Positions 1 to 64,000 of a stretch of DNA of 64,000 nucleotides are shown piece after piece. The position numbers were made by a program, and so were the translations under genes. Where the stretch lies: assembly GCA_026770705.1 (NCBI GenBank), contig JANJGN010000071.1, positions 1,736,001 to 1,800,000 of the forward strand, in the 5' to 3' direction. The DNA is from Isurus oxyrinchus (taxonomy: Eukaryota). Position 1 is the first letter of the stretch, and each line of letters opens with the position of its first letter. Under the pieces are notes generated by a model. It did no database searches. It was not told the DNA's origin and saw only the letters and a list, made by a program, of their open reading frames with translations.

Positions 1-400
1 ACTGGAGTCTTGGTATCAGCTCTGATTCTGTGTTGAAGGAAGGTAAACTCCAGATCAGCAAGACCCTGAATTGGATGAGCAACCTCCTGAACAGAGAATT
101 GTAGATTTATACCTCAGTGCTCCATCAATCAAATACAATTCATTGCCTGTAAATCCCTTGGCAAAATCTTGAGGATGTGAAAGTTTCTTTCATTCTAGGT
201 GGACAGCACATCTACTGGTGGGAGAATGTAACTGTAGTTTGACTGTTTACATAGGCAGTGCCCATTATAAATTTGACAGTGGAAGTTATATGGAGGGAAG
301 GTATCTGGAAATGCATACAGACATCAGATACAGAGAGATGATGCATGGAGTCTTGCTGTGCATGCTGCTTGCTCACATTAAAAACTTTATTTGTTTTTAG

Positions 401-682
401 ATGCTCCACAGAATCTCTCAATTAATTCTCATGATATGATTAACGTTTCATCGATCAATATAATTGAGCGGAATTCTGCAGTGATAATCTGCTCTGTCGA
501 GAGCTTCCCAGCTTCTAACCTGACGTGGCGACATCTTAATGTCCCAATGAACAGAACAAGTTCCAACAATGAGCTGTGGTTGGTGATTCCTCAGGTTACA
601 TCCAGGGACACTGGAGACTATCAGTGTGTGGCAGAGAATGAACATGGAGCAGTGGAGGGGTTCATAACCATCACTGTGGAAC
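401..682 (+). CDS. Siglec-like gene A, C2/I-set Ig exon repeat 1 (phase 1-1, 94 codons)
   Basis: ttttag|AT...GAAC|gtgagt. Encodes APQNLS...IICSVESFPASNLTW...DTGDYQCVAENEHG...ITVE, with the canonical Ig C-W-DxGxYxC pattern. Confidence 0.93.
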
Positions 683-705
683 GTGAGTTACTGCAAACTT
701 CAACA

Positions 706-771
<66 letters not shown>

Positions 772-1204
772 GTGTGAGATCCCTCTCCTCTCTCAGTGCT
801 GCACTGGAGTCTTGGTATCAGCTCTGATTCTGTGTTGAAGGAAGGTGAACTCCAGATCAGCAAGACCCTGAATTGGATGAGCAACTTCCTGAACAGAGAA
901 TTGTAGATTTACCCCTCAGTGCTCCATCAATCAAATACAATTCACGGGCTTTCAATCCCTTGGGGGCATCTTGAGAGTGTTAAAGGATGTTTGTTTCATT
1001 CTGGGTGGACAGCAACTCTGTTGGTGGGAGAATGCAACTGCAGTGTGACAGTTTACATAGGAAGTGCCCATTATAAATGTGACAGTATTTTTTCCTGAGG
1101 GAAGGTACCTGGAAATGCATTCCAATATCAGATACAGAGACATGATGCATGGAGTCTTGCTGTGCACTATGCTTGCTCACATTAAAATCTTTATTTGTTT
1201 TTAG

Positions 1205-1486
1205 ATGCTCCACAGAATCTCTCAATTACTTCTCCAGATATGATTAACGCTTCATCGATCAATATAATTGAGGGGAATTCTGCAGTGATAATCTGCTCTG
1301 TCGAGAGCTTCCCAGCTTCTAACCTGACGTGGCGACATCTTAATGTCCCAATGAACAGAACAAGTTCCAACAATGAGCTGTGGTTGGTGATTCCTCACGT
1401 TACATCCAGGGACACTGGAGACTATCAGTGTGTGGCAGAGAATGAACATGGAGCAGTGGAGGGATTCATAACCATCACTGTGGAAT
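1205..1486 (+). CDS. Siglec-like gene A, C2 Ig exon repeat 2
   Basis: Same 282-nt exon, AG/GT intact, frame open. Confidence 0.93.
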
Positions 1487-1527
1487 GTGAGTTAACGCAA
1501 ACTTCAACATCACTCACACGCACACAG

Positions 1528-1559
<32 letters not shown>

Positions 1560-2253
1560 ACACAGACACATGTAGGCACACACATGCATAATTATACACA
1601 CACAGTCATACACGTACAAACACATACACAGGAAAATACACACCCATCTCAAACACACACATATTCACACCCACAAATAGACACACACATGCACATACTC
1701 TGACTCATGGACAGACGTAGACACACAGACACACGCGCATGCACACACACAGATACATGTGTGCATACACACACAAACACACTCACATGTGCAGTAACAC
1801 AAACACACACATACACACGCGTGAGTTCCCTGTCCTCTCTCAGTGCTGCACTGGAGCCTTAGTATGAGTTCCGATTCTGTGTTGAAGGAAGGTAAACTCC
1901 AGATCAACAAGACCCTGAATTGGATGAGCAACCTACTGAACAGAGAATTGTAGATTTACCCCTCAGTGCTCCATCAATCAAATACAATTCATTGCCTGTC
2001 AAGCCCTTTGCGAAATCCTGAGGATGGGAAAGCAAGCTTCTTTCATTCTAAATGGACAACACCTCTACTGGTGGGAGAATGCAATTGCAGTGTGACAGTT
2101 TACATAGGCAGTGTCCATTAAAAATGTGCCATAAGACCTTATCCTGAGGGAAGTTACCTGGAAATGCATTCAGACATCAGATACAGAGACATGATGCATG
2201 GAGTCTTGCTGTGCATGCTGCTTGCTCACATTAAAAACTTTATTTGTTTTTAG

Positions 2254-2535
2254 ATGCTCCACAGAATCTCTCAATTAATTCTCTTGATATGATTAACGCT
2301 TCATCGATCAATATAATTGAGCGGAATTCTGCAGTGATAATCTGCTCTGTCGAGAGCTTTCCAGCTTCTAACCTGACGTGGCGACATCTTAATGTCCCAA
2401 TGAACAGAACAAATTCCAACAATGAGCTGTGGTTGGTGATTCCTCATGTTACATCCAGGGACACTGGAGACTATCTGTGTGTGGCAGAGAATGAACATGG
2501 AGCAGTGGAGGGATTCATAACCATCACTGTGGAAC
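2254..2535 (+). CDS. Siglec-like gene A, C2 Ig exon repeat 3
   Basis: Same 282-nt exon, AG/GT intact (YLC instead of YQC). Confidence 0.93.
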
Positions 2536-3518
2536 GTGAGTTAACACAAGCTTCAACATTACTCTCACATATACACAGACACACTCATACACACACAGAC
2601 ACACACACACACACGTGCACACAAACAAGCAATCATGTGCAATCCCACATGTCCACAGGTGTGTACGCCTGCATGCTCACACACACAGAAGGAAACATAC
2701 ACAGAATCACACGTGTGCTTGCTCACACACACACAGACATGTGTGAGTTGTCTGTTCTCCCTGTGCTGCACTGGAGTGTTGATCCAGATTCTGCTCTGAA
2801 ACACTGACGACATCAGCTGAACAAGACCCTGTATTGGACGAGCAGCCCCCTGCACAGAGAATTGTAGGTTTATCACTCAATACCCCATTATTCTAAAGCA
2901 ATTCCTCCACTGTCAAATCCCTGTGAACATCCTGATGATGTGAAAGACATTTTCTTTTCTTCTAGCCTGACAGTGTCTCCTCTGGTGGAAGGCTGTAATT
3001 ACAGCGTGACAGTTTACATATCCACATGCAGCAAGAGCTGAACAACACTCAGCTTGGGCTGAGACAATTAATGCATCACAAGCACCAGGCAGTGATCATG
3101 TCCAACAAGAGAGAATCTAACCATCTCCCCTTGATGTTCAGTGAGTTTACTATCACTGAATCCCCCACAATCAACATCCTGGGGGATGTTAACCAAACAA
3201 CTAACTGGACCGGCCATAAATACTGTGGCTACTGGAGCCGGTCAGAGGCTGGGAATTCTGTAGGGGTGAAAAACTCACCACCACCTCCTCAAGGGCAATT
3301 AGGGATGGGTAATAAATGCTGGCCTAGATAGATACAGCCACTTCCCATGAATGTACAAAAAGAAAAACACCAGCAGTGACCATTATAAAAGTTGACATAG
3401 AAACTTAAAACAGGAAAGAACTCTTGAAATGCACATAGACACCAAATAGAGAGAGATGTATCATGGAGTCTTGCTGTGCACTGTGTTCGCTCACAATGAA
3501 ACCTTTATTTGTATTTAG

Positions 3519-3800
3519 ATGCACCACGGAACCTATCAATTACTTCACTTGGTATGATTAACGCTTCATCGATCAATATAATTGAGGGGAATTCTGCAGA
3601 GATAATCTGCTCTGTCGAGAGCTTCCCTGCTTCTAACCTGACGTGGCGACATCTTAATGTCCCAATGAACAGAACAAGTTCCAACAATGAGCTGTGGTTG
3701 GTGATTCCTCACGTTACATCCAGGGACACTGGAGACTATCAGTGTGTGGCAGAGAATGAACATGGAGCAGTGGAGGGGTTCATGACCATCACTGTGGAAC
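3519..3800 (+). CDS. Siglec-like gene A, C2 Ig exon repeat 4
   Basis: Same 282-nt exon, AG/GT intact. Confidence 0.93.
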
Positions 3801-3826
3801 GTGAGTTACTGCAAACTTCAACATCA

Positions 3827-3872
<46 letters not shown>

Positions 3873-4559
3873 TAGGCACACACATGCACACTTATACACA
3901 CAGTCATACACGTGCAAACACATACAGAGGAATATATATACACAACTCACACACACACACACACATTCATGCCCACACATAGACACACACATGCACATTC
4001 ACTCACTCTTGGACAGGCGTAGACACACAGACATGCGTGCATGCGCACGCACAGATACATGTGTGCATACACACACAAGCACACTCACTTGTGCAGAAAC
4101 ACAAACACTCACACACTCTCACACATACACAAATATGACTTCCCTCTCCCCTCTCAGGGTGCACTGGAGTCTCGGTATCAGCTCTGATTCTGTGTTGAAG
4201 GAAGGTAAACTCCAGATCAACAAGTCCCTGAACTGGAGGAGCAACCTCCTGAACAGAGAATTGTAGATTTACCCCTCAGTGCTCCATCAATCAAACATTG
4301 CCTGTCAAGCCCTTGGCGAAATCCTGAGAATATGAAAGCAAGCTTCTTTCATTCTAGATTGACAACACCTCTACTGGTGGGAGAATGCAATTGCAGTGTG
4401 ACAGTTTACATAGGCAGTGTCCATTAAAAATGTGGCATAAGACCTTATCTTGAGGGAAGTTACCTGAAAATGCATTCAGACATCAGATACAGAGACATGA
4501 TGCATGGAGTCTTGCTGTGCACTATGTTTGCTCACGTTAAAATCTTTATATGTTTTTAG

Positions 4560-4841
4560 ATGCACCACGGAATCTCTCAATCAATTCTCTTGATATGATT
4601 AATGCTTCATGGATCAATATAATTGAGGGGAATTCTGCAGTGATAATCTGCTCTGTCGAGAGCTTCCCAGCTTCTAACCTGACGTGGCGACATCTTAATA
4701 TCCCAATGAACAGAACAAGTTCCAACAATGAGCTGTGGTTGGTGATTCCTCACGTTACATCCAGGGACACTGGAGACTATCAGTGTGTGGCAGAGAATGA
4801 ACATGGAGCAGTGGAGGGGTCCATAACCATCACTGTGGAAC
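4560..4841 (+). CDS. Siglec-like gene A, C2 Ig exon repeat 5
   Basis: Same 282-nt exon, AG/GT intact. Confidence 0.93.
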
Positions 4842-5481
4842 GTGAGTTACTGCAAACTTCAACATCACTCACACACACATACATACACACACATACACAC
4901 ACACACGCACACACATACACATAAACAGGTGCACGTAAACATGCGTTCATATTTAATCCCATGTCTGCACAGGTGTGCACGCCTGCATGCTTACACACAG
5001 AAGCATACATACAGAATCACACGTGTGCTTGCTCACACACACACAGACATGTGTGAGTTGTCTGTTCTCCCTGTGCTGCACTGGAGTGTTGCTCCAGATT
5101 CTGCTCTGAAACACTGACGACATCAGCTGAACAAGACCCTGTATTGGACGAGCAGCCCCCTGCACAGAGAATTGTAGGTTTATCACTTAATACCCCATTA
5201 TTCTAAAGCAATTCCTCCACTGTCAAATCCCTGTGAACATCCTGATGATGTGAAAGACATTTTCTTTTCTTCTAGCCTGACAGTGTCTCCTCTGGTGGAA
5301 GGCTGTAATTACAGCATGACAGTTTACATATCCACACACAGCAAGAGTTGAATAACACTCAGTTGGGCTGAGAAATGACAATTAATGTTCATGCCACACA
5401 AGTACCAGGGAGAGCTCTTCCTTGTATTGACCCTTAGGATTGTTAATCCCAACCTGATAGGGCAGAGGGGGCCCAGGTTGT

Positions 5482-5548
5482 GACTATCAGTGTGTGGCAG
5501 AGAATGAACATGGAGCAGTGGAGGGGTTCATAACCATCACTGTGGAAT
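5482..5548 (+). pseudogene. Truncated sixth C2 repeat (3' 67 nt only, DYQCVAENEHGAVEGFITITVE plus donor)
   Basis: Matches the 3' end of the repeats; the 5' part and its acceptor are missing. Confidence 0.85.
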
Positions 5549-6362
5549 GTGAGTGTGGAGATACATTTGTTTGTTTGTTGTCTCCGTGGTCTCCGTGGAG
5601 CCATTGGGATCGTGTTGTTTTTAATCCAGTTTTCTTCAATCCTCGCTCAGTCCACGTTATCCACACATCCAATTTTTCCTCTCCCTTTCTGTTTTTGCTC
5701 TCAGTTTCTCCTTCAATGGTTGTGAGGACAAGGCTGTCAGGTCTTCATTTCCAATCTCCATACTTGACGACCTTTCTCTCTCTAACTGTCCTGAACAACC
5801 CTTTTAATTGCTGAACATCTCCTCTTGATCTAAGCCACTCATTGGTCTTGGTTACATGGATTACTTTGAAATGCAACACCTGTATTCATAAATTGCTTAG
5901 AAATGACTAAACATTCAACAGCCAATGAAGCATTATCGAAGTAAGCTCACTGTTGTAAAGGAGGAAACACAGGTACTGATTTGTACACAGCAAGATCCCA
6001 CAAACCACCGTGTCTTAATGACCTGATCGGCGATTATTTCAATGAGGTTGGTTGTTACATGTGTAGAGACTACATACCCTTTAGGGAGGGAAGCATGTCT
6101 CGATGTGGATGTGACTCCAGTCTCAGACACCAACATGGTTAACTCACACCTGCCCTCTGAACTGGTCTCCCAGTTTGGGACAAACCAGTGGTTCAGGAGG
6201 AAGACCTCCCACCACCTTCTCAAGGGAAACTAGGGATGGACAATAAATGTCAGCATTGCCCGAGAATGAGTATTTAAACACTGAGTGAGTGTATCGCTTC
6301 TCGAGATACATCGGAGCATCATTGTAAATCTGTAGTGCAGTAATTAATGGCTGTTTTTACAG

Positions 6363-6459
6363 GTAGAGACTCCAGTAAAGGGACAGTAGGATTGTTCACG
6401 GCTGGGATCATGTTGAGTGTTTTCCTGGCTGGAATCTTCATCTTCATCTGTGTGAGAAA
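6363..6459 (+). CDS. Gene A transmembrane exon (RDSSKGTVGLFTAGIMLSVFLAGIFIFICVRK), phase 1-2
   Basis: ttttacag|GT...AA|gtaagt. ~22 hydrophobic residues followed by CVRK; no charged residue in the membrane span. Confidence 0.9.
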
Positions 6460-7152
6460 GTAAGTCTGAAGATTTAACTTGATTTTAATATAAACATTTG
6501 CTTCAATGTTCTTTCCTCAAGTCGGTGATTGTTTCCCTTGTGTTAAGCGCCAGATGCCTCTCCCTAACTGGTCTCTTTATCCGTTATGATCCAGACAGTG
6601 TTTTTCATTGCCCGTTATCCAGATGAATAATAATCAGTTGCTGTGATCTGGAAGGTGCTGCCTGAAAGAGCGGTGGAAGCAGGTTCAGTAGGAACTTTCA
6701 AAAGGGAAATTGGATAAATACTTGAAGGGGGAACATTTGAAGGGCTATGGGGGGAAGAGCAGGGGTGGAGGGGGGGTCAAAGATATGGCGTGTTATTATA
6801 ATGATATTATACCTTAGGCTTATTTACTGTATAAGACAGAAAACACCAATCACTCATAGGGGATTTGGTGAGAATGTTAATGATTTGTTTATCAGGACTC
6901 AGCAGGAGAACAGTTATACATACGGAGAAAGCTTGAAGGCATCAGAGCTGTGAGTGTGTGCTCTGCTCAAAGCAAAAGTCAAACTGAGATTGGATCACAT
7001 GACACACTTCCATTATAGTGATGTCACGCTGATACCCCTTATTGGAACAAGAGACAGTCCAGTCATTGGTGTAAGTTACAGTGTGCTCTGTGTCTGTGCT
7101 GCACTGACTCTTTGCTATATGATAACCACAGTGTGATATTGTGTTATTGCAG

Positions 7153-7234
7153 GAGAAAGACAGCGATGGAGGAGAGAGTTTCAGGGACCAATTACATTGC
7201 ATTGACCCTCAGGTCACTCTCTGTGAAGCACCAG
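7153..7234 (+). CDS. Gene A cytoplasmic exon 1 (RKTAMEERVSGTNYIALTLRSLSVKHQ), phase 2-0
   Basis: ttgcag|G...CAG|gtacag. Phases link the TM exon to the last exon; TNYIAL Tyr motif. Confidence 0.8.
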
Positions 7235-7447
7235 GTACAGGAGCTGTTTACACTCACTCCAAAGCTTCAACCTCAGTGTGTAGACAACACGTATACCAGA
7301 TTCTCAGCCGGGTTACACACAGATATCGCCCTGTGAAGTGAGCAATGGCTCAGTGGTCAGCACTGTCTCTCGCTCCCTGCCTCTGTCTCCCTCCATCACT
7401 CGCTCTTTGACCAGAAACCTGAACACAATAATGACAAGGCACCTGAT

Positions 7448-8005
7448 GTCAGTAGTGAGGGAGTGCTGCACTGTCAGAGGGTCAGTAGTGAGGGAGTGCT
7501 GCACTGTCGGAGTGTCAGTACTGAGGGAGTGCTGCACTGTCGGAGGGTCAGTACTGAGGGTGTGTTGCACTGTCAGAGGATCAGTACTGAGGGAGTGCTG
7601 CACTGTCAGAGGGTCAGTACTGAGGGAGTGCTACACTGTCAGAGGGTCAGTATTGAGGGAGTGCTGCACCGTCAGAGGATCAGTACTGAGGGAGTGCTGC
7701 ACTGTCAGAGGGTCAGTATTGAGGGAGTGCTGCACTGTCAGAGGGTCAGTATTGAGGGAGTGCTGCACTGTCAGAATGTCAGTACTGAGGGAATGCTGCA
7801 CTGTCAGAGGGTCAGCATTGAGGGAGTGCTGCACTGTCAGAGGGTCAGTACTGAGGGAGTGCTTCACTGACAGAGGGTCAGTACTGAGGGAGTGCTGCAC
7901 TGTCAGAGGGTCAGCACTGAGGGAGTGCTGCATTGTCAGAGGGTCAGTACTGAGGGAGTGCTGCACTGTCTGATGGTCAGTATTGAGGGAGTGCTGCACT
8001 GTTGG
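7448..8005. repeat. 33-bp minisatellite (cagtactgagggagtgctgcactgtcagagggt)n
   Basis: ~16 tandem units; gives spurious VLRECCTVRGS ORFs. Confidence 0.95.
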
Positions 8006-8192
8006 AGTGTGATAGAGATTAAATTATAAAGAGAGAGAGAAAGCGAGAGAGAAAGAGAGACAGAGAAAGAGAGTGAAAAAAAGGCTTAAACCCACTGAGA
8101 CACGACTGACACTAATGAGGCTGCACAATAATTTAACCCTATCAGTGCCAGTAAATGATGTGAGGATGTCTTCTGTTTCCATTTCTCTGTAG

Positions 8193-8441
8193 GATGAACA
8201 GAACTTGCTGATTACTGAGCCCCGGGAAACAACCAGAGACACAACTAGTGAGGGGGAGACCCCAGCTCCCCGGGATCTCTCTGAAGGTCCAGTGGGAGGC
8301 GATGTTGGACATGGGAACCCCGACAATACCGCCGACCTTCTCTACGCCAACATCAACTTTTCAAAGCTGCCCGGCGGTGACAGGACTGTGCACAGGAGCG
8401 AGGACACGGAATACGCACAGATCAGGTTCCAGAAAAACTGA
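8193..8441 (+). CDS. Gene A terminal cytoplasmic exon with ITIM (LLYANI) and ITSM (TEYAQI)
   Basis: tctgtag|GAT. ITIM plus distal ITSM spacing typical of inhibitory Siglecs; TGA at 8439-8441. Confidence 0.92.
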   Translation, partial: DEQNLLITEPRETTRDTTSEGETPAPRDLSEGPVGGDVGHGNPDNTADLLYANINFSKLPGGDRTVHRSEDTEYAQIRFQKN

Positions 8442-8629
8442 GTGTGAAACAGGGAGCGGGGCTGTGGGGTGTGTGCAGCCAACATGGCCAAATAGTAATG
8501 AACACAAATATGATGTTGCTGAACTTATTTTTTATCAATTCTGACTGAACTGTCTGAATGCTGCACCTTTTTCCATGCTGTAAAAGATTGTGAGAAGCTT
8601 ATGAATTATGTATAATTTAACATCTGTTA

Positions 8630-10706
8630 ATACAAGGTGAGGTGAGAGTGACTGTCTTTGACATCAAGGTTGCATTTGACCGAGTGTGGCATCTAGGATC
8701 CCGAGCATAACTGCAATCAATGGGAATCAGGGGTGGTACAAAAGCATAATAATTTGCTTAATATTTTCCTGGTTTGTTGTAAACTAGGTTTATGGGTGTG
8801 AGTGTAGATGAGTCTGTCTGTGTGGCTTAATTACATCTGGAGTCAGGTAGACTGCAAGCTTGAGATTATCAAAAGAAGCTAGATGTAGAAATGTACTTGA
8901 AATGCTAATGAGAACACAGGGAGGCTGTGTTAACATGTAAGGTGTGAAGGGGTTGTTTAGATTTCAAAGGGATGTTGGTCTGTTTGGGACAAGCCCAATA
9001 AGCAAAGCTAAGGAGTTTTTTTTTTAATTTTACCCAAACTTCATTGACAATATTGGCAACATGAAAGTTTATATTATGGGAAATGTACAGTTCCAAAGAA
9101 TTTACACATCAAAGAGTGAGAAACATTTATAAAGGAGAATGAAAGGCTATGTTGGGGGCCATGTAAGATCTAACAGGAGTGTGTGAAACAGGCTTGAAGA
9201 AGCCTCCAGGCATTTGTGCATAAGTCTGTTATGTTCAGTAAATAAAGTTGGAGAAATCCATTTAGAATTCCAGTGTCAAGTGTGTGCTGTGTTAACTCGC
9301 TGGGTTTGTTTTTAATCTAAAATCTTATTTTGGACTGTTGCCTTAAACGGGCTCTGTAACTGGGAGTCAGGTTAATTAGGAATTTGAGAATTTATTTTAG
9401 CTGTAACTAACCGTGGTATTATGTCTGTGCTTGAAATCTTTTATTTTGTTAATAAATATCTTAATCCAATTTTTAAAATCTCTAAAGGTTGTGGTCAACT
9501 CATTGCTCCTGAATTCAGTGCACGCTTCTTGTAATAAATACAAATTGCAAAACTATTGTGATAGCATGACCAATTTTCCCTTGTGGATTTGGAGCACCAA
9601 GCACACATCATCTGCCATGTCATATCACAGGGAAAACTCTCCACTCGTTGGATTCATACCAAGTACAAAGGAAGGTGGTTGTGGTTGTTGGAGGTCAGTC
9701 ATCTCAGTTCCAGGACATCACCGCAGGAGTTGCTCAGTGTAGTGTCCTAGGCCCAACCATCTTCAGCTGCTTCATCAATGACATTCATTCTATCAGATGG
9801 TCAGAATTATGGATGGTCGCTGATGATTGCACAACGTTCAACATCATTCATGACTCATCAGATGCTGAAGCAGTCCATGTCCAAATGCAGCAAGACCTGG
9901 ACAATATCCAGGCTTGGCCTGACAAGTGGCAAGTAACATTCATGCCACACAAGTGCCAGGCAATGACCATCTCCAACCAGAGAGATTATATCCATCTCCC
10001 CTTAATGTCCAATAGCATCACCATTGCTGAATCCCACACTATCAACACTCTGGGGGTTACCAATGACTAGAAACTGAACTGTACTAGCCATATAAACACT
10101 GTGACTACAAGAGCAGGCCAGAGCCTGGGAATCCTGTGGTGAGTAACTCACCTCCTGACTCCCCAAAGCCTGTCCACCAACCTCAAGGCACAGGTCAGAA
10201 GTGATGGAATACTCTCCACTTTCCTAGATGAGTGCAGCTCCAACAACACTCAAGAAGCTCGACACCATCCAGGACAAAGCAGCCCCGCTTGATTTGCGCC
10301 CCGTCCACAAACATTCTCTCCCTCTACAACTGACGCACAGTGGCAGCAGTGTGTGTACCATCTACAAGATGCAATGCAGGGAGTCACCAAGCCTCCTTAG
10401 ACAGCACCTTCCAAACACATGATCACTACCATCTAGAAGGACAAGGGCAGCAGAAACATGGGAACACCACCACCTGGAAGTTCCCCTCCAAGTCACTCAC
10501 CATCCTGACTTGGAAATATATCACCGTTCCTTCACTGTCGCTGGGTCAGAATCCTGCAACACCCTCCCAAACAGTTCTGTGGGTGTACCTACACCACAGG
10601 GACTGCAGCAGCTCAAGAAGGCAGCTCACCCCCATATTCTCAAGGACAATTAGGGATGGGCAATAAATTCTGGCCTAGCCAGTGACAGTGAATGAATAAA
10701 AAAAAG
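8630..10706 (+). mobile_element. Degenerate non-LTR retrotransposon (CR1/L2 superfamily) RT 3' half, interrupted by an insertion at 8734-9629
   Basis: RT-like motifs DIKxAFDRVWH, QCSVLGPTIFSCFIND, ADD, MQQDLDNIQAW; 3' tail gggatgggcaataaa...gaataaaaaaaa. Confidence 0.85.
8734..9629. mobile_element. Probable solo LTR nested in the LINE
   Basis: LINE reading ...GIRG|KTL is split; the insert starts TG, ends CA, is flanked by short G runs (TSD-like) and contains several AATAAA. Confidence 0.6.
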
Positions 10707-11089
10707 AAGCAATTAAAATGCCCTGACATTTCTGTACATTTTTATCAAATTAAATACGTACTGTAGTGAACAATTCCATTCTGCAAGGCACCACTTCCTG
10801 TTGTCACATGTCCTTCTGATTATTTAAATTCCTGTGTCATTGGTAATGGAACATTCCCATGTAAACATGTCACACTGTAATTACAGCCTCCTGCCAGTGG
10901 TGGTGCTTTAGTGTCCTAGTTTTGCTTCTCAGAGACTGGAGGAGCTGTATACTTTGTGTTTACAATATAAGTAACACTCAGGAGTGACCAGGGAGATTCT
11001 TTTGGCCAAGTTTACGATGTTGCTAAGATACAATGGCCCTGTGGGATATTTCCTACTGCGTTTACAAGGTTGAATTGAAGAGATTTTTG

Positions 11090-11640
11090 AAGTGTCTGGC
11101 ACAGTTTTATTAAGGTCCCCTCACATCCAATCTGGAGTCACTGGGTTCAGTTCTGGGTCCAGCAGCTTAGGAAGGATATATTGTCCTTGGAGGGGGTGCT
11201 GTGCAGAGTCACCAGAACGATCCCGGGGCTGAAAGGGTTAAATCCCGAGGACAGGTTGCACAGACCAGGCTTGTGGTCCCTCGAGTCTCGAAGATTAAGG
11301 GGTGATCTAATCGAGGGGTTTAAGATGATTAAAGGCTTTGTTACGGGCAATAGAGAGAAACTATTTCCTCTGATGGGGTTGAGGTGAGGAGGGTTCAGAA
11401 CAAGGGGGCAGAACATTAACATTGGAGCCAGGCCGTTCAGGGGGTGATGTCAGGAAGCACTTCTTCACACAAAGCGGGGGTGGAAATCTGGAACTCTCTC
11501 CCCCAGAAAAAGCTGTCGATTGTAAATTTCAAAACTGAGATTGGGAGATTGTTGTTGGGTCGGGGGGTTAAGGGTTACAGAACCGAGGCGGGTGGATGGG
11601 GTTTAGATACAGATCGGACGTGATCCAATCAAATGTTAGG
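11090..11640 (+). mobile_element. CR1 LINE 3' fragment
   Basis: GLWSLESRRLRGDLIEGFKMIKG motif typical of the CR1 ORF2 C-terminus. Confidence 0.85.
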
Positions 11641-12335
11641 ACGGTGAGTCTCAGGGAGGCTGGCCCAACCCCAGACGCAGCCGTCTCTGTGACCTGCTTC
11701 AACCCTGTTGGTCAGCAATGACAACATGAGTTGATGTTAGCCTGATATGTAGTGCATGGAGGGATATTACTCTCCAGGGTGTGTGTGCATCACAGTGCTC
11801 ATTCACATGTGTTCCATGTGCACCTACATCAGCTGTGTAGACATACAAGCCTCAATGCTGCATCCGGGGAATGTGCCATGTCTCACACCTTAGCTGCAGC
11901 ACGACCCTTCCCTTGGAGCTCTGTGTGCTCGAGACATATTTTGTTCTTTTTTCCTGCCGTCTCTGTGTCCCCCGACCCGGGAGTGAAAATCCGGCCTTAA
12001 CTTCCACTTTCTAGTGTCTGAGACAAGAGGCAATGAGTGAGTGGGCTGACAGTCAGGATTAATGCTGTTAATCTGTGTTTGAGGGGCTGTGAATTCTCGG
12101 GGGACTAGTTACTCTCTGAGCTGCAGCTTCCAATTCCTTATTTGATGCCGTGCATGTGGGGTTGGAAGATTTTTTTTAAAACCACAGGCAGTTCACAGAA
12201 ACCCACAGGAAACCCACAGAGAGACAGTCACTGAGAAAGTCACTCACTCCTTGTGGTTTCACCTTTTAACCACATCCTGTCTGTGTGGCTTAAATGTTAA
12301 ACACAGTGGCCAGACTCAAGGAGGTTTCACTCTGT

Positions 12336-12559
12336 NNNNNNNNNNNNNNNNNNNNNNNNNNNNNNNNNNNNNNNNNNNNNNNNNNNNNNNNNNNNNNNNN
12401 NNNNNNNNNNNNNNNNNNNNNNNNNNNNNNNNNNNNNNNNNNNNNNNNNNNNNNNNNNNNNNNNNNNNNNNNNNNNNNNNNNNNNNNNNNNNNNNNNNNN
12501 NNNNNNNNNNNNNNNNNNNNNNNNNNNNNNNNNNNNNNNNNNNNNNNNNNNNNNNNNNN
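12336..12559. other. Assembly gap (other gaps at 13467-13611 and 27896-28074)
   Basis: Runs of N. Confidence 0.99.
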
Positions 12560-13867
12560 CAGACAGACACAAACACACACATTCACACACACACACATTC
12601 ACTCACACACTCACTCACACACACAAACACACACACAAAGACAATATCCCAATGACAACAAACTGCGATTAAGAACTTCCTACAACTTAACTAAGAGACC
12701 AAAGACATATTGAACTGTCTAAAAGCGACCTGTTTTTCAAAGAAATACAAGATTGTACACAGATCAAAAATGGCTGACACAAGTCACCTGATTGCTGATA
12801 CTGTGAAGTTGATCACTTCTCTGGAAAGGTTCAAATGAATTGCACTGCAGACCTGTTGCATGGAAGTTCACGCCTGGGGTGTGTCAGGGTCCACTTCAAA
12901 TAGAGACACTCTTAAAAGGAAGGCATTAAAATGTAAAGTGCTGGACTTTGATCAGCTGTAGTTCAATCAAAACATTGGGAACTGCTCACCAAGCGGATAA
13001 TCATCAACCATTCAAAACCCCCTGTGGAGGATACAATACCCCCGTCTCCTGTTGATTTATATCTTGAAATGCATCAACGGTTTCAGAGATGCAAAATAAA
13101 AAAATGGGAATACTTGGTCTATAACAATGAATGCAAAACATGCTGATCGAATTGACTTCAGGGATATACAGACAGGAGTTTAACAAATGGTTCTGCCAAG
13201 CAGATATAAGAGAAAGGAGGGGAAAAAGAAATATGGCAGTCTTCCACAAACACTGCTGGAAAAGAGCAGAAATTCTCTCTCTCTCTCTCTCTCTTTCTGA
13301 AGCTAACAGCGCATCTTCAACAAAGTGCAAATCTGAATCAAATCACCACCAGGATGCCACAGGAAACCAATTAACCTTGAACAGCTGCAAACGTCAACAA
13401 TCTACACCTCAAAGACAAGCTATTGTATTAATCATATATTCTTTTAAATTTTTATTGGACTCTAACNNNNNNNNNNNNNNNNNNNNNNNNNNNNNNNNNN
13501 NNNNNNNNNNNNNNNNNNNNNNNNNNNNNNNNNNNNNNNNNNNNNNNNNNNNNNNNNNNNNNNNNNNNNNNNNNNNNNNNNNNNNNNNNNNNNNNNNNNN
13601 NNNNNNNNNNNAGTGTGTGTCTGTCTATGTACCCTTGTGAGTGAGTGTGTGTGTGTGTGTACATGTGTGCGTGTGGATTGTTGCATCTTTATTATTAACG
13701 TTATTTAAAAATAGTGATCACACAAGCCTGGTTTCTAAGGAAATGAAACTGCAAACAATTTACAGTAAAGTGAAACGTACAGGAATAATCTATTTATTTT
13801 GAGCTGATGATATATAATTATACATGAGGCATGTTGCTAATTTCAAATGTCATCTGAAATATGGCAG

Positions 13868-14030
13868 GTCTGACAGTGCAGCACTCCCTCAGCACTGACC
13901 CTTTGAGAGTGCAGCACTCCTTCAGTACCGACCCTCCGACAGTGCAGCACTCCCTCAGTACTTACCCTCTGACAGTGCAGCACGCCCTCAGTACTGATCC
14001 TCTGACAGTGCAGCACTCCCTCACCACTCC
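13868..14030. repeat. 33-bp minisatellite, short array
   Basis: ~5 units of ctgacagtgcagcactccctcagtactgaccct. Confidence 0.9.
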
Positions 14031-14097
14031 CTCACTGGGGAGAATCTACCTGGGTTTTGAGCTGAAATCATGAGCAGGTCTTAAAACATTCTGTATC

Positions 14098-15785
14098 AGA
14101 GAGAGAGAGAGTGTCTGAGAGACAGAGAGAGACCGAGAGACTGTGTGAGAGAGAAAAAGAGATAGAGAGAGTGTGTGCATGTGTGAGGGAGAGTGTTTGT
14201 ATATGAGGGAGAGAGTGTGCATGTGATAATGTGTGAGAGAGAGTGTGTGGGAGAGAGCGTGTGTTTGTGACAGAGAGAGTGTGTGTGTGTGAGAGAGAGT
14301 GTGTGTGAGAGAGAGTGTGTGTGTGACAGAGAGTGTGTGTGTGTGTGAGAGAGAGTGTGTGTGAGAGAGCGTGTGTTTGTGACAGAGAGTGTGTGTGTGT
14401 GCGAGGGAGAGAAAGAGGGAGACAGCAGAAGAGCGAGATGAAGAGAAATGTTACATGTTTGAGAGAGAGAGAATGTGTGTGTCTGAGAGAGAGAGTGTGT
14501 GTGTGTGAGAGAGAGTGTGTGCTTGACAGAAAGAGAGATTGTGTTATTTTTAGGGAAAGTGTGTGAGTGTGTGAGAGAGTGTTTGTGTCTGAGAGAGAGA
14601 GAGAATGTATTTGAGGGAGGGAGACAGAGAGAATGTGTGTGTGAGAGAGAGAGAGATAGAGCAGAAGAGTGTGATAGAGAGAGATTGTGTTTGTTAGAGA
14701 GAGAAAGTGTGTGTGTGAGAGAGAGAGAGATAGAGCAGAAGAGTGTGATAGAGAGAGATTGTGAGTGTTAGAGAGAGAATGTGTGTGTGTGTGAGAGAGA
14801 TAGAGCAGAAGAGTGTGATAGAGAGAGATTGTGAGTGTTAGAGAGAGAAGGTGTGTGTGTGAGAGAGAGAGAGATAGAGCAGAAGAGTGCGATAGAGAGA
14901 GATTGTGAGTGTTAGAGAGAGAATGTGTGTGTGTGTGAGAGAGATAGAGCAGAAGAGTGTGATAGAGAGAGATTGTGAGTGTTAGAGAGAGAAGGTGTGT
15001 GTGTGTGAGAGAGAGAGATAGAGCAGAAGAGTGTGATAGAGAGAGATTGTGAGTGTTAGAGAGAGAATGTGTGTGTGAGAGAGAGAGAGATAGAGCAGAA
15101 GAGTGTGATAGAGAGAGATTGTGAGTGTTAGAGAGAGAATGTGTGTGTGTGAGAGAGAGAGAGATAGAGCAGAAGAGTGTGATAGAGAGAGATTGTGAGT
15201 GTTAGAGAGAGAATGTGTGTGTGTGAGAGAGAGAGAGAGAGCAGAAGAGTGTGATAGAGAGAGATTGTGTTTGTTAGAGAGAGAATGTGTGTGTGTGAGA
15301 GAGAGATAGAGCAGAAGAGTGTGATAGAGAGAGATTGTGTTTGTTAGAGAGAGAAAGTGTGTGTGTGAGAGAGAGAGAGACAGAGCAGAAGAGTGTGATA
15401 GAGAGAGATTGTGAATGTTAGAGAGAGAAAGTGTGTGTGAGAGAGAGAGAGATAGAGCAGAAGAGTGTGATAGAGAGAGATTGTGAGTGTTAGAGAGAGA
15501 ATGTGTGTGTGTGAGAGAGAGAGAGATAGAGCAGAAGAGTGTGATAGAGAGAGATTGTGAATGTTAGAGAGAGAATGTGTGTGTGAGAGAGAGATAGAGC
15601 AGAAGAGTGTGATAGAGAGAGATTGTGAGTGTTAGAGAGAGAATGTGTGTGTGTGAGAGAGAGAGAGAGATCGAGCAGAGGAGTGTTTTAGAGAGAGATT
15701 GTGTTTGTTAGAGAGAGAATGTGTGTGTGTGAGAGAGAGATAGAGCAGAAGAGTGTGATAGAGATTGTGAGTGTTAGAGAGAGAA

Positions 15786-15816
<31 letters not shown>

Positions 15817-16135
15817 GCAGAAGAGTGCGATAGAGAGAGATTGTGAGTGTTAGAGAGAGAATGTGTGTGTGTGAGAGAGAGAGAGAGATAGAGCAGAAGA
15901 GTGTGATAGAGAGAGATTGTGAGTGTTAGAGAGAGAATGTGTGTGTGTGTGAGAGAGAGAGATAGAGCAGAAGAGTGTGATAGAGAGAGATTGTGAGTGT
16001 TAGAGAGAGAATGTGTGTGTGAGAGAGAGAGATAGAGCAGAAGAGTGCGATAGAGAGAGATTGTGAGTGTTAGAGAGAGAATGTGAGTGTGAGAGAGAGA
16101 GATAGAGCAGAAGAGTGCGATAGATAGATATTGTG
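14098..16135. repeat. GA/GT microsatellite grading into a ~60-65 bp compound minisatellite (gatagagcagaagagtgtgatagagagagattgtgagtgttagagagagaatgtgtgtgt...)
   Basis: More than 20 tandem units from ~14.6 kb. Confidence 0.95.
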
Positions 16136-16401
16136 AGGGCTAAACTCACTGAGAGAAAAAGCTGGACACCCAGCACAGGGAGTGAGGGAACAATGAATTT
16201 TTGCCGTGTTTGGTGAATTGGTTTGCGATGTCCCTTCTCAATCTCTCCTTCCTTGTCTTGACATTAGTTTATTCCCTGGGGCTGTTTAACTCACTGAAAG
16301 GTGCCATTTAACCACAAGTTGTTGTTTGAGGAAGAAACGCTGGGGACAATTTATGAAAAAGTCTCTGTCTTTATCATTTCCATTTAGATGAGGAACTGAA
16401 G

Positions 16402-16447
16402 ATGGGAGAGGTCGGTCTGATATTGATCTTCATCAGCTTGCTGCAAG
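16402..16447 (+). CDS. Gene B signal-peptide exon (MGEVGLILIFISLLQ-G)
   Basis: Acceptor catttag at 16387, hydrophobic core, SLLQG|gt ending shared with the other leaders; phase 1. Confidence 0.8.
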
Positions 16448-16764
16448 GTACAAATTCATTACTGATCGGAACTCAGGGAATTGGATTCTTTCCTGGAGTG
16501 AGGAAGTGAACATTTAATTTTAGAGAACAGGGTTAGTGATCACACAGAGAGTGAGTGATTAGCGAGTCAGAGAATTTAGCAAAAGAAAAAGCCTCATACG
16601 GACTCGAAACACCAACTCTGTTTCTCTCTCCACAGATGCTGTCAGACCTGCTGAGTTTTTCCAGCATTTTCTGTTTGTGCACCAGAGAGCTTGTTTCAAT
16701 AGGAATGACAGTGCATTTATATAGCACCTTTAATGCAGTAAAACATCCTTATTGCTTCACAGGA

Positions 16765-17200
16765 TTCCCCCACAAGGGGTAACATCCCCTCAGCATCGAC
16801 CCTGTCAAACCCCCCACCACCTCAGAATCTTATATGTTTCAATAAGATCACCTCTCATTCTTCTAAACTCCAATGGATACAGGGCCCGACCTGCTCAACA
16901 TTTCCTCATAAGACAAACCCCCTTCATCCCAGGAATCAGCCCAGTGATCCTCCTCTGAACTGCCTCCAATGCAGAGTCTATCCCTCCCTAAGTAAGGAGA
17001 CCAGAACTGTACACACTGCTCCTGATACAATCTCACCAACGCCCTGTGCAGCTGTTGCAAGACTTCCCTCCTTTTATACTCCATCCCTTTGCAATAAAGG
17101 CCAACATTCCACTTGCCTTCCTCATTCCGTGCTGTTCCTGAATGCTGACTTTCTGTGATTCATGTACAAGGACACCCAGATCCCTTTGTTCCGCATTCTG
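16765..17200 (-). mobile_element. CR1 LINE fragment
   Basis: MEYKRREVLQQLHRALVRLYQEQCVQFWSPYL on the minus strand. Confidence 0.85.
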
Positions 17201-17267
17201 CTGCCTCTCTCCATTGAAGTAATATTCTGCTTTTTGATGTCCTGTCTCTTCCCTTGTTGCCTTTCAG

Positions 17268-17555
17268 GAGTGACGTCAGAGGGATGGTCTATGAAGGCGC
17301 TGCCTCGGAGGGCCATCAGCAGCTCTTGTGTGGTTATTCCGTGTAGCTTTGACTTTCCTTCCCACTCTTACACAGCACTGCATGGAGCTTGGTATAAATA
17401 TTGGTATAGATGGAAATATACCATCACATACACCAAAGATCCCAACTATGGGATGGCCACATTCGTGGGACGTGCTAAAATAATCGGCGACTTGGAAGGG
17501 AAGAATTGTTTGGTGAGGATTGACAGTCTCAGAGCTGAAGACAGTGATGTGTATT
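17268..17555 (+). pseudogene. Gene B Siglec/MAG-like V-set exon, 3'-truncated
   Basis: ctttcag|GA. W..SCVVIPCSFDFP..HGAWY..F.GRAKIIGDLEGKNCLVRIDSLRAEDSDVY, then an abrupt switch to Gypsy sequence and a stop at 17567. Confidence 0.85.
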
Positions 17556-18700
17556 GCACCCAATTCTAAATCTTTTCACCAATTAGTCGACCTCATGAAG
17601 ATGTGTTTTCAGCTGAAGCCGTGGGTAATAATGAAAAGGTTTAAGTTTAACTCCAGAGTAAGGGCCCAGGGAGAGTCCATCGCAACCTATACAGTGAAGT
17701 GGAAGCAGGTGACTGAGCACTGGGACCTCGGAGACACACTCAATGACATGTTGCGGGGCCGATTGGTTTGTGTCGTTCACCCCAACGCCATTCAGAGCTG
17801 TTTACTCACAGAAGCCGACATCAATTTGAAGCGCTCCATGAAAATAGCGCCAGGCATGGAAAGTGCTGGGAGAGACTGGCGGGATTTACAGGATGTACAA
17901 CATGGCACCAGTCCTCAGCTGGGACAGGAAACAACCACCGGGCGTGAGGCTCAAACTGGAGAGAGAGAGAGAGAGAGAGAGACAGCCACCAAGCGAGAGA
18001 CAGTCTCTGCCGCTCCAGAAACTAAAAGGCTTCGTGGGAGTATTTCAGCAGCAACTCCGAAGTTGGTCTGTTCTCGATGTGGGGGGCATTGAGCACGTAC
18101 TGGACACCTGCAGGTCCAAGGGGGCAGAATGCCATCACTGCCACAAGAAAGGGGCGGGTAATAAAGCAATGCAGGGTGAAATCGAGACAGCCCATCAGGC
18201 AGTGCACCAACATGATGGAAGTGAATAATATCACAGAGCCTGAAGCTGCTGATACCGATGTCTATTCCCTGTCCAATGTCACAGTGGTAAAAACTGAACC
18301 TATAACCATCACAACCCAAGTGAATGGGCAGCCACTAGTAATGGGGCAGATACGGGAGCCTCAGACACAGTGGTGGAAGAGCCCACATTTAAACAGCTAA
18401 ATGAAGGAACCCAGACGCTGAATTTAGAGCCAACAATGGATCAGCTGAAGACACACACTGGAGAATCCATACAGGGAAAGGACCTCATCCCAGTACCTGT
18501 GTCCTACAGGCAGCAGACAGCCCAGCTTCCAGTGATCATAGCGACAGGTGAGGGCCCTAGTCTTCTGGGCCGAGACTGGTTCCAGAAAACCAAGCTCAGC
18601 TGCTCTGAAATGTTTCACTGGAGGAGTTGCTGAGTTGCTGGGGGAATATGAGAGTGTATCTCGGAATGAGTTTGAAGAATTGAAGCATCCTCACAGGCTG
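17556..18700 (+). mobile_element. Gypsy/Ty3 LTR-retrotransposon gag-protease relic
   Basis: RFKFNSRVRAQGESIATY...LNDMLRGRLVC, CSRCGGH and CHHCHKKG zinc knuckles, VNGQPL..DTG-like and GEGPSLLGRDW protease motifs; frameshifted. Confidence 0.85.
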
Positions 18701-18929
18701 CAAGTGTCCCTCAGGTCAGAGTTGGTTCCACTGGAAAATCCTGAAGAGAAAGAAAGCGAATTCTGTGCCGCTCTGAGCAAACTGAAGAAACAGTTGGCAG
18801 GGAAGACCCAACCATGTCCAATGTTCCAGGAGGAAGGCAAGAGATACAAGGAAGAGACTGAAGAGCTGAAGATTCAGCTGAATGAAACCAAAGAGGCAGT
18901 TACAGTATCACAACAAGTTTACAGTGCAG

Positions 18930-19385
18930 AAGGAGGCCATTCAGCCCCCTCAAGCCTGTTACACAGGAACAGGAAGAGGCCCATTCAGCCCCCTCGAGAC
19001 TGTTACACAGGAACAGGAAGAGGCCCATTCAGCCCCCTCGAGACTGTTACACAGGAACAGAAGGGGGCCATTCAGCCCATTGAGCCTGTTACACAGGAAC
19101 AGGAAGAGGCCATTCAGCCTCCTCAAGACTGTTACACAGGAACAGGAGCAAGCCCATTCAGCCACTGATGTCTGTTACACAGGAACGGAAGGAGGCCCAT
19201 TTAGCTCCTCAAGCCTGTTACACAGGAACTGGAGGAGGCCCATTCAGCTCCCTCGAGCCTGTTACACAAGAACAGGAGGAGGCCCATTCAGCCCCATTGA
19301 GCCTGTTACACAGAAAAAGGACGAGGCCCATTCAGCCACTGATGCCCGTTACACAGGAACAGGAGGAGGCCATTCAGCCCCTTGT
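18930..19385. repeat. ~42-bp minisatellite (acacaggaacaggaggaggccattcagcccctcgagcctgtt)n
   Basis: ~11 tandem units. Confidence 0.9.
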
Positions 19386-20614
19386 AGGGTGTGGTGGTGT
19401 GTGACAGCTTCACCTGCGACTTCTGAGCCGTCTGAATCACTCCCACTCCCTGGGTTCTAGACCTTGGACTTATTCGGGGCTTGTCACAAAGTGCAGCAGA
19501 CAACTGGTTTTGGTGCAAGACAAAAACTGAGTTTATTGAAGTCACAAATGAACTTCTAACATTAGGATGACACTGAGATTATACAGACTTACAAAGTACA
19601 CTGAGTTAAGAATAGGGAACACATGGCATAACGAGGGAGAATCACGCTACTAATGCCCTTACCCTTGTCCCACCCCCCATCCCTAACTAAATTGCACTAG
19701 GAGAGGTCAGGGGTCACGCTCACCAACCCAGGGTTCCTTGACAGGTGGAAATCCAGCCAGGTAAGCCGGTTGCAGTTTTGGGGGACGCTCTTAGTGTCCT
19801 CTGGGGCCTGTCATCCCCACGTGGTCCTGGTCTGTGGAATCTGTGAAGGGTCTTCAGTTGGGTGGAGGGCGCGGTTGTGGGTGGTCGATCTTCATGGAGG
19901 GCAGCGGTTGTGGCCTTGTTGTCTTCGGTTGAGCCTGCCACCCCGTGCCCCTCACCGTGATGTTGCCTGTGGGCCTGCAAACCTCCAGATCTCCTTGCTT
20001 AAACTCTGTTTCAACCGCTCCCAACTGCTCACTGCCCTGTGTCAGCTTTCAACACTGCAACCCTTCTGCTGGCTGGTTTCTCTCCCAACTGACTGCCCAC
20101 TTATACTGCCTTTCGAGTTTCTTATCGCAATCCAAATCAAGGTTCGTTCTTTGTTTGACTTTGGTGGGCTTCCCCAGGTGATTGATATCTCGTTGTTGTT
20201 AATGGGCTCGCATGATGTTTATCATTGTCTTCCTGCCCAGTAACTAGTTTTGAACTGAAAGCCATTGTATGTGTGGAGTATTGATGGGTTCGCATAATTA
20301 AATTGCCGGCCTCAGAAGTTAGGAGCGATTATTGATGCAAGATTTAGATGGGCTTCAGTTGCGTGTGAAGTGAAGTCTTTCTCTGGGTTGATTGTATTAA
20401 AGGGAAGAATGCGTATTCTGTCTCCTCTCGTTGTCTGGTTTCAGGCCAAACATTCCACACTGCTCTCAATAAGCCCGGACATGTGCAGCCCCAGGCCTTC
20501 ATGGGCCCAGCCTCCTGTCTGCAGGGTTTTCCACTTAACTCAGCAGTTTAAAGGTGCAAAAGTGATATCCTTGTTGATGATATGGAAAATGTGGGAATTT
20601 TGAGAACCCTTCAA

Positions 20615-20900
20615 GAGATAGGGAGGGTTACAGGGGCTGGAGGAGGTTACAGGTATAGGGAGGGGTGTAGGGGTTGAAGGTGGTTACAGAGATGGGGAGG
20701 GTTGTGGGGGTTGGAGGTGGTTACAGAGATGGGGAGGGTTGTGGGGGTTGGAGGTGGTTACAGATATAGGGAGGGGTGTAGGGGTTGAAGGTGGTTACAG
20801 AGATGGGGAGGGTTGTAGAGGCAGGTGGAGGCTGCCTTAGGGAGGGTTGTAGGGGCTGGAGGAAAGGGACAGAGAGAGGAGGTTACAGATATAGGGAGGG
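20615..20900. repeat. ~35-bp minisatellite (ggttacagagatagggagggttgtaggggctggagga)n
   Basis: Tandem units; reverse complement of the array at 23550. Confidence 0.9.
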
Positions 20901-21044
20901 AGACAGTCAGAGAGAGAGCCTCCAGGAGATAGAGAGCGATAGAGAGATTGAGAGACAGACAGAGACTGAGAGAGGGAGAAGAGAGAAGGAGAGTGAGAGA
21001 GAGAGAGAACAAGTGTGAAAGATGGTGGAAGGGAAGAGTGGGGA

Positions 21045-21403
21045 GGTGTTGGCCTGATGGTATTTTCACTGGACCAGTAATCCAGAGACCCAGTGTAATG
21101 CTCCTGGGACCCTGGTTAGAATCTCACCACAGCAGTTGGTGGAATTTCAATTCAATAAAAACCTGGAATTAAAAGTCCGATGATGACCAGGAAACCATTG
21201 CTGATTCTTGTATTTGGGTCACAAATGCCCTTTAGGGAGGGAAATCTGCTGTCCTTACCTGGTCTGGCCTACATGTGACTCCAGACCCACAGCAATGTGG
21301 TTGACTTTTAAAAAGTGGCCTCTGAACAAGGGCAATTAGGGTTGGGCAATAAATGCTGGCCTAGGCAGTGATGTCCACATCACATGAAAGAATGAAATAA
21401 AAG
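21045..21403 (+). mobile_element. tRNA-type SINE (probably Meta-domain family) sharing its 3' tail with the LINE at 8630-10706
   Basis: tRNA-like 5' head; core tttagggagggaaatctgctgtccttacctggtctggcctacatgtgactccagacccacagcaatgtgg; tail gggcaattagggttgggcaataaatgctggcctag...gaatgaaataaaa. Confidence 0.7.
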
Positions 21404-21984
21404 GACAGAGAGGGACAGACAGAGTCGAGAGACACCCAGAATGAAAAAAACACAGTAAACACTGGAAAATAAACATTCTGGTCTGATCTGGTCTTGTATA
21501 CCTTCAAATGGAACACCAGTAAAACAGGGAAATAAGAGTACTGGGCCAAACTGTTAGAGAGGGGCACATTTAGAGAGAGAGAGAGAGATAGAAAGAGGGA
21601 GACACTGAAAGAGATAAGGACAAGGAAAGAAAGAGTGAGAGAGAGAGACAGACAGAGACACACAAAGAAGTAGAAAGAAAGTGATAGAGATGAAGCAGGA
21701 GAGAATGAGGAGAAAGATAGATAGATAGAGAGAGAGGATGGTAGAGAAAGAGAACGAGAGGAAAAGAGACAAAGGCAGAATGTGATGGAACACTGAATCC
21801 TTGTCTATGCGTTTTGAAATCCAGCCCAGAACTATCATTGGAAGATTCAGCGAGTGTCCAGTACAGGGGACCCAGCCCAACCTTCTCATCCTGACCTTCC
21901 CAGTGGGGCTGAAGAGGGCAGAGAGGAAACCTTCCTCTGTTATTCTGTTGTCGAATAAACACAACAATTCTGGAACTCTGCCCT

Positions 21985-22600
21985 TTCTATCTCACGGATT
22001 AGAATATAAGGGGGCAGAGGTCATGCTTCAGTCTACATAAAGCCCTGGCTAGACCACACCTGGAGTCACTGTGAGACATTCTGGGCCCCACACCTTAGGA
22101 AGGATATATTGACCTCGGAGGGAGAGCAGTGTCAGTTTACCAGAATGAGACCGGGACTCCAAGGGTTAAATCACAAGGAGAGATTAAACACAAACTCGGC
22201 TTGTATTCCCTGGAAGTTACAATGTTAAGCAGGAGATTTGATGAAAGTTCGCATGATATTAAGGGGAACAGATCGGGGGCGATAAAGAGAAACCATTTCC
22301 CCTGGTTGGGGGGAGTCTGGGACTCGGGGTCAGAGCCTAAATAGGAGAGGCTGACCTTTCAGGAGTGAAATTAGGAAGCACAAAGTGTGGGAGAAATTTG
22401 GAACGGTCTTCCCCAAACTGAAACTGATGCACGATCAAGTTGTTCATTTTAAACCTGTGAGACTGATAGATTTTTGTTATCCAAAGGTATTAAAGGAGAT
22501 GGGACAAAGGCATATGGGGCTAGTTTGCAGATCAGCCATGATCTTATTGAATGGTGGAGCAGGCTCGAGGGGCCAAATGGCCTCCTCCTACCCTCATGTA
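21985..22600 (+). mobile_element. CR1 LINE 3' fragment
   Basis: GLEYKGAEVMLQ, LGLYSLE and CR1-type 3' end gggccaaatggcctcctcct. Confidence 0.8.
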
Positions 22601-23258
22601 ATAGAAACTTACCTGTCAGAAGCCAGTTTATGTTGATGTGAGTCTGAGTCGATGACTGAACCCAGTTGGTGACTTGTTCCATACAAAGCAAGAACGTTCA
22701 TGCCCTTCAATGTTCCTGGATAAACCATGAACAAAGCTGGTGACAGACAGTCTCCACATGGTAAACACTGACCGATCAACACATGACATGGCTGTTAACC
22801 CTTAAACCTCAGCGTAAATCAGTTCCCCCTCGAGGCCCCTTGTCCAAAATAAAAGCAACGCACACAATTTGTAAAATAGTAAGTGTAGCAATGAGAGGAG
22901 TAAGGGGTTAGGGGGCATGCGGTTCACCTGATTTGCCGACATAAGAACCAGCCCCTCTGTTTTTGCTATGTTGTGTTGCGTCAATATGAACACATATTTG
23001 CACAAGGTGAAGGGCGTTGCGGAGGGACTGACAGTTCTCGGCGCCAGACAGTCAATGTCCCAGTGACCTTACTGCTGGTCCCAGGCCAGTGGGACAGGGA
23101 ACATCGACACTGCAATATCCAGAAATGGGTGTGATACTACACAGCAACCCGCCCCCGGCTGTCCCCTTCAAGTGTTTCAGGTATAAGAGCAGGAAACTCC
23201 TCTAGTTACAAACCAAAGCATCAAAGCAGAGCCAGAAGATCAGAAGAGACAGGCAGAG

Positions 23259-23351
23259 ATGGGAAGCTCCCAGATGAAATGGCGACTTGTCTTGTTCACT
23301 CTGACTTTGCTGCTCTCCCTGCAGCTGAGTCACTTCTTCTCCTTGTCAAGG
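23259..23351 (+). CDS. Candidate signal-peptide/anchor exon MGSSQMKWRLVLFTLTLLLSLQLSHFFSLSR (phase 0 donor)
   Basis: Good Kozak gagATGG, upstream in-frame stop at 23184, hydrophobic core, strong donor AGG|gtaagc. Confidence 0.45.
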
Positions 23352-23549
23352 GTAAGCTAAGAGATGTCCCTCTGGGTGAGGTATTTCTTGCACATGACTC
23401 TACATCTACCACCCAGATAGACTGGTCACTTCCGCAGTTTGATATTATTATGTTCGTGCCTTTAATATTGTCGCCCTCTATGAATTTAACATCATTTCCT
23501 TCTGTCATTTCCCCTGAAATTCTCATTCTTGTTTTCAATCCCTCCTCAG

Positions 23550-24375
23550 CGACTCCCTATCTCTGTAACCTCCTCCGGCCCGTACAACGCTCCCTATCTC
23601 TGTAAACTCCTCCAGCCCCTACAACCCTCCCTATCTCTGTAACCTCCTCCAGCCGCTACAACCCTCCCTATATCTGTAACCTCCTCCAGCCCCTACAACA
23701 ATCCCCATCTCTGTAACTTCCTCCAGCCCCTACAACTGTCCCTATCTCTGTTACCTCCTCCAGCCCCTACAACACTCCCTATCTCCGTAACCTCCTCCAG
23801 CCCCTACAACCCTCCCTATCTCTGTAACCTCCTCCAGCCCCTATAAACCTCCCTATCTCTGTAACCTCCCCCAGGCCCCACAACCCTCATGATCACTGTA
23901 ACCTCCTCTAGACTCTACAACCCTCCCTATCTCTGTAACATCCTCCAGACCCTACAACCCTCCCTATCTCTGTAACCTCCTCCAGGCCCCACGACCCTCA
24001 GAATCACTGTAACCTCCTCCAGCCCCTACAATGCTCATGAACTCTATAACGTCCTCTCCACACTATAACTCTCCCTATCTCTGTAACCTACTGTGGCCCC
24101 TACAGCAGTATCTATTTTGGTAACCTCCTCCAGCCTCTACAACCCTCCTTACCTCTGTAACCTCCTCCAGCCCCCACAACCCCCCCCATCTCTTTAACCT
24201 CCTACAGCCCCTACTCACCTCCCTATCTCTGTAACCTCCTACAGCCCCTACAACCTTCCCTATCTCTGTCACCTCCTACAGCCTCTAGAACCCTCCCTAT
24301 CTCTGTTACCTCCTACAGCCTCTACAACCCTCCCTATCTCTGTAACCTCCTCCAGCCGGAACAACCCTACCTAAA
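23550..24375. repeat. ~35-bp minisatellite (ccctacaaccctccctatctctgtaacctcctccagc)n
   Basis: ~23 tandem units. Confidence 0.95.
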
Positions 24376-24379
24376 TCTC

Positions 24380-25090
24380 TGGTCTGAGTCTCACTCCAGG
24401 GAATTCAGTCCCATAACGTCGGTCAACACTCCGTGCTGAGGGAGTGCTGCACTGTCAGAGGGTCAGTAGTGTGGAAGTGTTGCACTATTGGAGGGACAGT
24501 ACTGAGTGAGTGCTATACTGTCGGAGGTCAGTACTGAGGAAGTGCTGCTGTGTCGGAGGGTCAGTACTGAGGGAGCGCTGCACTGACGGAGGGACAATAC
24601 TGTGGGAGTGCAGCACTATCGAAGGGTTAGTACTGAGGGAGTGCTGCTGTGTCGAAGGGTTAGTACTGAAATAGAGCTGCACTGACGGAGGGACAGTACT
24701 GAGGGAGCGCAGCACTATCGAAGAGTTAATACTAAGGGAGTGCTGCAGTGTCAAAGGGTTAGTACTGAGGGAGCACAACAATGTTGAATGAGACATTAAA
24801 CTGAGTCCCCAGTCTGCCCTCTCGGGCGGGTGTGAAAGATCCCACAGCCACTATTTGGAGGAAGAGCAGGGGGGAGATCTCCCCGGTGTCCTGGGACCAG
24901 TATTTATCCCTCACCCAACATCACAAAAAACAGATGATCTAGGCCATGATCACATTGCTATTTGTGGGATCTTGCTGTGCACAAATCAGCTGCCACATTT
25001 CCTACAGTGTGAGTGCACTTCAAAAACATCCTTCAGTGGCTGTGAAATGCTTTGGGATGTGGTGAAAGGCGTTAGAGAAATGCAAGTCTG
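24380..25090 (+). mobile_element. Deu-domain SINE (AmnSINE1/SacSINE1-like) with an internally expanded 33-bp minisatellite
   Basis: Deu core gatgagacattaaac..aagatccca..ctattt..gaagagcagggg..ccccggtgtcctgg..tatttatccc..tttgtgggatcttgctgtgc..aaat..gctgcc; tail gtgaaaggcg..aaatgcaagtc. Confidence 0.8.
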
Positions 25091-25190
25091 TCCTCCTCCC
25101 TCTCTCTCTCCTGTACCTCTCTCTCTCTCTCTCTCCCTCTCCCTCAATCCTCCTCTCACTTTCTCCCTGATAAATTCTTTCTTTTTGCAG

Positions 25191-25247
25191 GTTGACACTG
25201 CTTTAGGTTCTTCGACGATTGAGAAATCTGTGGATTCCCCGGACACG
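25191..25247 (+). CDS. Candidate small phase 0-0 exon (VDTALGSSTIEKSVDSPDT)
   Basis: Long polypyrimidine tract, ttttgcag|GTT...ACG|gtaggt, 57 nt, frame open. Confidence 0.4.
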
Positions 25248-25974
25248 GTAGGTGGAAATTCATTCCTTATTTTAAGGTTTCTCCCTGCTCGTTTCTTCCA
25301 CAGAAAGTTTTCTGATTTCAAGCTGATTTCAGTGGCAGTCTGTCTCGGTTATACTCAGGAGGCATGTTTGAAATCGAACCCCCCCGCCACCCCTTTTTTT
25401 TGCAAAGCTGGGAAGAGACAATTCCAAGGAAGTGAACATATCCCCACAGGAATTTTAAATGTAACCCACGCCGGGAATAGTGAGAGGGAGACTGATCCAG
25501 CCTGGGAGTGGGTTAAAGAGAGGCTGGGAGTCGAGAGTCGGAGAGAGGGATGGAATGGGGGAGGGAGGGATTGGAAGAGAGAGACAGAGAGTGGGACGGG
25601 GAGGGGTGAAAGGGAAAGAACATAGGTGGGAGAGAGTGACAGAGGGAGAAATTAAAGAAGAGATGCAGAGTGAGGGAAAGTGAAAAGGGAAGAGTGATTG
25701 TCCAAGAGAGAGAAATTAACAGGAAAGGGAGAGTTACAGAGTGAGCGAAAGGTACAAAAATAGTGTGAGAGAGAGGGAGAGATACAGAGTGGGAGAAGGA
25801 GACAGGGGAGAGAGAGGGAGAGAGACAGGAAAAGGGAGAGAGGAGAGAAAGATTGGGAGAGAGGGCAATTGAGAGGAAGAGTAGGAGAGAGAGAGACAGG
25901 GAGAGGAGGAGTGGATGAGAGGAAGAGAGAGAGAGATATGGAGCAGGAGAACACCTCCTCCGGTCCCGATGTTC

Positions 25975-26282
25975 CTCCAAAATCTCTGACATTACTGCAT
26001 CTCCCGGGTCCCCCTGATTCCCATCGCTCCACCATTGGTGGCCGTGCCTTCAGCTGCCTGGGGCCCTGAGCTCCGGAATACCCTCCCTTAACCTCTCTGC
26101 CTCTCTCTCTCTCTCTCCTTTAAGACGCTCCTTAAAAACTGACATTTTTGACCAAGCTTTTGGTCACCTAACCCTAATATCTCCATATGTGACTCAGTGT
26201 TAGACTTCTCTCTGATTTACGCTCCGGTAATGTGGGCTGGGACATTTTGCAATATCAGAGGCGCTGTGTAAATGCAAGTTGT
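25975..26282 (+). mobile_element. L2-type LINE 3' end
   Basis: ccaccattggtggccgtgccttcagctgcctgggg..., tttaagacgctccttaaaac..., tail ggcgctgtgtaaatgcaagttg. Confidence 0.7.
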
Positions 26283-26784
26283 GAGTGTTATGTGGAAGGG
26301 AGACCCCAGGCGGCAGTCAGTGCCAGAGACTGGAGTCATTGTGTGCAGACCGTATCTAATCTCTCCGAATGCACAATCGGTTTGACTGTCAGCCAAAGCA
26401 CTTTTGATATTTGATCCTTCTAACTGTTTATAACCAGGCCTACATCAAACACCGAGAGGCTGGTTAATCAACAGACACCTTAGAGGATCGAGTGAAAGAC
26501 AAAGAGGACTTGCATTTCTCTAGCGCCTTCCAACACTTCAGGATGTCCCAAAGTGTTTCGCAGACAATCAAGTGTTTTTTTTCTTTCATGTGAGGTCACT
26601 GATGTACTGTGGGAAAAGAATCAGCCATTGGCGCACAGTAAGATCCCACAGACAGCAGCATGATAATGACCAGCGCGCTCCCAGTACTTGCACTGCAAGT
26701 GTCAGTTCAGGATGTGTGCTCGATTCTCTGCAACTCTCAGCTCTGAGTTAAAAGGACCACCAGGCATAATTGAGAAATTACCGA

Positions 26785-27303
26785 GCTGTCGGAGGGTCAG
26801 TACCGGCGGGGGGGCAGGACAGTGGGACGGTCAGTACTGAGGGGGTGCTGCATTGTCAGACGGTCAGTCTTGGAGTGCTGCACTGTCAGAGGGTCAGTAC
26901 CGGCGGGGGACTGCACAGTCGGAGGGTCAGTACTGAGGGGGTGCTGCATTGTCAGACGGTCAGTACTGAGGGAGTGCTGCACTGTCAGAGGGTCAGGGCT
27001 AAGGGAGTGCTGCACTGATGGAGGGTCAGTACTGAGTGAGTGCTGCACTGTCAGAGGGTCAGTGCTAAGGGAGTGCTGCACTGTTGGAGGGTCAGTACTG
27101 AGTGAGCGCTGCACTGATGGAGGGTCAGTTCCGAGGGAGTGCTGCACTGTCAGAGGGTCAGTGCTAAGGAAGTGCTGCACTGTACAGAGGGAGTGTGAGA
27201 CTGACAGAGGGTCAGTAATGAGGGAGCGTGAGACTGACAGAGGGTCACTTTTGAGGAAGCGCTGCACTATCGAAGGGTCAGTACTGAGGGAGCACTGCAC
27301 TGC
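26785..27303. repeat. 33-bp minisatellite
   Basis: ~15 degenerate units, in the same position relative to the tail exon as the array in gene A. Confidence 0.9.
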
Positions 27304-27447
27304 CATAGGTGTTTTCTTTCATAAGACATGTGAGAGAGGGTTAAACCCACTGACCCACGACTGACACTAACGAGGCTGCAGAATATTTTAACCCTATCAG
27401 TGCCAGTAAATGATGTGAGGATGCCTTCTGTTTCCATTTCTCTGTAG

Positions 27448-27696
27448 GGTAAACAGAACGTGCTGATTACTGAGCCCCGGAACACAACCAGAGACACAAC
27501 TAGTGAGGGGGAGACCCCAGCTCCCCGGGGTGTCTCTGAATGTGCAGTGGGAGGCGATGCTGGACATGGGAACCCCGACAATCCCAACGACCTTCTCTAC
27601 ACCAATCCCCAAGTCTTCAGGGTGCCCAGTGGTGATGGGTCTGTCCACAGGGAAGAGCAGACGGAATACGCACAGATCAGATTCAAGAGAAACTGA
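27448..27696 (+). CDS. Paralogous terminal cytoplasmic exon: ITIM degenerate (LLYTNP), ITSM retained (TEYAQI)
   Basis: Clear paralog of 8193-8441 including the upstream intron; 3'UTR homology resumes at ~28400; frame open. Confidence 0.75.
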   Translation, partial: GKQNVLITEPRNTTRDTTSEGETPAPRGVSECAVGGDAGHGNPDNPNDLLYTNPQVFRVPSGDGSVHREEQTEYAQIRFKRN

Positions 27697-28849
27697 GCGT
27701 GAAAAAGGCAGAGGTGGTCAGGAGGTTTGTGGATGGTGGCAGGGATGAAGATTCTTGGGAACATGAGACAACCCACTGGGGGAGAGGGGGAGAGAGGGAG
27801 GAAGGGACTGAATGGGTCTGTGGTTGGTGTGGTTTGGAATGAAATGTTTCCCCAGTGACGACTTGATGCTGAGTCATTGGGGACAGAGATTCAGTNNNNN
27901 NNNNNNNNNNNNNNNNNNNNNNNNNNNNNNNNNNNNNNNNNNNNNNNNNNNNNNNNNNNNNNNNNNNNNNNNNNNNNNNNNNNNNNNNNNNNNNNNNNNN
28001 NNNNNNNNNNNNNNNNNNNNNNNNNNNNNNNNNNNNNNNNNNNNNNNNNNNNNNNNNNNNNNNNNNNNNNNNNNNATTAACTGGCTTTGTGAAATCAGCT
28101 TTTTGTCACCTGTCCCTAATACCTCATTATGTGTCTCTGAGATGGATTTATATGTAGGTAACAATCCCCTGAAGAGATTTGGGACAGTTTGTTACATTAA
28201 GTGTGCCATATAAATGCAAGTTGTTGCAGGAAAGTTGATCTGCCTCGATTCAGAATGGTAATTCGGAGGGTCCATCGACAGGGCGTGTGTGCAACAGCCT
28301 CGCAATAAATGCATTGCACGGCAACAACTAAGCATGTCCTTTGATGCTGATGCATCCCAGTACTGCTGTGTGGACACATCACAACCGAGGGACTGCCTGA
28401 CTGCGTGCAGCCAACATGGCCGAATAGTAATTAGCAGAAATGTGATGTCACTGAACTTTGTTGACATTTCAGAAAGTGCTTTCTGAATTCTGCAACTTGT
28501 TTATTCTGTGATAGATTACAAGAAGCCTTTGCATTTTCTATAATATTACATTTATTGTCACAAGGGATTGAAATGCCCAGACACCACCACCTGGAAGTTC
28601 GCCTCCAAGCCACACATCATCCTGATTTTGAAATATATCGCCATTCCTTCACTGCCACTAGGGTCAAAATCTTGGACTTCCTTCTCTGACAGCATTGTGG
28701 GTGTACCTACACCACATGGAGTGCAGAGGGTCAGGAAGGCAGCTCACCACCACCTTCTCAAGGTAATTAAGGATGGGCCATAAATGCTGGCCTAGCCAGT
28801 GATGCCCACTTCCCATGGAAGAATGAATATATAAAATATAAAGTTGGAA

Positions 28850-31490
28850 CAAATGAATGAAGTTATAGCACAAATAGAGATTAATGGGTACGATAAGATG
28901 GACACTGCAGAGAGTTGGTTGCAAAGTGACCAAGGTTGGAAATTGAAAATTGAAGGATATTTGGAATCTTTGAAAGGATAGGAAAAATGAAAAGGAGGTG
29001 GGGTAGCTCTGTTAATAAAAGATGAGACCTGTAAAGTAGTGAGAAATGATTTTGGCTCAGATGTCAAGATGCACAGTCAGTTTGGGTGAACATAAGGAAT
29101 TGCAAGGGAAAGAAATCACTGGTGGGTTGGTTTATACTCCCCCCTGAATGTAGTTACACTGCAGGGGTAGATTATAAATCAATACATGAGGAGGTTTATG
29201 AGAAAGGCACCACATTAATCATGGGAGTTTTCAATCGTCATATGGATTAGCCAAATCAGATTAGCAAATTTAGCTTTCAGCGAGGTTATACAGATTGTAT
29301 TCAGGACAGTATTTTAGAACAATCCAACATGGAACCAACCAGGGAAGAGGCTGTTTTAGTCCTGGCAATGTTTAATGAGACAAGACTAATTAACATCTCA
29401 TTGTAAAGGACCCTCAAGGGAAGAGTAATCATACGGTGTTGAAATTTAATATTCAGTTTAGAAACTTGGTTCTTAAGCTAGTGTCATAAACTTAACTAAA
29501 GGCAATTACAAGGGTTAAAAGTAGAGTCGGCCCAAGTAGAGTGGGACAGCAGGTTAAAGTGGGGGGGGGGGTGTGTAGATGCGCAGCAACAGGCATCTAA
29601 AGAGATGTTTCATAAATTCCAATGAAGATATTTTCCAGTAAGAAAGAAAGAATCTATAAGAAGGATGGAGCATCGGCTGCTAACTCAGGAAGCTAAGGAC
29701 GGTATCCAATTGTGAGATAAAGCCGGCAATGTTGGGATGCTTAGTGATAGGCTGGAGATTGGGAATATTTGAGAAACCAGAAAAGTGAGGGGAGAAATAT
29801 AAGGAGGCAGAAATGATGATATGAGAGTAAACTAGCAAGAACCATAAACAATGACAGTGAGATGTTGTACATTAAAATAAGAGAGAAGCTCCAGTAATAA
29901 TGGGACACATAGAAAATCAGACTGGGGAATTAATAATGGGAAACAGGAAATGACAGAGACTTTCAACAAGAATTTTGTGTCTGTCTTCACAGTAAAAATC
30001 TCTAAAACCATCCCAATAGCAGGAGAAAGTCACGGTGCAACAAGGAGGGAGGAACATAAAACAATCACTATCACCAGAGAAAAAGTATTAAGAAAACTAA
30101 TGAGACAAATGCTGACAAGTCCCATGGAGCAGACGGCCTGAATGTGAGGGTCTGAAAGGAAATGGCTGCAGAGACGGTGGATGCATTGGATGTAATCTTC
30201 CAGAATTCCTTAGATTATGGGAAGGTCCCAGCGGATTGGATAAACATAAATGAAACACCTCTGTTCAATAAAGGGAGGAGGCAGAAAGCAAGAAACCACA
30301 GGTCAGTTAGTCTAATATCTGTCATTGGGAAAATACCAGAATTCATTATGAAGGAGGGAGCAGCAGGACATTTAGAAAACCATAATTCAATCAGACAGAG
30401 TCAACATGGGTTTGTGAAAGGGATATCATGTTTGAAAAAATTATTAGATTTACTTGAGGATGTAACAAGTGGATTGGATAAAGGGGAACCTGTAGATGTG
30501 GTGTATTAGGGACTATGACACAGCCAAGGGTAAAGGCTGAGTTGTTCAAATCCCAGAGGGAAAATTGAAACAACTGTCATAACCCAATTTTGCTGTTTGT
30601 AATTTCGAGATGAAGACTTTGAATTCAGTAGGAATAAGACCACCGATGATTGTGGGTTTTTTATATAAAACTAAATAAACCACTTATTAATTTAACAACA
30701 AATTTAACACATACACATTGGCTACAAATAACTACTATAAAAACTTTTTAACAAATCCCCCAATTAATCAACCTCACGTAAATCTCTACTAAGGCAACAA
30801 TGAACCATTGACATAATATAGACACCAGGCAAAGCACATTTGACATTACGAATTCCGAATGAGGTTCCTTTGCAAGTTGGTTGGAGGCTACAGGCTGGTT
30901 AGGTCTGAAATGCTCCTGCCTCACACACACAAACTCCTTCCTTTATATAGCTAGCTTTCCCTTTGAATGTAAATTTTCCATTGTATCACTCGGTCTTCTG
31001 AACTCCAGCTCTTCGAACAATAAAACCCCCTTTCATAGCACCAATTTCATTAGTAAGTTCAAGAAAAAACACATCTTTTGGATCCGTCTAACTAGGTGCA
31101 AGATTTTACCCCCAGTCTGGAATGGTTTATTCAACAATTGCAAATGAACACTTTACTGTTCTCCTCACAATTCACCCAATTAACATCTCAAAACTACTAA
31201 ACATCAAAGCAGACAAACCCACTGGCTTTATTCCAATTAAGACACACCCAGACACACACCTATACATGGACCACCACTAGAATTCTATTTTAAATAATAA
31301 TTTCCAAGCACATTTTACACACAAATATCTCTTCATGACATTGGATTTCCAAAAGGCATTCGATAAGGAGCCACATCAAAGGATACTGCACAGGGTGAAA
31401 TTGGTTGGTGTTGGAGGGGATATATTAATATGGATAGAGGACTGGCTAACTGACAGGAAACAGAGAGCCAGGATAAATGGGTAAATGGAT
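28850..31490 (+). mobile_element. Degenerate CR1 LINE (endonuclease plus RT), interrupted at ~30510-31340
   Basis: GGGVALLI, IFQNSLDYGKVPADW, SQHGFVKG, GEPVDVVY|LDFQKAFDK. Confidence 0.85.
30510..31340. mobile_element. Probable solo LTR inserted in the CR1 RT
   Basis: CR1 frame splits at DVVY|LDFQK; insert ends ...cttcatgaca; non-coding. Confidence 0.55.
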
Positions 31491-32129
31491 AAATGAAAGA
31501 GAGAAGGAAGGTAAAGCTGTCTGTGTGTAAAACTGTCAAATATTCTGAGTTATCCTGATTGTCTCTGATCTGCTGCAGAGTTTAAAGTTCTCAGAACATT
31601 AGCACTTTGCAGCTCAGAGAGAGACCATTGACTCACTGCCTGAAAGGGCGGTGGAAGCAGATTCAACAGGAACTTTCAGAAGGGGAACTGGATAAATACT
31701 TGAAGGGGACATTTTGCAGGGCTGTGGAGGAGAGAGTAGAGCTGAGCGTGGGAATAATTGGGCAGATCTTTCAAAGCCTCAACTATTCACAATCTACATT
31801 AGTGACTTGGATGAAGGGACTGACTGTACTGTCGGCAGATTTTCTGACTGTATGGTGAAGATAGGTAGGAAATATATAAGCTGTGCAGGAAAGCAAGTTG
31901 TGAGGAGGACACAAAGAGGCTGCAGAGGGAGATAAATAGTTTCAGTGAGTGGATAAAAAAATGAGTGGTTGGCATAGAAGGAATGAAAATGTCAGGGTGT
32001 CCAGCTGATCCTACTTGTTCTGTTCTTATATTCTTATACAGACACAGGGTTTACTGACAGTGCACAGCAAAGTGCGGTTCACTCACTTTGTTCCAACTTC
32101 CTCATTTTGTCTCACAGTGACACATCAGC

Positions 32130-32241
32130 TCTTTCTAATTAAATACACAGAGGGAGCAGCACAGGAAGAGGTCATTCAGCCCAAGCAGAGCGTGTGGGCA
32201 GTTCCTCCCCAGGCGAGCAGTCGGACAGGTCCTGGGTAAGT
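32130..32241 (+). promoter_or_regulatory. Putative promoter/non-coding first exon (AT-rich ttctaattaaata, ETS-like acaggaag, donor ctgg|gtaagt at 32236); copies have donors at ~34000, 35762, 48734, 50964 and 61326
   Basis: Consensus donor conserved ~450 nt upstream of each of the six leader exons. Confidence 0.55.
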
Positions 32242-32685
32242 AACGGAACGATTGGAATTCACTTCCACCACCAACACTGTCCTTTGTTGATGTTGTGACT
32301 TTATAAAGACAGATTCCAATTATTGATGCCTTTGAAAGATTTCTACTGATTATTGAGATCTGGGTGTGAGGCTCAATTCTGTTGTACAGAACATCTTTCT
32401 AGCTCAGGGGATGAGGGAAGTGGAGTGACATGAGCTTTTGGATGCTCTGAGGTGGTGAAAGGTGCTATACAAATGCAAATCCTTCATTGTTTTTCTTCCT
32501 TAAAGCCTTGTAACTCTCTGCAGAGCACCTATCATCCCACCGTGAATCAAATTAGTCTGTGAAGACATTGTCTAAAAGGAGTTCTGATCTTTCGAGAGCT
32601 GTCGGACAAGAGGTAAGGTCTCATTAACTCCTTTCTCTTTCAGAGTTTGAGAGTGAGAAGTGAATGGAATATCTGGCAGTGGACA

Positions 32686-32725
32686 ATGATCGGGAAATCT
32701 TACTTCATCCTGTCACTTCTCCAAG
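32686..32725 (+). CDS. Leader exon L1 (MIGKSYFILSLLQ-G)
   Basis: Acceptor ctctttcag at 32643; CAAG|gtaat; phase 1. Confidence 0.8.
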
Positions 32726-34444
32726 GTAATATCATCGTCAGCTTGGACAGATTTATGGTAAAGGGTCTTTGTAAAGATCAATCTTATTGATCTCTGATTG
32801 GGAACTAATTCAGCAGTGAGCCAGTGTACAAACTCATACCAAGTCCCATTCACCCATCACCCCTGTGCTCACTGATATACACTGACTCCCTGTCTGACAG
32901 CAGAATTGGAGAAGAATAGAGATCTCAGAGCGTTGTAGGAGCTGGAGACGGTTACACAATTAGGCAGGATTGTAGCAGCTAGAGCAGAATCTTAAACTTC
33001 AGGTGATGTCGGCTGTTGGTCAGTGATAGATGGGGAGTGATGGGTTGAGCAGAAAATCAGGGAAAGAACCTGGGGGATGAAATCTATCCAGGTACTAGGA
33101 CTCTGATAGCAAAAACCTGAAATTTGTGTCTTTTGCTGATTTTAACCAGAATTTCCCATGAAGACAACACAGCAGCTCCTAGAATAGACAGGCTGTTCAG
33201 TGTCACACTTCCTGTCCATTCTCACCATGCTAGATACTTCAATAAGGGAGCAAGATAACTGATAGAGAGAAGAAAGGTAAAGCTGTCTGTGTGTAAAACT
33301 GTCAAATATTCTGAGTTATCATGAGTGTCTCTGATCTGCTGCAGAGTTTAAATTTCACAGAATCTGGGCACTTTGCAGCTCAGAGAGAGACCATTGACTC
33401 ACTGCCTGAAAGAGCGGTGGAAGCAGATTCAACACGAACTTTCAGAAGGGGAACTGGATAAATACTTGAAGGGGACATTTTGCAGGGCTTTGGAGGAGAG
33501 AGTAGAGCTGAGCGTGGGACTAATTAGACAGATATTTCAAAGCCTCAACTATTCACAATCTACATTAGTGACTTGGATGAAGGGACTGACTGTACTGTAG
33601 GCAGATTTTCTGACTGTATGGTGAAGATAGGTAGGAAATATATAAGCTGTGCTGGAAAGCTGGTTGTGAGGAGGACACAAAGAGGCTGCAGAGGAAGATA
33701 AATAGTTTCAGTGAGTGGATAAAAAAATGAGTGGTTGGCATAGAAGGAATGAAAATATCAGGGTGTCCAGCTGATCCTACTTGTTCTGTTCTTATATTCT
33801 TATACAGACACAGGGTTTACTGACAGTGCACAGCAAAGTGCGGTTCACTCACTTTGTTCCAACTTCCTCTTTTAAACACACAGACACATCAACCCTTTCT
33901 AATTAAATACACAGAGGGAGCAGCACAGGAAGAGGTCATTCAGCCCAAGCAGAGCGTGTGGGCACTTCCTCCCCAGGCGAGCAGTCGGACAGGTCCTGGG
34001 TAAGTAACGGAACGATTGGAATTCACTTCCACGACCAACACCGTCCTTTGTTGATGTTGACTTTATAAAGACAGATTCCAATGATTGATGCCTTTGAAAG
34101 ATTTCTACTGTTTATTGAGATCTGGTGTGAGGCTCAAGTCTGTTGTACAGAACATCTTTCTAGCTCAAGGGATGAGGGAAGTGGAGTGACGAGATTTTGG
34201 ATGCCCTGAGGTGGTGAAAGGTGCTATACAAATGCAAATCCTTCATTGTTTTTCTTCCTTAAAGCCTTGTAACTCTCTGCAGAGCACCTATCATCCCACC
34301 GTGAATCAAATTAGTCAGTGAAGACATTGTCTAAAAGGAGTTCTGATCTTGCAAGAGCTGTTGGACAAGAGGTGAGGACTCATTAAATTCATTCTCTTTC
34401 AGAGTTTGAGAGTGAGAAGTGAATGGAATATCTGGGAGTAGACA

Positions 34445-34484
34445 ATGATCGGGAAATCTTACTTCATCTTGTCACTTCTCCAAG
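34445..34484 (+). CDS. Leader exon L2 (MIGKSYFILSLLQ-G)
   Basis: As L1. Confidence 0.8.
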
Positions 34485-36211
34485 GTAATATCATCGTCAG
34501 CCTGGACAGATTTATGGTAAAGGGTCTTTGTAAAGATCATTCTTATTGAGCTGTGATTGGGAACTAATTCAGCAGTGAGCCAGTGTACAAACTCATACCA
34601 AGTCCCATTCACCCATCACCCCTGTGCTCACTGATATACACTGACTCCCTGTCTGACAGCAGAATTGGACAAGAATAGAGATCTCAGAGGGTTGTAGGGG
34701 CTGGAGACGGTTACACAATTAGGCAGGATTGTAGCAGCTAGAGCAGAATCTTAAACTTCAGGTGATGTCGGCTGTTGGTCAGTGATAGATGGGGAGTGAT
34801 GGGTTGAGCAGAAAAACAGGGAAAAAAACAGGGGGATGACAGCTATCCTGATGCTAGGACACGGATAACAATGCGCTGTAATTTTGTGTCTATTGCTGAT
34901 TTTAGTCAGAATTTCCCATGAAGACAACACAGCAGCTCCTAGAATAGACAGGTTGTTCAGTGTCACACTTCCTGTCCATTCTCACCATGCTAGATACTTC
35001 AATAAGGGAGCAAGATAACTGAAAGAGAGAAGGAAGGCAAAGCTGTCTGTGTGTAAAACTGTCAAATATTCTGAGTTATCATGAGTGTCTCTGATCTGCT
35101 GCAGAGTTTAAATTTCACAGAATCTGAGCACTTTGCAGCTCAGAGAGAGACCATTGACTCACTGCCTGAAAGGGCGGTGGAAGCAGATTCAACAGGAACT
35201 TTCAGAAGGGGAACTGGATAAATACTTGAAGGTGACATTTTGCAGGGCTTTGGAGGAGAGAGCAGAGCTGAGCGTGGGAATAATTAGACAGATATTTCAA
35301 AGCATCAACTATTCACAATCTACATTAGTGACTTGGATGAAGGGACTGACTGTACTGTAGACAGATTTTCTGACTGTATGGTGAAGATAGGTAGGAAATA
35401 TATAAGCTGTGCAGGAAAGCAAGTTGTGAGGAGGACACAAAGAGGCTGCAGAGGCAGATAAGTAGTTTCAGTGAGTGGATAAAAAAATGAGTGGCTGGCA
35501 TGTAAGGAATGAAAATGTCAGGGTGTCCAGCTGATCCTATTTGTTCTGTTCTTATATTCTTATACAGACACAGGGTTTACTGACAGTGCACAGCAAAGTG
35601 CTGTTCTCTCACTTTGTACCAACTTCCTCATTTTGTCTCACAGAGACACATCAACCCTTTCTAATTAAATACACAGAGGGAGCAGCACAGGAAGAGGTCA
35701 TTCAGCCCAAGCAGAGCGTGTGGGCAGTTCCTCCCCAGGCGAGCAGTTGGACAGGTCCTGGGTAAGTAACGGAACGATTGGAATTCACTTCCACCACCAA
35801 CACCGTCCTTTGTTGATGTTGTGACTTAATAAAGACAGATTCCAATGATTGATGCCTTTGAAAGATTTCTACTGATTATTGAGATCTGGGTGTGAGGGTC
35901 AAGTCTGTTGTACAGAACATCTTTCTAGCTCAAGGGATGAGGGAAGTGGAGTGACATGAGATTTTGGATGCTCTGAGGTGGTGAAAGGTGCTATACAAAT
36001 GCAAATCCTTCATTGTTTTTCTTCCTTAAAGCCTTGTAACTCTCTGCAGAGCACCTATCATCCCACCGTGAATCAAATTAGTCAGTGAATACATTGTCTA
36101 AAAGGAGTTCTGATCTTTCGAGAGCTGTCGGACAAGAGGTGAGGTCTCATTAACTCCTTTCTCTTTCAGAGTTTGACAGTGAGAAGTGAATGGAATATCT
36201 GGCAGTGGACA

Positions 36212-36251
36212 ATGATCGGGAAATCTTACTTCCTCCTGTCACTTCTCCAAG
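36212..36251 (+). CDS. Leader exon L3 of gene C (MIGKSYFLLSLLQ-G)
   Basis: As L1; the leader nearest V exon 39311. Confidence 0.85.
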
Positions 36252-37418
36252 GTAATATCATCGTCAGCTTGGACAGATTTATGGTAAAGGGTCTTTGTAA
36301 AGATCATTCTTATTGATCTCTGATTGGGAACCGATTCAGCAGTGAGCCAGTGTACAAACTCATACCAAGTCCCATTCACCCATCACCCCTGTGCTCACTG
36401 ATATACACTGACTCCCTGTCTGACAGCAGAATTGGAGAAGAATAGAGATCTCAGAGCGTTGTAGGAGCTGGAGACGGTTACACAATTAGGCAGGATTGTA
36501 GCAGCTAGAGCAGAATCTTAAACTTCAGGTGATGTCGGCTGTTGGTCAGTGATAGATGGGGAGTGATGGGTTGAGCAGAAAATCAGGGAAAGAACCTGGG
36601 GGATGAAATCTATCCAGGTGCTAGGATTCTGATAGCAATATCCTGAAATTTGTGTCTTTTGCTGATTTTGGTCAGAATTTCCCATGAAGACAACACAGCA
36701 GCTCCTAGAATAGACAGGCTGTTCAGTGTCACACTTCCTGTCCATTCACACCATGCCAGAAACTTTGATAAGGGAGCAAGATAACTGAAAGAGAGAAGGG
36801 AGGCAAAGCTGTCTGTGTATTCTGAGTTATCATGATTGTCTCTGATCTGCTGCAGAGTATAAATTTCACAGAATCTGAGCACTTTGCAGCTCAGAGAGAG
36901 ACCATTGACTCACTGCCTGAAAGGGCGGTGGAAGCAGATTCAACAGGAACTTTCAGAAGGGGAACTGGATAAATACTTGAAGGGAAATTTGCAGGGATGT
37001 GTGAAAGGTGCTGGAGAGGAATTGGGAAAGAGCCAGCACATGCACGATGGGTCAAATTAACTCCTCCTGTGTTGTATCATTCAACAATCAGAGAATTTTA
37101 GATCCTTATCAGCAAATCTTCAGAATCCTGCTGAATCATGGATATTTCAGAAGGACAGTTAACAAGAGGTTTCTGGTATCAGCGTTTCATATGGGACCCA
37201 GTTCAGTTTGAACAAATAAACAACGTCATCTTTGAAAGTCATGAACCCACCACAGTGGCACCTCCGACACATGCAGAGCTCAGGCTAGAGGCTCTTTGTT
37301 AGTGTGTTTCACAGTCTCTGCTGGAGTAGGGTCAGTGCTGAGCTTGGGGACAAGTCAGTCTACAATGCTGCATCGGAATCAACAATACAACAATATGGGG
37401 TTTGGATCAGAAATAATC

Positions 37419-37590
37419 CCTTAGACAATGAGGATCCAAAGAGATTCCTTAGACAATGAAGATCCAAAGAGATTCCTTAGACAATGAGGATCCAAAGAGA
37501 TTCCTTAGACAATGAGGATCCAAAGAGATTCCTTAGACAATGAAGATCCAAAGAGATTCCTTAGACAATGAGCATCCAAAGAGATTTCTT
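37419..37590. repeat. 28-bp VNTR (ccttagacaatgaggatccaaagagatt)n; paralogous arrays at 50001-50240 and 62611-62800
   Basis: 6-8 tandem units at the homologous position of the leader-V intron. Confidence 0.92.
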
Positions 37591-38199
37591 ATTCCATTGG
37601 TTGTCTAATTGTGGTCCATGATTTTCCAAGGGGTCCTTGGCAGAATCAAATTATCGAGCAAGAGAGAGAAAAACACTGGAGAGAACGGGAAAGGTGTGTT
37701 GGGTTCATGACTTTCAAAGATGGTGCTGTTTATTTGTTCAAACTGAACTGGGCCCCACACAAAACGCTGATACCAGAAACCTCTTGTTCCCTGTTCTTCT
37801 GAAATATCCGTGACTTCAGCAGGATTCTGAAGAGTTGCTGATGGAGGAACAGACACCCAATTTTTTTTTTGGTGAAGTTCAGTCAGGAACCAATAACGTT
37901 TTGTTTCAAGTAGACGTTGTTTGAGATTCAAGACACTTGCTAAGAGAATAAGGCGACAAGATTCCATTTTTGCACAGACACCCTGGGGTCTGCCCTCGGC
38001 CCCCCCCCAAAAATGACAAAAGCAGCAAATTGTGCTGCGAGCCCCCCGCACACGTGTGAACCTCCCGAGGTCTGTGAGGACTCGGCGTTCCGGCTCTCTG
38101 CTCACGATGCACGAGGTCGGTCTGGATCTCAGGCCAAGGTGGGATGGAGGAACACAGGGAGAACGGATACAGATACATCATTCACCAAAAGTTACACCA

Positions 38200-38850
38200 C
38201 ACATTAACCAGGTCAGAAAAATAGCAGTCCAAACGCTAGACTTTATTCCGAAAGGGAGTGAATTGAAAAGCAGGGAAGTGATGGAAAACCTGTATTGAAC
38301 CTTGGTCAGTCTACATTGACCGTGCTGCCTGCAGTTCTGGTCACCGTGTTATAAAAAGGATATAGAGACACTGGAGAGGGCGCAGAGAAGATTGACAATG
38401 ATGATCCCAGAAATGTGGGGGTAAACATATGAGGACAGGACTGACGGGCTGGGTCTCTCTTCCCTAGAAGAGACAAGGCTGAGGGGATGACCTAATCCAG
38501 GTGTTTAAAACTGAGAAAGGTTTTGATGGAGTGGATACAGAGAGAGTGTTTCCTCTTGTTGGGAGAGGAGACGAGAACTAGGGGCCCTCAATATGAGATC
38601 ATCACTGATAAACCCAATGGGGAATTCCGGAGAAACGTCTTTACCCAGAGAGTGGGGAGAATGTGGAACTCGCTCCCACAGGGAGTGGCTGGGGTGAATA
38701 GTATTGATGTATTTAAGACGGAACCTGGATTAACACATGAGGGAGAAAGGAACATAGGGGTATGATGGTAGGTTTAGAGGAAAGTTTTTAGTTGACTGGG
38801 TAGACAGAGAATATTTCCCCTTGCGGGCAGGAGAATAACTAGAGGCCGAG
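38200..38850 (+). mobile_element. CR1 LINE 3' fragments
   Basis: SELKSREVMENLY, RTRG, FTQRVGRMWNSLP. Confidence 0.8.
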
Positions 38851-39310
38851 TGATTGGTGATTCCTTAAACATTGAAGAGAGAATGAACACCAATCAGATT
38901 GAATCAGATTAGCCAATCAGCTGTGTTGAAGAGCAGACAGGAATGTTAGGCTAATTAGTGATTCATGATGGTGATAATGGGGGGAGTTCTGAGGGCTCCT
39001 AATCCATTGTCCTGTCTTGTAAATCAGCACTGAATGGATCTCAATAGGTGTGCCTTGTAGACACTGTGTTGGGAGGAAGACTGGCTTCACTAAACAGGTT
39101 CCTGAGGACCATGAGCCAATGTAGAATGAACTTGTCCACTCCTGTGTCCAGGATTCACTTCCATCCATTGTGAAACCTTGGGGAGTTCCTTGTGTGTCCT
39201 GTAGATGGTCCACACTGCAGCCACTGTGCCCCAGTGATGGAGGGGGTGGATATCGAGTCTAGTGGATCTACAAACCTTCCAGAGTTAAATATTGATATTT
39301 CTCTCCCCAG

Positions 39311-39679
39311 TTGGACTGTCACAAGAGTGGAAAGGTGACACTCCACGAGAGGTGTCAGCGCAGCAATGCTCGTGTGTACAGATTCCATGTCATTACAGTT
39401 ATCCAGCAAAATTTGAAAACCAACCGCGAGGTGCACTCTGGTTTAATAATGAGAAACAGATTCCCTGGGCTCCCATTGCCTTTCACTCCAAGGATCACAG
39501 TCATGAGTTACCACGGTTCCACCATCGGACCCGGCTGTCTGGAGACCTGAAAGATGGCGACTGTTCCCTGATTATAAACAACATCAGACGGGAAGATGCA
39601 GGACCTTATTTTTTCAGAATAGAATTTGACAATGGTCCGAGCCATAACTATTACCCTGTAACCCAGCTTCACGTTTCTG
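39311..39679 (+). CDS. Gene C Siglec V-set exon with the essential F-strand Arg
   Basis: ccccag|TT...CTG|gtaagt. EW...SCVQIPC...W...RTRLSGDLKDGDCSLII...EDAGPYFFRIE; Siglec-type Cys pattern. Confidence 0.93.
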
Positions 39680-40078
39680 GTAAGTGCTGTGTTATAATTA
39701 CTCAACAATTCACATTCAACACTCAATGGGAAATAACACAAACTGTGACATTTACATATTAACACAAAACACAGCTTATTATAACACACTGTCTGATTCT
39801 CAATAACCTCGTGATAGCTTCCAGATCAGTCCTAAAGCAACCTCTAATACTCACTTTAATATCAATGATGAAATGCATTGACTGTGTCCATCAATGTTAT
39901 CAGGTTATCCACTCTCATCGATCTCTCTAATCAGTTTAAAAGTCTTTCCTGATCATTGTAACCTCTCAGTTCTGACATCATCCTTGTAAAAGTGCTTTCT
40001 CTTGTGGGACTGTGGTTTCTATTTGAACTGATGCTTCACGTTATATTTCTCTAAAAGGATCCATTCTCTTTCTGTTAG

Positions 40079-40375
40079 ATTTCACAGATAAACCCACAAT
40101 ATTCCCTGCTGAAATTATTGCAGGAAAGCATGTGGATGTAAGCTGCACCTTCAACACAACGTGCAATGGAACAGCAGCACCTGTCTTAACCTGGGACACT
40201 CCCACTGACGTACCTGGATCTGTCTCAAACACTGTAACTCAGCATGGTGTCACTCTGACCTATACTTCTGTTCTGACCCTGACCCCGTCACTCAAACACC
40301 ACGGACACACTCTCAGCTGCAGAGTGAGATATCCATCTGTTTCATCGGAGCAGACCCTCATACTAACTGTGCAAG
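40079..40375 (+). CDS. Gene C C2 domain 2 exon
   Basis: KPTIF...SCTFNTTC...P.LTW...SVLTLTPSLKHHGHTLSCRVRYP...LTVQ; carries the extra Cys for the V-C2 interdomain bond; phase 1-1. Confidence 0.93.
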
Positions 40376-40389
40376 GTAAGTATGGACAT

Positions 40390-41810
40390 CCAGTGTCTGG
40401 TGAGATAGTTGATACATTGGTTTTCATCTTCCAAAACTCCCTAGATTGAGGGAAGGTCCCATTAGATTGGAAGATAGGAAATGTAGCTCCATTATTCAAA
40501 AAGAGAGGGAGACAGAAATTGGGCAACTATAGGTTTAACATCTGTCATAGGGAAATTGTTAGGAGCTATTATTAAAGACGTTATAGCAGGGCACTCCAAT
40601 AAGCTCAATGTCATCAGGCATAGTCAACATTGTTTTGTGACAGGGCAATTGCATTTAGCCAACTTATTGGATTTCTTTGAGGAAGTAACATGTGAATAAA
40701 GGGGAACTGGTGGATGTACTGTACCTATACATCCAGGAGGCATTGGATAAAGTGCCACATCACAGGTTATTGTGGATAATAAAAGCTCATTATGTAGAGG
40801 CTAACATTTCGGCATGGTTAGAAGATTGGCTAGCTAGCAGGAAGCAGCGAGTAGGCATAAATGGGTCTTTTTCAGGTTGGCAGAATGTGAGGATTGATGT
40901 GCCACAGGGGTCAGTGCTGGGACCACAACAGTTATCAATTTCTGTAAATCATTTTGATGAAGGGATTGTTGGGATGGTAACTAAATTTGCTGATGATACA
41001 GGGATATGAAATGGTCCATTTTGACAGGAGAAATGAAAGAGAAGCATGTTATCTAAGTGGTGAGAGATTGCATTGTTCTGAAGTGCAGAGGGATCTGGGT
41101 GTTCCAGTGCATGAATCATAAAAGGCCAATATCCAGGTTCAGCAAATAACTAGGAAAGCTAATAAAACGTTATCATTGATTGTGAGGGGGAATTGAATAC
41201 AAAAGTAGGGAGGCTACACTTCAGTTGTACAGGGAACTGCTGAGACCACATTAGGAGTACTGTGTACAGTATTGGTCTCCTTATTTAAGGAAGGATGTAA
41301 ATGCGTCGGAAGCAGTTCAGAGAAGGTTGACCAGACCAATACCTGGAATGGGTGGGTTTGTCTGATGAGGAAAGGCTGGACAGACTAGGATTGGATCAGC
41401 TGGAGTTGAGAAGAGTAAGAGGCGACTTGATTGAAACATGTAAGATCCTGAGGGGTCTTGACAGGGTGGGTGTGGAGAGGGAGTTTCCTCTTATGGAAGA
41501 ATCTAGAACTCGGGGTGACTGATTAAAAGTAACGGGACGTACATTTAAGAGAGAGATGAGATGAAATTTTTTTCTATCAGGGTTTGTGAGTCTTTGGAAC
41601 TCTCTTCCTGAAATGATGGGAGAAACAGGGTCTTTAGATATTTTTAAAGCAGAGCAGCACAGATCCTTGGTCAGCAAGGGGGTGAGAGGTGATCGGGGGT
41701 GGATGGGATGCAGATTTCAGGTTAATATCAGATCAGCCAAGATCTTATTAAATGATGGACCAGCCTCAAGGGGCTGAATGGCCTACTCCTGCTCCTTGTT
41801 TACCTATTCT
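40390..41810 (+). mobile_element. Degenerate CR1 LINE (RT to 3' end)
   Basis: IFQNSLD, VPQGSVLGP, KFADDT, CR1-type tail ggctgaatggcctactcctgctcc. Confidence 0.9.
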
Positions 41811-41899
41811 ACATCAGCTGTGATAGTCCTGACTTTGCACAGCAAGATCCCACAAACTGCACTCTGTTTAGCAACAGATCACCTATCTGATAAAAATTC

Positions 41900-42950
41900 A
41901 CCTCTGACAGTGCAGCACTCTCTCAGAACTGACACTCCAACAGTTCAGCACCACCTCTCCACTGACCCTCTGACAATGTAGCGCTCCCTCAGTACTGACA
42001 CTCCAAAAGTTCAGCACCATCTCTCTACTGACCCTCTGACAATGCATCACTCCCTCAGTACTGACCACCTGACAGTGCAGTGCTCCCGCAGCACTGACCC
42101 ACCGACAATGCTGCAATCCCTAGGTACTGACCCTCCGACAGTGCAGCACTCCCTCAGTACTGAGAGTCAGTACTGCGGGAGTGCTGCACTGTCGGACGGT
42201 CAGTACTGAGGGAGTGCTGCACTGTCAGAGGGCAGTACTGAGAGAGTGCCACACTGTCAGAGTGTCAGTACTGAGGGAGTGCTGCACTGTCAGAGGGTCA
42301 GTACTGAGGGAGTGCTGCACTTCGGAGGGTGAATACTGAGGGAGTGCTGCACTGTCAGAGGGTCATTACTGAGGGATTGCTGCAATGTCAGAGGGTCATT
42401 ACTGAGGGAGTGCTGCACTGTCGGAGGGTCAGTATTGAGGGAGTGCTGCACTGTCGGAGGGTGAATACTGAGGGAGTGCTGCACTGTCGGAGGGTGAATA
42501 CTGAGGGAGTGCTGCACTGTCATCGGGTCAGTACTGAGGGAGTGCTGAACTTTCAGAGGGTCAGTACTGAGGGGGTGCTGCACTGTTGGAGGGTGAGTAC
42601 TGAGGTGGTGCTGCACCATTGGGGGTTCAGTACTGACGGAGTGCTGCACTGTCACCGGGTCAGTACTGAGGGAGTGCTGCACTGTCAGAGGGTCAGTACT
42701 GAGGGCTGCTGCACTGTCAGAGGGTCAGTACTGAGGGAGTGCTACACTGTCAGATGGTGAGTACTGAGGGAGTGCTGCACTATCAGAGGGTCAGTACTGA
42801 TGGAGTGCTGCACTGTCAGAGGGTCAGTACTGATGGAGTGCTGTACTGTCGGAGGGTCAGTACTGAGGGAGTGCTGCACCGTTGGGGGGTCAGTATTGAG
42901 GGAGTGCTGCACCGTTGGGGGGTCATTGCCGAGTGAGTGCTGCTCTGTCA
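41900..42950. repeat. 33-bp minisatellite, two arrays in opposite orientation (switch at ~42160)
   Basis: cagcactccctcagtactg units up to 42162, then cagtactgagggagtgctg units. Confidence 0.92.
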
Positions 42951-43569
42951 GAATTATCACTTGTATCAAAATGTTTTTAACTTTACTGTTGTTCCCACTT
43001 CAGCTGCAACTGCTCCACATCCCCATGTGTTAACTGGAGCATGTCAGCCTGGAGTTACGTGGAATTGCAGAGCAGAATCTGCTCTCACACATTGAAGCTG
43101 GCAATCGCTAAGTGTCCCTCAGTGATGATGTTTTCTGATGGAATGAAACTTGGCAAAGCCGTGGGTAGTGACAAGGAGAGATTGGGCATGAGAGGGGCAG
43201 GATCAGTGTGAGGTGGGCAGACACATGGCTGATGCAGTTCAGCGCAGTGTCGTGTGAAGTGACGCACTTTGTCAGGATGAATACAGACAGATATTGGACA
43301 GTAATGATTTGGACAGGTGTAGGTGAGCAGAGACCTGGGCGTCTCTCTGCACTCATTCTGAAAGATTAAAGGACAACTTGTTGAGGTGATGAAGAAAGAA
43401 AATGTCTTCCTTGTGTTAACAGACTGAGGAACTGAGTTAAAAGCAAAGAGATCATGCGGGAACTTTATAAATCACTGGTTAGAACTCAGCTGGAATGTTG
43501 TTCAGAACGCTGGGCCTCCACACTTCAGGAAAGATGTAAGAGCTTCAGACAGGGTGTCCAAGAGGACAA

Positions 43570-43800
43570 AACAGTAAAAACTGGGACATAAGAGTCCTGC
43601 TCCAAACTGGTCTTGTATAGCTTAACGTATAACACCAGTAAAACTGGGAAATAAGAGTCCTGGTCCAAACTGGTCTTGTATAGCTTAATATAGAACACCA
43701 GTAAAACTGGGAAATAAGAGTCCTGGTCCAAACTGGTCTTGCATAGCTTAATATAGAACACCAGTAAAACTGCGAGATAAGAGTACTGATCTGAACTGAT
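43570..43800. repeat. ~63-bp tandem repeat (aaactgggaaataagagtcctggtccaaactggtcttgtatagcttaatatagaacaccagta), ~3.5 copies, inside CR1 remnants; related sequence at ~21450-21555
   Basis: Direct reading of tandem units. Confidence 0.8.
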
Positions 43801-43809
43801 TTTTTGCTT

Positions 43810-44290
43810 CTGGGTGGAGAAGAGATTGAGCAGAAGGGGTCCAGGGATGAAGGATTTTAGCTACAAGGTTGGGTTGGAGAAGCTGGGGTTGTTCTCCTTG
43901 GAACAAAGGAGATTGAGGGGGGATCTGATCGAGGTGTACAAGATGATGATGGGTTTAGATACGGTAGACAAAGAGAAGCTATTGCCATTAGCTGATGGTA
44001 CAAGGACTGGGGGACACAGATTGAAGGTTTTGTGCAGAGGGAGTGATGTGAGGAGGAACTTTTTTATAGAGTGAGTGGTAATGAGCTGGAACTCGCTGCC
44101 TACGAGGATGGTGGAAGTGTAGACGATGAACGATTTCAAAAGGAAATTGGACGGACACTTGGAAATAAACTTGCAGGGATACGAGGACAGAGCGGGGGGA
44201 ATGGGACTGAGTGGATTGCTCTACAGAGAAACAGCATGAACTGAATGGGCCAATGGCCTCCTTCTGTGTTCTGAGTGTCTGTGACCCTAT
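43810..44290 (+). mobile_element. CR1 LINE 3' fragment
   Basis: LEKLGLFSLEQRRLRGDLIEVYKMM. Confidence 0.88.
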
Positions 44291-44359
44291 TGAAAAATCA
44301 GAGGACAAATCCAAATTGTTTTCTGCTTGTCAGTTAACATCTGGAACTTTCTATTCCAG

Positions 44360-44647
44360 ATGCTCCAGATAAGCCAGTTATTGTGCTCCTGAAGGATTTA
44401 CAGGAGGGGACTCCTGCACATATCATCTGTAAATGCCTCTACACCTGCCCTGATAACCACCCCAATCTAACCTGGAGTGAATTGCTGACTTCCTCGGTCA
44501 GCACCATCACAGAGAACGGTGGTGATGTTTCCGCTCTACTGACCTTTAACCCTTCGTTCAAGCATCATGGACGAACTCTCTGCTGTACGTGTGACTACTC
44601 TCAAACCAGCCATCGAGTGGTCAACTCAGTTACTCTGAGTGTAAAGT
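44360..44647 (+). CDS. Gene C C2 domain 3 exon (domain-2-like, Cys-rich)
   Basis: ttccag|AT...AAGT|gtaagt. APDKPVI...ICKCLYTCP...PNLTW...LTFNPSFKHHGRTLCCTC...LSVK. Confidence 0.9.
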
Positions 44648-45155
44648 GTAAGTATTGGTTAGAACATCCTGCTTGTGATGGAGGGGGAGTCAGTCTCCTA
44701 CTAAATCAGGCATTGGAGAAGGTGCAAGTGGGATTGACAAGGATGATTCCAGAACTGAGAGGTTATAACTATCAGGAAAGACTGAACAAGCTGGGCTTCT
44801 TTTCTCTAGAAAAGAGAAGGCTGAGGGGGTGACCTGATCGAGGTCCTTAAAATAGTGAAAGGGTTTCGATAGGGTAGATGTGGAGAAGATGTCTCCACTT
44901 GTCGGAGTGAAGAAGAGTTAGGGGCCATCAATATAAGATCATCACTAATAAAATGGTGCACACTGCTAACAATGTGCGTTCATGGTGGAGGGAGTGAATG
45001 TTGAAGATGGTGGGTGGGATGCCAATCAATCGGGCTGCGTTGTCCTGGATGGTGTCGAGCTTCTTGAGTGTTGTTGGAGCCGCACTCATCCCGGCAACTG
45101 GAGAGAATTCCATCACACTCAGTGTTTAATGTGTTGATAATTTTGTATTTGAAAG

Positions 45156-45413
45156 ATTCTCCTCACAACACGTCTGTCAGGCTGACACTGGAAAAAGGAA
45201 AGGTGATTTCTCTAAGTTGTTCCAGTGACGAGAATCCTGCGGTCCACAATTTCACCTGGTTTAAGATATCCCAAGGAAAGGTGACGAATCTGGCGCTCGC
45301 TGGTCAAACTATTACAGTTCCTTCTGGATTCGATGAGGAAATCTCCTACTACTGTGAAGCAACAAGTATCCTGGGCAGTTCCCAGTCTCTGCCCATTAGA
45401 ATTCCCACTGAAT
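45156..45413 (+). CDS. Gene C C2 domain 4 exon
   Basis: SPHNTSV...LSCSSDENPAVHNFTWFK...YYCEATSILGS...; phase 1-1. Confidence 0.88.
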
Positions 45414-45918
45414 GTGAGTAATTTCAATCCTGACTTTTAAACAATTCCACATCTTGTCCAAACTCCGAGGTGAACCAAATCTCCCCTTGGGTGTTGCTGA
45501 AAACATGCTGTCGAAGGTTTCAGTCTCGTCAGGACAGAGTCACGAGAAAACCCAATCTCAAAGGGAACAGCCATTTCTGATGCGGGGGAAGAGGGCGTGC
45601 TGATTGGCTGGCAAGTCGACATTTCTCCACAGTTTGTTCACAATTCTCAGTGATGGTCACCATGAAACTACCAGATTGTTGTAAAAACCCTTCAGTACTG
45701 TCCCTCCAACAGTGCAGATCTCCCTCGCTACTGACTCTCTAATAGTGTAGCACCCTCTCAGTACTGACCTTCTGACATTGCAGGACTCCCTCAGGACTGA
45801 ACTGAAGTGTCTGCCTGAATTAAGTTCTTTGTGGTGAAGGAACCTACATTGATATCACACCTTTCACATTCTCAGGGTCTCTCAAAGTGTTTCACAGTCA
45901 ATGTAAGTAACTGATCAG

Positions 45919-46200
45919 ACACACCACAGAATCTCTCAATTAATTCTCTTGATATAATTAACGCTTCATCGATCAATATAATTGAGGGGAATTCTGCAGT
46001 GATAATCTGCTCTGTCGAGAGCTTCCCAGCTTCTAACCTGACGTGGCGACATCTTAATGTCCCAATGAACAGAACAAGTTCCAACAATGAGCTGTGGTTG
46101 GTGATTCCTCACGTTACATCCAGGGACACGGGACACTATCAGTGTGCGGCAGAGAAGGAACATGGAGCAGTGGAGGGATTTATAACCATCTCTGTGGAAC
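45919..46200 (+). CDS. Gene C membrane-proximal C2 exon, near-identical to the gene A repeats
   Basis: 282 nt, frame open, donor gtgagt; acceptor atypical (gtaagtaactgatcag, poor pyrimidine tract). Confidence 0.8.
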
Positions 46201-46234
46201 GTGAGTTACACAGAATTGAACGTTCTTGTGTTAT

Positions 46235-47275
46235 TAGCTCATGGGATGTGGGCATTGTTGACAAGACCAGAAATTATTGCCCATCTGTAACTGCCCCTTG
46301 AGAAGGTGGTGGTGAGCTGCCTTCTTTAACCACTGCAGTCCATGTGGTGTAGGCACACCCACAGTGCTGTTTGGGAGGGAGTTCCAGGATTTTGTCCCAG
46401 TGATGGTGAAGGAACGGCCGATATAGTTCCAAGTCACAGGGCAGACCACCACCTCAAGTTCACCTCCAAATCACACACCTCACTGACTTGGAACTGTCTT
46501 GGTGGAAGAGGTTAAGAGTTTGGAAGGTGCTGTCGAAGGAGCCTTGGTGAGTTGCTGCAGTGCATCTTGTAGATGGTGCACACTGCTGCCATTGTGTGCC
46601 AGTGGTGGAGGATATGAATGTTTATGCTGGTGGATGGGCTGTCGATCAAACAAGCTGCTCCTGGATGGTGTTGAGGTTCTTGAGTGTTGTTGGAGCTGCA
46701 CTCATCCAGCCAAGTGGAGATTATTCCATCACACTCCTGACTTGTGCCTTGTCGATGGTGGACAGGCTTTGGGTGGTCAGGAGTTGAATTACTCACCACA
46801 GAGTTCCCAGCCTCTGACCCGCTCTTGTAGCCACATTATTTCCTGTTGCTGGGTTGTTGCCAGGGCCAATAGCCTTTGCTGTATCCAGTATCATCAGCTG
46901 ATTCCTGATGTCACGTGGAGTCAATCGAATTGTCTGAAAGCTGACATCTGTGATGCTGGGACCCTCTCGAGGAGGCCGAGATGGAGCATCCACTCAGCAC
47001 TTCTGGCTGAACATGGTTGCCAATGCTTCAGCCTTGTCGTTTGCACTGATGTGCTGAGCTCCCCCATCATTAAGGATGGGGATATTTGTGGAGCATCCTC
47101 CTCCTGTTAGATCTTTAATTGTCCATCACCATTCATGACTGGATGTGGCAGGACTGCAGAGCTTAGATCTGACCCGTTGGTTGTGGGATCGCTTTGCTCT
47201 GTCTATAGCATGTTGTTTCCGCTGTTTGGCGTGTATGTAGTCCTGTGTGTCACCTCAGCAGCTTGGCACCTCTGT
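46235..47275 (-). mobile_element. LINE fragments (same family as 8630-10706), reverse orientation
   Basis: ATRAGQRLG and AAVCTIYKMHCSNSPRLLRQHLPN on the minus strand; reverse tail. Confidence 0.8.
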
Positions 47276-47464
47276 TATATGTGAATCCTCCTTATAGAAA
47301 CCTGCATGTACATGGATATTATCAATAAATATTACATAGATAAATGTTATTTGTATAAATCTTTCATGCATAGACAATATCACTTCACAAGTTCAGAATT
47401 ACTACATGTACATAGGGAACCATTTTCAAACTGTACCGGAGTCATTCATTGGCTGATTTTACAG

Positions 47465-47561
47465 GGCGAGATTCCAATGAATGGAAAGCAGGATTGCTTG
47501 GAGCTGGAATCTGTTTGAGTGTTGGACTGAGTGGATTCTTCATTTTCAAGTGTGTGAGAAA
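47465..47561 (+). CDS. Gene C transmembrane exon (RDSNEWKAGLLGAGICLSVGLSGFFIFKCVRK)
   Basis: ttttacag|GG...AA|gtaagt; same 97-nt length and phases as the gene A TM exon. Confidence 0.88.
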
Positions 47562-49176
47562 GTAAGTGTGAAGGTTTAATTGGTTGTTTTCGAAAATGTT
47601 TTCTTCAAACTTCTCTCCTTATAGAAAGAACTTTCATTTCTATAGCACCTTTTACAACCCAAAACGCTTCACAGCCCCTGAAGAATTTTGATGTTCACCT
47701 ACTGTTTAACATCTCATCCAACACTCAATGTTTCACAACTCAGACCTGTAACAGGCAGTGTTGACCCGGACCATAAGATACCTTGTGACCTACTGAGGAT
47801 GTGAAAGGTGCTATATAAATGAAAACCTTTCTTTTGTTAGTGAATGCAATCTCTTTCCTTTTTCCATGTTTCATTCACTCTCTCTTATCTCCACTAATGT
47901 TGGCCTTCTCATTCTCTCTCTCATTCACTCTCTCTCCAATCTCCACTAATGCTCTCCTTCTCATTCTCTCTCTCATTCACTCTCTCTCTCCAGTCTCCAC
48001 TAATGCTTTCCTTCTCATTCTCTCTCTCATTCACTCTCTCTCTTATCTTCAGTCATGCCCTCCTTCTCATTCTCGCTCTCATTCACTCTCTCTCCTATCT
48101 CCACTAATGCTCTCCTTCTCATTCTCTCTCTCGTCCTCTTACACAATGTTCAGTATCTCACATTTTTAAGGAGCGCTGAGCAACATCTGCTCCTTCAGAA
48201 GATCCACCTCAACACCTGGAGTGAGCAGTGAATTGAAACTCGCTCACCAACTGCTCAGCTTTACACAGGAATCACGTCACAGAGTCAGGACACAAAGGGT
48301 TAACAGTTTGTTTACAACACAACACTAAGGCCCTACGTTTCAGTGAAAGGGTTTTCACAATTGTTCCCCAATTCCTGATTTTACTCACAGAGACACATCA
48401 ACCCTTTCTAATTAAATACACAGATGGATCAGCACAGGAAGAGGTCATTCAGCCCAAGCAGAGCGTGTGGGCAGTACCTCCCCTGGTCAATGACTTTCCA
48501 CTTTTGAGCAGAAATATCATCACAAGTCCAGAACGCAAAGGGTTAACAGCTTCAAAAAACTCTAAACATGAGCTGCATCCTCACAAAGTGACCACTTCCA
48601 CATTTTGACTCACAGTGACACATCAACCCTTTCTAATTAAATACACAGAGGGAGCAACACAGGAAGAGGTCATTCAGCCCAAGCAGAGCGTGTGGGCAGT
48701 ACCTCCCCAGGCGAGCAGTCGGACAGGTCCTGGGTAAGTAACGGAACGATTGGAATTCACTTCCACGACCAACACCGTCCTTTGTTGATGTTGTGACTTT
48801 ATAAAGACAGATTCCAATGATTGATGCCTTTGAAAGATTTCTACTGATTATTGAGATCTGGGTGTGAGGCTCAAGTCTGTTGTACAGAACAACTTTCTAG
48901 CTCAAGGGATGATGGAATTGCAGAGACATGAGCTTGGGGACGTCCTGAGGTGGTGAAAGGCGATATAGAAATGCAAGTCCTTCATTGTTTTACTTTCTTA
49001 AAGCCTTGTAACTCTCTGCAGAGCACATATCATCCCACAGAGAATGAAATTAGTCTGTGAAGACATTGTCTAAAAGCAGTTCTGATCTCTCGAGAGCTGT
49101 CAGACAAGAGGTGAGGTCTCGTTAACTCCTTTCTCTTTCACAGCTTGAGAACCAATGAAATACCTGGGAGTGGACA

Positions 49177-49216
49177 ATGATCAGGAAATCTTACTTCCTC
49201 CTGTCACTTCTCCAAG
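49177..49216 (+). CDS. Leader exon L4 (MIRKSYFLLSLLQ-G); no V exon of its own
   Basis: Paralog of L1-L3; its intron breaks off at ~50390 into a minisatellite and a new promoter. Confidence 0.7.
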
Positions 49217-51413
49217 GTAATATCATTGTCAGCTCGGACAGATTTATGGCTAATCATCTTTGTAAAACATAATTCTTATTGAGCTGTGATTGGGAACAGA
49301 TTCAGCAGTGAGCCAGTGTACAAACTCACACCAAGTCCCATTCACCCATCACCCCTGTGCTCACTGATATACACTGACTCCCTGTCTGACAGCAGAATTG
49401 GAGGATAGCAGAGGACTTTGAGGTTTGCATGGTTGGAGGAGAAAGTGATTGGAGAAGAGGAATGGAGGGAATGGAAATTGAGGATGAGAATCTTAAACTC
49501 GAGGCTCTGCTGGACTGGGAGCCAGTGCAGGTCAGCGAGTGGCGGAAGGCGTGAGGTGTTGAATTGAGAAACAGTGATAAATACTGGGGATGAAGTCTAT
49601 CCTGATGCTTGGACTCCGATAGCAAAGGAATGAAATTTGTGTCTTTTGCTGATTTTAGTCAGAATTTCCCATGAAGACAACACAGCAGCTCCTAGAATAG
49701 ACAGGCTGTTCAGTGACACACTTCCTGTCCATTCTCACCTTGCTAGATACTTCAATAAGGGAGCAAGATAACTGAAAGAGAGAAGGAAGGTAAAGCTGTC
49801 CGTGTGTAAATGGGTCAATATTCAGTTTGCATATTTGTCTTTCTCTCGACACATGCAGAGCTCAGGCTAGAGGCGCTTTGTTAGTGTGTTTCACAGTGTC
49901 TGCTGGAGTAGGGTCAGTGCTGAGCTTGGGGACAAGTCAGTCTACAATGCTGCATCGGAATCAACAATACAACAATATGGGGTTTGGATCAGAAATAATC
50001 CCTTAGACAATGAGGATCCAAAGAGATTCCTTAGACAATGAGGATCCAAAGAGATTCCTTAGACAATGAGGATCCAAAGAGATTCCTTAAACAATGAGGA
50101 TCCAAAAAGATTCCTTAGACAATGAGGATCCAAAGAGATTCCTCAGACAATGTGGATCCAAAGAGATTCCTTAGACAATGAGGATCCAAAGAGATTCCTT
50201 AGACAATGAGGATCCAAAGAGATTCCTTAGACAATGAACATACAAAGTGCACCAATCAGATTGAATCAGATTAGCTAATCAGCTGTGTTGAAGAGCAGAC
50301 AGGAATGTTAGGCTAATTAGTGATTCATGACGGTGACAATGGGGGGAGTTCTGACGGCTCCTAATCCATTGTCCTGTCTTGTAAATCAGCACCTTAATAC
50401 TGACCCTCCAACAGTGCAGCACTCCCTCAGTACTGATCCTCCAACATTGCAGCACTCCCTGATTAATGTCCCTCTGACAGTGCAGCACTCCCTCAGTACT
50501 GACCCTCAAACAGTGGAGATCTCCCTCAGTACTGACCTTACAATAGTGCAACACTCGCTCAGTAATGACCATCCGACAGTGCAGCACTTGCTCAGTACTG
50601 ACACTGGGGAGTTTCAGTCTACTCTGTGGGGCAGACGTCCCCTGAATCGGGTCTTGAATCCCACAACATTCTGACCCCCTGAATTTGGCTGTGAAACCCA
50701 CTGACCCACAGGAGAAACTCCTGGTCAATGACTGTCCACATGTGAGCAGAAATATCACCACAGGGTCAGGACACAAAGTTCACCAACATCTCAAAACATG
50801 AGCTGCTCTGTCACTTTGATCCAACTTCCTCATTTTGTCTCACAGAGACACATCAACCCTTTCTCACTAAATACACAGAGGGGGCAGCACAGGAAGAGGT
50901 CATTCAGCCCAAGCAGAGCGTGTGGGCAGTTCCTCCCCAGGCGAGCAGTCGGACAGGTCCTGGGTAAGTAACGGAACGATTGGAATTCACTTCCACGACC
51001 AACACCGTCCTTTGTTGATGTTGTGACTTTATAAAGACAGATTCCAATGATTGATGCCTTTGAAAGATTTCTACTGATTATTGAGATCTGGGTGTGAGGC
51101 TCAAGTCTGTTGTACAGAACATCTTTCTAGCTCAAGGGATGAGGGAAGTGCAGGGACATGAGCTTTGGGACATCCTGAGGTGGTGAAAGGTGCGATAGAA
51201 ATGCAAATCCTTCATTGATTTTCTTTCTTAAAGCCTTGTAACTCTCTGCAGAGCACCTATCATCCCACAGAGAATCAAACTATTCTGTGAAGACATTGTC
51301 TAAAAGCAGTTCTGATCTCTCGAGAGCTGTCGGACAAGAGGTGAGGTCTCATTAACTCCTTTCTCTTTCACAGCTTGAGAGTGAGAAGTGGATGGAATAT
51401 CTGGGAGTGGACG

Positions 51414-51453
51414 ATGATCGGGAAATCTTACTTCCTCCTGTCACTTCTCCAAG
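51414..51453 (+). CDS. Leader exon L5 of gene D (MIGKSYFLLSLLQ-G)
   Basis: Paralog of L1-L3 with intact splice sites. Confidence 0.75.
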
Positions 51454-52144
51454 GTAATATCATCGTCAGTATGGACAGATTTATGTTTAACAGTTTTTGT
51501 AAAAGATCATTCTTATCTCTTTATCTCTGTAACGTCCTGCAACTCAACCAAACAACTTCCCAGATCTCTGTGTTACTCCAATTCCGGCCTCTTGACCATC
51601 CCCCGATTCCCATCACTCCAATAGTGGCGGCCGTGCCTTCAGCTGCCTGGGGCCTGAGCTCTGGAATTCACTCCCTAAACCTCGGCGATGGAGGAGATCA
51701 GAGGGTTTCATTTTACTGAGAATCACCACGACCACATCACAGCTGCAGTGAGAATAGACAGAGAGTCCAGCCCTCACACTTCCTGCACAGTTTCACCATA
51801 GCAACCACAATAAGGAAGTAAAATAACTGAAAATTAAACCGAAGCCAAACCAGTCGGTGTAGAGAGATGAGATGTTTACACAGTTTCCCTGTGTATCTTG
51901 TAGACACTGTGTTGGGTGGAAGACTGGCTTCAGTAAACAGAGTCCTGAGGACCATGAGCCAATGTAGAATGAACTTGTCCACTCCTGTGTCCAGGATTCT
52001 CTTCCATCCATTGTGAAACCTTGGGGTGTTCCTTGTGTGTCCTGTAGTTAGTCCACACTGCAGCCACTGTGCCCCAGTGATGGAGGGAGTGGATATCAAG
52101 TCTAGTGGATTGACAAACCATCCAGAGTTAAATATTGACATTTA

Positions 52145-52175
52145 TATTACCCTGTAACCCGGCTTCACGTTTCTG
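52145..52175 (+). pseudogene. Remnant of the deleted V exon of gene D (last ~31 nt plus donor)
   Basis: The pre-V intron (matching 39050-39300) joins directly to tattaccctgtaacccggcttcacgtttctg|gtaag. Confidence 0.88.
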
Positions 52176-52644
52176 GTAAGTGCTGTGTTATAATTACAAA
52201 ACAATTCACATTCAACACTCAATGGGAAATAACACAAACTTTGACATTTACATATTAACACAAAACACAGCTTAATATAACACACTGTCTGATTCTCAAT
52301 AACCTGGTGATCGCTTCCAGTTCAGTCCTAAAGCAACCTCTAATACTCACTTTAATATCAATAACGAAAAGCATTAACTGTATTATCAGGTTACCACACC
52401 CATCAATCTCTCCTGTCCTGTTTAAAAGTCTGACGTATCGATAAAAGAAAGATGTGCATTTCTGCAGCGCAATTTACCACCTCAGGTGGATCCAAATCCA
52501 TTCACAGCCAATGAAATTATTCCTGAATTGTGGTCACAGATGTTAAACACAGCAGGCAGTTTGTGCACAGCAAGATCCAACAAACCACAAGGTGATAAAT
52601 CACCCAGATCACTGAGGAAATGAGAAGCCAGTGAACTCAAACCT

Positions 52645-52785
52645 CTGGTCTGATGAAGAGTCATACGGACTCGAAACGTTAACTCTGTCTTCCTCTCCAC
52701 TGATACTGTCAGACCTGCTGAGTCTTTCCAGCAATTTTTGTTTTTGTTTCAGATTTCCAGCATCCGCAGTATTCTGCTTTTAACT
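52645..52785. mobile_element. Short interspersed element, possibly a Penelope-like end; second copy at ~16590-16680
   Basis: tctgatgaagagtcatacggactcgaaacgttaactctg...cagacctgctgag...ccagca; absent from the paralogous intron of gene C. Confidence 0.55.
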
Positions 52786-53033
52786 CCAATCTCTGGTCTG
52801 AGCCTCTTCTCTCATCCAGTGTTCTCAATTCACATGTCTCGGAGTGAACGTGTATTAAGCTGAGAGACAGAAACACTACTGCCAAAGAGCAAGAAAATCT
52901 TTCCTGATCATTGTAACCTCTCAGTTCTGATATCATCCTTGTAAAAGTGCTTTCTCTTGTGGGACTGTGATTTCTATTTGAACTGATGCTTCACGTTATA
53001 TTTCTCTAAAAGGATCCATTCTCTGTGTGTTAG

Positions 53034-53330
53034 ATTTCACAGATAAACCCACGATATTCCCTGCTGAAATTATTGCAGGAAAGCGTGTGGATGTAAGCTG
53101 CACCTTCAACACAACGTGCAATGGAACAGCAGCACCTGTCTTAACCTGGGACACTCCCACTGACGTACCTGGATCCGTCTCAAACACTGTAACTCAGCAT
53201 GGTGTCACTCTGACCTATACTTCTGTTCTGACCCTGATCCCATCACTCAAACACCACGGACACACTCTCAGCTGCAGAGTGAGATATCCATCTGTTTCAT
53301 CGGAGCGGACCCTCATACTAACTGTGCAAT
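53034..53330 (+). CDS. Gene D C2 domain 2 exon (intact, near-identical to 40079-40375)
   Basis: tgttag|AT...CAAT|gtaagt; frame open; no further Ig or TM exon before the next promoter. Confidence 0.8.
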
Positions 53331-53809
53331 GTAAGTACGGACACCTTTCATTCTACATTAGCTAGAACAGTGTAGATAATGCACAGCAGGATCCCATAGA
53401 AAGGTATTCTGATGAGAATCAGATAATCTGTTTTTTAGGGAAAATAGTGACCAGAACACAATTAATAACAGTTTCTGAACAGTAACACAGCGGCTTTTAT
53501 TTCCAGCCAAGAGACCGATAGAGCAGAGCAGGAATCGCAATGTACTCACCCCCTGACAGTGCAGCACTCCCTCAGTACTGACCCTATGACAGTGCAGCAC
53601 TCCCTCAGTACTGACCCTATGACAATGCAACACTCCCTCAGTACTGACCCTCTGACAGTCAGCACTCCCTCAGTACTGACCCTCCGACAGTGCAGCACTC
53701 CCTCAGTACTGACCCTCTGACAGTGCAGCACTCCCTCAGTCCTGACCCACTGACAGTGCAACACTCCCTCAGTAATGACCCTTTGACAGTGCTGCTCTCC
53801 CTCAGTATT

Positions 53810-56800
53810 GCCTTTAAACTAAATAGATGGGGAGAGTGTTCTGGAGAGGGTATATGTAGGCTTACAAAGCAAAAGGATTTGCCAGCATTGCAGGATAGCT
53901 GTTTTGGTGATGATACCCAGTGTGTGACAGGTGGGTACACAGTGTCCAAACATTAAAATACATCAGCAAATAGAGTCAGAGGGAGGAAAATGATAAAAAG
54001 ACAAAATTAATGGCTCTTGACTTAAATGCACATAGTATTTGGAACAAAATAAATGAATTAAAGGCAAAAATAGAGGTTAATGGGTTTGATCTTATAGCCA
54101 TTATGGAGACATGGTTACAAGGAGATCAAAGCTTTGAAATAAATATTCAGGGGTATGTGTCTTTTCAAAAAGACAGGCAGGAAGGAAAGGTGGTGGGGTA
54201 GCTTTGTTAATAGGAGATGGAATAAGTACGAAAGCAAGAAATGATCTTGGATCGGAGGGTATAGAATCCATATGGCTCGAGGTAATGAATAACAAGGGGA
54301 GGTTGGAACTGGTGGGAGTGGTCTATCAGCCCCATGACTGTAGCTCGGCTGTAGGACAGAGAATAAATCATGAGATAATGAGGGCATGTAAAAAAGGCAG
54401 TACATTAATCTTCATGTAGATTGGGAAAACCCAATTGGCAGAGGTAGCCATGAGCAAGAATTCATAGAGTGTATTCAAGACAGTTTCCTGGAATAATATG
54501 TCGTGGATCTAACCAGGGATCAGGCTATTTTGGATCTGGTAATGTGTAATGAGGCAGGTTTCATACATGATCTCAGAATAAATGATCCCGTGGAAAACAG
54601 TGAACATAACCTGGTAGAATTTAGCATTCCCTCTGAGACTGAGAAACCTGGGTCGGAAACAACTGTGCTGGACTTAAATAAGTGTAATTACAAAGGAATA
54701 AGGACAGGGTTGTCTGGAGTGGACTGGGAAAGGGGTTTAGCAGAAAAGATGCTGGATGAACAAAGCAGATGTTTAAGAAAATAGCTCATGACTCACAACA
54801 ACGATATATCCCAGTGAGAAAGAAGGATTGTAGGAAGAGAATAAACCAACCTGGGTTACCCAAAGAAGTTAAGGTGTGTGTCAAATTGAAAGAAAAAACA
54901 TGCAGCACGACAAAGATTAGGGGTAAGCCAGAGGATTGAGAGAGTTTTAAAAACCAACAGAAAATGACCAAAAAATAAATAAAGAGGGAGAAAACTAGGT
55001 AAACTAGCAATTGATATAAAAAAGGACAATAAAAGCTCCTTTAAATATATAAAAAGGGAGAGAGAGACCAAACTGTTCATAGGCCCCTTAGAGAACTAGG
55101 CTGGGGAAATAATAATGGGGAACCAGAAAATGACAGAGGAGTTGAATAAATACTTTGCATCAGTCTTCACGGTAGAACACACTAATATCATTCCAAAAAT
55201 ACTAAATAATCAAGGGGCAAAAGGGGGGTGGGGAGAGGAAATAAATACAATAACTATCACTAGAGAATAACGCTAGCGAAACTAATGGGTCTCAAGTCTG
55301 ATAGGTCCCCTGGACCTGATAGGTTGCATCTTAGGATATTAAAGGAAGTAGATGCAGAGATAGTGGATGTACTGGTTTTAATCTTCCAAGAATCCTTAGA
55401 TTCTGGGAAACTCCCAGAGGATTGGAAATCTGCCAAAGTAACACCCATATTCAAAAAGGGAGGGAGACAACAAACAGGTAACTATAGGCCAGTTAGCTTA
55501 ACATCTGTCATTGGGAACATGTTAGAGTCCATTATAAAGGATGTAATAGCAGACTATTTAGAAATGCATAATTTAAACAAACACAGGCTTCATGAAGGGG
55601 AAATCATGCATGACAAATTTATTAGAATTCTTTGAGGAGGTAACAAACAGGATAGATAAAGGGGAACCAGTAGATGTAATATATTTGGATTTCCAAAAGG
55701 CATTCAGTAAAGTACCACATATAAGGCTACTTAATAAGATAAGAGCCCATGGTGTTGGGGGCAGTATATTAGCATGGATAGAGGATCGGCTAACTAATAG
55801 AAGTCAGAGAGTTGGGATAAGGGGGGCATTTTCAGGATGACAACCTGTGGATTGCCACACGGATCAGTGCTGGGGCCACAATTATTTACAATATATATTA
55901 ATGACTTGGATGAGGGAAATTAATGTACTATCGCCAAGTTTGCGGATGACACAAAAATAGATGGGAAGGCAAGCGGTGAGGGTGACACGAAGAGTCTACA
56001 GAGAGACATAGACAGGTTCAGTGAGTGGACATCAACTTGGCAGATGGAATATAATGTGGGAAAATGTGAGCTGCTGCACTGTGGCAGGATGTATAGAGGA
56101 GCTGAATATTATTTCAATGGAGAAAGACATTGGAAAGCTGAAGCATAGAGGAATTTGGGGGTCATCAGAAAGATAACATACAAGTTCAACAGTTAATAGG
56201 GAAGGCAGGTGGAATGTTGGCCTTTATTTCAAAGGGAATGGAGTATAAAAATAGGGAAGTCTTGCTAAAACTTTACAAGGCACTCGTTAGACCACACCTA
56301 GAATACTGTGAGCAGTTTTGGTTCCCTTATCTAAGGAAAGATGTACTGGCATTGGAGGCAGTCCAGAGAAGGTTCACTAGGTTGATCCCAGTAATGGAGG
56401 GATTTTCATATGAGGAGAGGTTGAGTAGGATGGGCCTGTACTCATTGGAGTTTAGGAGAATGAGAGCTGACCTTATTGAAACATATAAGATTCTTAGGGT
56501 GCTTGACAGGGTAGATGCTGAGAGGTTGTTTCCCCTTGTGGGAGAGTCTAGGACCAGAGGGCATGATCTCAGAGTAAGGGGTCACCCATTTAAGACAGAG
56601 ATGAGGAGTTTCTTCTCTCAGAGGGTAGTGAATGTGTGGAATTATTTACTACAGAGAGCTGCAGAGGCTGGGTCATTAATTATATTCAAGGCTGAGATAC
56701 ACAGTTTTTTAATCAGTCAGGGAATCAAAGGCTATGGGGAAGTGGCAGGAAAGTGGAGTTGAGGATTGTCAGATCAGCCATGGTGTCATTGAATGGCGGA

Positions 56801-56850
56801 GCAGAGTTGATTGGTCGAATGGCCTCCTTCTGCTCTGACGTCCTGTGGTC
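53810..56850 (+). mobile_element. Long degenerate CR1 LINE (endonuclease + RT + 3' end)
   Basis: LNAHSIWNKINEL, IAIMETWLQ, SPGPD, NYRPVSLTS, YLDFQKAF, GSVLGP, FADDT, RRMRADLIE; multiple stops and frameshifts. Confidence 0.93.
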
Positions 56851-56861
56851 TTATGGTCTTA

Positions 56862-59552
56862 TCACCCTCCGACAGTGCAGATCTCCCTAATTACTGACCC
56901 TCCAACAGTGCAGCACTCCCTCAGTACTGACCCTCTGGCAGTGCAGCATTCCCTAAGTATTGACCCTCCAACAGTGCAGCACTCCCTCAGTACTGACCCT
57001 CCAACAGTGCAGAGCTCCCTAATTACTGACCCTCCGACAGTGCAGCACTCCCTCAGTACTGACCCTCCGACAGTGCAGCATTCCCTAAGTACTGACCCTC
57101 CGAGAGTGCAGCACTCTTCCAGTACTGGCCCTCCAACAGTGCAACACTCCCCTAGTACTGACCCTCCAACAGTGCAGCACTCCCTCAGTACTGACCCTCC
57201 AACAGTGCAGCACTCCCTCAGTACTGACCCTCTGACAGTGCACCACTCCATCAGTACTGACCCTCCGACAGTGCAGCACTCCCTCAGTACTGATCTTCCA
57301 ACAGTGCAGCAGTCCATCAGTACTGACCCTCCGACAGTGCACCACTCCCTGAGTCCTGATCCTCCAACAGTGCAGCACTCCCTCAGTACTGATCCTCCAA
57401 CAGTTCAGCACTCCCTCAGTACTGATTCTCTGACAGTGAAGTACTTGCTCAGTACTGACTATGCGGCAGTGCAGCTTTCACAGTACCTGCCCTCCAACAG
57501 TGCAGCAGGTCATCAGTACTCACGCGCCAAGAGGGCAGCTCTCCCTCAGTACTGACCCTCCCACAGTGCAGCACTACCTCAGTACTGACCCTCCAACAGT
57601 GCAGCACACCATCAGTACTGACCCTCCAACAATACAGCACTCCCTCAGTACTGAACTGAAGTGTCTGCCTGAATTAAGTGCTTTGTGGTGAAGGAACCTA
57701 CATTGATATCACACCTTTCACATTCTCAGGGTCCCTCTTCAGTACTGACCCTCTGACAGTGCAGCATTGCTTCAGTACTGACTCTCTTACAGTGCAGCAC
57801 TCCCTCAGTACTGACCCTCTGACAGTGCAGCACTCCCTCAGTACTGATCCTCCGACAGTGCAGCATTCCCTAAGTACTGACCCTCCGAGAGTGCAGCACT
57901 CTTCCAGTACTGGCCCTCCAACAGTGCAACACTCCCCTAGTACTGACCCTCCAACAGTGCAGCACTCCCTCAGTACTGACCCTCCAACAGTGCAGCACTC
58001 CCTCAGTACTGACCCTCTGACAGTGCACCACTCCATCAGTACTGACCCTCCGACAGTGCAGCACTCCCTCAGTACTGATCTTCCAACAGTGCAGCAGTCC
58101 ATCAGTACTGACCCTCCGACAGTGCACCACTCCCTCAGTCCTGATCCTCCAACAGTGCAGCACTCCCTCAGTACTGATCCTCCAACAGTTCAGCACTCCC
58201 TCAGTACTGATTCTCTGACAGTGAAGTACTTGCTCAGTACTGACTATGCGGCAGTGCAGCTTTCACAGTACCTGCCCTCCAACAGTGCAGCAGGTCATCA
58301 GTACTCACGCGCCAAGAGGGCAGCTCTCCCTCAGTACTGACCCTCCCACAGTGCAGCACTACCTCAGTACTGACCCTCCAACAGTGCAGCACTCCATCAG
58401 TACTGACCCTCCAACAATACAGCACTCCCTCAGTACTGAACTGAAGTGTCTGCCTGAATTAAGTGCTTTGTGGTGAAGGAACCTACATTGATATCACACC
58501 TTTCACATTCTCAGGGTCCCTCTTCAGTACTGACCCTCTGACAGTGCAGCATTGCTTCAGTACTGACTCTCTTACAGTGCAGCACTCCCTCAGTACTGAC
58601 CCTCTGACAGTGCAGCACTCCCTCAATACTGACCCTCTGACAGTGCAGCACTCCCTCAGTACTGACCCTCTGACAGTGCAGCACTCCCTCAGTACTGACC
58701 CTCTGACAGTGCAGCACTCCCTCAGTACTGACCCTCTGACAGTGCAGCACTCCCTCAGTACTGACCCTCTGACAGTGCAGCACTCCCTCAGTACTGACCC
58801 TCTGACAGTGCAGCACTCCCTCAGTACTGACCCTCTGACAGTGCAGCACTCCCTCAGTACTGACCCTCTGACAGTGCAGCACTCCCTCAGTACTGACCCT
58901 CTGACAGTGCAGCACTCCCTCAGTACTGACCCTCTGACAGTGCAGCACTCCCTCAATACTGACCCTCTGACAGTGCAGCACTCCCTCAGTACTGACCCTC
59001 TGACAGTGCAGCACTCCCTCAGTACTGACCCTCTGACAGTGCAGCACTCCCTCAGTACTGACCCTCTGACAGTGCAGCACTCCCTCAGTACTGACCCTCT
59101 GACAGTGCAGCACTCCCTCAGTACTGACCCTCTGACAGTGCAGCACTCCCTCAATACTGACCCTCTGACAGTGCAGCACTCCCTCAGTACTGACCCTCTG
59201 ACAGTGCAGCACTCCCTCAGTACTGACCCTCTGACAGTGCAGCACTCCCTCAGTACTGACCCTCTGACAGTGCAGCACTCCCTCAATACTGACCCTCTGA
59301 CAGTGCAGCACTCCCTCAGTACTGACCCTCTGACAGTGCAGCACTCCCTCAGTACTGACCCTCTGACAGTGCAGCACTCCCTCAGTACTGACCCTCTGAC
59401 AGTGCAGCACTCCCTCAGTACTGACCCTCTGACAGTGCAGCAGTCCCTCAGTACTGACCCTCTGACAGTGCAGCACTCCCTCAGTACTGACCCTCTGACA
59501 CTGCAGCACTCCCTCAGTACTGACCCTCTGACAGTGCAGCACCTCTTCAGTA
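56862..59552. repeat. Large 33-bp minisatellite block containing a 785-bp duplication and a near-perfect ~1-kb array (58570-59550)
   Basis: Identical interrupting segments at ~57655 and ~58440; about 30 almost invariant units at the end. Confidence 0.95.
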
Positions 59553-60559
59553 CAGGGTCCTGAATCTTTGGAAGTCTCTCCTTAATCCTTGGGTGTGGAG
59601 GATCTCAGAGACTCTCATGTAATTGAGAAGTCACCATGAGCACAGCAGCAGTCAGAATAGACAGATCTACAACCCAACACTCACACTTGCTGCACAGTTT
59701 CACCACCAAACCACAAGAATTAAGCAAACTGGCTGAAAATAAAGAGATGACAATTCAGCCTGTGTGGAAAGGTCAGAAGTTTATTGTTTCCTGTTTGTCT
59801 CTGATCTGCAGCGCAGATAAATATTAGAAAACCACAGAATCAAACAGCACAGAAAGAGGCCACTCAGCCCATTGTCCCTGTCCTGGTCTCCTGGGACAGA
59901 TATCCAATTGGTCCCAATCTCCCATTCTCTCACACTCTGCAAGTATTTTGAAAGATCCTATTGAATCTGCTTCCACCGCCCTTTCAGGCAGCACCTTCCA
60001 GATCACAGCAACTCGCTGTGCACAATAAAACCTAACCTGCCTGCTCAGTGATGGTTACTCCCATCTGAGGGGATTTATATTCATGAATTTGGATTCAATC
60101 TGGAACAGGAAGAATTTGAAGGACGATGGGGGAAGAGAGGTGGATTGAAACCAATTGTGTGCTTCTTTTAAAGAGCTAGCACAGCCAAGATGGCATGAAT
60201 GGCCTCCTGCTATTCTGTGTGATTCTGTGATATGATGAAGAAAGTTCCTTTTCAGCAACAGTTTACTTCTTCTGCTGAAACTCTTCATGTTGGAGAAGAG
60301 GAAGTGATGGTTTCCATCAGTGTTTAGTGTGTGTTCCAGTTCAGTTTTAACCGAAACTCAGTGAAGCGGATGGTGAAGGTCATGAACCCACCACAGCGGC
60401 ACCTCCGACACATGCAGAGCTCAGGCTAGAGGCGCTTTGTTAGTGTGTTTCACAGGGTCTGCTGGAGTAGGGTCAGTGCTGAGCTTGGGGACAAGTCAGT
60501 CTACAATGCTGCATCGGAATCAACAATACAACAATATGGGGTTTGGATCAGAAATAATT

Positions 60560-60955
60560 TGATCCTCTGACAGTGCAGCACTCCCTCAGTACTGATTCTC
60601 CAACAGTGCAGCACTCCCTCAGTACTGACCCTCTGACAGTGCAGCACTCCCTCAGTACTGACCCTCTGGCAGTGCAACACTCCCACAATACTGACCCTTC
60701 AACAGTGCAGCACGCCCTCAGGAATGACTCTCTGACAGTGCAGCACTCCCTCAGTACTGACCCTCTGGCAGTGCAGCACTCCCACAATACTGAGCCTCTG
60801 ACAGTGCAGCATTCCCTCAGTACTGACCCTCTGGCAGTGCAGCACTACCACAATACTGAGCCTCTGACAGTGCAGCACTGCTTCAGTACTGACCCTGCAA
60901 CAGTGCAGCACGCCCTCAGGAATGACCCTCTGACAGTGCAGGACTCTCAGTCCTG
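60560..60955. repeat. 33-bp minisatellite
   Basis: ~12 units. Confidence 0.9.
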
Positions 60956-61776
60956 ACACCGAGTGCCGGTCTGGTTTGGCAGTCTGAATTTTGCCAAATG
61001 AATCTCGAACAGACGACCTTCTCACTCAGACAGCGAGAGAGGGTTTGAAACCCAATGACCCACAGGAGAAATTCCTGGTCAATGACTTTCCACTTTTGAG
61101 CAGAAATATCATCACAAGTCCAGAACGCAAAGGGTTAACAGCTTCAAAAAACTCTAAACATGAGCTGCATCCTCACAAAGTGACCACTTCCACATTTTGA
61201 CTCACAGTGACACATCAACCCTTTCTAATTAAATACACAGAGGGAGCAACACAGGAAGAGGTCATTCAGCCCAAGCAGAGCGTGTGGGCAGTACCTCCCC
61301 AGGCGAGCAGTCGGACAGGTCCTGGGTAAGTAACGGAACGATTGGAATTCACTTCCACGACCAACACCGTCCTTTGTTGATGTTGTGACTTTATAAAGAC
61401 AGATTCCAATGATTGATGCCTTTGAAAGATTTCTACTGATTATTGAGATCTGGGTGTGAGGCTCAAGTCTGTTGTACAGAACAACTTTCTAGCTCAAGGG
61501 ATGATGGAATTGCAGAGACATGAGCTTGGGGACGTCCTGAGGTGGTGAAAGGTGATATAGAAATGCAAGTCCTTCAATGTTTTTCTTTCTTAAAGCCTTG
61601 TAACTCTCTGCAGAGCACCTATCATCCCACAGAGAATCAAATTAGATCCGTGAAGACATTGTCTAAAAGCAGTTCTGATCTCTCGAGAGCTGTAGGACAA
61701 GAGGTGAGGTCTCATTAATTCCTTTCTCTTTCAGAACTTCAGAGTTAGAAGCTGAGGAAATATCTGGGAGTGGACA

Positions 61777-61816
61777 ATGATTGGGAAATCTTTCTTCCTC
61801 CTGTCACTTCTCCAAG
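61777..61816 (+). CDS. Leader exon L6 of gene E (MIGKSFFLLSLLQ-G)
   Basis: Paralog of L1-L5 with intact splice sites. Confidence 0.85.
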
Positions 61817-63434
61817 GTAATATCATCGTCAGCTCAAACAGATTTATGGCTAATAGTCTTTGTAAAAGAACATTCTTATTGAGCTGTGATTGGGAACCGA
61901 TTCAGCAGTGAGCCAATGTACAACCTCACACCAAGTCCCATTGACCCATCACCCCTGTGCTCACTGATATACACTGACTCCCTGTCTGACAGCAGAATTG
62001 GAGGAGAGCAGAGATCTCAGAGGGTTGAAGGGGCTGGATGAGGTTACAGAGCCAGCGAGTGGAGAGGGGGTTGGGGGGATTGGGAATTGAGCATGAGAAT
62101 CTTAAAATGGAGGCACTGCTTGACTGGGAGCCTATGTAAGTCAGTGTGGATGGGGGGAAGGGTGGTAAAAGGTTGAGTAGAAAATCAGGATAAAAACTGG
62201 AGGATGAAGTCTCTCCCTATGTTAGGTGTCTGATAGCAATATCCTGAAATGTGTCTTTTGCTGATTTTAGTCAGAATTTCCCATGAAGACAACACAGCAG
62301 CTCCTAGAATAGACAGGCTGTTCAGTGTCACACTTCCTGTCCATTCTCACCATGCTAGATACTTCAATAAGGGAGCAAGATAACTGAAAGTGAGAAGGAA
62401 GGTAAAGCTGTCTGTGTGTAAATGGGTCAATATACAGTTTGTATATTTGTCTTTCTCTCGACACATGCAGAGCTCAGGCTAGAGGCACTTTGTTAGTGTG
62501 TTTCACAGGGTCTGCTGGAGGAGGGTCAGTGCTGAGCTTGGGGACAAGTCAGTCTACAATGCTGCATCGGAATCAACAATACAACAATATGGGGTTTGGA
62601 TCAGAAATAATCCATTAGACAATGAGGATCCAAAGAGATTCCATAGACAATGAGGATCCATAGAGATTCCTTAGACAATGAGGATCCAAAGAGATTCCTT
62701 AAACAATGAGGATCCAAAGAGATTCCTTAAACAATGAGGATCCAAAGAGATTCCTTAGACAATGAGGATCCAAAGAGATTCCTCAGACAATGAAGGTCCA
62801 AAGTGCACCAATCAGATTGAATCAGATTAGCCAATCAGCTGTGTTGAAGAGCAGACAGGAATGTTAGGCTAATTAGTGATTCATGACGGTGATAATGGGG
62901 GGAGTTCTGAGGGCTCCTAATCCATTGTCCTGTCTTGTAAATCAGCACTGAATGGATCTCAATTGGTGCGTCTTGTAGACAGTGTATTGGGTCACATTTA
63001 ATCATTGACATTAAAGTGATAATTAGAGGCTGCATTTGGACTGAACATGAAGCTGTCACCAGGCCGCTTGAAATTAAGAATCCAAATGGTCCAGATGAGC
63101 ATAGAGCAATAGATTATATTTACATAGTGCCTTAACTGTAAAAAAAAACAATCCAAGGGGCTACACAGGAGCATTATAATACAAGGCACAGTGACACTGT
63201 CTCACTGGCTTCACTAAACAGGGTCCTGAGGACCATGAGCCAATGTAGAATGAACTAGTCCACTCCTGTGTCCAGGATTCTCTTCCATCCATTGTGAAAC
63301 CTTGGGGAGTTCCTTGTGTGTCCTGTAGATGGTCCACACTGCAGCCAATGTGCCCCAGTGATGGAGGGGGTGGATATCGAGTCTGGTGGATCCACAAACC
63401 ATCCAGAGTTAAATATTGATATTTCTCTCCCCAG

Positions 63435-63803
63435 TTGGACTGTCACAAGAGTGGAAAGGTGACACTCCCCGAGAGGTGACAGCGCAGGAAGGTTCGTGTG
63501 GACAGATTCCATGTCATTACAGTTATCCAGCACATTTGGAAAGCCAACCGCGAGGTGGAGTCTGGTTTAATAATGAGGAACAGATCCCCTGGGCTCCCAT
63601 AGCCTTTCACTCCAAGGATCACAGTCACGAGTTACCACGGTTCCGCCATCGGACCCGGCTGTCTGGAGACCTGAAAGATGGCGACTGTTCCCTGATTATA
63701 AACAACATCAGACGGGAAGATGCAGGACCTTATTTTTTCAGAATAGAATTTGACAATGGTCCGAGCCATAACTATTATCCTGTAACCCAGCTTCACATTT
63801 CTG
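63435..63803 (+). CDS. Gene E Siglec V-set exon with the essential Arg; gene continues beyond the window
   Basis: ccccag|TT...CTG|gtaagt; SCGQIPC...GDCSLII...GPYFFRIE. Confidence 0.93.
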
Positions 63804-64000
63804 GTAAGTGCTGTGTTATAATTACTCAACAATTCACATTCAACACTCAATGGGAAATAACACAAACTGTGACGTTTACATATTAACACAAAACACAGCT
63901 TATTATAACACACTGTCTGATTCTCAATAACCTGGTGATAGCTTCCAGTTCAGTCCTAAAGCAACCTCTAATACTCACTTTAATATCAATGATGAAAAGC

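Follow-up and report, generated by a model that had tools for sequence, protein, structure and literature searches.

The 64,000-nt stretch of Isurus oxyrinchus DNA that we analysed (the window) is best read, with a probability of roughly 0.7, as a partly broken slice of a tandem Siglec-like cluster common to sharks and rays, in which heads, stalks and tails have likely been swapped. All features lie on the forward strand with canonical AG/GT ends, and no gene unit inside the window is complete from leader to stop. The initial annotation had placed the DNA in a probable chondrichthyan, correctly: the source is a lamniform shark and the V domains are 90-97% identical to those of Carcharodon and Cetorhinus. 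Its description of the cluster as lineage-specific is true of elasmobranchs as a whole but not of the species, as 114 of 115 clusters of V-domain homologues consist of named proteins from sharks or rays. Expanded, fast-evolving CD33-related Siglec clusters are best known from mammals, and the present cluster may be their shark counterpart. A literature search returned no description of this cluster. In RefSeq the genes have automated "Siglec-like" names, and Cao et al. reportedly described CD33r-like clusters in teleosts in 2009, so the cluster adds to a kind of system already known and does not represent a new one.

That the genes are Siglec-like, as first proposed, is borne out by several comparisons. 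The main-type V domain, intact at 39311..39679 and 63435..63803, matches the Pfam V-set and Ig_CD22 families, and its best PDB sequence matches are Siglec-5, -7, -8 and -10, MAG, CD33 and sialoadhesin. Both intact exons encode YFFRIE on the F strand, with the YFFR arginine aligned to that of Siglec-5/-7/-8; among main-type V domains of relatives, 157 of 172 have this arginine. The extra cysteines of V and D2, from which interdomain and B-E disulfides are predicted, align with Siglec-5 and MAG, the D2 cysteine being carried by the C2-set exon at 40079..40375. For a close Carcharodon relative (P0034, predicted model with pLDDT 81) the first structural match is CD33. The V-set, C2-set, TM and tail architecture can be assembled from window exons and is found whole in relatives. 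From the F-strand arginine, the main-type V domain would be expected to bind sialic acid.

The signalling end is preserved in gene A, at the start of the window. The expanded stalk noted earlier is real: five tandem 282-nt C2/I-set exons (401-682, 1205-1486, 2254-2535, 3519-3800 and 4560-4841, each phase 1-1) differ from one another by 7-16 nt and are followed by the broken 3' fragment of a sixth (5482..5547). A transmembrane exon with an uncharged core (6363..6459, phase 1 to 2), a cytoplasmic exon (7153..7234, phase 2 to 0) and a last exon (8193..8441) follow. In frame with the TM exon, the last exon encodes a membrane-proximal LLYANI and a distal TEYAQI before the stop, which we take from established Siglec knowledge to be ITIM-like and ITSM-like, the arrangement of CD33-related Siglecs. 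Such tails would recruit SHP-1/2 through the two motifs. A putative 54-nt exon at 6896-6949 was dropped because relatives pass from the TM straight to the 7153-7234 exon.

In a tree of V domains, built without an outgroup and without SIGLEC15, the main-type V domains and tetrapod CD33-related Siglecs are split from MAG, CD22 and SIGLEC1 with support of 97/90. Direct sister grouping of the main type with CD33-related Siglecs has support of only 81/76, and the AU test does not reject main type plus MAG (p 0.061) or CD33-related Siglecs plus MAG (0.060). The main-type paralogues group together in a single clade that excludes the tetrapod CD33-related Siglecs, so one-to-one orthologues of the latter are absent. 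The proposed independent expansion stands for the paralogues, but the main family, judged from this tree, may have a founder in common with CD33-related Siglecs and not one of its own. It is very improbable that the window genes are diverged one-to-one orthologues of the conserved Siglecs MAG, SIGLEC1 and CD22. They share the Siglec V/D2 cysteine pattern, a second, B-type V best matches sialoadhesin and MAG and falls on their side of the tree, and the main-type plus MAG clade survives the AU test; no shark or ray protein occurs among 96 MAG matches, a weak absence because the search depends on shared words. However, MAG, SIGLEC1 and CD22 are conserved single-copy genes, whereas relatives of the window genes occur as many paralogues per species, and the B-type domains lack the arginine and are multi-copy in lamniforms. 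MAG from ray-finned fish to rat forms its own clade (100/100), shark CD22-like proteins group elsewhere, and the window genes fall outside both; the one-to-one grouping with known orthologs that had been named as contrary evidence was not seen. In Pristis, the record that carries a CD22-like gene and the record of main-type genes are equal in length.

The initial annotation counted at least five gene units in one orientation. The common orientation is confirmed, but the five-unit parse has to be revised, since "unit C" comprises two genes. The B-type leader exon (16402..16447, phase 1 donor) precedes a V exon (17268..17556; 97% identical to Carcharodon P0116) that is truncated on the F strand, just before the arginine site. 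Relatives carry Tyr instead of the arginine in 24 of 24 B-type domains, and from sequence the B type is Siglec-like, not a canonical Siglec. The V exon adjoins a gag/protease-like LTR-retroelement remnant (17557..18630), which is a lead (feature score 0.91), its gag-asp_protease match having an E value of 0.0066, below the cut-off; Pfam gave no family for the gag-like frame, nor for an exon at 44360-44647. The V exon is indeed cut near 17556 by gag-like sequence, but B cannot be read as one gene whose V is broken: neither a C2 nor a TM exon was found between this V exon and an orphan tail exon (27448..27696; 70% identical to the A tail, with a proximal motif that is not an ITIM and with TEYAQI retained), and no TM or cytoplasmic exon upstream of that tail.

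The rest of the B-type gene lies in "unit C". There the intact main-type V and D2 exons are followed by exons at 44360..44647 and 45156..45413, which are 94% and 84% identical to Carcharodon P0123/P0124 and are B-type D2 and D3 (stalk) exons; "unit C" is hence a main-type leader, V and D2 followed by a B-type body and not, as had been read, one gene. By these similarities, the body of the second, arginine-less subfamily sits in "unit C" and its leader and V 27 kb upstream in "unit B". The joint 44647-45156 was present in 3 of 3 probable RNA runs and 0 of 1 DNA run, and the joint 45413-45919, from B-type D3 to a main-type stalk exon, in 2 of 3 and 0 of 1, respectively. Splicing from B-type D2 through D3 to the main-type stalk exon is thus seen in probable RNA, where the RNA status is a guess, two of the three runs come from a related organism, and contigs do not distinguish this copy from a paralogue. 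Contig depth gives neither copy number nor expression and was left out. The stalk exon (45919..46200) is 93-95% identical in DNA to the five of gene A, compared with 73% between the two TM exons of the window, and has unrelated flanks and a weak acceptor. We do not claim exon-limited gene conversion here because both flanks resemble inserted repeats. The second TM type (47465..47561, phase 1 to 2) is followed by its first cytoplasmic exon (48649-48733), with a partial copy lacking a donor nearby at ~48424-48486, and by the next leader exon (ATG 49177), a segment spanning 48649..49216. The earlier statement that C has no tail must be amended: a first cytoplasmic exon is present, and the last exons were not found within the window. 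This exon, together with the lack of a charged residue in the TM core, rules out a tailless activating reading of "unit C".

The remaining units show the same mixture of intact modules and fragments. Three tandem ~1.76-kb cassettes (31488..37000) each combine an 85-nt cytoplasmic-type exon (at 32151, 33915 and 35677) with a leader exon that has its own acceptor (ATGs 32686, 34445 and 36212). A further cassette occupies 50879..51453 (cytoplasmic-type exon 50879-50963, leader ATG 51414). In unit D the reported loss of V is confirmed: a deletion of 348 nt has taken out the V acceptor together with the larger part of the V exon, leaving a 3' remnant at 52145..52175. The main-type D2 exon of unit D (53034..53330) differs from 40079-40375 at 7 of 297 nt, and no stalk or TM was found downstream of it. 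Unit E consists of a cassette (61241..61816; cytoplasmic-type exon 61241-61325, leader ATG 61777) and the intact, arginine-bearing V exon at 63435..63803, and the gene continues beyond the window. The window thus holds six main-type leader exons versus two intact main-type V exons. This map and the paralogue counts, from homologue matches that include isoforms, agree with the suggested birth-and-death evolution and resemble CD33-related Siglecs in being clustered, rapidly duplicating and accompanied by pseudogenes.

Some of this order may be artificial. The window contains three N gaps and the best DNA run contains only 57% of the words sampled from it, so the local order may be in error. In a scaffold with gaps and many repeats, mis-assembly or a mixture of haplotypes could account for the B leader and V lying 27 kb from D2, for three leaders before one V and for the orphan tail, the real genes being ordinary and contiguous. 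In keeping with this, the junction of main-type head and B-type body spans a 33-bp minisatellite (41901..42952) whose orientation switches at ~42163, a candidate breakpoint or mis-join; the intact Carcharodon gene P0124 consists of exactly a B leader, a B V and this B-type body; and the DNA contigs of run X1 among those listed reach at most 293 nt. We regard this explanation as possible but rather unlikely for most of the odd order, as the copies diverge by 2-7% and carry different insertions, the V deletion of D and the gag-like junction of B both lie in gap-free unique sequence, and the same kinds of gain and loss occur in relatives. It touches the local map only and leaves the family-level result unaffected. 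When the window was searched for last C-type tail exons, an Arg-type TM, further stalk types and the missing 3' part of the B V exon, none of them turned up, nor was there a flanking gene for synteny.

All ectodomain junctions are phase 1, as initially reported: 7 of 7 leader donors, and 12 of 12 complete V/C2 exons, each a single open frame of phase 1-1. The phase is 2 at the TM donors and 0 at the tail acceptor. In the passages of PMC8274849 cited here, one Ig domain per phase 1-1 exon is described for CEACAM and other Ig-superfamily clusters, and phase 1 is generic. Those clusters share this exon structure with the window but have no sialic-acid-binding V domains. Phase 1 was therefore rejected as a sign of special splicing and is no evidence for combinatorial splicing; the suggestion that phase compatibility allows read-through or combinatorial splicing across units is not supported. 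Those cross-unit joins that were seen use tail and leader exons (phases 2 and 0) and not ectodomain junctions. The units might still form one complex transcription unit, with TM and tail exons read through a cassette into the next leader, or with skipping between units, giving combinatorial or two-receptor products. All main-type leaders do lie ~440 nt behind a cytoplasmic exon copy, each with its own acceptor, but the direct join of cytoplasmic exon to leader is in frame and stop-free in only 2 of 6 cassettes and has a stop or frameshift in 4. Two contigs of run X15 contain a joint from a leader donor to a cytoplasmic exon (49216 to 48649), which fits 5'-UTR splicing between tandem cassettes, whereas TM-to-cytoplasmic and cytoplasmic-to-leader joints are absent among the joints listed (15 of 828). 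The RefSeq models P0385, P0001, P0033 and P0017 span two units; however, fused models occur in mammals too (chimpanzee P0345 joins a MAG-type and a CD22-type V) and can stem from reads mapped across paralogues. Moreover, a Cetorhinus gene with seven V exons has the same seven in all 15 isoforms listed, of 20, and these show no V swapping of the protocadherin/Dscam type. Cassette-to-cassette splicing was thus seen in one probable RNA run and whole-gene read-through in RefSeq models only, and we consider a single transcription unit improbable. In the cluster reading that we prefer, whole exons have likely been copied, lost and traded through unequal crossing-over and gene conversion, so that intact modules now stand among fragments, and diversity would arise mainly from this DNA-level shuffling plus ordinary exon skipping, which the generic phase 1 permits.

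The relatives are known from automated RefSeq models, some of which, such as P0017 and P0033, are evident fusions of neighbouring genes. They have two V subfamilies, between 1 and 7 V domains in tandem and variable stalks, either V type occurring with several stalks and tails. At least three tail classes occur: one with an ITIM and an ITSM-like motif, a YxN type, and a short tail behind an Arg-bearing TM. With CD33-related Siglecs of mammals and other tetrapods (Siglec-3, -5 to -12, -14 and -16) they share a tandem cluster with pseudogene fragments, V, C2 and TM modules, the F-strand arginine, an ITIM plus TEYxxI-type tail, lineage-specific duplication and the side of the tree (97/90). They differ in having up to seven tandem V domains, stalks of up to ten near-identical repeats and the YxN-type tail class, and in a further V subfamily that lacks the arginine but sits on the same tails; human Siglec-12 has two V domains (PMC6288428). 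A 2020 paper on fish Siglecs states, in the portion cited here, that fish genomes are without inhibitory CD33-related Siglecs, and that portion does not mention sharks (PMC7226832). Expanded, ITIM-bearing and probably paired elasmobranch Siglecs would, if confirmed, move this self-recognition system back to the base of the jawed vertebrates and offer testable receptor designs unseen in mammals, namely multi-V avidity receptors and a conserved arginine-less V. A more ambitious reading, which we hold doubtful as a whole, is a true elasmobranch CD33-related system inherited from the jawed-vertebrate ancestor: a mix-and-match kit of up to seven serial sialic-acid-binding heads, a decoy head that lacks the arginine, and tails that inhibit or activate. 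By serving again as the 5' exon of the gene that follows, a cytoplasmic exon would let one transcript cross genes and encode two receptors or new head-tail pairs.

The relatives also suggest paired receptors. Mammalian paired Siglecs carry a central Lys as the charged TM residue. The charged residue of the shark relatives is instead an Arg, placed close to the outer helix end, and pairing and adaptor use are putative; receptors with this TM and a short tail would activate through an ITAM adaptor. According to the sections of PMC5701461 drawn on here, Siglecs 11/16 and 5/14 have near-identical ectodomains and different signalling ends and are kept alike by conversion. A comparable arrangement occurs in seven relatives, from Carcharodon and Scyliorhinus, in which an ectodomain is shared between an ITIM tail and a charged-TM short tail; the window contains none. 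Such near-identical heads on opposite tails may form pairs of receptors that concerted evolution has held alike. When 66 V+D2 heads are placed on a tree, taxon requires 9 changes (minimum 5, shuffled 34.7) and tail type 17 (minimum 2, shuffled 23.7), although tail type too is clustered beyond chance, as 0 of 200 shuffles gave so low a count. On this sequence tree the grouping of heads follows lineage more closely than tail, which is also the pattern of paired Siglecs, and for 69 stalk domains taxon needs 7 changes, the minimum.

The Siglec-like cluster in the window is real; it is modular and elasmobranch-wide, and the window holds a fragmentary part of it. Its exons were mapped by six-frame translation, Pfam and splice-site reading; all coding exons lie on the forward strand with AG/GT ends, and the sequence also contains three N gaps and reverse-transcriptase remnants, which we take to be CR1-type. 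Phase 1 at the leader donors and V/C2 junctions, the headline feature of the initial annotation, was seen in 7 of 7 leader donors and in all 12 complete Ig exons, each with a single stop-free frame that is phase 1 in and out; the TM exons exit in phase 2. This feature is ordinary, phase 1 being generally the case for Ig exons (PMC8274849). In gene A, the stalk, TM, cytoplasmic and last exons form an open frame with LLYANI and TEYAQI motifs at its end. The A-type last exon (8193-8441) has an internal GT just 3' of the TEYAQI codons, a point at which two or more tails are chained in models of the relatives P0028, P0047 and P0382. A 33-bp minisatellite family, present at least ten times and in both orientations, is often found close to unit boundaries (7448-8010, 24436-24774, 26786-27310, 41901-42952, 53542-53807, 56864-59553 and 60560-60957), and may seed unequal crossing-over or mis-assembly.

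We rechecked the unit parse by searching the window with 137 homologues. Unit C, previously read as a single gene, is better described as a main-type leader-V-D2 head followed by a B-type gene body, because exons 44360-44647 and 45156-45413 are of the same subfamily as the V at 17268 and not of that of the V at 39311, and because the Carcharodon homologue P0124 runs from a B leader and B V through counterparts of these two exons to two main-type stalk domains, a second TM type and a tyrosine tail. A switch in minisatellite orientation sits between head and body. Unit C had also been reported to lack a tail; the first cytoplasmic exon of its B-type body is present at 48649-48733, and the absence holds for the later tail exons of this type, for which a search of the window found none. 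The damage described in two other units was confirmed, as a gag-like sequence interrupts the V exon of B and 348 nt, including the V acceptor, are gone from unit D. The tail exon at 27448 is an orphan. Between the intact V exons at 39311-39679 and 63435-63803, 12 codons differ nonsynonymously and 5 synonymously, chiefly in the N-terminal half; the V at 39311-39679, in unit C, carries an extra cysteine.

There are six main-type leaders in the window versus two intact main-type V exons. Every such leader, with its own acceptor, lies ~440 nt 3' of a copy of the C-type cytoplasmic exon, forming forward-strand cassettes at 32151-32725, 33915-34484, 35677-36251, 48649-49216, 50879-51453 and 61241-61816; a direct join from cytoplasmic exon to leader is in frame and stop-free in two of the six. 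One 85-nt exon thus recurs ahead of every main-type leader and, in one receptor type, is the first cytoplasmic exon; all three of its reading frames are used among RefSeq models. Duplicated-haplotype artefacts had been named as a way in which the initial reading could fail; divergence of 2-7% between copies in the window, together with insertions that differ from copy to copy, speaks against a single haplotype having simply been duplicated. Local exon order is provisionally that of the assembly, with no junction-spanning contig among those listed; the best DNA run contained 57% of sampled words. A run labelled coral metatranscriptome (X20) held 7% of words, probably through shared repeats or contamination.

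The family had been called lineage-specific, but with the V exon of unit E as query 114 of 115 matched protein clusters were named from sharks and rays and one was unnamed (these are 90% clusters including isoforms, not gene counts). The B V exon gave 22 matches, all elasmobranch, the best at 97% identity. The identities indicate a lamniform shark as the source. Both V types matched Siglecs among PDB sequences: the top matches of the main V were CD33-related, those of the B V sialoadhesin and MAG. For P0034, a close relative, the AlphaFold model had CD33 as its leading match, followed by MAG. Of 172 main-type V domains, 157 carry the F-strand arginine, 9 have Lys there and 6 are other or unparsed; Tyr occupies this site in 24 of 24 B-type V domains, across all sharks and rays seen. 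The B-type set comprises P0116-P0137 and the window copy at 17268-17556, which is cut just before the site. The C-C' region of the B-type V is rich in Trp, Tyr and Lys, and comparable V domains without the arginine are seen in turtle and in unnamed representatives. Among the 115 proteins, whose architectures are automated models, some fused across genes, 31 have at least two tandem V domains, to a maximum of seven, and these are spread across lamniform, carcharhiniform, orectolobiform, sawshark and ray species. P0001, P0002, P0003, P0012 and P0019 have four to seven, differing mainly in the loop after the conserved tryptophan, and a ray protein, P0004, repeats V-D2 five times. Siglec-12 provides a precedent for two-V and arginine-less forms (PMC6288428). 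Recurrent tails are of at least three classes: class A with ITIM and ITSM-like motifs, class C with YxN-type tyrosines, and a short tail that follows an arginine-bearing TM helix, the last in seven proteins from Carcharodon and Scyliorhinus. From the Siglec literature (PMC13358205, section 4.3.4), we infer that the shark receptors may bind sialic acid, recruit SHP and pair with adaptors.

Literature searches on Siglecs in sharks or fish, covering mainly openly searchable papers, turned up nothing that describes this cluster. Fish or shark Siglec clusters may be covered by Cao 2009 and Bornhofft 2018, and supplements of shark genome papers may list these families. The whale-shark genome paper names Siglecs once, within a list (PMC8455134), PMC7226832 describes fish as being without CD33-related Siglecs and leaves sharks unmentioned, and a table in PMC13262535 dates the Siglec family to Tetrapoda. 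The family is of interest for its breadth, for its multi-V and arginine-less members, for tails that are probably paired and for a possible relationship to CD33-related Siglecs.

To place these lineages, 75 V+D2 rows were reduced to a 58-row tree by removing 17 redundant, arginine-less or teleost-specific rows, and to a 42-row bootstrap tree by removing 16 more. The trees use 221 columns, one SIGLEC1, and no outgroup, SIGLEC15 or shark MAG; fast-evolving groups are possibly attracted to each other, and several CD33-related labels were assigned from resemblance (five rows are named). Main-type, B-type, MAG and tetrapod CD33-related sequences each fall on one side of a strongly supported branch. 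A split with 97/90 support sets main-type, two further shark lineages, a teleost protein and the CD33-related group against MAG, CD22-like, SIGLEC1 and B-type, while the direct sister grouping of main-type and CD33-related reaches only 81/76. AU tests rejected a clade of main- plus B-type (p 0.011) and one of all cluster lineages (p 0.037), which with the trees indicates more than one ancient lineage in the cluster; main-type with CD33-related (0.115), main-type with MAG (0.061) and CD33-related with MAG (0.060) were not rejected. No shark or ray protein occurred among 96 MAG matches. The proposed independent expansion stands in that the V+D2 phylogeny places the shark duplications apart from the mammalian ones, but the founder was possibly common to both, and shared ancestry of main-type and CD33-related Siglecs appears favoured, not settled, on these alignments. 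Three Heptranchias proteins (P0219, P0226, P0247) represent at least three further ancient Siglec-like lineages, putatively on the same record as main-type genes, so that the shark cluster may comprise five or more V lineages.

Heads and tails appear to have been exchanged. The 66 V+D2 heads whose tail could be assigned were placed on a tree, where taxon required 9 changes against a minimum of 5 and a shuffled mean of 34.7, and tail type 17 against a minimum of 2 and 23.7 when shuffled; tail type is therefore non-random yet far more loosely tied to the head than lineage is. Stalk domains, 69 in all from the window and 17 chosen proteins, group by taxon with no more than the minimum number of changes, over only 93 columns. 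Within the window, gene A and the B-type body share a stalk exon at 93-95% identity; their TM exons stand at 73%. This head, stalk and TM pattern is that of Siglec-11/16, for which PMC5701461 reports unequal crossing-over and conversion; the same processes between copies have likely exchanged heads, stalks and tails here.

Of 24 runs listed, four were mapped on 43800-49950, three of them probably RNA and one DNA; the runs are contigs whose RNA nature is guessed, and X17 and X19 come from a related organism. Among the 15 joints listed of 828, a GT-AG joint at 44647-45156 occurred in 3 of 3 RNA-type runs and one at 45413-45919 in 2 of 3, with neither in the DNA run. In this gene or a paralogue, therefore, splicing connects B-type exons with a main-type stalk exon. 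In run X15 a leader donor runs on into V-exon sequence, and in two contigs it is joined to a cytoplasmic-type exon, as expected for tandem cassettes. Phase compatibility had been said to allow read-through or combinatorial splicing; phase 1 is generic for Ig exons (PMC8274849), and the case does not rest on it. Read-through between units is possible, its support being RefSeq models, in which Cetorhinus genes extend from the TM and tail of one unit into the next leader. In the RefSeq isoforms P0395, P0405 and P0123 a V or stalk exon is skipped in the ordinary way, and a seven-V Cetorhinus gene keeps the identical seven V exons in all 15 isoforms listed of 20.

Follow-up and report, generated by a model that had tools for sequence, protein, structure and literature searches.

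The 64,000-nucleotide stretch analyzed here, which we refer to as the window, holds an array of tandem repeat units that sits in a Siglec gene cluster of the shark Isurus oxyrinchus. Its features are as follows.

28844..31481 (+): LINE remnant 5' of the array, interrupted at 30.5-31.3 kb
31488..33253 (+): unit 1 of the array
31776..31995 (+): segment B, a continuation of the upstream LINE that is present in each unit
32151..32235 (+): exon X, copy 1, 85 nt, AG/GT, with a second AG 33 nt upstream
32644..32725 (+): leader exon 1, ATG at 32686
33254..35013 (+): unit 2, the most diverged of the three
33915..33999 (+): exon X, copy 2, upstream -33 AG lost
34403..34484 (+): leader exon 2, ATG at 34445
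35014..36779 (+): unit 3 of the array
35677..35761 (+): exon X, copy 3
36170..36251 (+): leader exon 3, ATG at 36212, closest to the V exon
36780..37001 (+): partial fourth copy, 222 bp; segment A, the native intron 3' of the leader
39311..39679 (+): Siglec V-set exon of gene C (PF07686, PF24518)
40079..40375 (+): C2 exon of CD33-like type, 5' half of gene C
44360..46200 (+): three C2 exons (44360-44647, 45156-45413, 45919-46200)
47465..47561 (+): gene C, exon for the transmembrane segment
48424..48483 (+): truncated tail exon X of gene C, joined to the upstream flank of cassette 4
48649..49216 (+): cassette 4; X 48649-48733, leader 49144-49216, acceptor moved 2 nt
50879..51453 (+): cassette 5; X 50879-50963, leader 51374-51453, acceptor moved 2 nt
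52145..53330 (+): remains of gene D; 3' 31 nt of a V exon and C2 exon 53034-53330
61241..61816 (+): cassette 6; X 61241-61325, leader 61735-61816, without upstream ATG
63435..63803 (+): Siglec V-set exon of gene E

Both V exons scored above the cut-offs of PF07686 and PF24518, the N-terminal Siglec-type V-set Ig domains, and the 18 best of 28 PDB matches were Siglecs. The V exon of gene C matched Siglec-5/7/8, CD33, sialoadhesin and MAG. A Y-F-F-R motif, aligning with Siglec-5 and Siglec-7, is present in both V exons, and we take its arginine to be the essential sialic-acid-binding arginine of Siglecs. The C2-set domains and the one transmembrane segment that characterize Siglecs are present as well. 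The reading frame of gene C runs without a stop through 543 codons, beginning in leader 3 and reaching the transmembrane exon, and on inspection by eye no charged residue was seen in the hydrophobic core of its transmembrane segment. It is a chimera, as its 3' exons match white-shark models which start with the other leader and V exon of the window; in these models the C2 exons 44360-44647 and 45156-45413 are part of a MAG-like gene, whose leader and V exon match at 16402 and 17268. Within the window gene C is without cytoplasmic tyrosine motifs, its tail being cut at 48483. A search of the 64-kb window for its tyrosine-motif tail exons gave no convincing match, the best E being 0.6 for the first and 0.02, on the other tail type, for the second; nor did the window yield anything convincing for a third transmembrane type or for the 3' end that V exon 17268 would need.

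The triplicated 1.76-kb unit described in the initial annotation is real: three tandem units of 1766, 1760 and 1766 bp are present, along with the 222-bp partial copy and three cassettes downstream, and the pair of exon X and leader is found in six copies in the window. Pairwise identities of the units are 95.45, 96.72 and 95.40%, with 58-81 substitutions per pair and only five indel events in all; 14 of the 41 sites specific to unit 2 are common to cassette 4 or 6. Between leaders 1, 2 and 3 the difference amounts to no more than one residue of the signal peptide, and leader exon 1 carries an out-of-frame upstream ATG at 32664. All six leaders were said to keep ATG, frame and splice sites. 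This holds for the ATG, for the 40-nt phase-1 coding part, which is free of stops, and for the GT donor, but in cassettes 4 and 5 the homologous leader acceptor has been lost (AG to AC) and an acceptor is available only with a 2-nt shift, at an AG 2 nt downstream. The count of six cassettes for two intact V exons is likewise correct for the window, but the window stops at 64000, which sets a bound on the 6:2 ratio. Cassette 5 is not a V-less orphan by design; a V exon was there and was lost through a deletion of about 348 bp, which left 31 nt of the exon (52145-52175), followed by a C2 exon. Between cassettes 4 and 6 there is full identity for 479 bp, with no difference before 48961, after which about 12% of columns differ; this is a homogenised 5' tract between neighbouring genes, for which an assembly cause is possible.

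Exon X has its own splice acceptor (AG...GT) and is open from phase 2 to 0 in all six full copies. Of the 153 shark Siglec models that were retrieved, 25, from 11 species, have X as their first cytoplasmic-tail exon; the match is in frame and directly 3' of the transmembrane segment. What had been read as a non-coding exon with a promoter is an AG...GT exon homologous to a coding tail exon. The TATA-like word of the putative promoter lies within the 3' splice site of X, and the supposed extra partial promoter near 48390 is the start of the tail exon behind transmembrane exon 47465-47561. Among the 62 occurrences of X in models, whose context was labelled automatically and corrected by eye in three cases, X is internal in most models, while it begins the CDS in six of eight white-shark models of one cluster. 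The distance from the X donor to the leader is constant (403-410 nt), and X is the nearest strong donor. Upstream of X, the array has only some 60-80 bp in common with cassettes 4-6, and LINE makes up the remaining flank.

The same leader, exon X, X-leader and X-X-leader joins, and a transmembrane exon followed by X, are found in basking shark LOC144671591 (XP_078389683 and isoforms) and XP_078390089/90 and in white shark XP_041037216 and XP_041037222-25. These RefSeq genes, which are automatic predictions, retain tyrosine-motif tail exons or several V exons, whereas gene C does not, and the existing records carry the arrangement only as automatic predictions without description. At one basking-shark locus X-X-leader occurs in 12 of 15 listed isoforms and leader-X-leader in 3 of 15; at a second locus two isoforms read transmembrane exon-X-X-leader.

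The origin of the array is suggested by its left border. The LINE remnant upstream of it, presumably CR1-like, is collinear with a LINE copy at 54039-55825, in which the matches to RVT_1 stay under the Pfam cut-off. With this copy as a ruler, segment B extends the upstream LINE after a gap of 49 nt and segment A is wedged between, so that the A/B boundary near 31775 would be the duplication junction and would lie in LINE remains. We favour, with reasonable but not strong confidence, a tandem amplification of the 1.76-kb block with its X and leader, in which LINE remains most likely served as sites of unequal recombination and the copies persisted as a near-neutral side effect of turnover in the cluster; such a by-product is most likely a better account than a multi-promoter dosage switch. 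The single-copy ancestor would have been arranged as LINE-B-X-leader-intron; joining of intron segment A to segment B would have made the repeat, which may have grown to at least four units, after which the first unit would have lost its X and leader. The fourth unit was probably deleted. As the X acceptors were kept, transcripts arriving from upstream would splice through X and not skip it. When splicing paths were enumerated, the ATG of an upstream leader became a 19- or 43-codon upstream ORF in 15 of the 16 multi-leader paths, which implies that extra copies would not simply add protein.

Turnover is evident elsewhere in the same window, as five tandem C2 exons with a further fragment (0.4-5.5 kb), one V exon deleted and one interrupted, the chimeric gene C and the 479-bp identical tract. 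In mammals, Siglec clusters are known to have undergone gene conversion and fusion (PMC4042635, PMC6288428). The SIGLEC14/5 fusion and the SIGLEC11/16 conversion are alike to our case in having tandem Siglecs, homogenised 5' regions and chimeras in which the 5' part of one gene drives the body of another; unlike them, the shark block does not reach the V exon, is present in a stack of three and has a tail-exon copy at its start. A very recent neutral duplication had been offered earlier as the alternative to promoter dosage. Neutral duplication is the better supported of the two, but 'very recent' does not fit, as the units differ by 3.3-4.6% against 2.0-3.8% for whole-gene paralogues in the window. 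Absolute dating with an epaulette-shark rate gave 1.2-3.3 x 10^7 generations, which is implausibly old for a long-lived shark, and only relative dating was used.

Intact leaders are expected without selection, since the neutral chance that units 1 and 2 retain all essential sites is 0.52-0.57. In the three units variable columns make up 4/133 of exon and splice sites and 104/1626 elsewhere (Fisher p=0.13); this and the other p-values of the selection tests are uncorrected for multiple testing. Private changes in the four cassettes without a V exon of their own are rarer in exonic and splice positions (4/532) than elsewhere (42/2172), a borderline deficit (p=0.06), while for the V-proximal cassettes the corresponding test gave p=0.75. 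Over all six copies X and the 5' half of the intron are less variable (16/267) than the 3' half (39/221; p=8e-5), which reflects either conversion or constraint; leader CDS against flanks gave p=0.22, and X against the 5' half of the intron p=1.0. Besides the borderline deficit and the uneven variability, three observations count against a neutral by-product: stacked X copies occur in the basking-shark models, so the architecture recurs or is old and selection could explain it; gene C is without visible decay; and an ETS/PU.1-like word lies upstream of four of the six full X copies.

If each unit were a compact promoter at X, with each leader splicing directly to the V exon, copy number would set how much receptor is made or what share of the cells expresses it. 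We consider this quite unlikely, though several observations agree with it. Every leader needs an upstream exon, for which X has the nearest strong donor; 11 of the 27 enumerated paths have one leader and give a normal protein; and the borderline deficit in orphan cassettes would fit, as would the recurrence of stacked X in the basking-shark models. The start of the CDS inside X in the white-shark cluster also fits, but says nothing of the start of transcription. A word that we take to be ETS/PU.1-like precedes X1, X2, X3 and X5 (four of the six full copies), but it falls within the polypyrimidine stretch of the -33 acceptor, and the window has 14 instances of it. A promoter at X is a candidate only; the upstream sequence common to the cassettes is short, no CpG island was found at any of the six X copies (observed/expected 0.26-0.43), gene C is without terminal exons in the window, and X has splice acceptors and is spliced through in the basking-shark models. 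A Sigma-70 promoter and terminator scan of 31400-33300, which is not applicable to a vertebrate, remained at background level, and an Rfam scan of the whole window returned 0 matches. In protocadherin and UGT1A arrays tandem first exons are used, and the variable exon alters the mature protein. The shark array resembles them in having tandem 5' cassettes that could splice to common downstream exons, but leaders 1-3 contribute no different part of the mature protein and the exon upstream of them has an acceptor. The KIR/Ly49 switches, as set out in PMC4222648, consist of competing sense and antisense promoters, with one switch per gene. Like Ly49 Pro1 and the KIR proximal bidirectional promoter, the shark array belongs to a cluster of immune receptors in which a gene may have two or more upstream elements; the Ly49 and KIR elements are distinct from each other and non-coding and do not rest on copies of ATG-bearing exons, whereas the array consists of three units at 95-97% identity, each of which has a leader with an ATG and an exon with an acceptor.

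It is also unlikely, in our judgement, that X is a dual-use exon through which transcripts of one Siglec gene continue into the gene that follows, the stacked X-leader units inserting upstream ORFs that damp translation or trigger decay. Models of basking, white and sevengill shark have X ahead of a leader or of a V exon, and each of the three frames is represented; the upstream ORFs in nearly all multi-leader paths would serve such damping. The 5' X copy of sevengill shark differs from the tail exon of that species by a minimum of 1 mismatch and from the X of the window by 3, and the window's X in turn needs 4 mismatches to match the sevengill tail; this suggests that X copies may be under concerted evolution within species, although the comparison covers one protein and 25 codons. 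On the other side, the XP_ records are predicted models, and automatic prediction can join tandem genes into spurious chains; a single locus supplies most of the isoforms, and selection on chaining is conjecture. A misjoining or mis-polishing of repeats, which could have produced the triplet, the chimeric gene C or the identity of cassettes 4 and 6, appears very improbable. Three N gaps lie in the window (12336-12559, 13467-13611 and 27896-28075), long 33-bp satellite arrays stand at several junctions, and cassettes 4 and 6 pass from identity to a difference of about 12%. Yet 28076-64000 is free of N gaps, stacked X copies appear in the models of another species, and the substitutions between unit pairs far exceed the diversity of 0.2% that PMC10587355 reports for epaulette shark. 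The low transition/transversion ratio of the units (0.6-0.8) was considered as a sign of sequencing error and rejected, since most other paralogue pairs of the window are similar.

Taken as turnover debris in a birth-and-death cluster, which it most likely is, the array leaves one residue of interest, namely a single exon placed both as a tail exon and as a 5' linker exon. It is a tentative and rather doubtful possibility that in shark Siglec clusters X serves as tail exon and as 5' linker before every leader, has been under concerted evolution since a deep shark split, and forms a splice-through array whose stacked units tune output via start-site choice or upstream ORFs. If neutral, the locus is a clear record of sub-gene turnover in a Siglec cluster, with LINE-bounded stutter, deletion, conversion and chimeras, and it also cautions that genes of this kind will be strung together by automatic annotation. 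Should the two roles of X be genuine and under selection, the design would be an unusual one, in which the same 85 nt are tail-coding in one place and a 5' linker in another. In that case the SNPs that tell the units apart would allow direct tests of start-site use, read-through and damping by upstream ORFs in shark Siglecs, a little-studied family of immune receptors.

Domain profile search matched the V exon at 39311-39679 to the V-set and to CD22-like first domains, of its 28 PDB hits the top 18 were Siglecs, and 110 of the 122 candidates from protein search were relatives, all named records being shark or ray and the closest by identity coming from white shark (93%) and basking shark (88%). 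From these matches we infer that the window is a Siglec cluster of a lamniform shark. The V exon at 63435-63803 differs from that at 39311-39679 in 12 amino-acid-changing and 5 silent codons, nine of the 12 lying in the first 48 codons, and the latter exon has an additional cysteine. An upstream Siglec gene carries a 282-nt C2 exon five times in tandem, each copy intact (401-5554; 7-16 differences per pair), with a 3' fragment of this exon at 5482-5554, and, at 6362-8441, a transmembrane exon, a short tail exon (~7153-7235) and a terminal exon with two tyrosine motifs; this is a second tail type, without exon X, the 85-nt exon found 5' of each leader. A search by title and start of abstract in mainly open-access literature found no description of shark Siglec cluster structure or of exon X; a passage in PMC8455134 names Siglecs in passing.

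Self-comparison of the window confirmed the tandem repeat reported by the initial annotation, as three units and a partial copy, while the names it gave to the parts proved wrong.

Array units and further cassettes (exon X plus leader) in the window
31488-33253, array unit 1 (cassette 1)
33254-35013, array unit 2 (cassette 2)
35014-36779, array unit 3 (cassette 3)
to 37001, partial copy after unit 3
48649-49216, cassette 4
50879-51453, cassette 5
61241-61816, cassette 6

The units differ pairwise at 80 of 1759, 58 of 1766 and 81 of 1759 columns. In all six X and leader pairs the leader has its ATG, 40 coding nt and GT donor. Cassettes 4 and 5 have AC in place of the homologous leader acceptor AG, and the sole nearby substitute is the next AG, 2 nt further on. 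An out-of-frame ATG lies 22 nt 5' of the main ATG in five leaders (32664, 34423, 36190, 49155 and 51392) and is absent from leader 6; in units 1-3 it opens an overlapping ORF of 29 codons, and two white-shark models begin in its frame. By eye, the alignment also shows a possible extra acceptor and donor within the X-leader intron (32524-32612), about 31 nt from the leader acceptor.

What had been taken for a promoter and a non-coding exon is exon X, which was hit when the 110 relatives were compared with the window in translation. The exon lies between AG and GT, all six full copies are open in phase 2 to 0, and the TATA-like word lies within the final 11 nt before its acceptor. In that phase 20 of the 110 proteins match; in 19 the match directly follows a transmembrane segment, and in one it is N-terminal. 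When the set was widened to 153 with cluster members and a second search, and X was scored in any frame, 47 proteins gave 62 occurrences (three context labels set by eye), all in predicted models that are non-independent, many being isoforms of a single locus. Twenty-five of these, in 11 shark species, read in the tail frame and follow a transmembrane segment; the other 37, from basking, white and sevengill shark, stand before a leader in 23 cases, before a further X in 12 and before a V exon in 2. In 6 of 7 copies the X acceptor is preceded, 33 nt 5' of it, by a second AG whose pyrimidine tract is better, and the 11 residues this AG would add are present in two basking-shark isoforms. The 5' X copy of one sevengill protein requires a minimum of one change to its own species' tail exon and three to the window's X, while four separate the latter from the sevengill tail exon, a hint of concerted evolution of X copies; the split between sevengill and lamniform sharks is deep.

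Stacking of these exons recurs in predicted models of relatives. Among the 15 listed of 20 isoforms of basking-shark LOC144671591, 12 read X-X-leader and three leader-X-leader; the upstream leader of the latter may belong to a distant gene, and they are therefore no proof of cassettes without V exon. At a second basking-shark locus some isoforms run from the transmembrane exon through X to a tyrosine tail and others through X-X-leader to V. In one white-shark cluster 6 of 8 proteins have their N-terminus within X and run on into the leader, and a further one begins with a LINE-derived segment (88% identity to window 29938-30084) that is joined to X. Exon-like pieces at 23257-23352 (matched by eye only), 25191-25247 and 27448-27697 resemble the start of basking-shark isoform P0113, the last being a paralogue of the terminal exon 8193-8441.

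For the origin of the array we used as ruler a LINE copy at 54.0-56.8 kb, which we take to be CR1-like.

Array-side LINE segments and their positions in the ruler copy
28844-30510, LINE segment, maps to 54039-55688
31341-31481, LINE segment, maps to 55685-55825
31776-31995, segment B of unit 1, maps to 55875-56070

The collinear mapping indicates that segment B of each unit continues the upstream LINE, with segment A, the native intron downstream of the leader, wedged ahead of it. The duplication junction would lie at A/B near 31775, and the array would once have had at least four units, the first of which then lost X and leader; a short shared word spans the 5' edge. Sites specific to one unit and common to cassette 4 or 6 number 14 of 41 for unit 2, 4 of 17 for unit 1 and 3 of 16 for unit 3. 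The units diverge by 3.3-4.6%, as against 2.0-3.8% around the V and C2 exons of genes C (fed by the array), D (remains behind cassette 5) and E (V exon 63435-63803), which argues that the array is no younger than these gene copies or their last homogenisation. A 33-bp satellite (41901-42952, 50392-50605, 53524-53810, 56864-59553, 60560-60957) occurs at several rearrangement junctions or close to them, and directly 5' of cassettes 5 and 6; at 41.9-43.0 kb it forms two arms of opposite orientation. At 59555-60554 lie more copies of the post-leader intron, some close and some diverged, which suggest that a further cassette was lost upstream of cassette 6.

The three gene copies have three, two and one cassettes. 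Gene C is open from leader 3 through V and four C2 exons to the transmembrane exon (543 codons). White-shark models XP_041037222-25 join leader 16402 and V 17268 to C2 exons 44360 and 45156 and continue with the transmembrane exon seen in gene C, then X and tyrosine-motif exons; in the window the 5' half of gene C sits on this body, from which gene C appears to be a chimera. The leader and V exon at 16388-17554 are those of a MAG-like Siglec (88-93% to XP_041037223/25). Near 17554 V 17268 stops short, followed by an LTR-type remnant (weak protease match); neither the 3' end of this V exon nor the tyrosine-motif exons of gene C could be located in the window. The supposed partial promoter at ~48390 turned out to be gene C's tail exon X, which starts at 48424, is truncated at 48483 and is fused there to the 5' flank of cassette 4. 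Behind cassette 5 only 31 nt of a V exon survive, and cassettes 4 and 6 are identical over 479 bp and then ~12% different. The C2 exon at 45919-46200, 93-95% identical to exons at 0.4-4.8 kb between unrelated introns and with a poor acceptor pyrimidine tract, is possibly an exon-limited conversion.

Under neutrality, units 1 and 2 would have kept every essential site with a chance of 0.52-0.57, so the intact leaders tell little about selection. Variable columns in the three units were 4 of 133 in exons and splice sites versus 104 of 1626 elsewhere (p=0.13). Against a near-neutral reading of the array count the changes private to single cassettes among the four that lack a V exon of their own (4/532 exonic or splice vs 42/2172 elsewhere, p=0.06) and the clearly lower variability of X and the 5' half of the intron than of the 3' half (p=8e-5); X (5/85) is no better conserved than the intron 5' half (11/182), and conversion or a regulatory block fits this better than protein constraint. 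In favour of a promoter at X is an ETS/PU.1-like word upstream of X1, X2, X3 and X5 (4 of its 14 window occurrences); however, this word falls in the pyrimidine tract of the upstream acceptor, no CpG island was seen at the X copies, and the upstream sequence common to the array and cassettes 4-6 spans only about 60-80 bp. Of 27 in-order splice paths enumerated from X acceptor to V exon with the proximal acceptor only, 11 carry a single leader and would give the normal protein; in 15 of the 16 multi-leader paths an upstream ORF of 19 or 43 codons would begin at the ATG of the upstream leader, and in 7 the usually out-of-frame ATG would yield an in-frame extension before the signal peptide.

In variable first-exon arrays such as those of protocadherin and UGT1A each cassette encodes a different part of the mature protein, which is not so in the shark array. 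Nor does it show the single switch per gene, with distinct non-coding upstream elements, of Ly49/KIR switches (PMC4222648), to which promoter dosage or variegation had been likened. Other reports describe the SIGLEC14/5 fusion, with Siglec-5 under the SIGLEC14 promoter (PMC4042635), rapid Siglec cluster evolution with conversion (PMC6288428), and, for epaulette shark, a rate of 7x10^-10 per generation and a diversity of 0.002 (PMC10587355). That the dual placement of X is a selected splice-through design seems unlikely to us. The array most probably works like other Siglec-cluster rearrangements, and the dual placement of tail exon X may be the part that is new.
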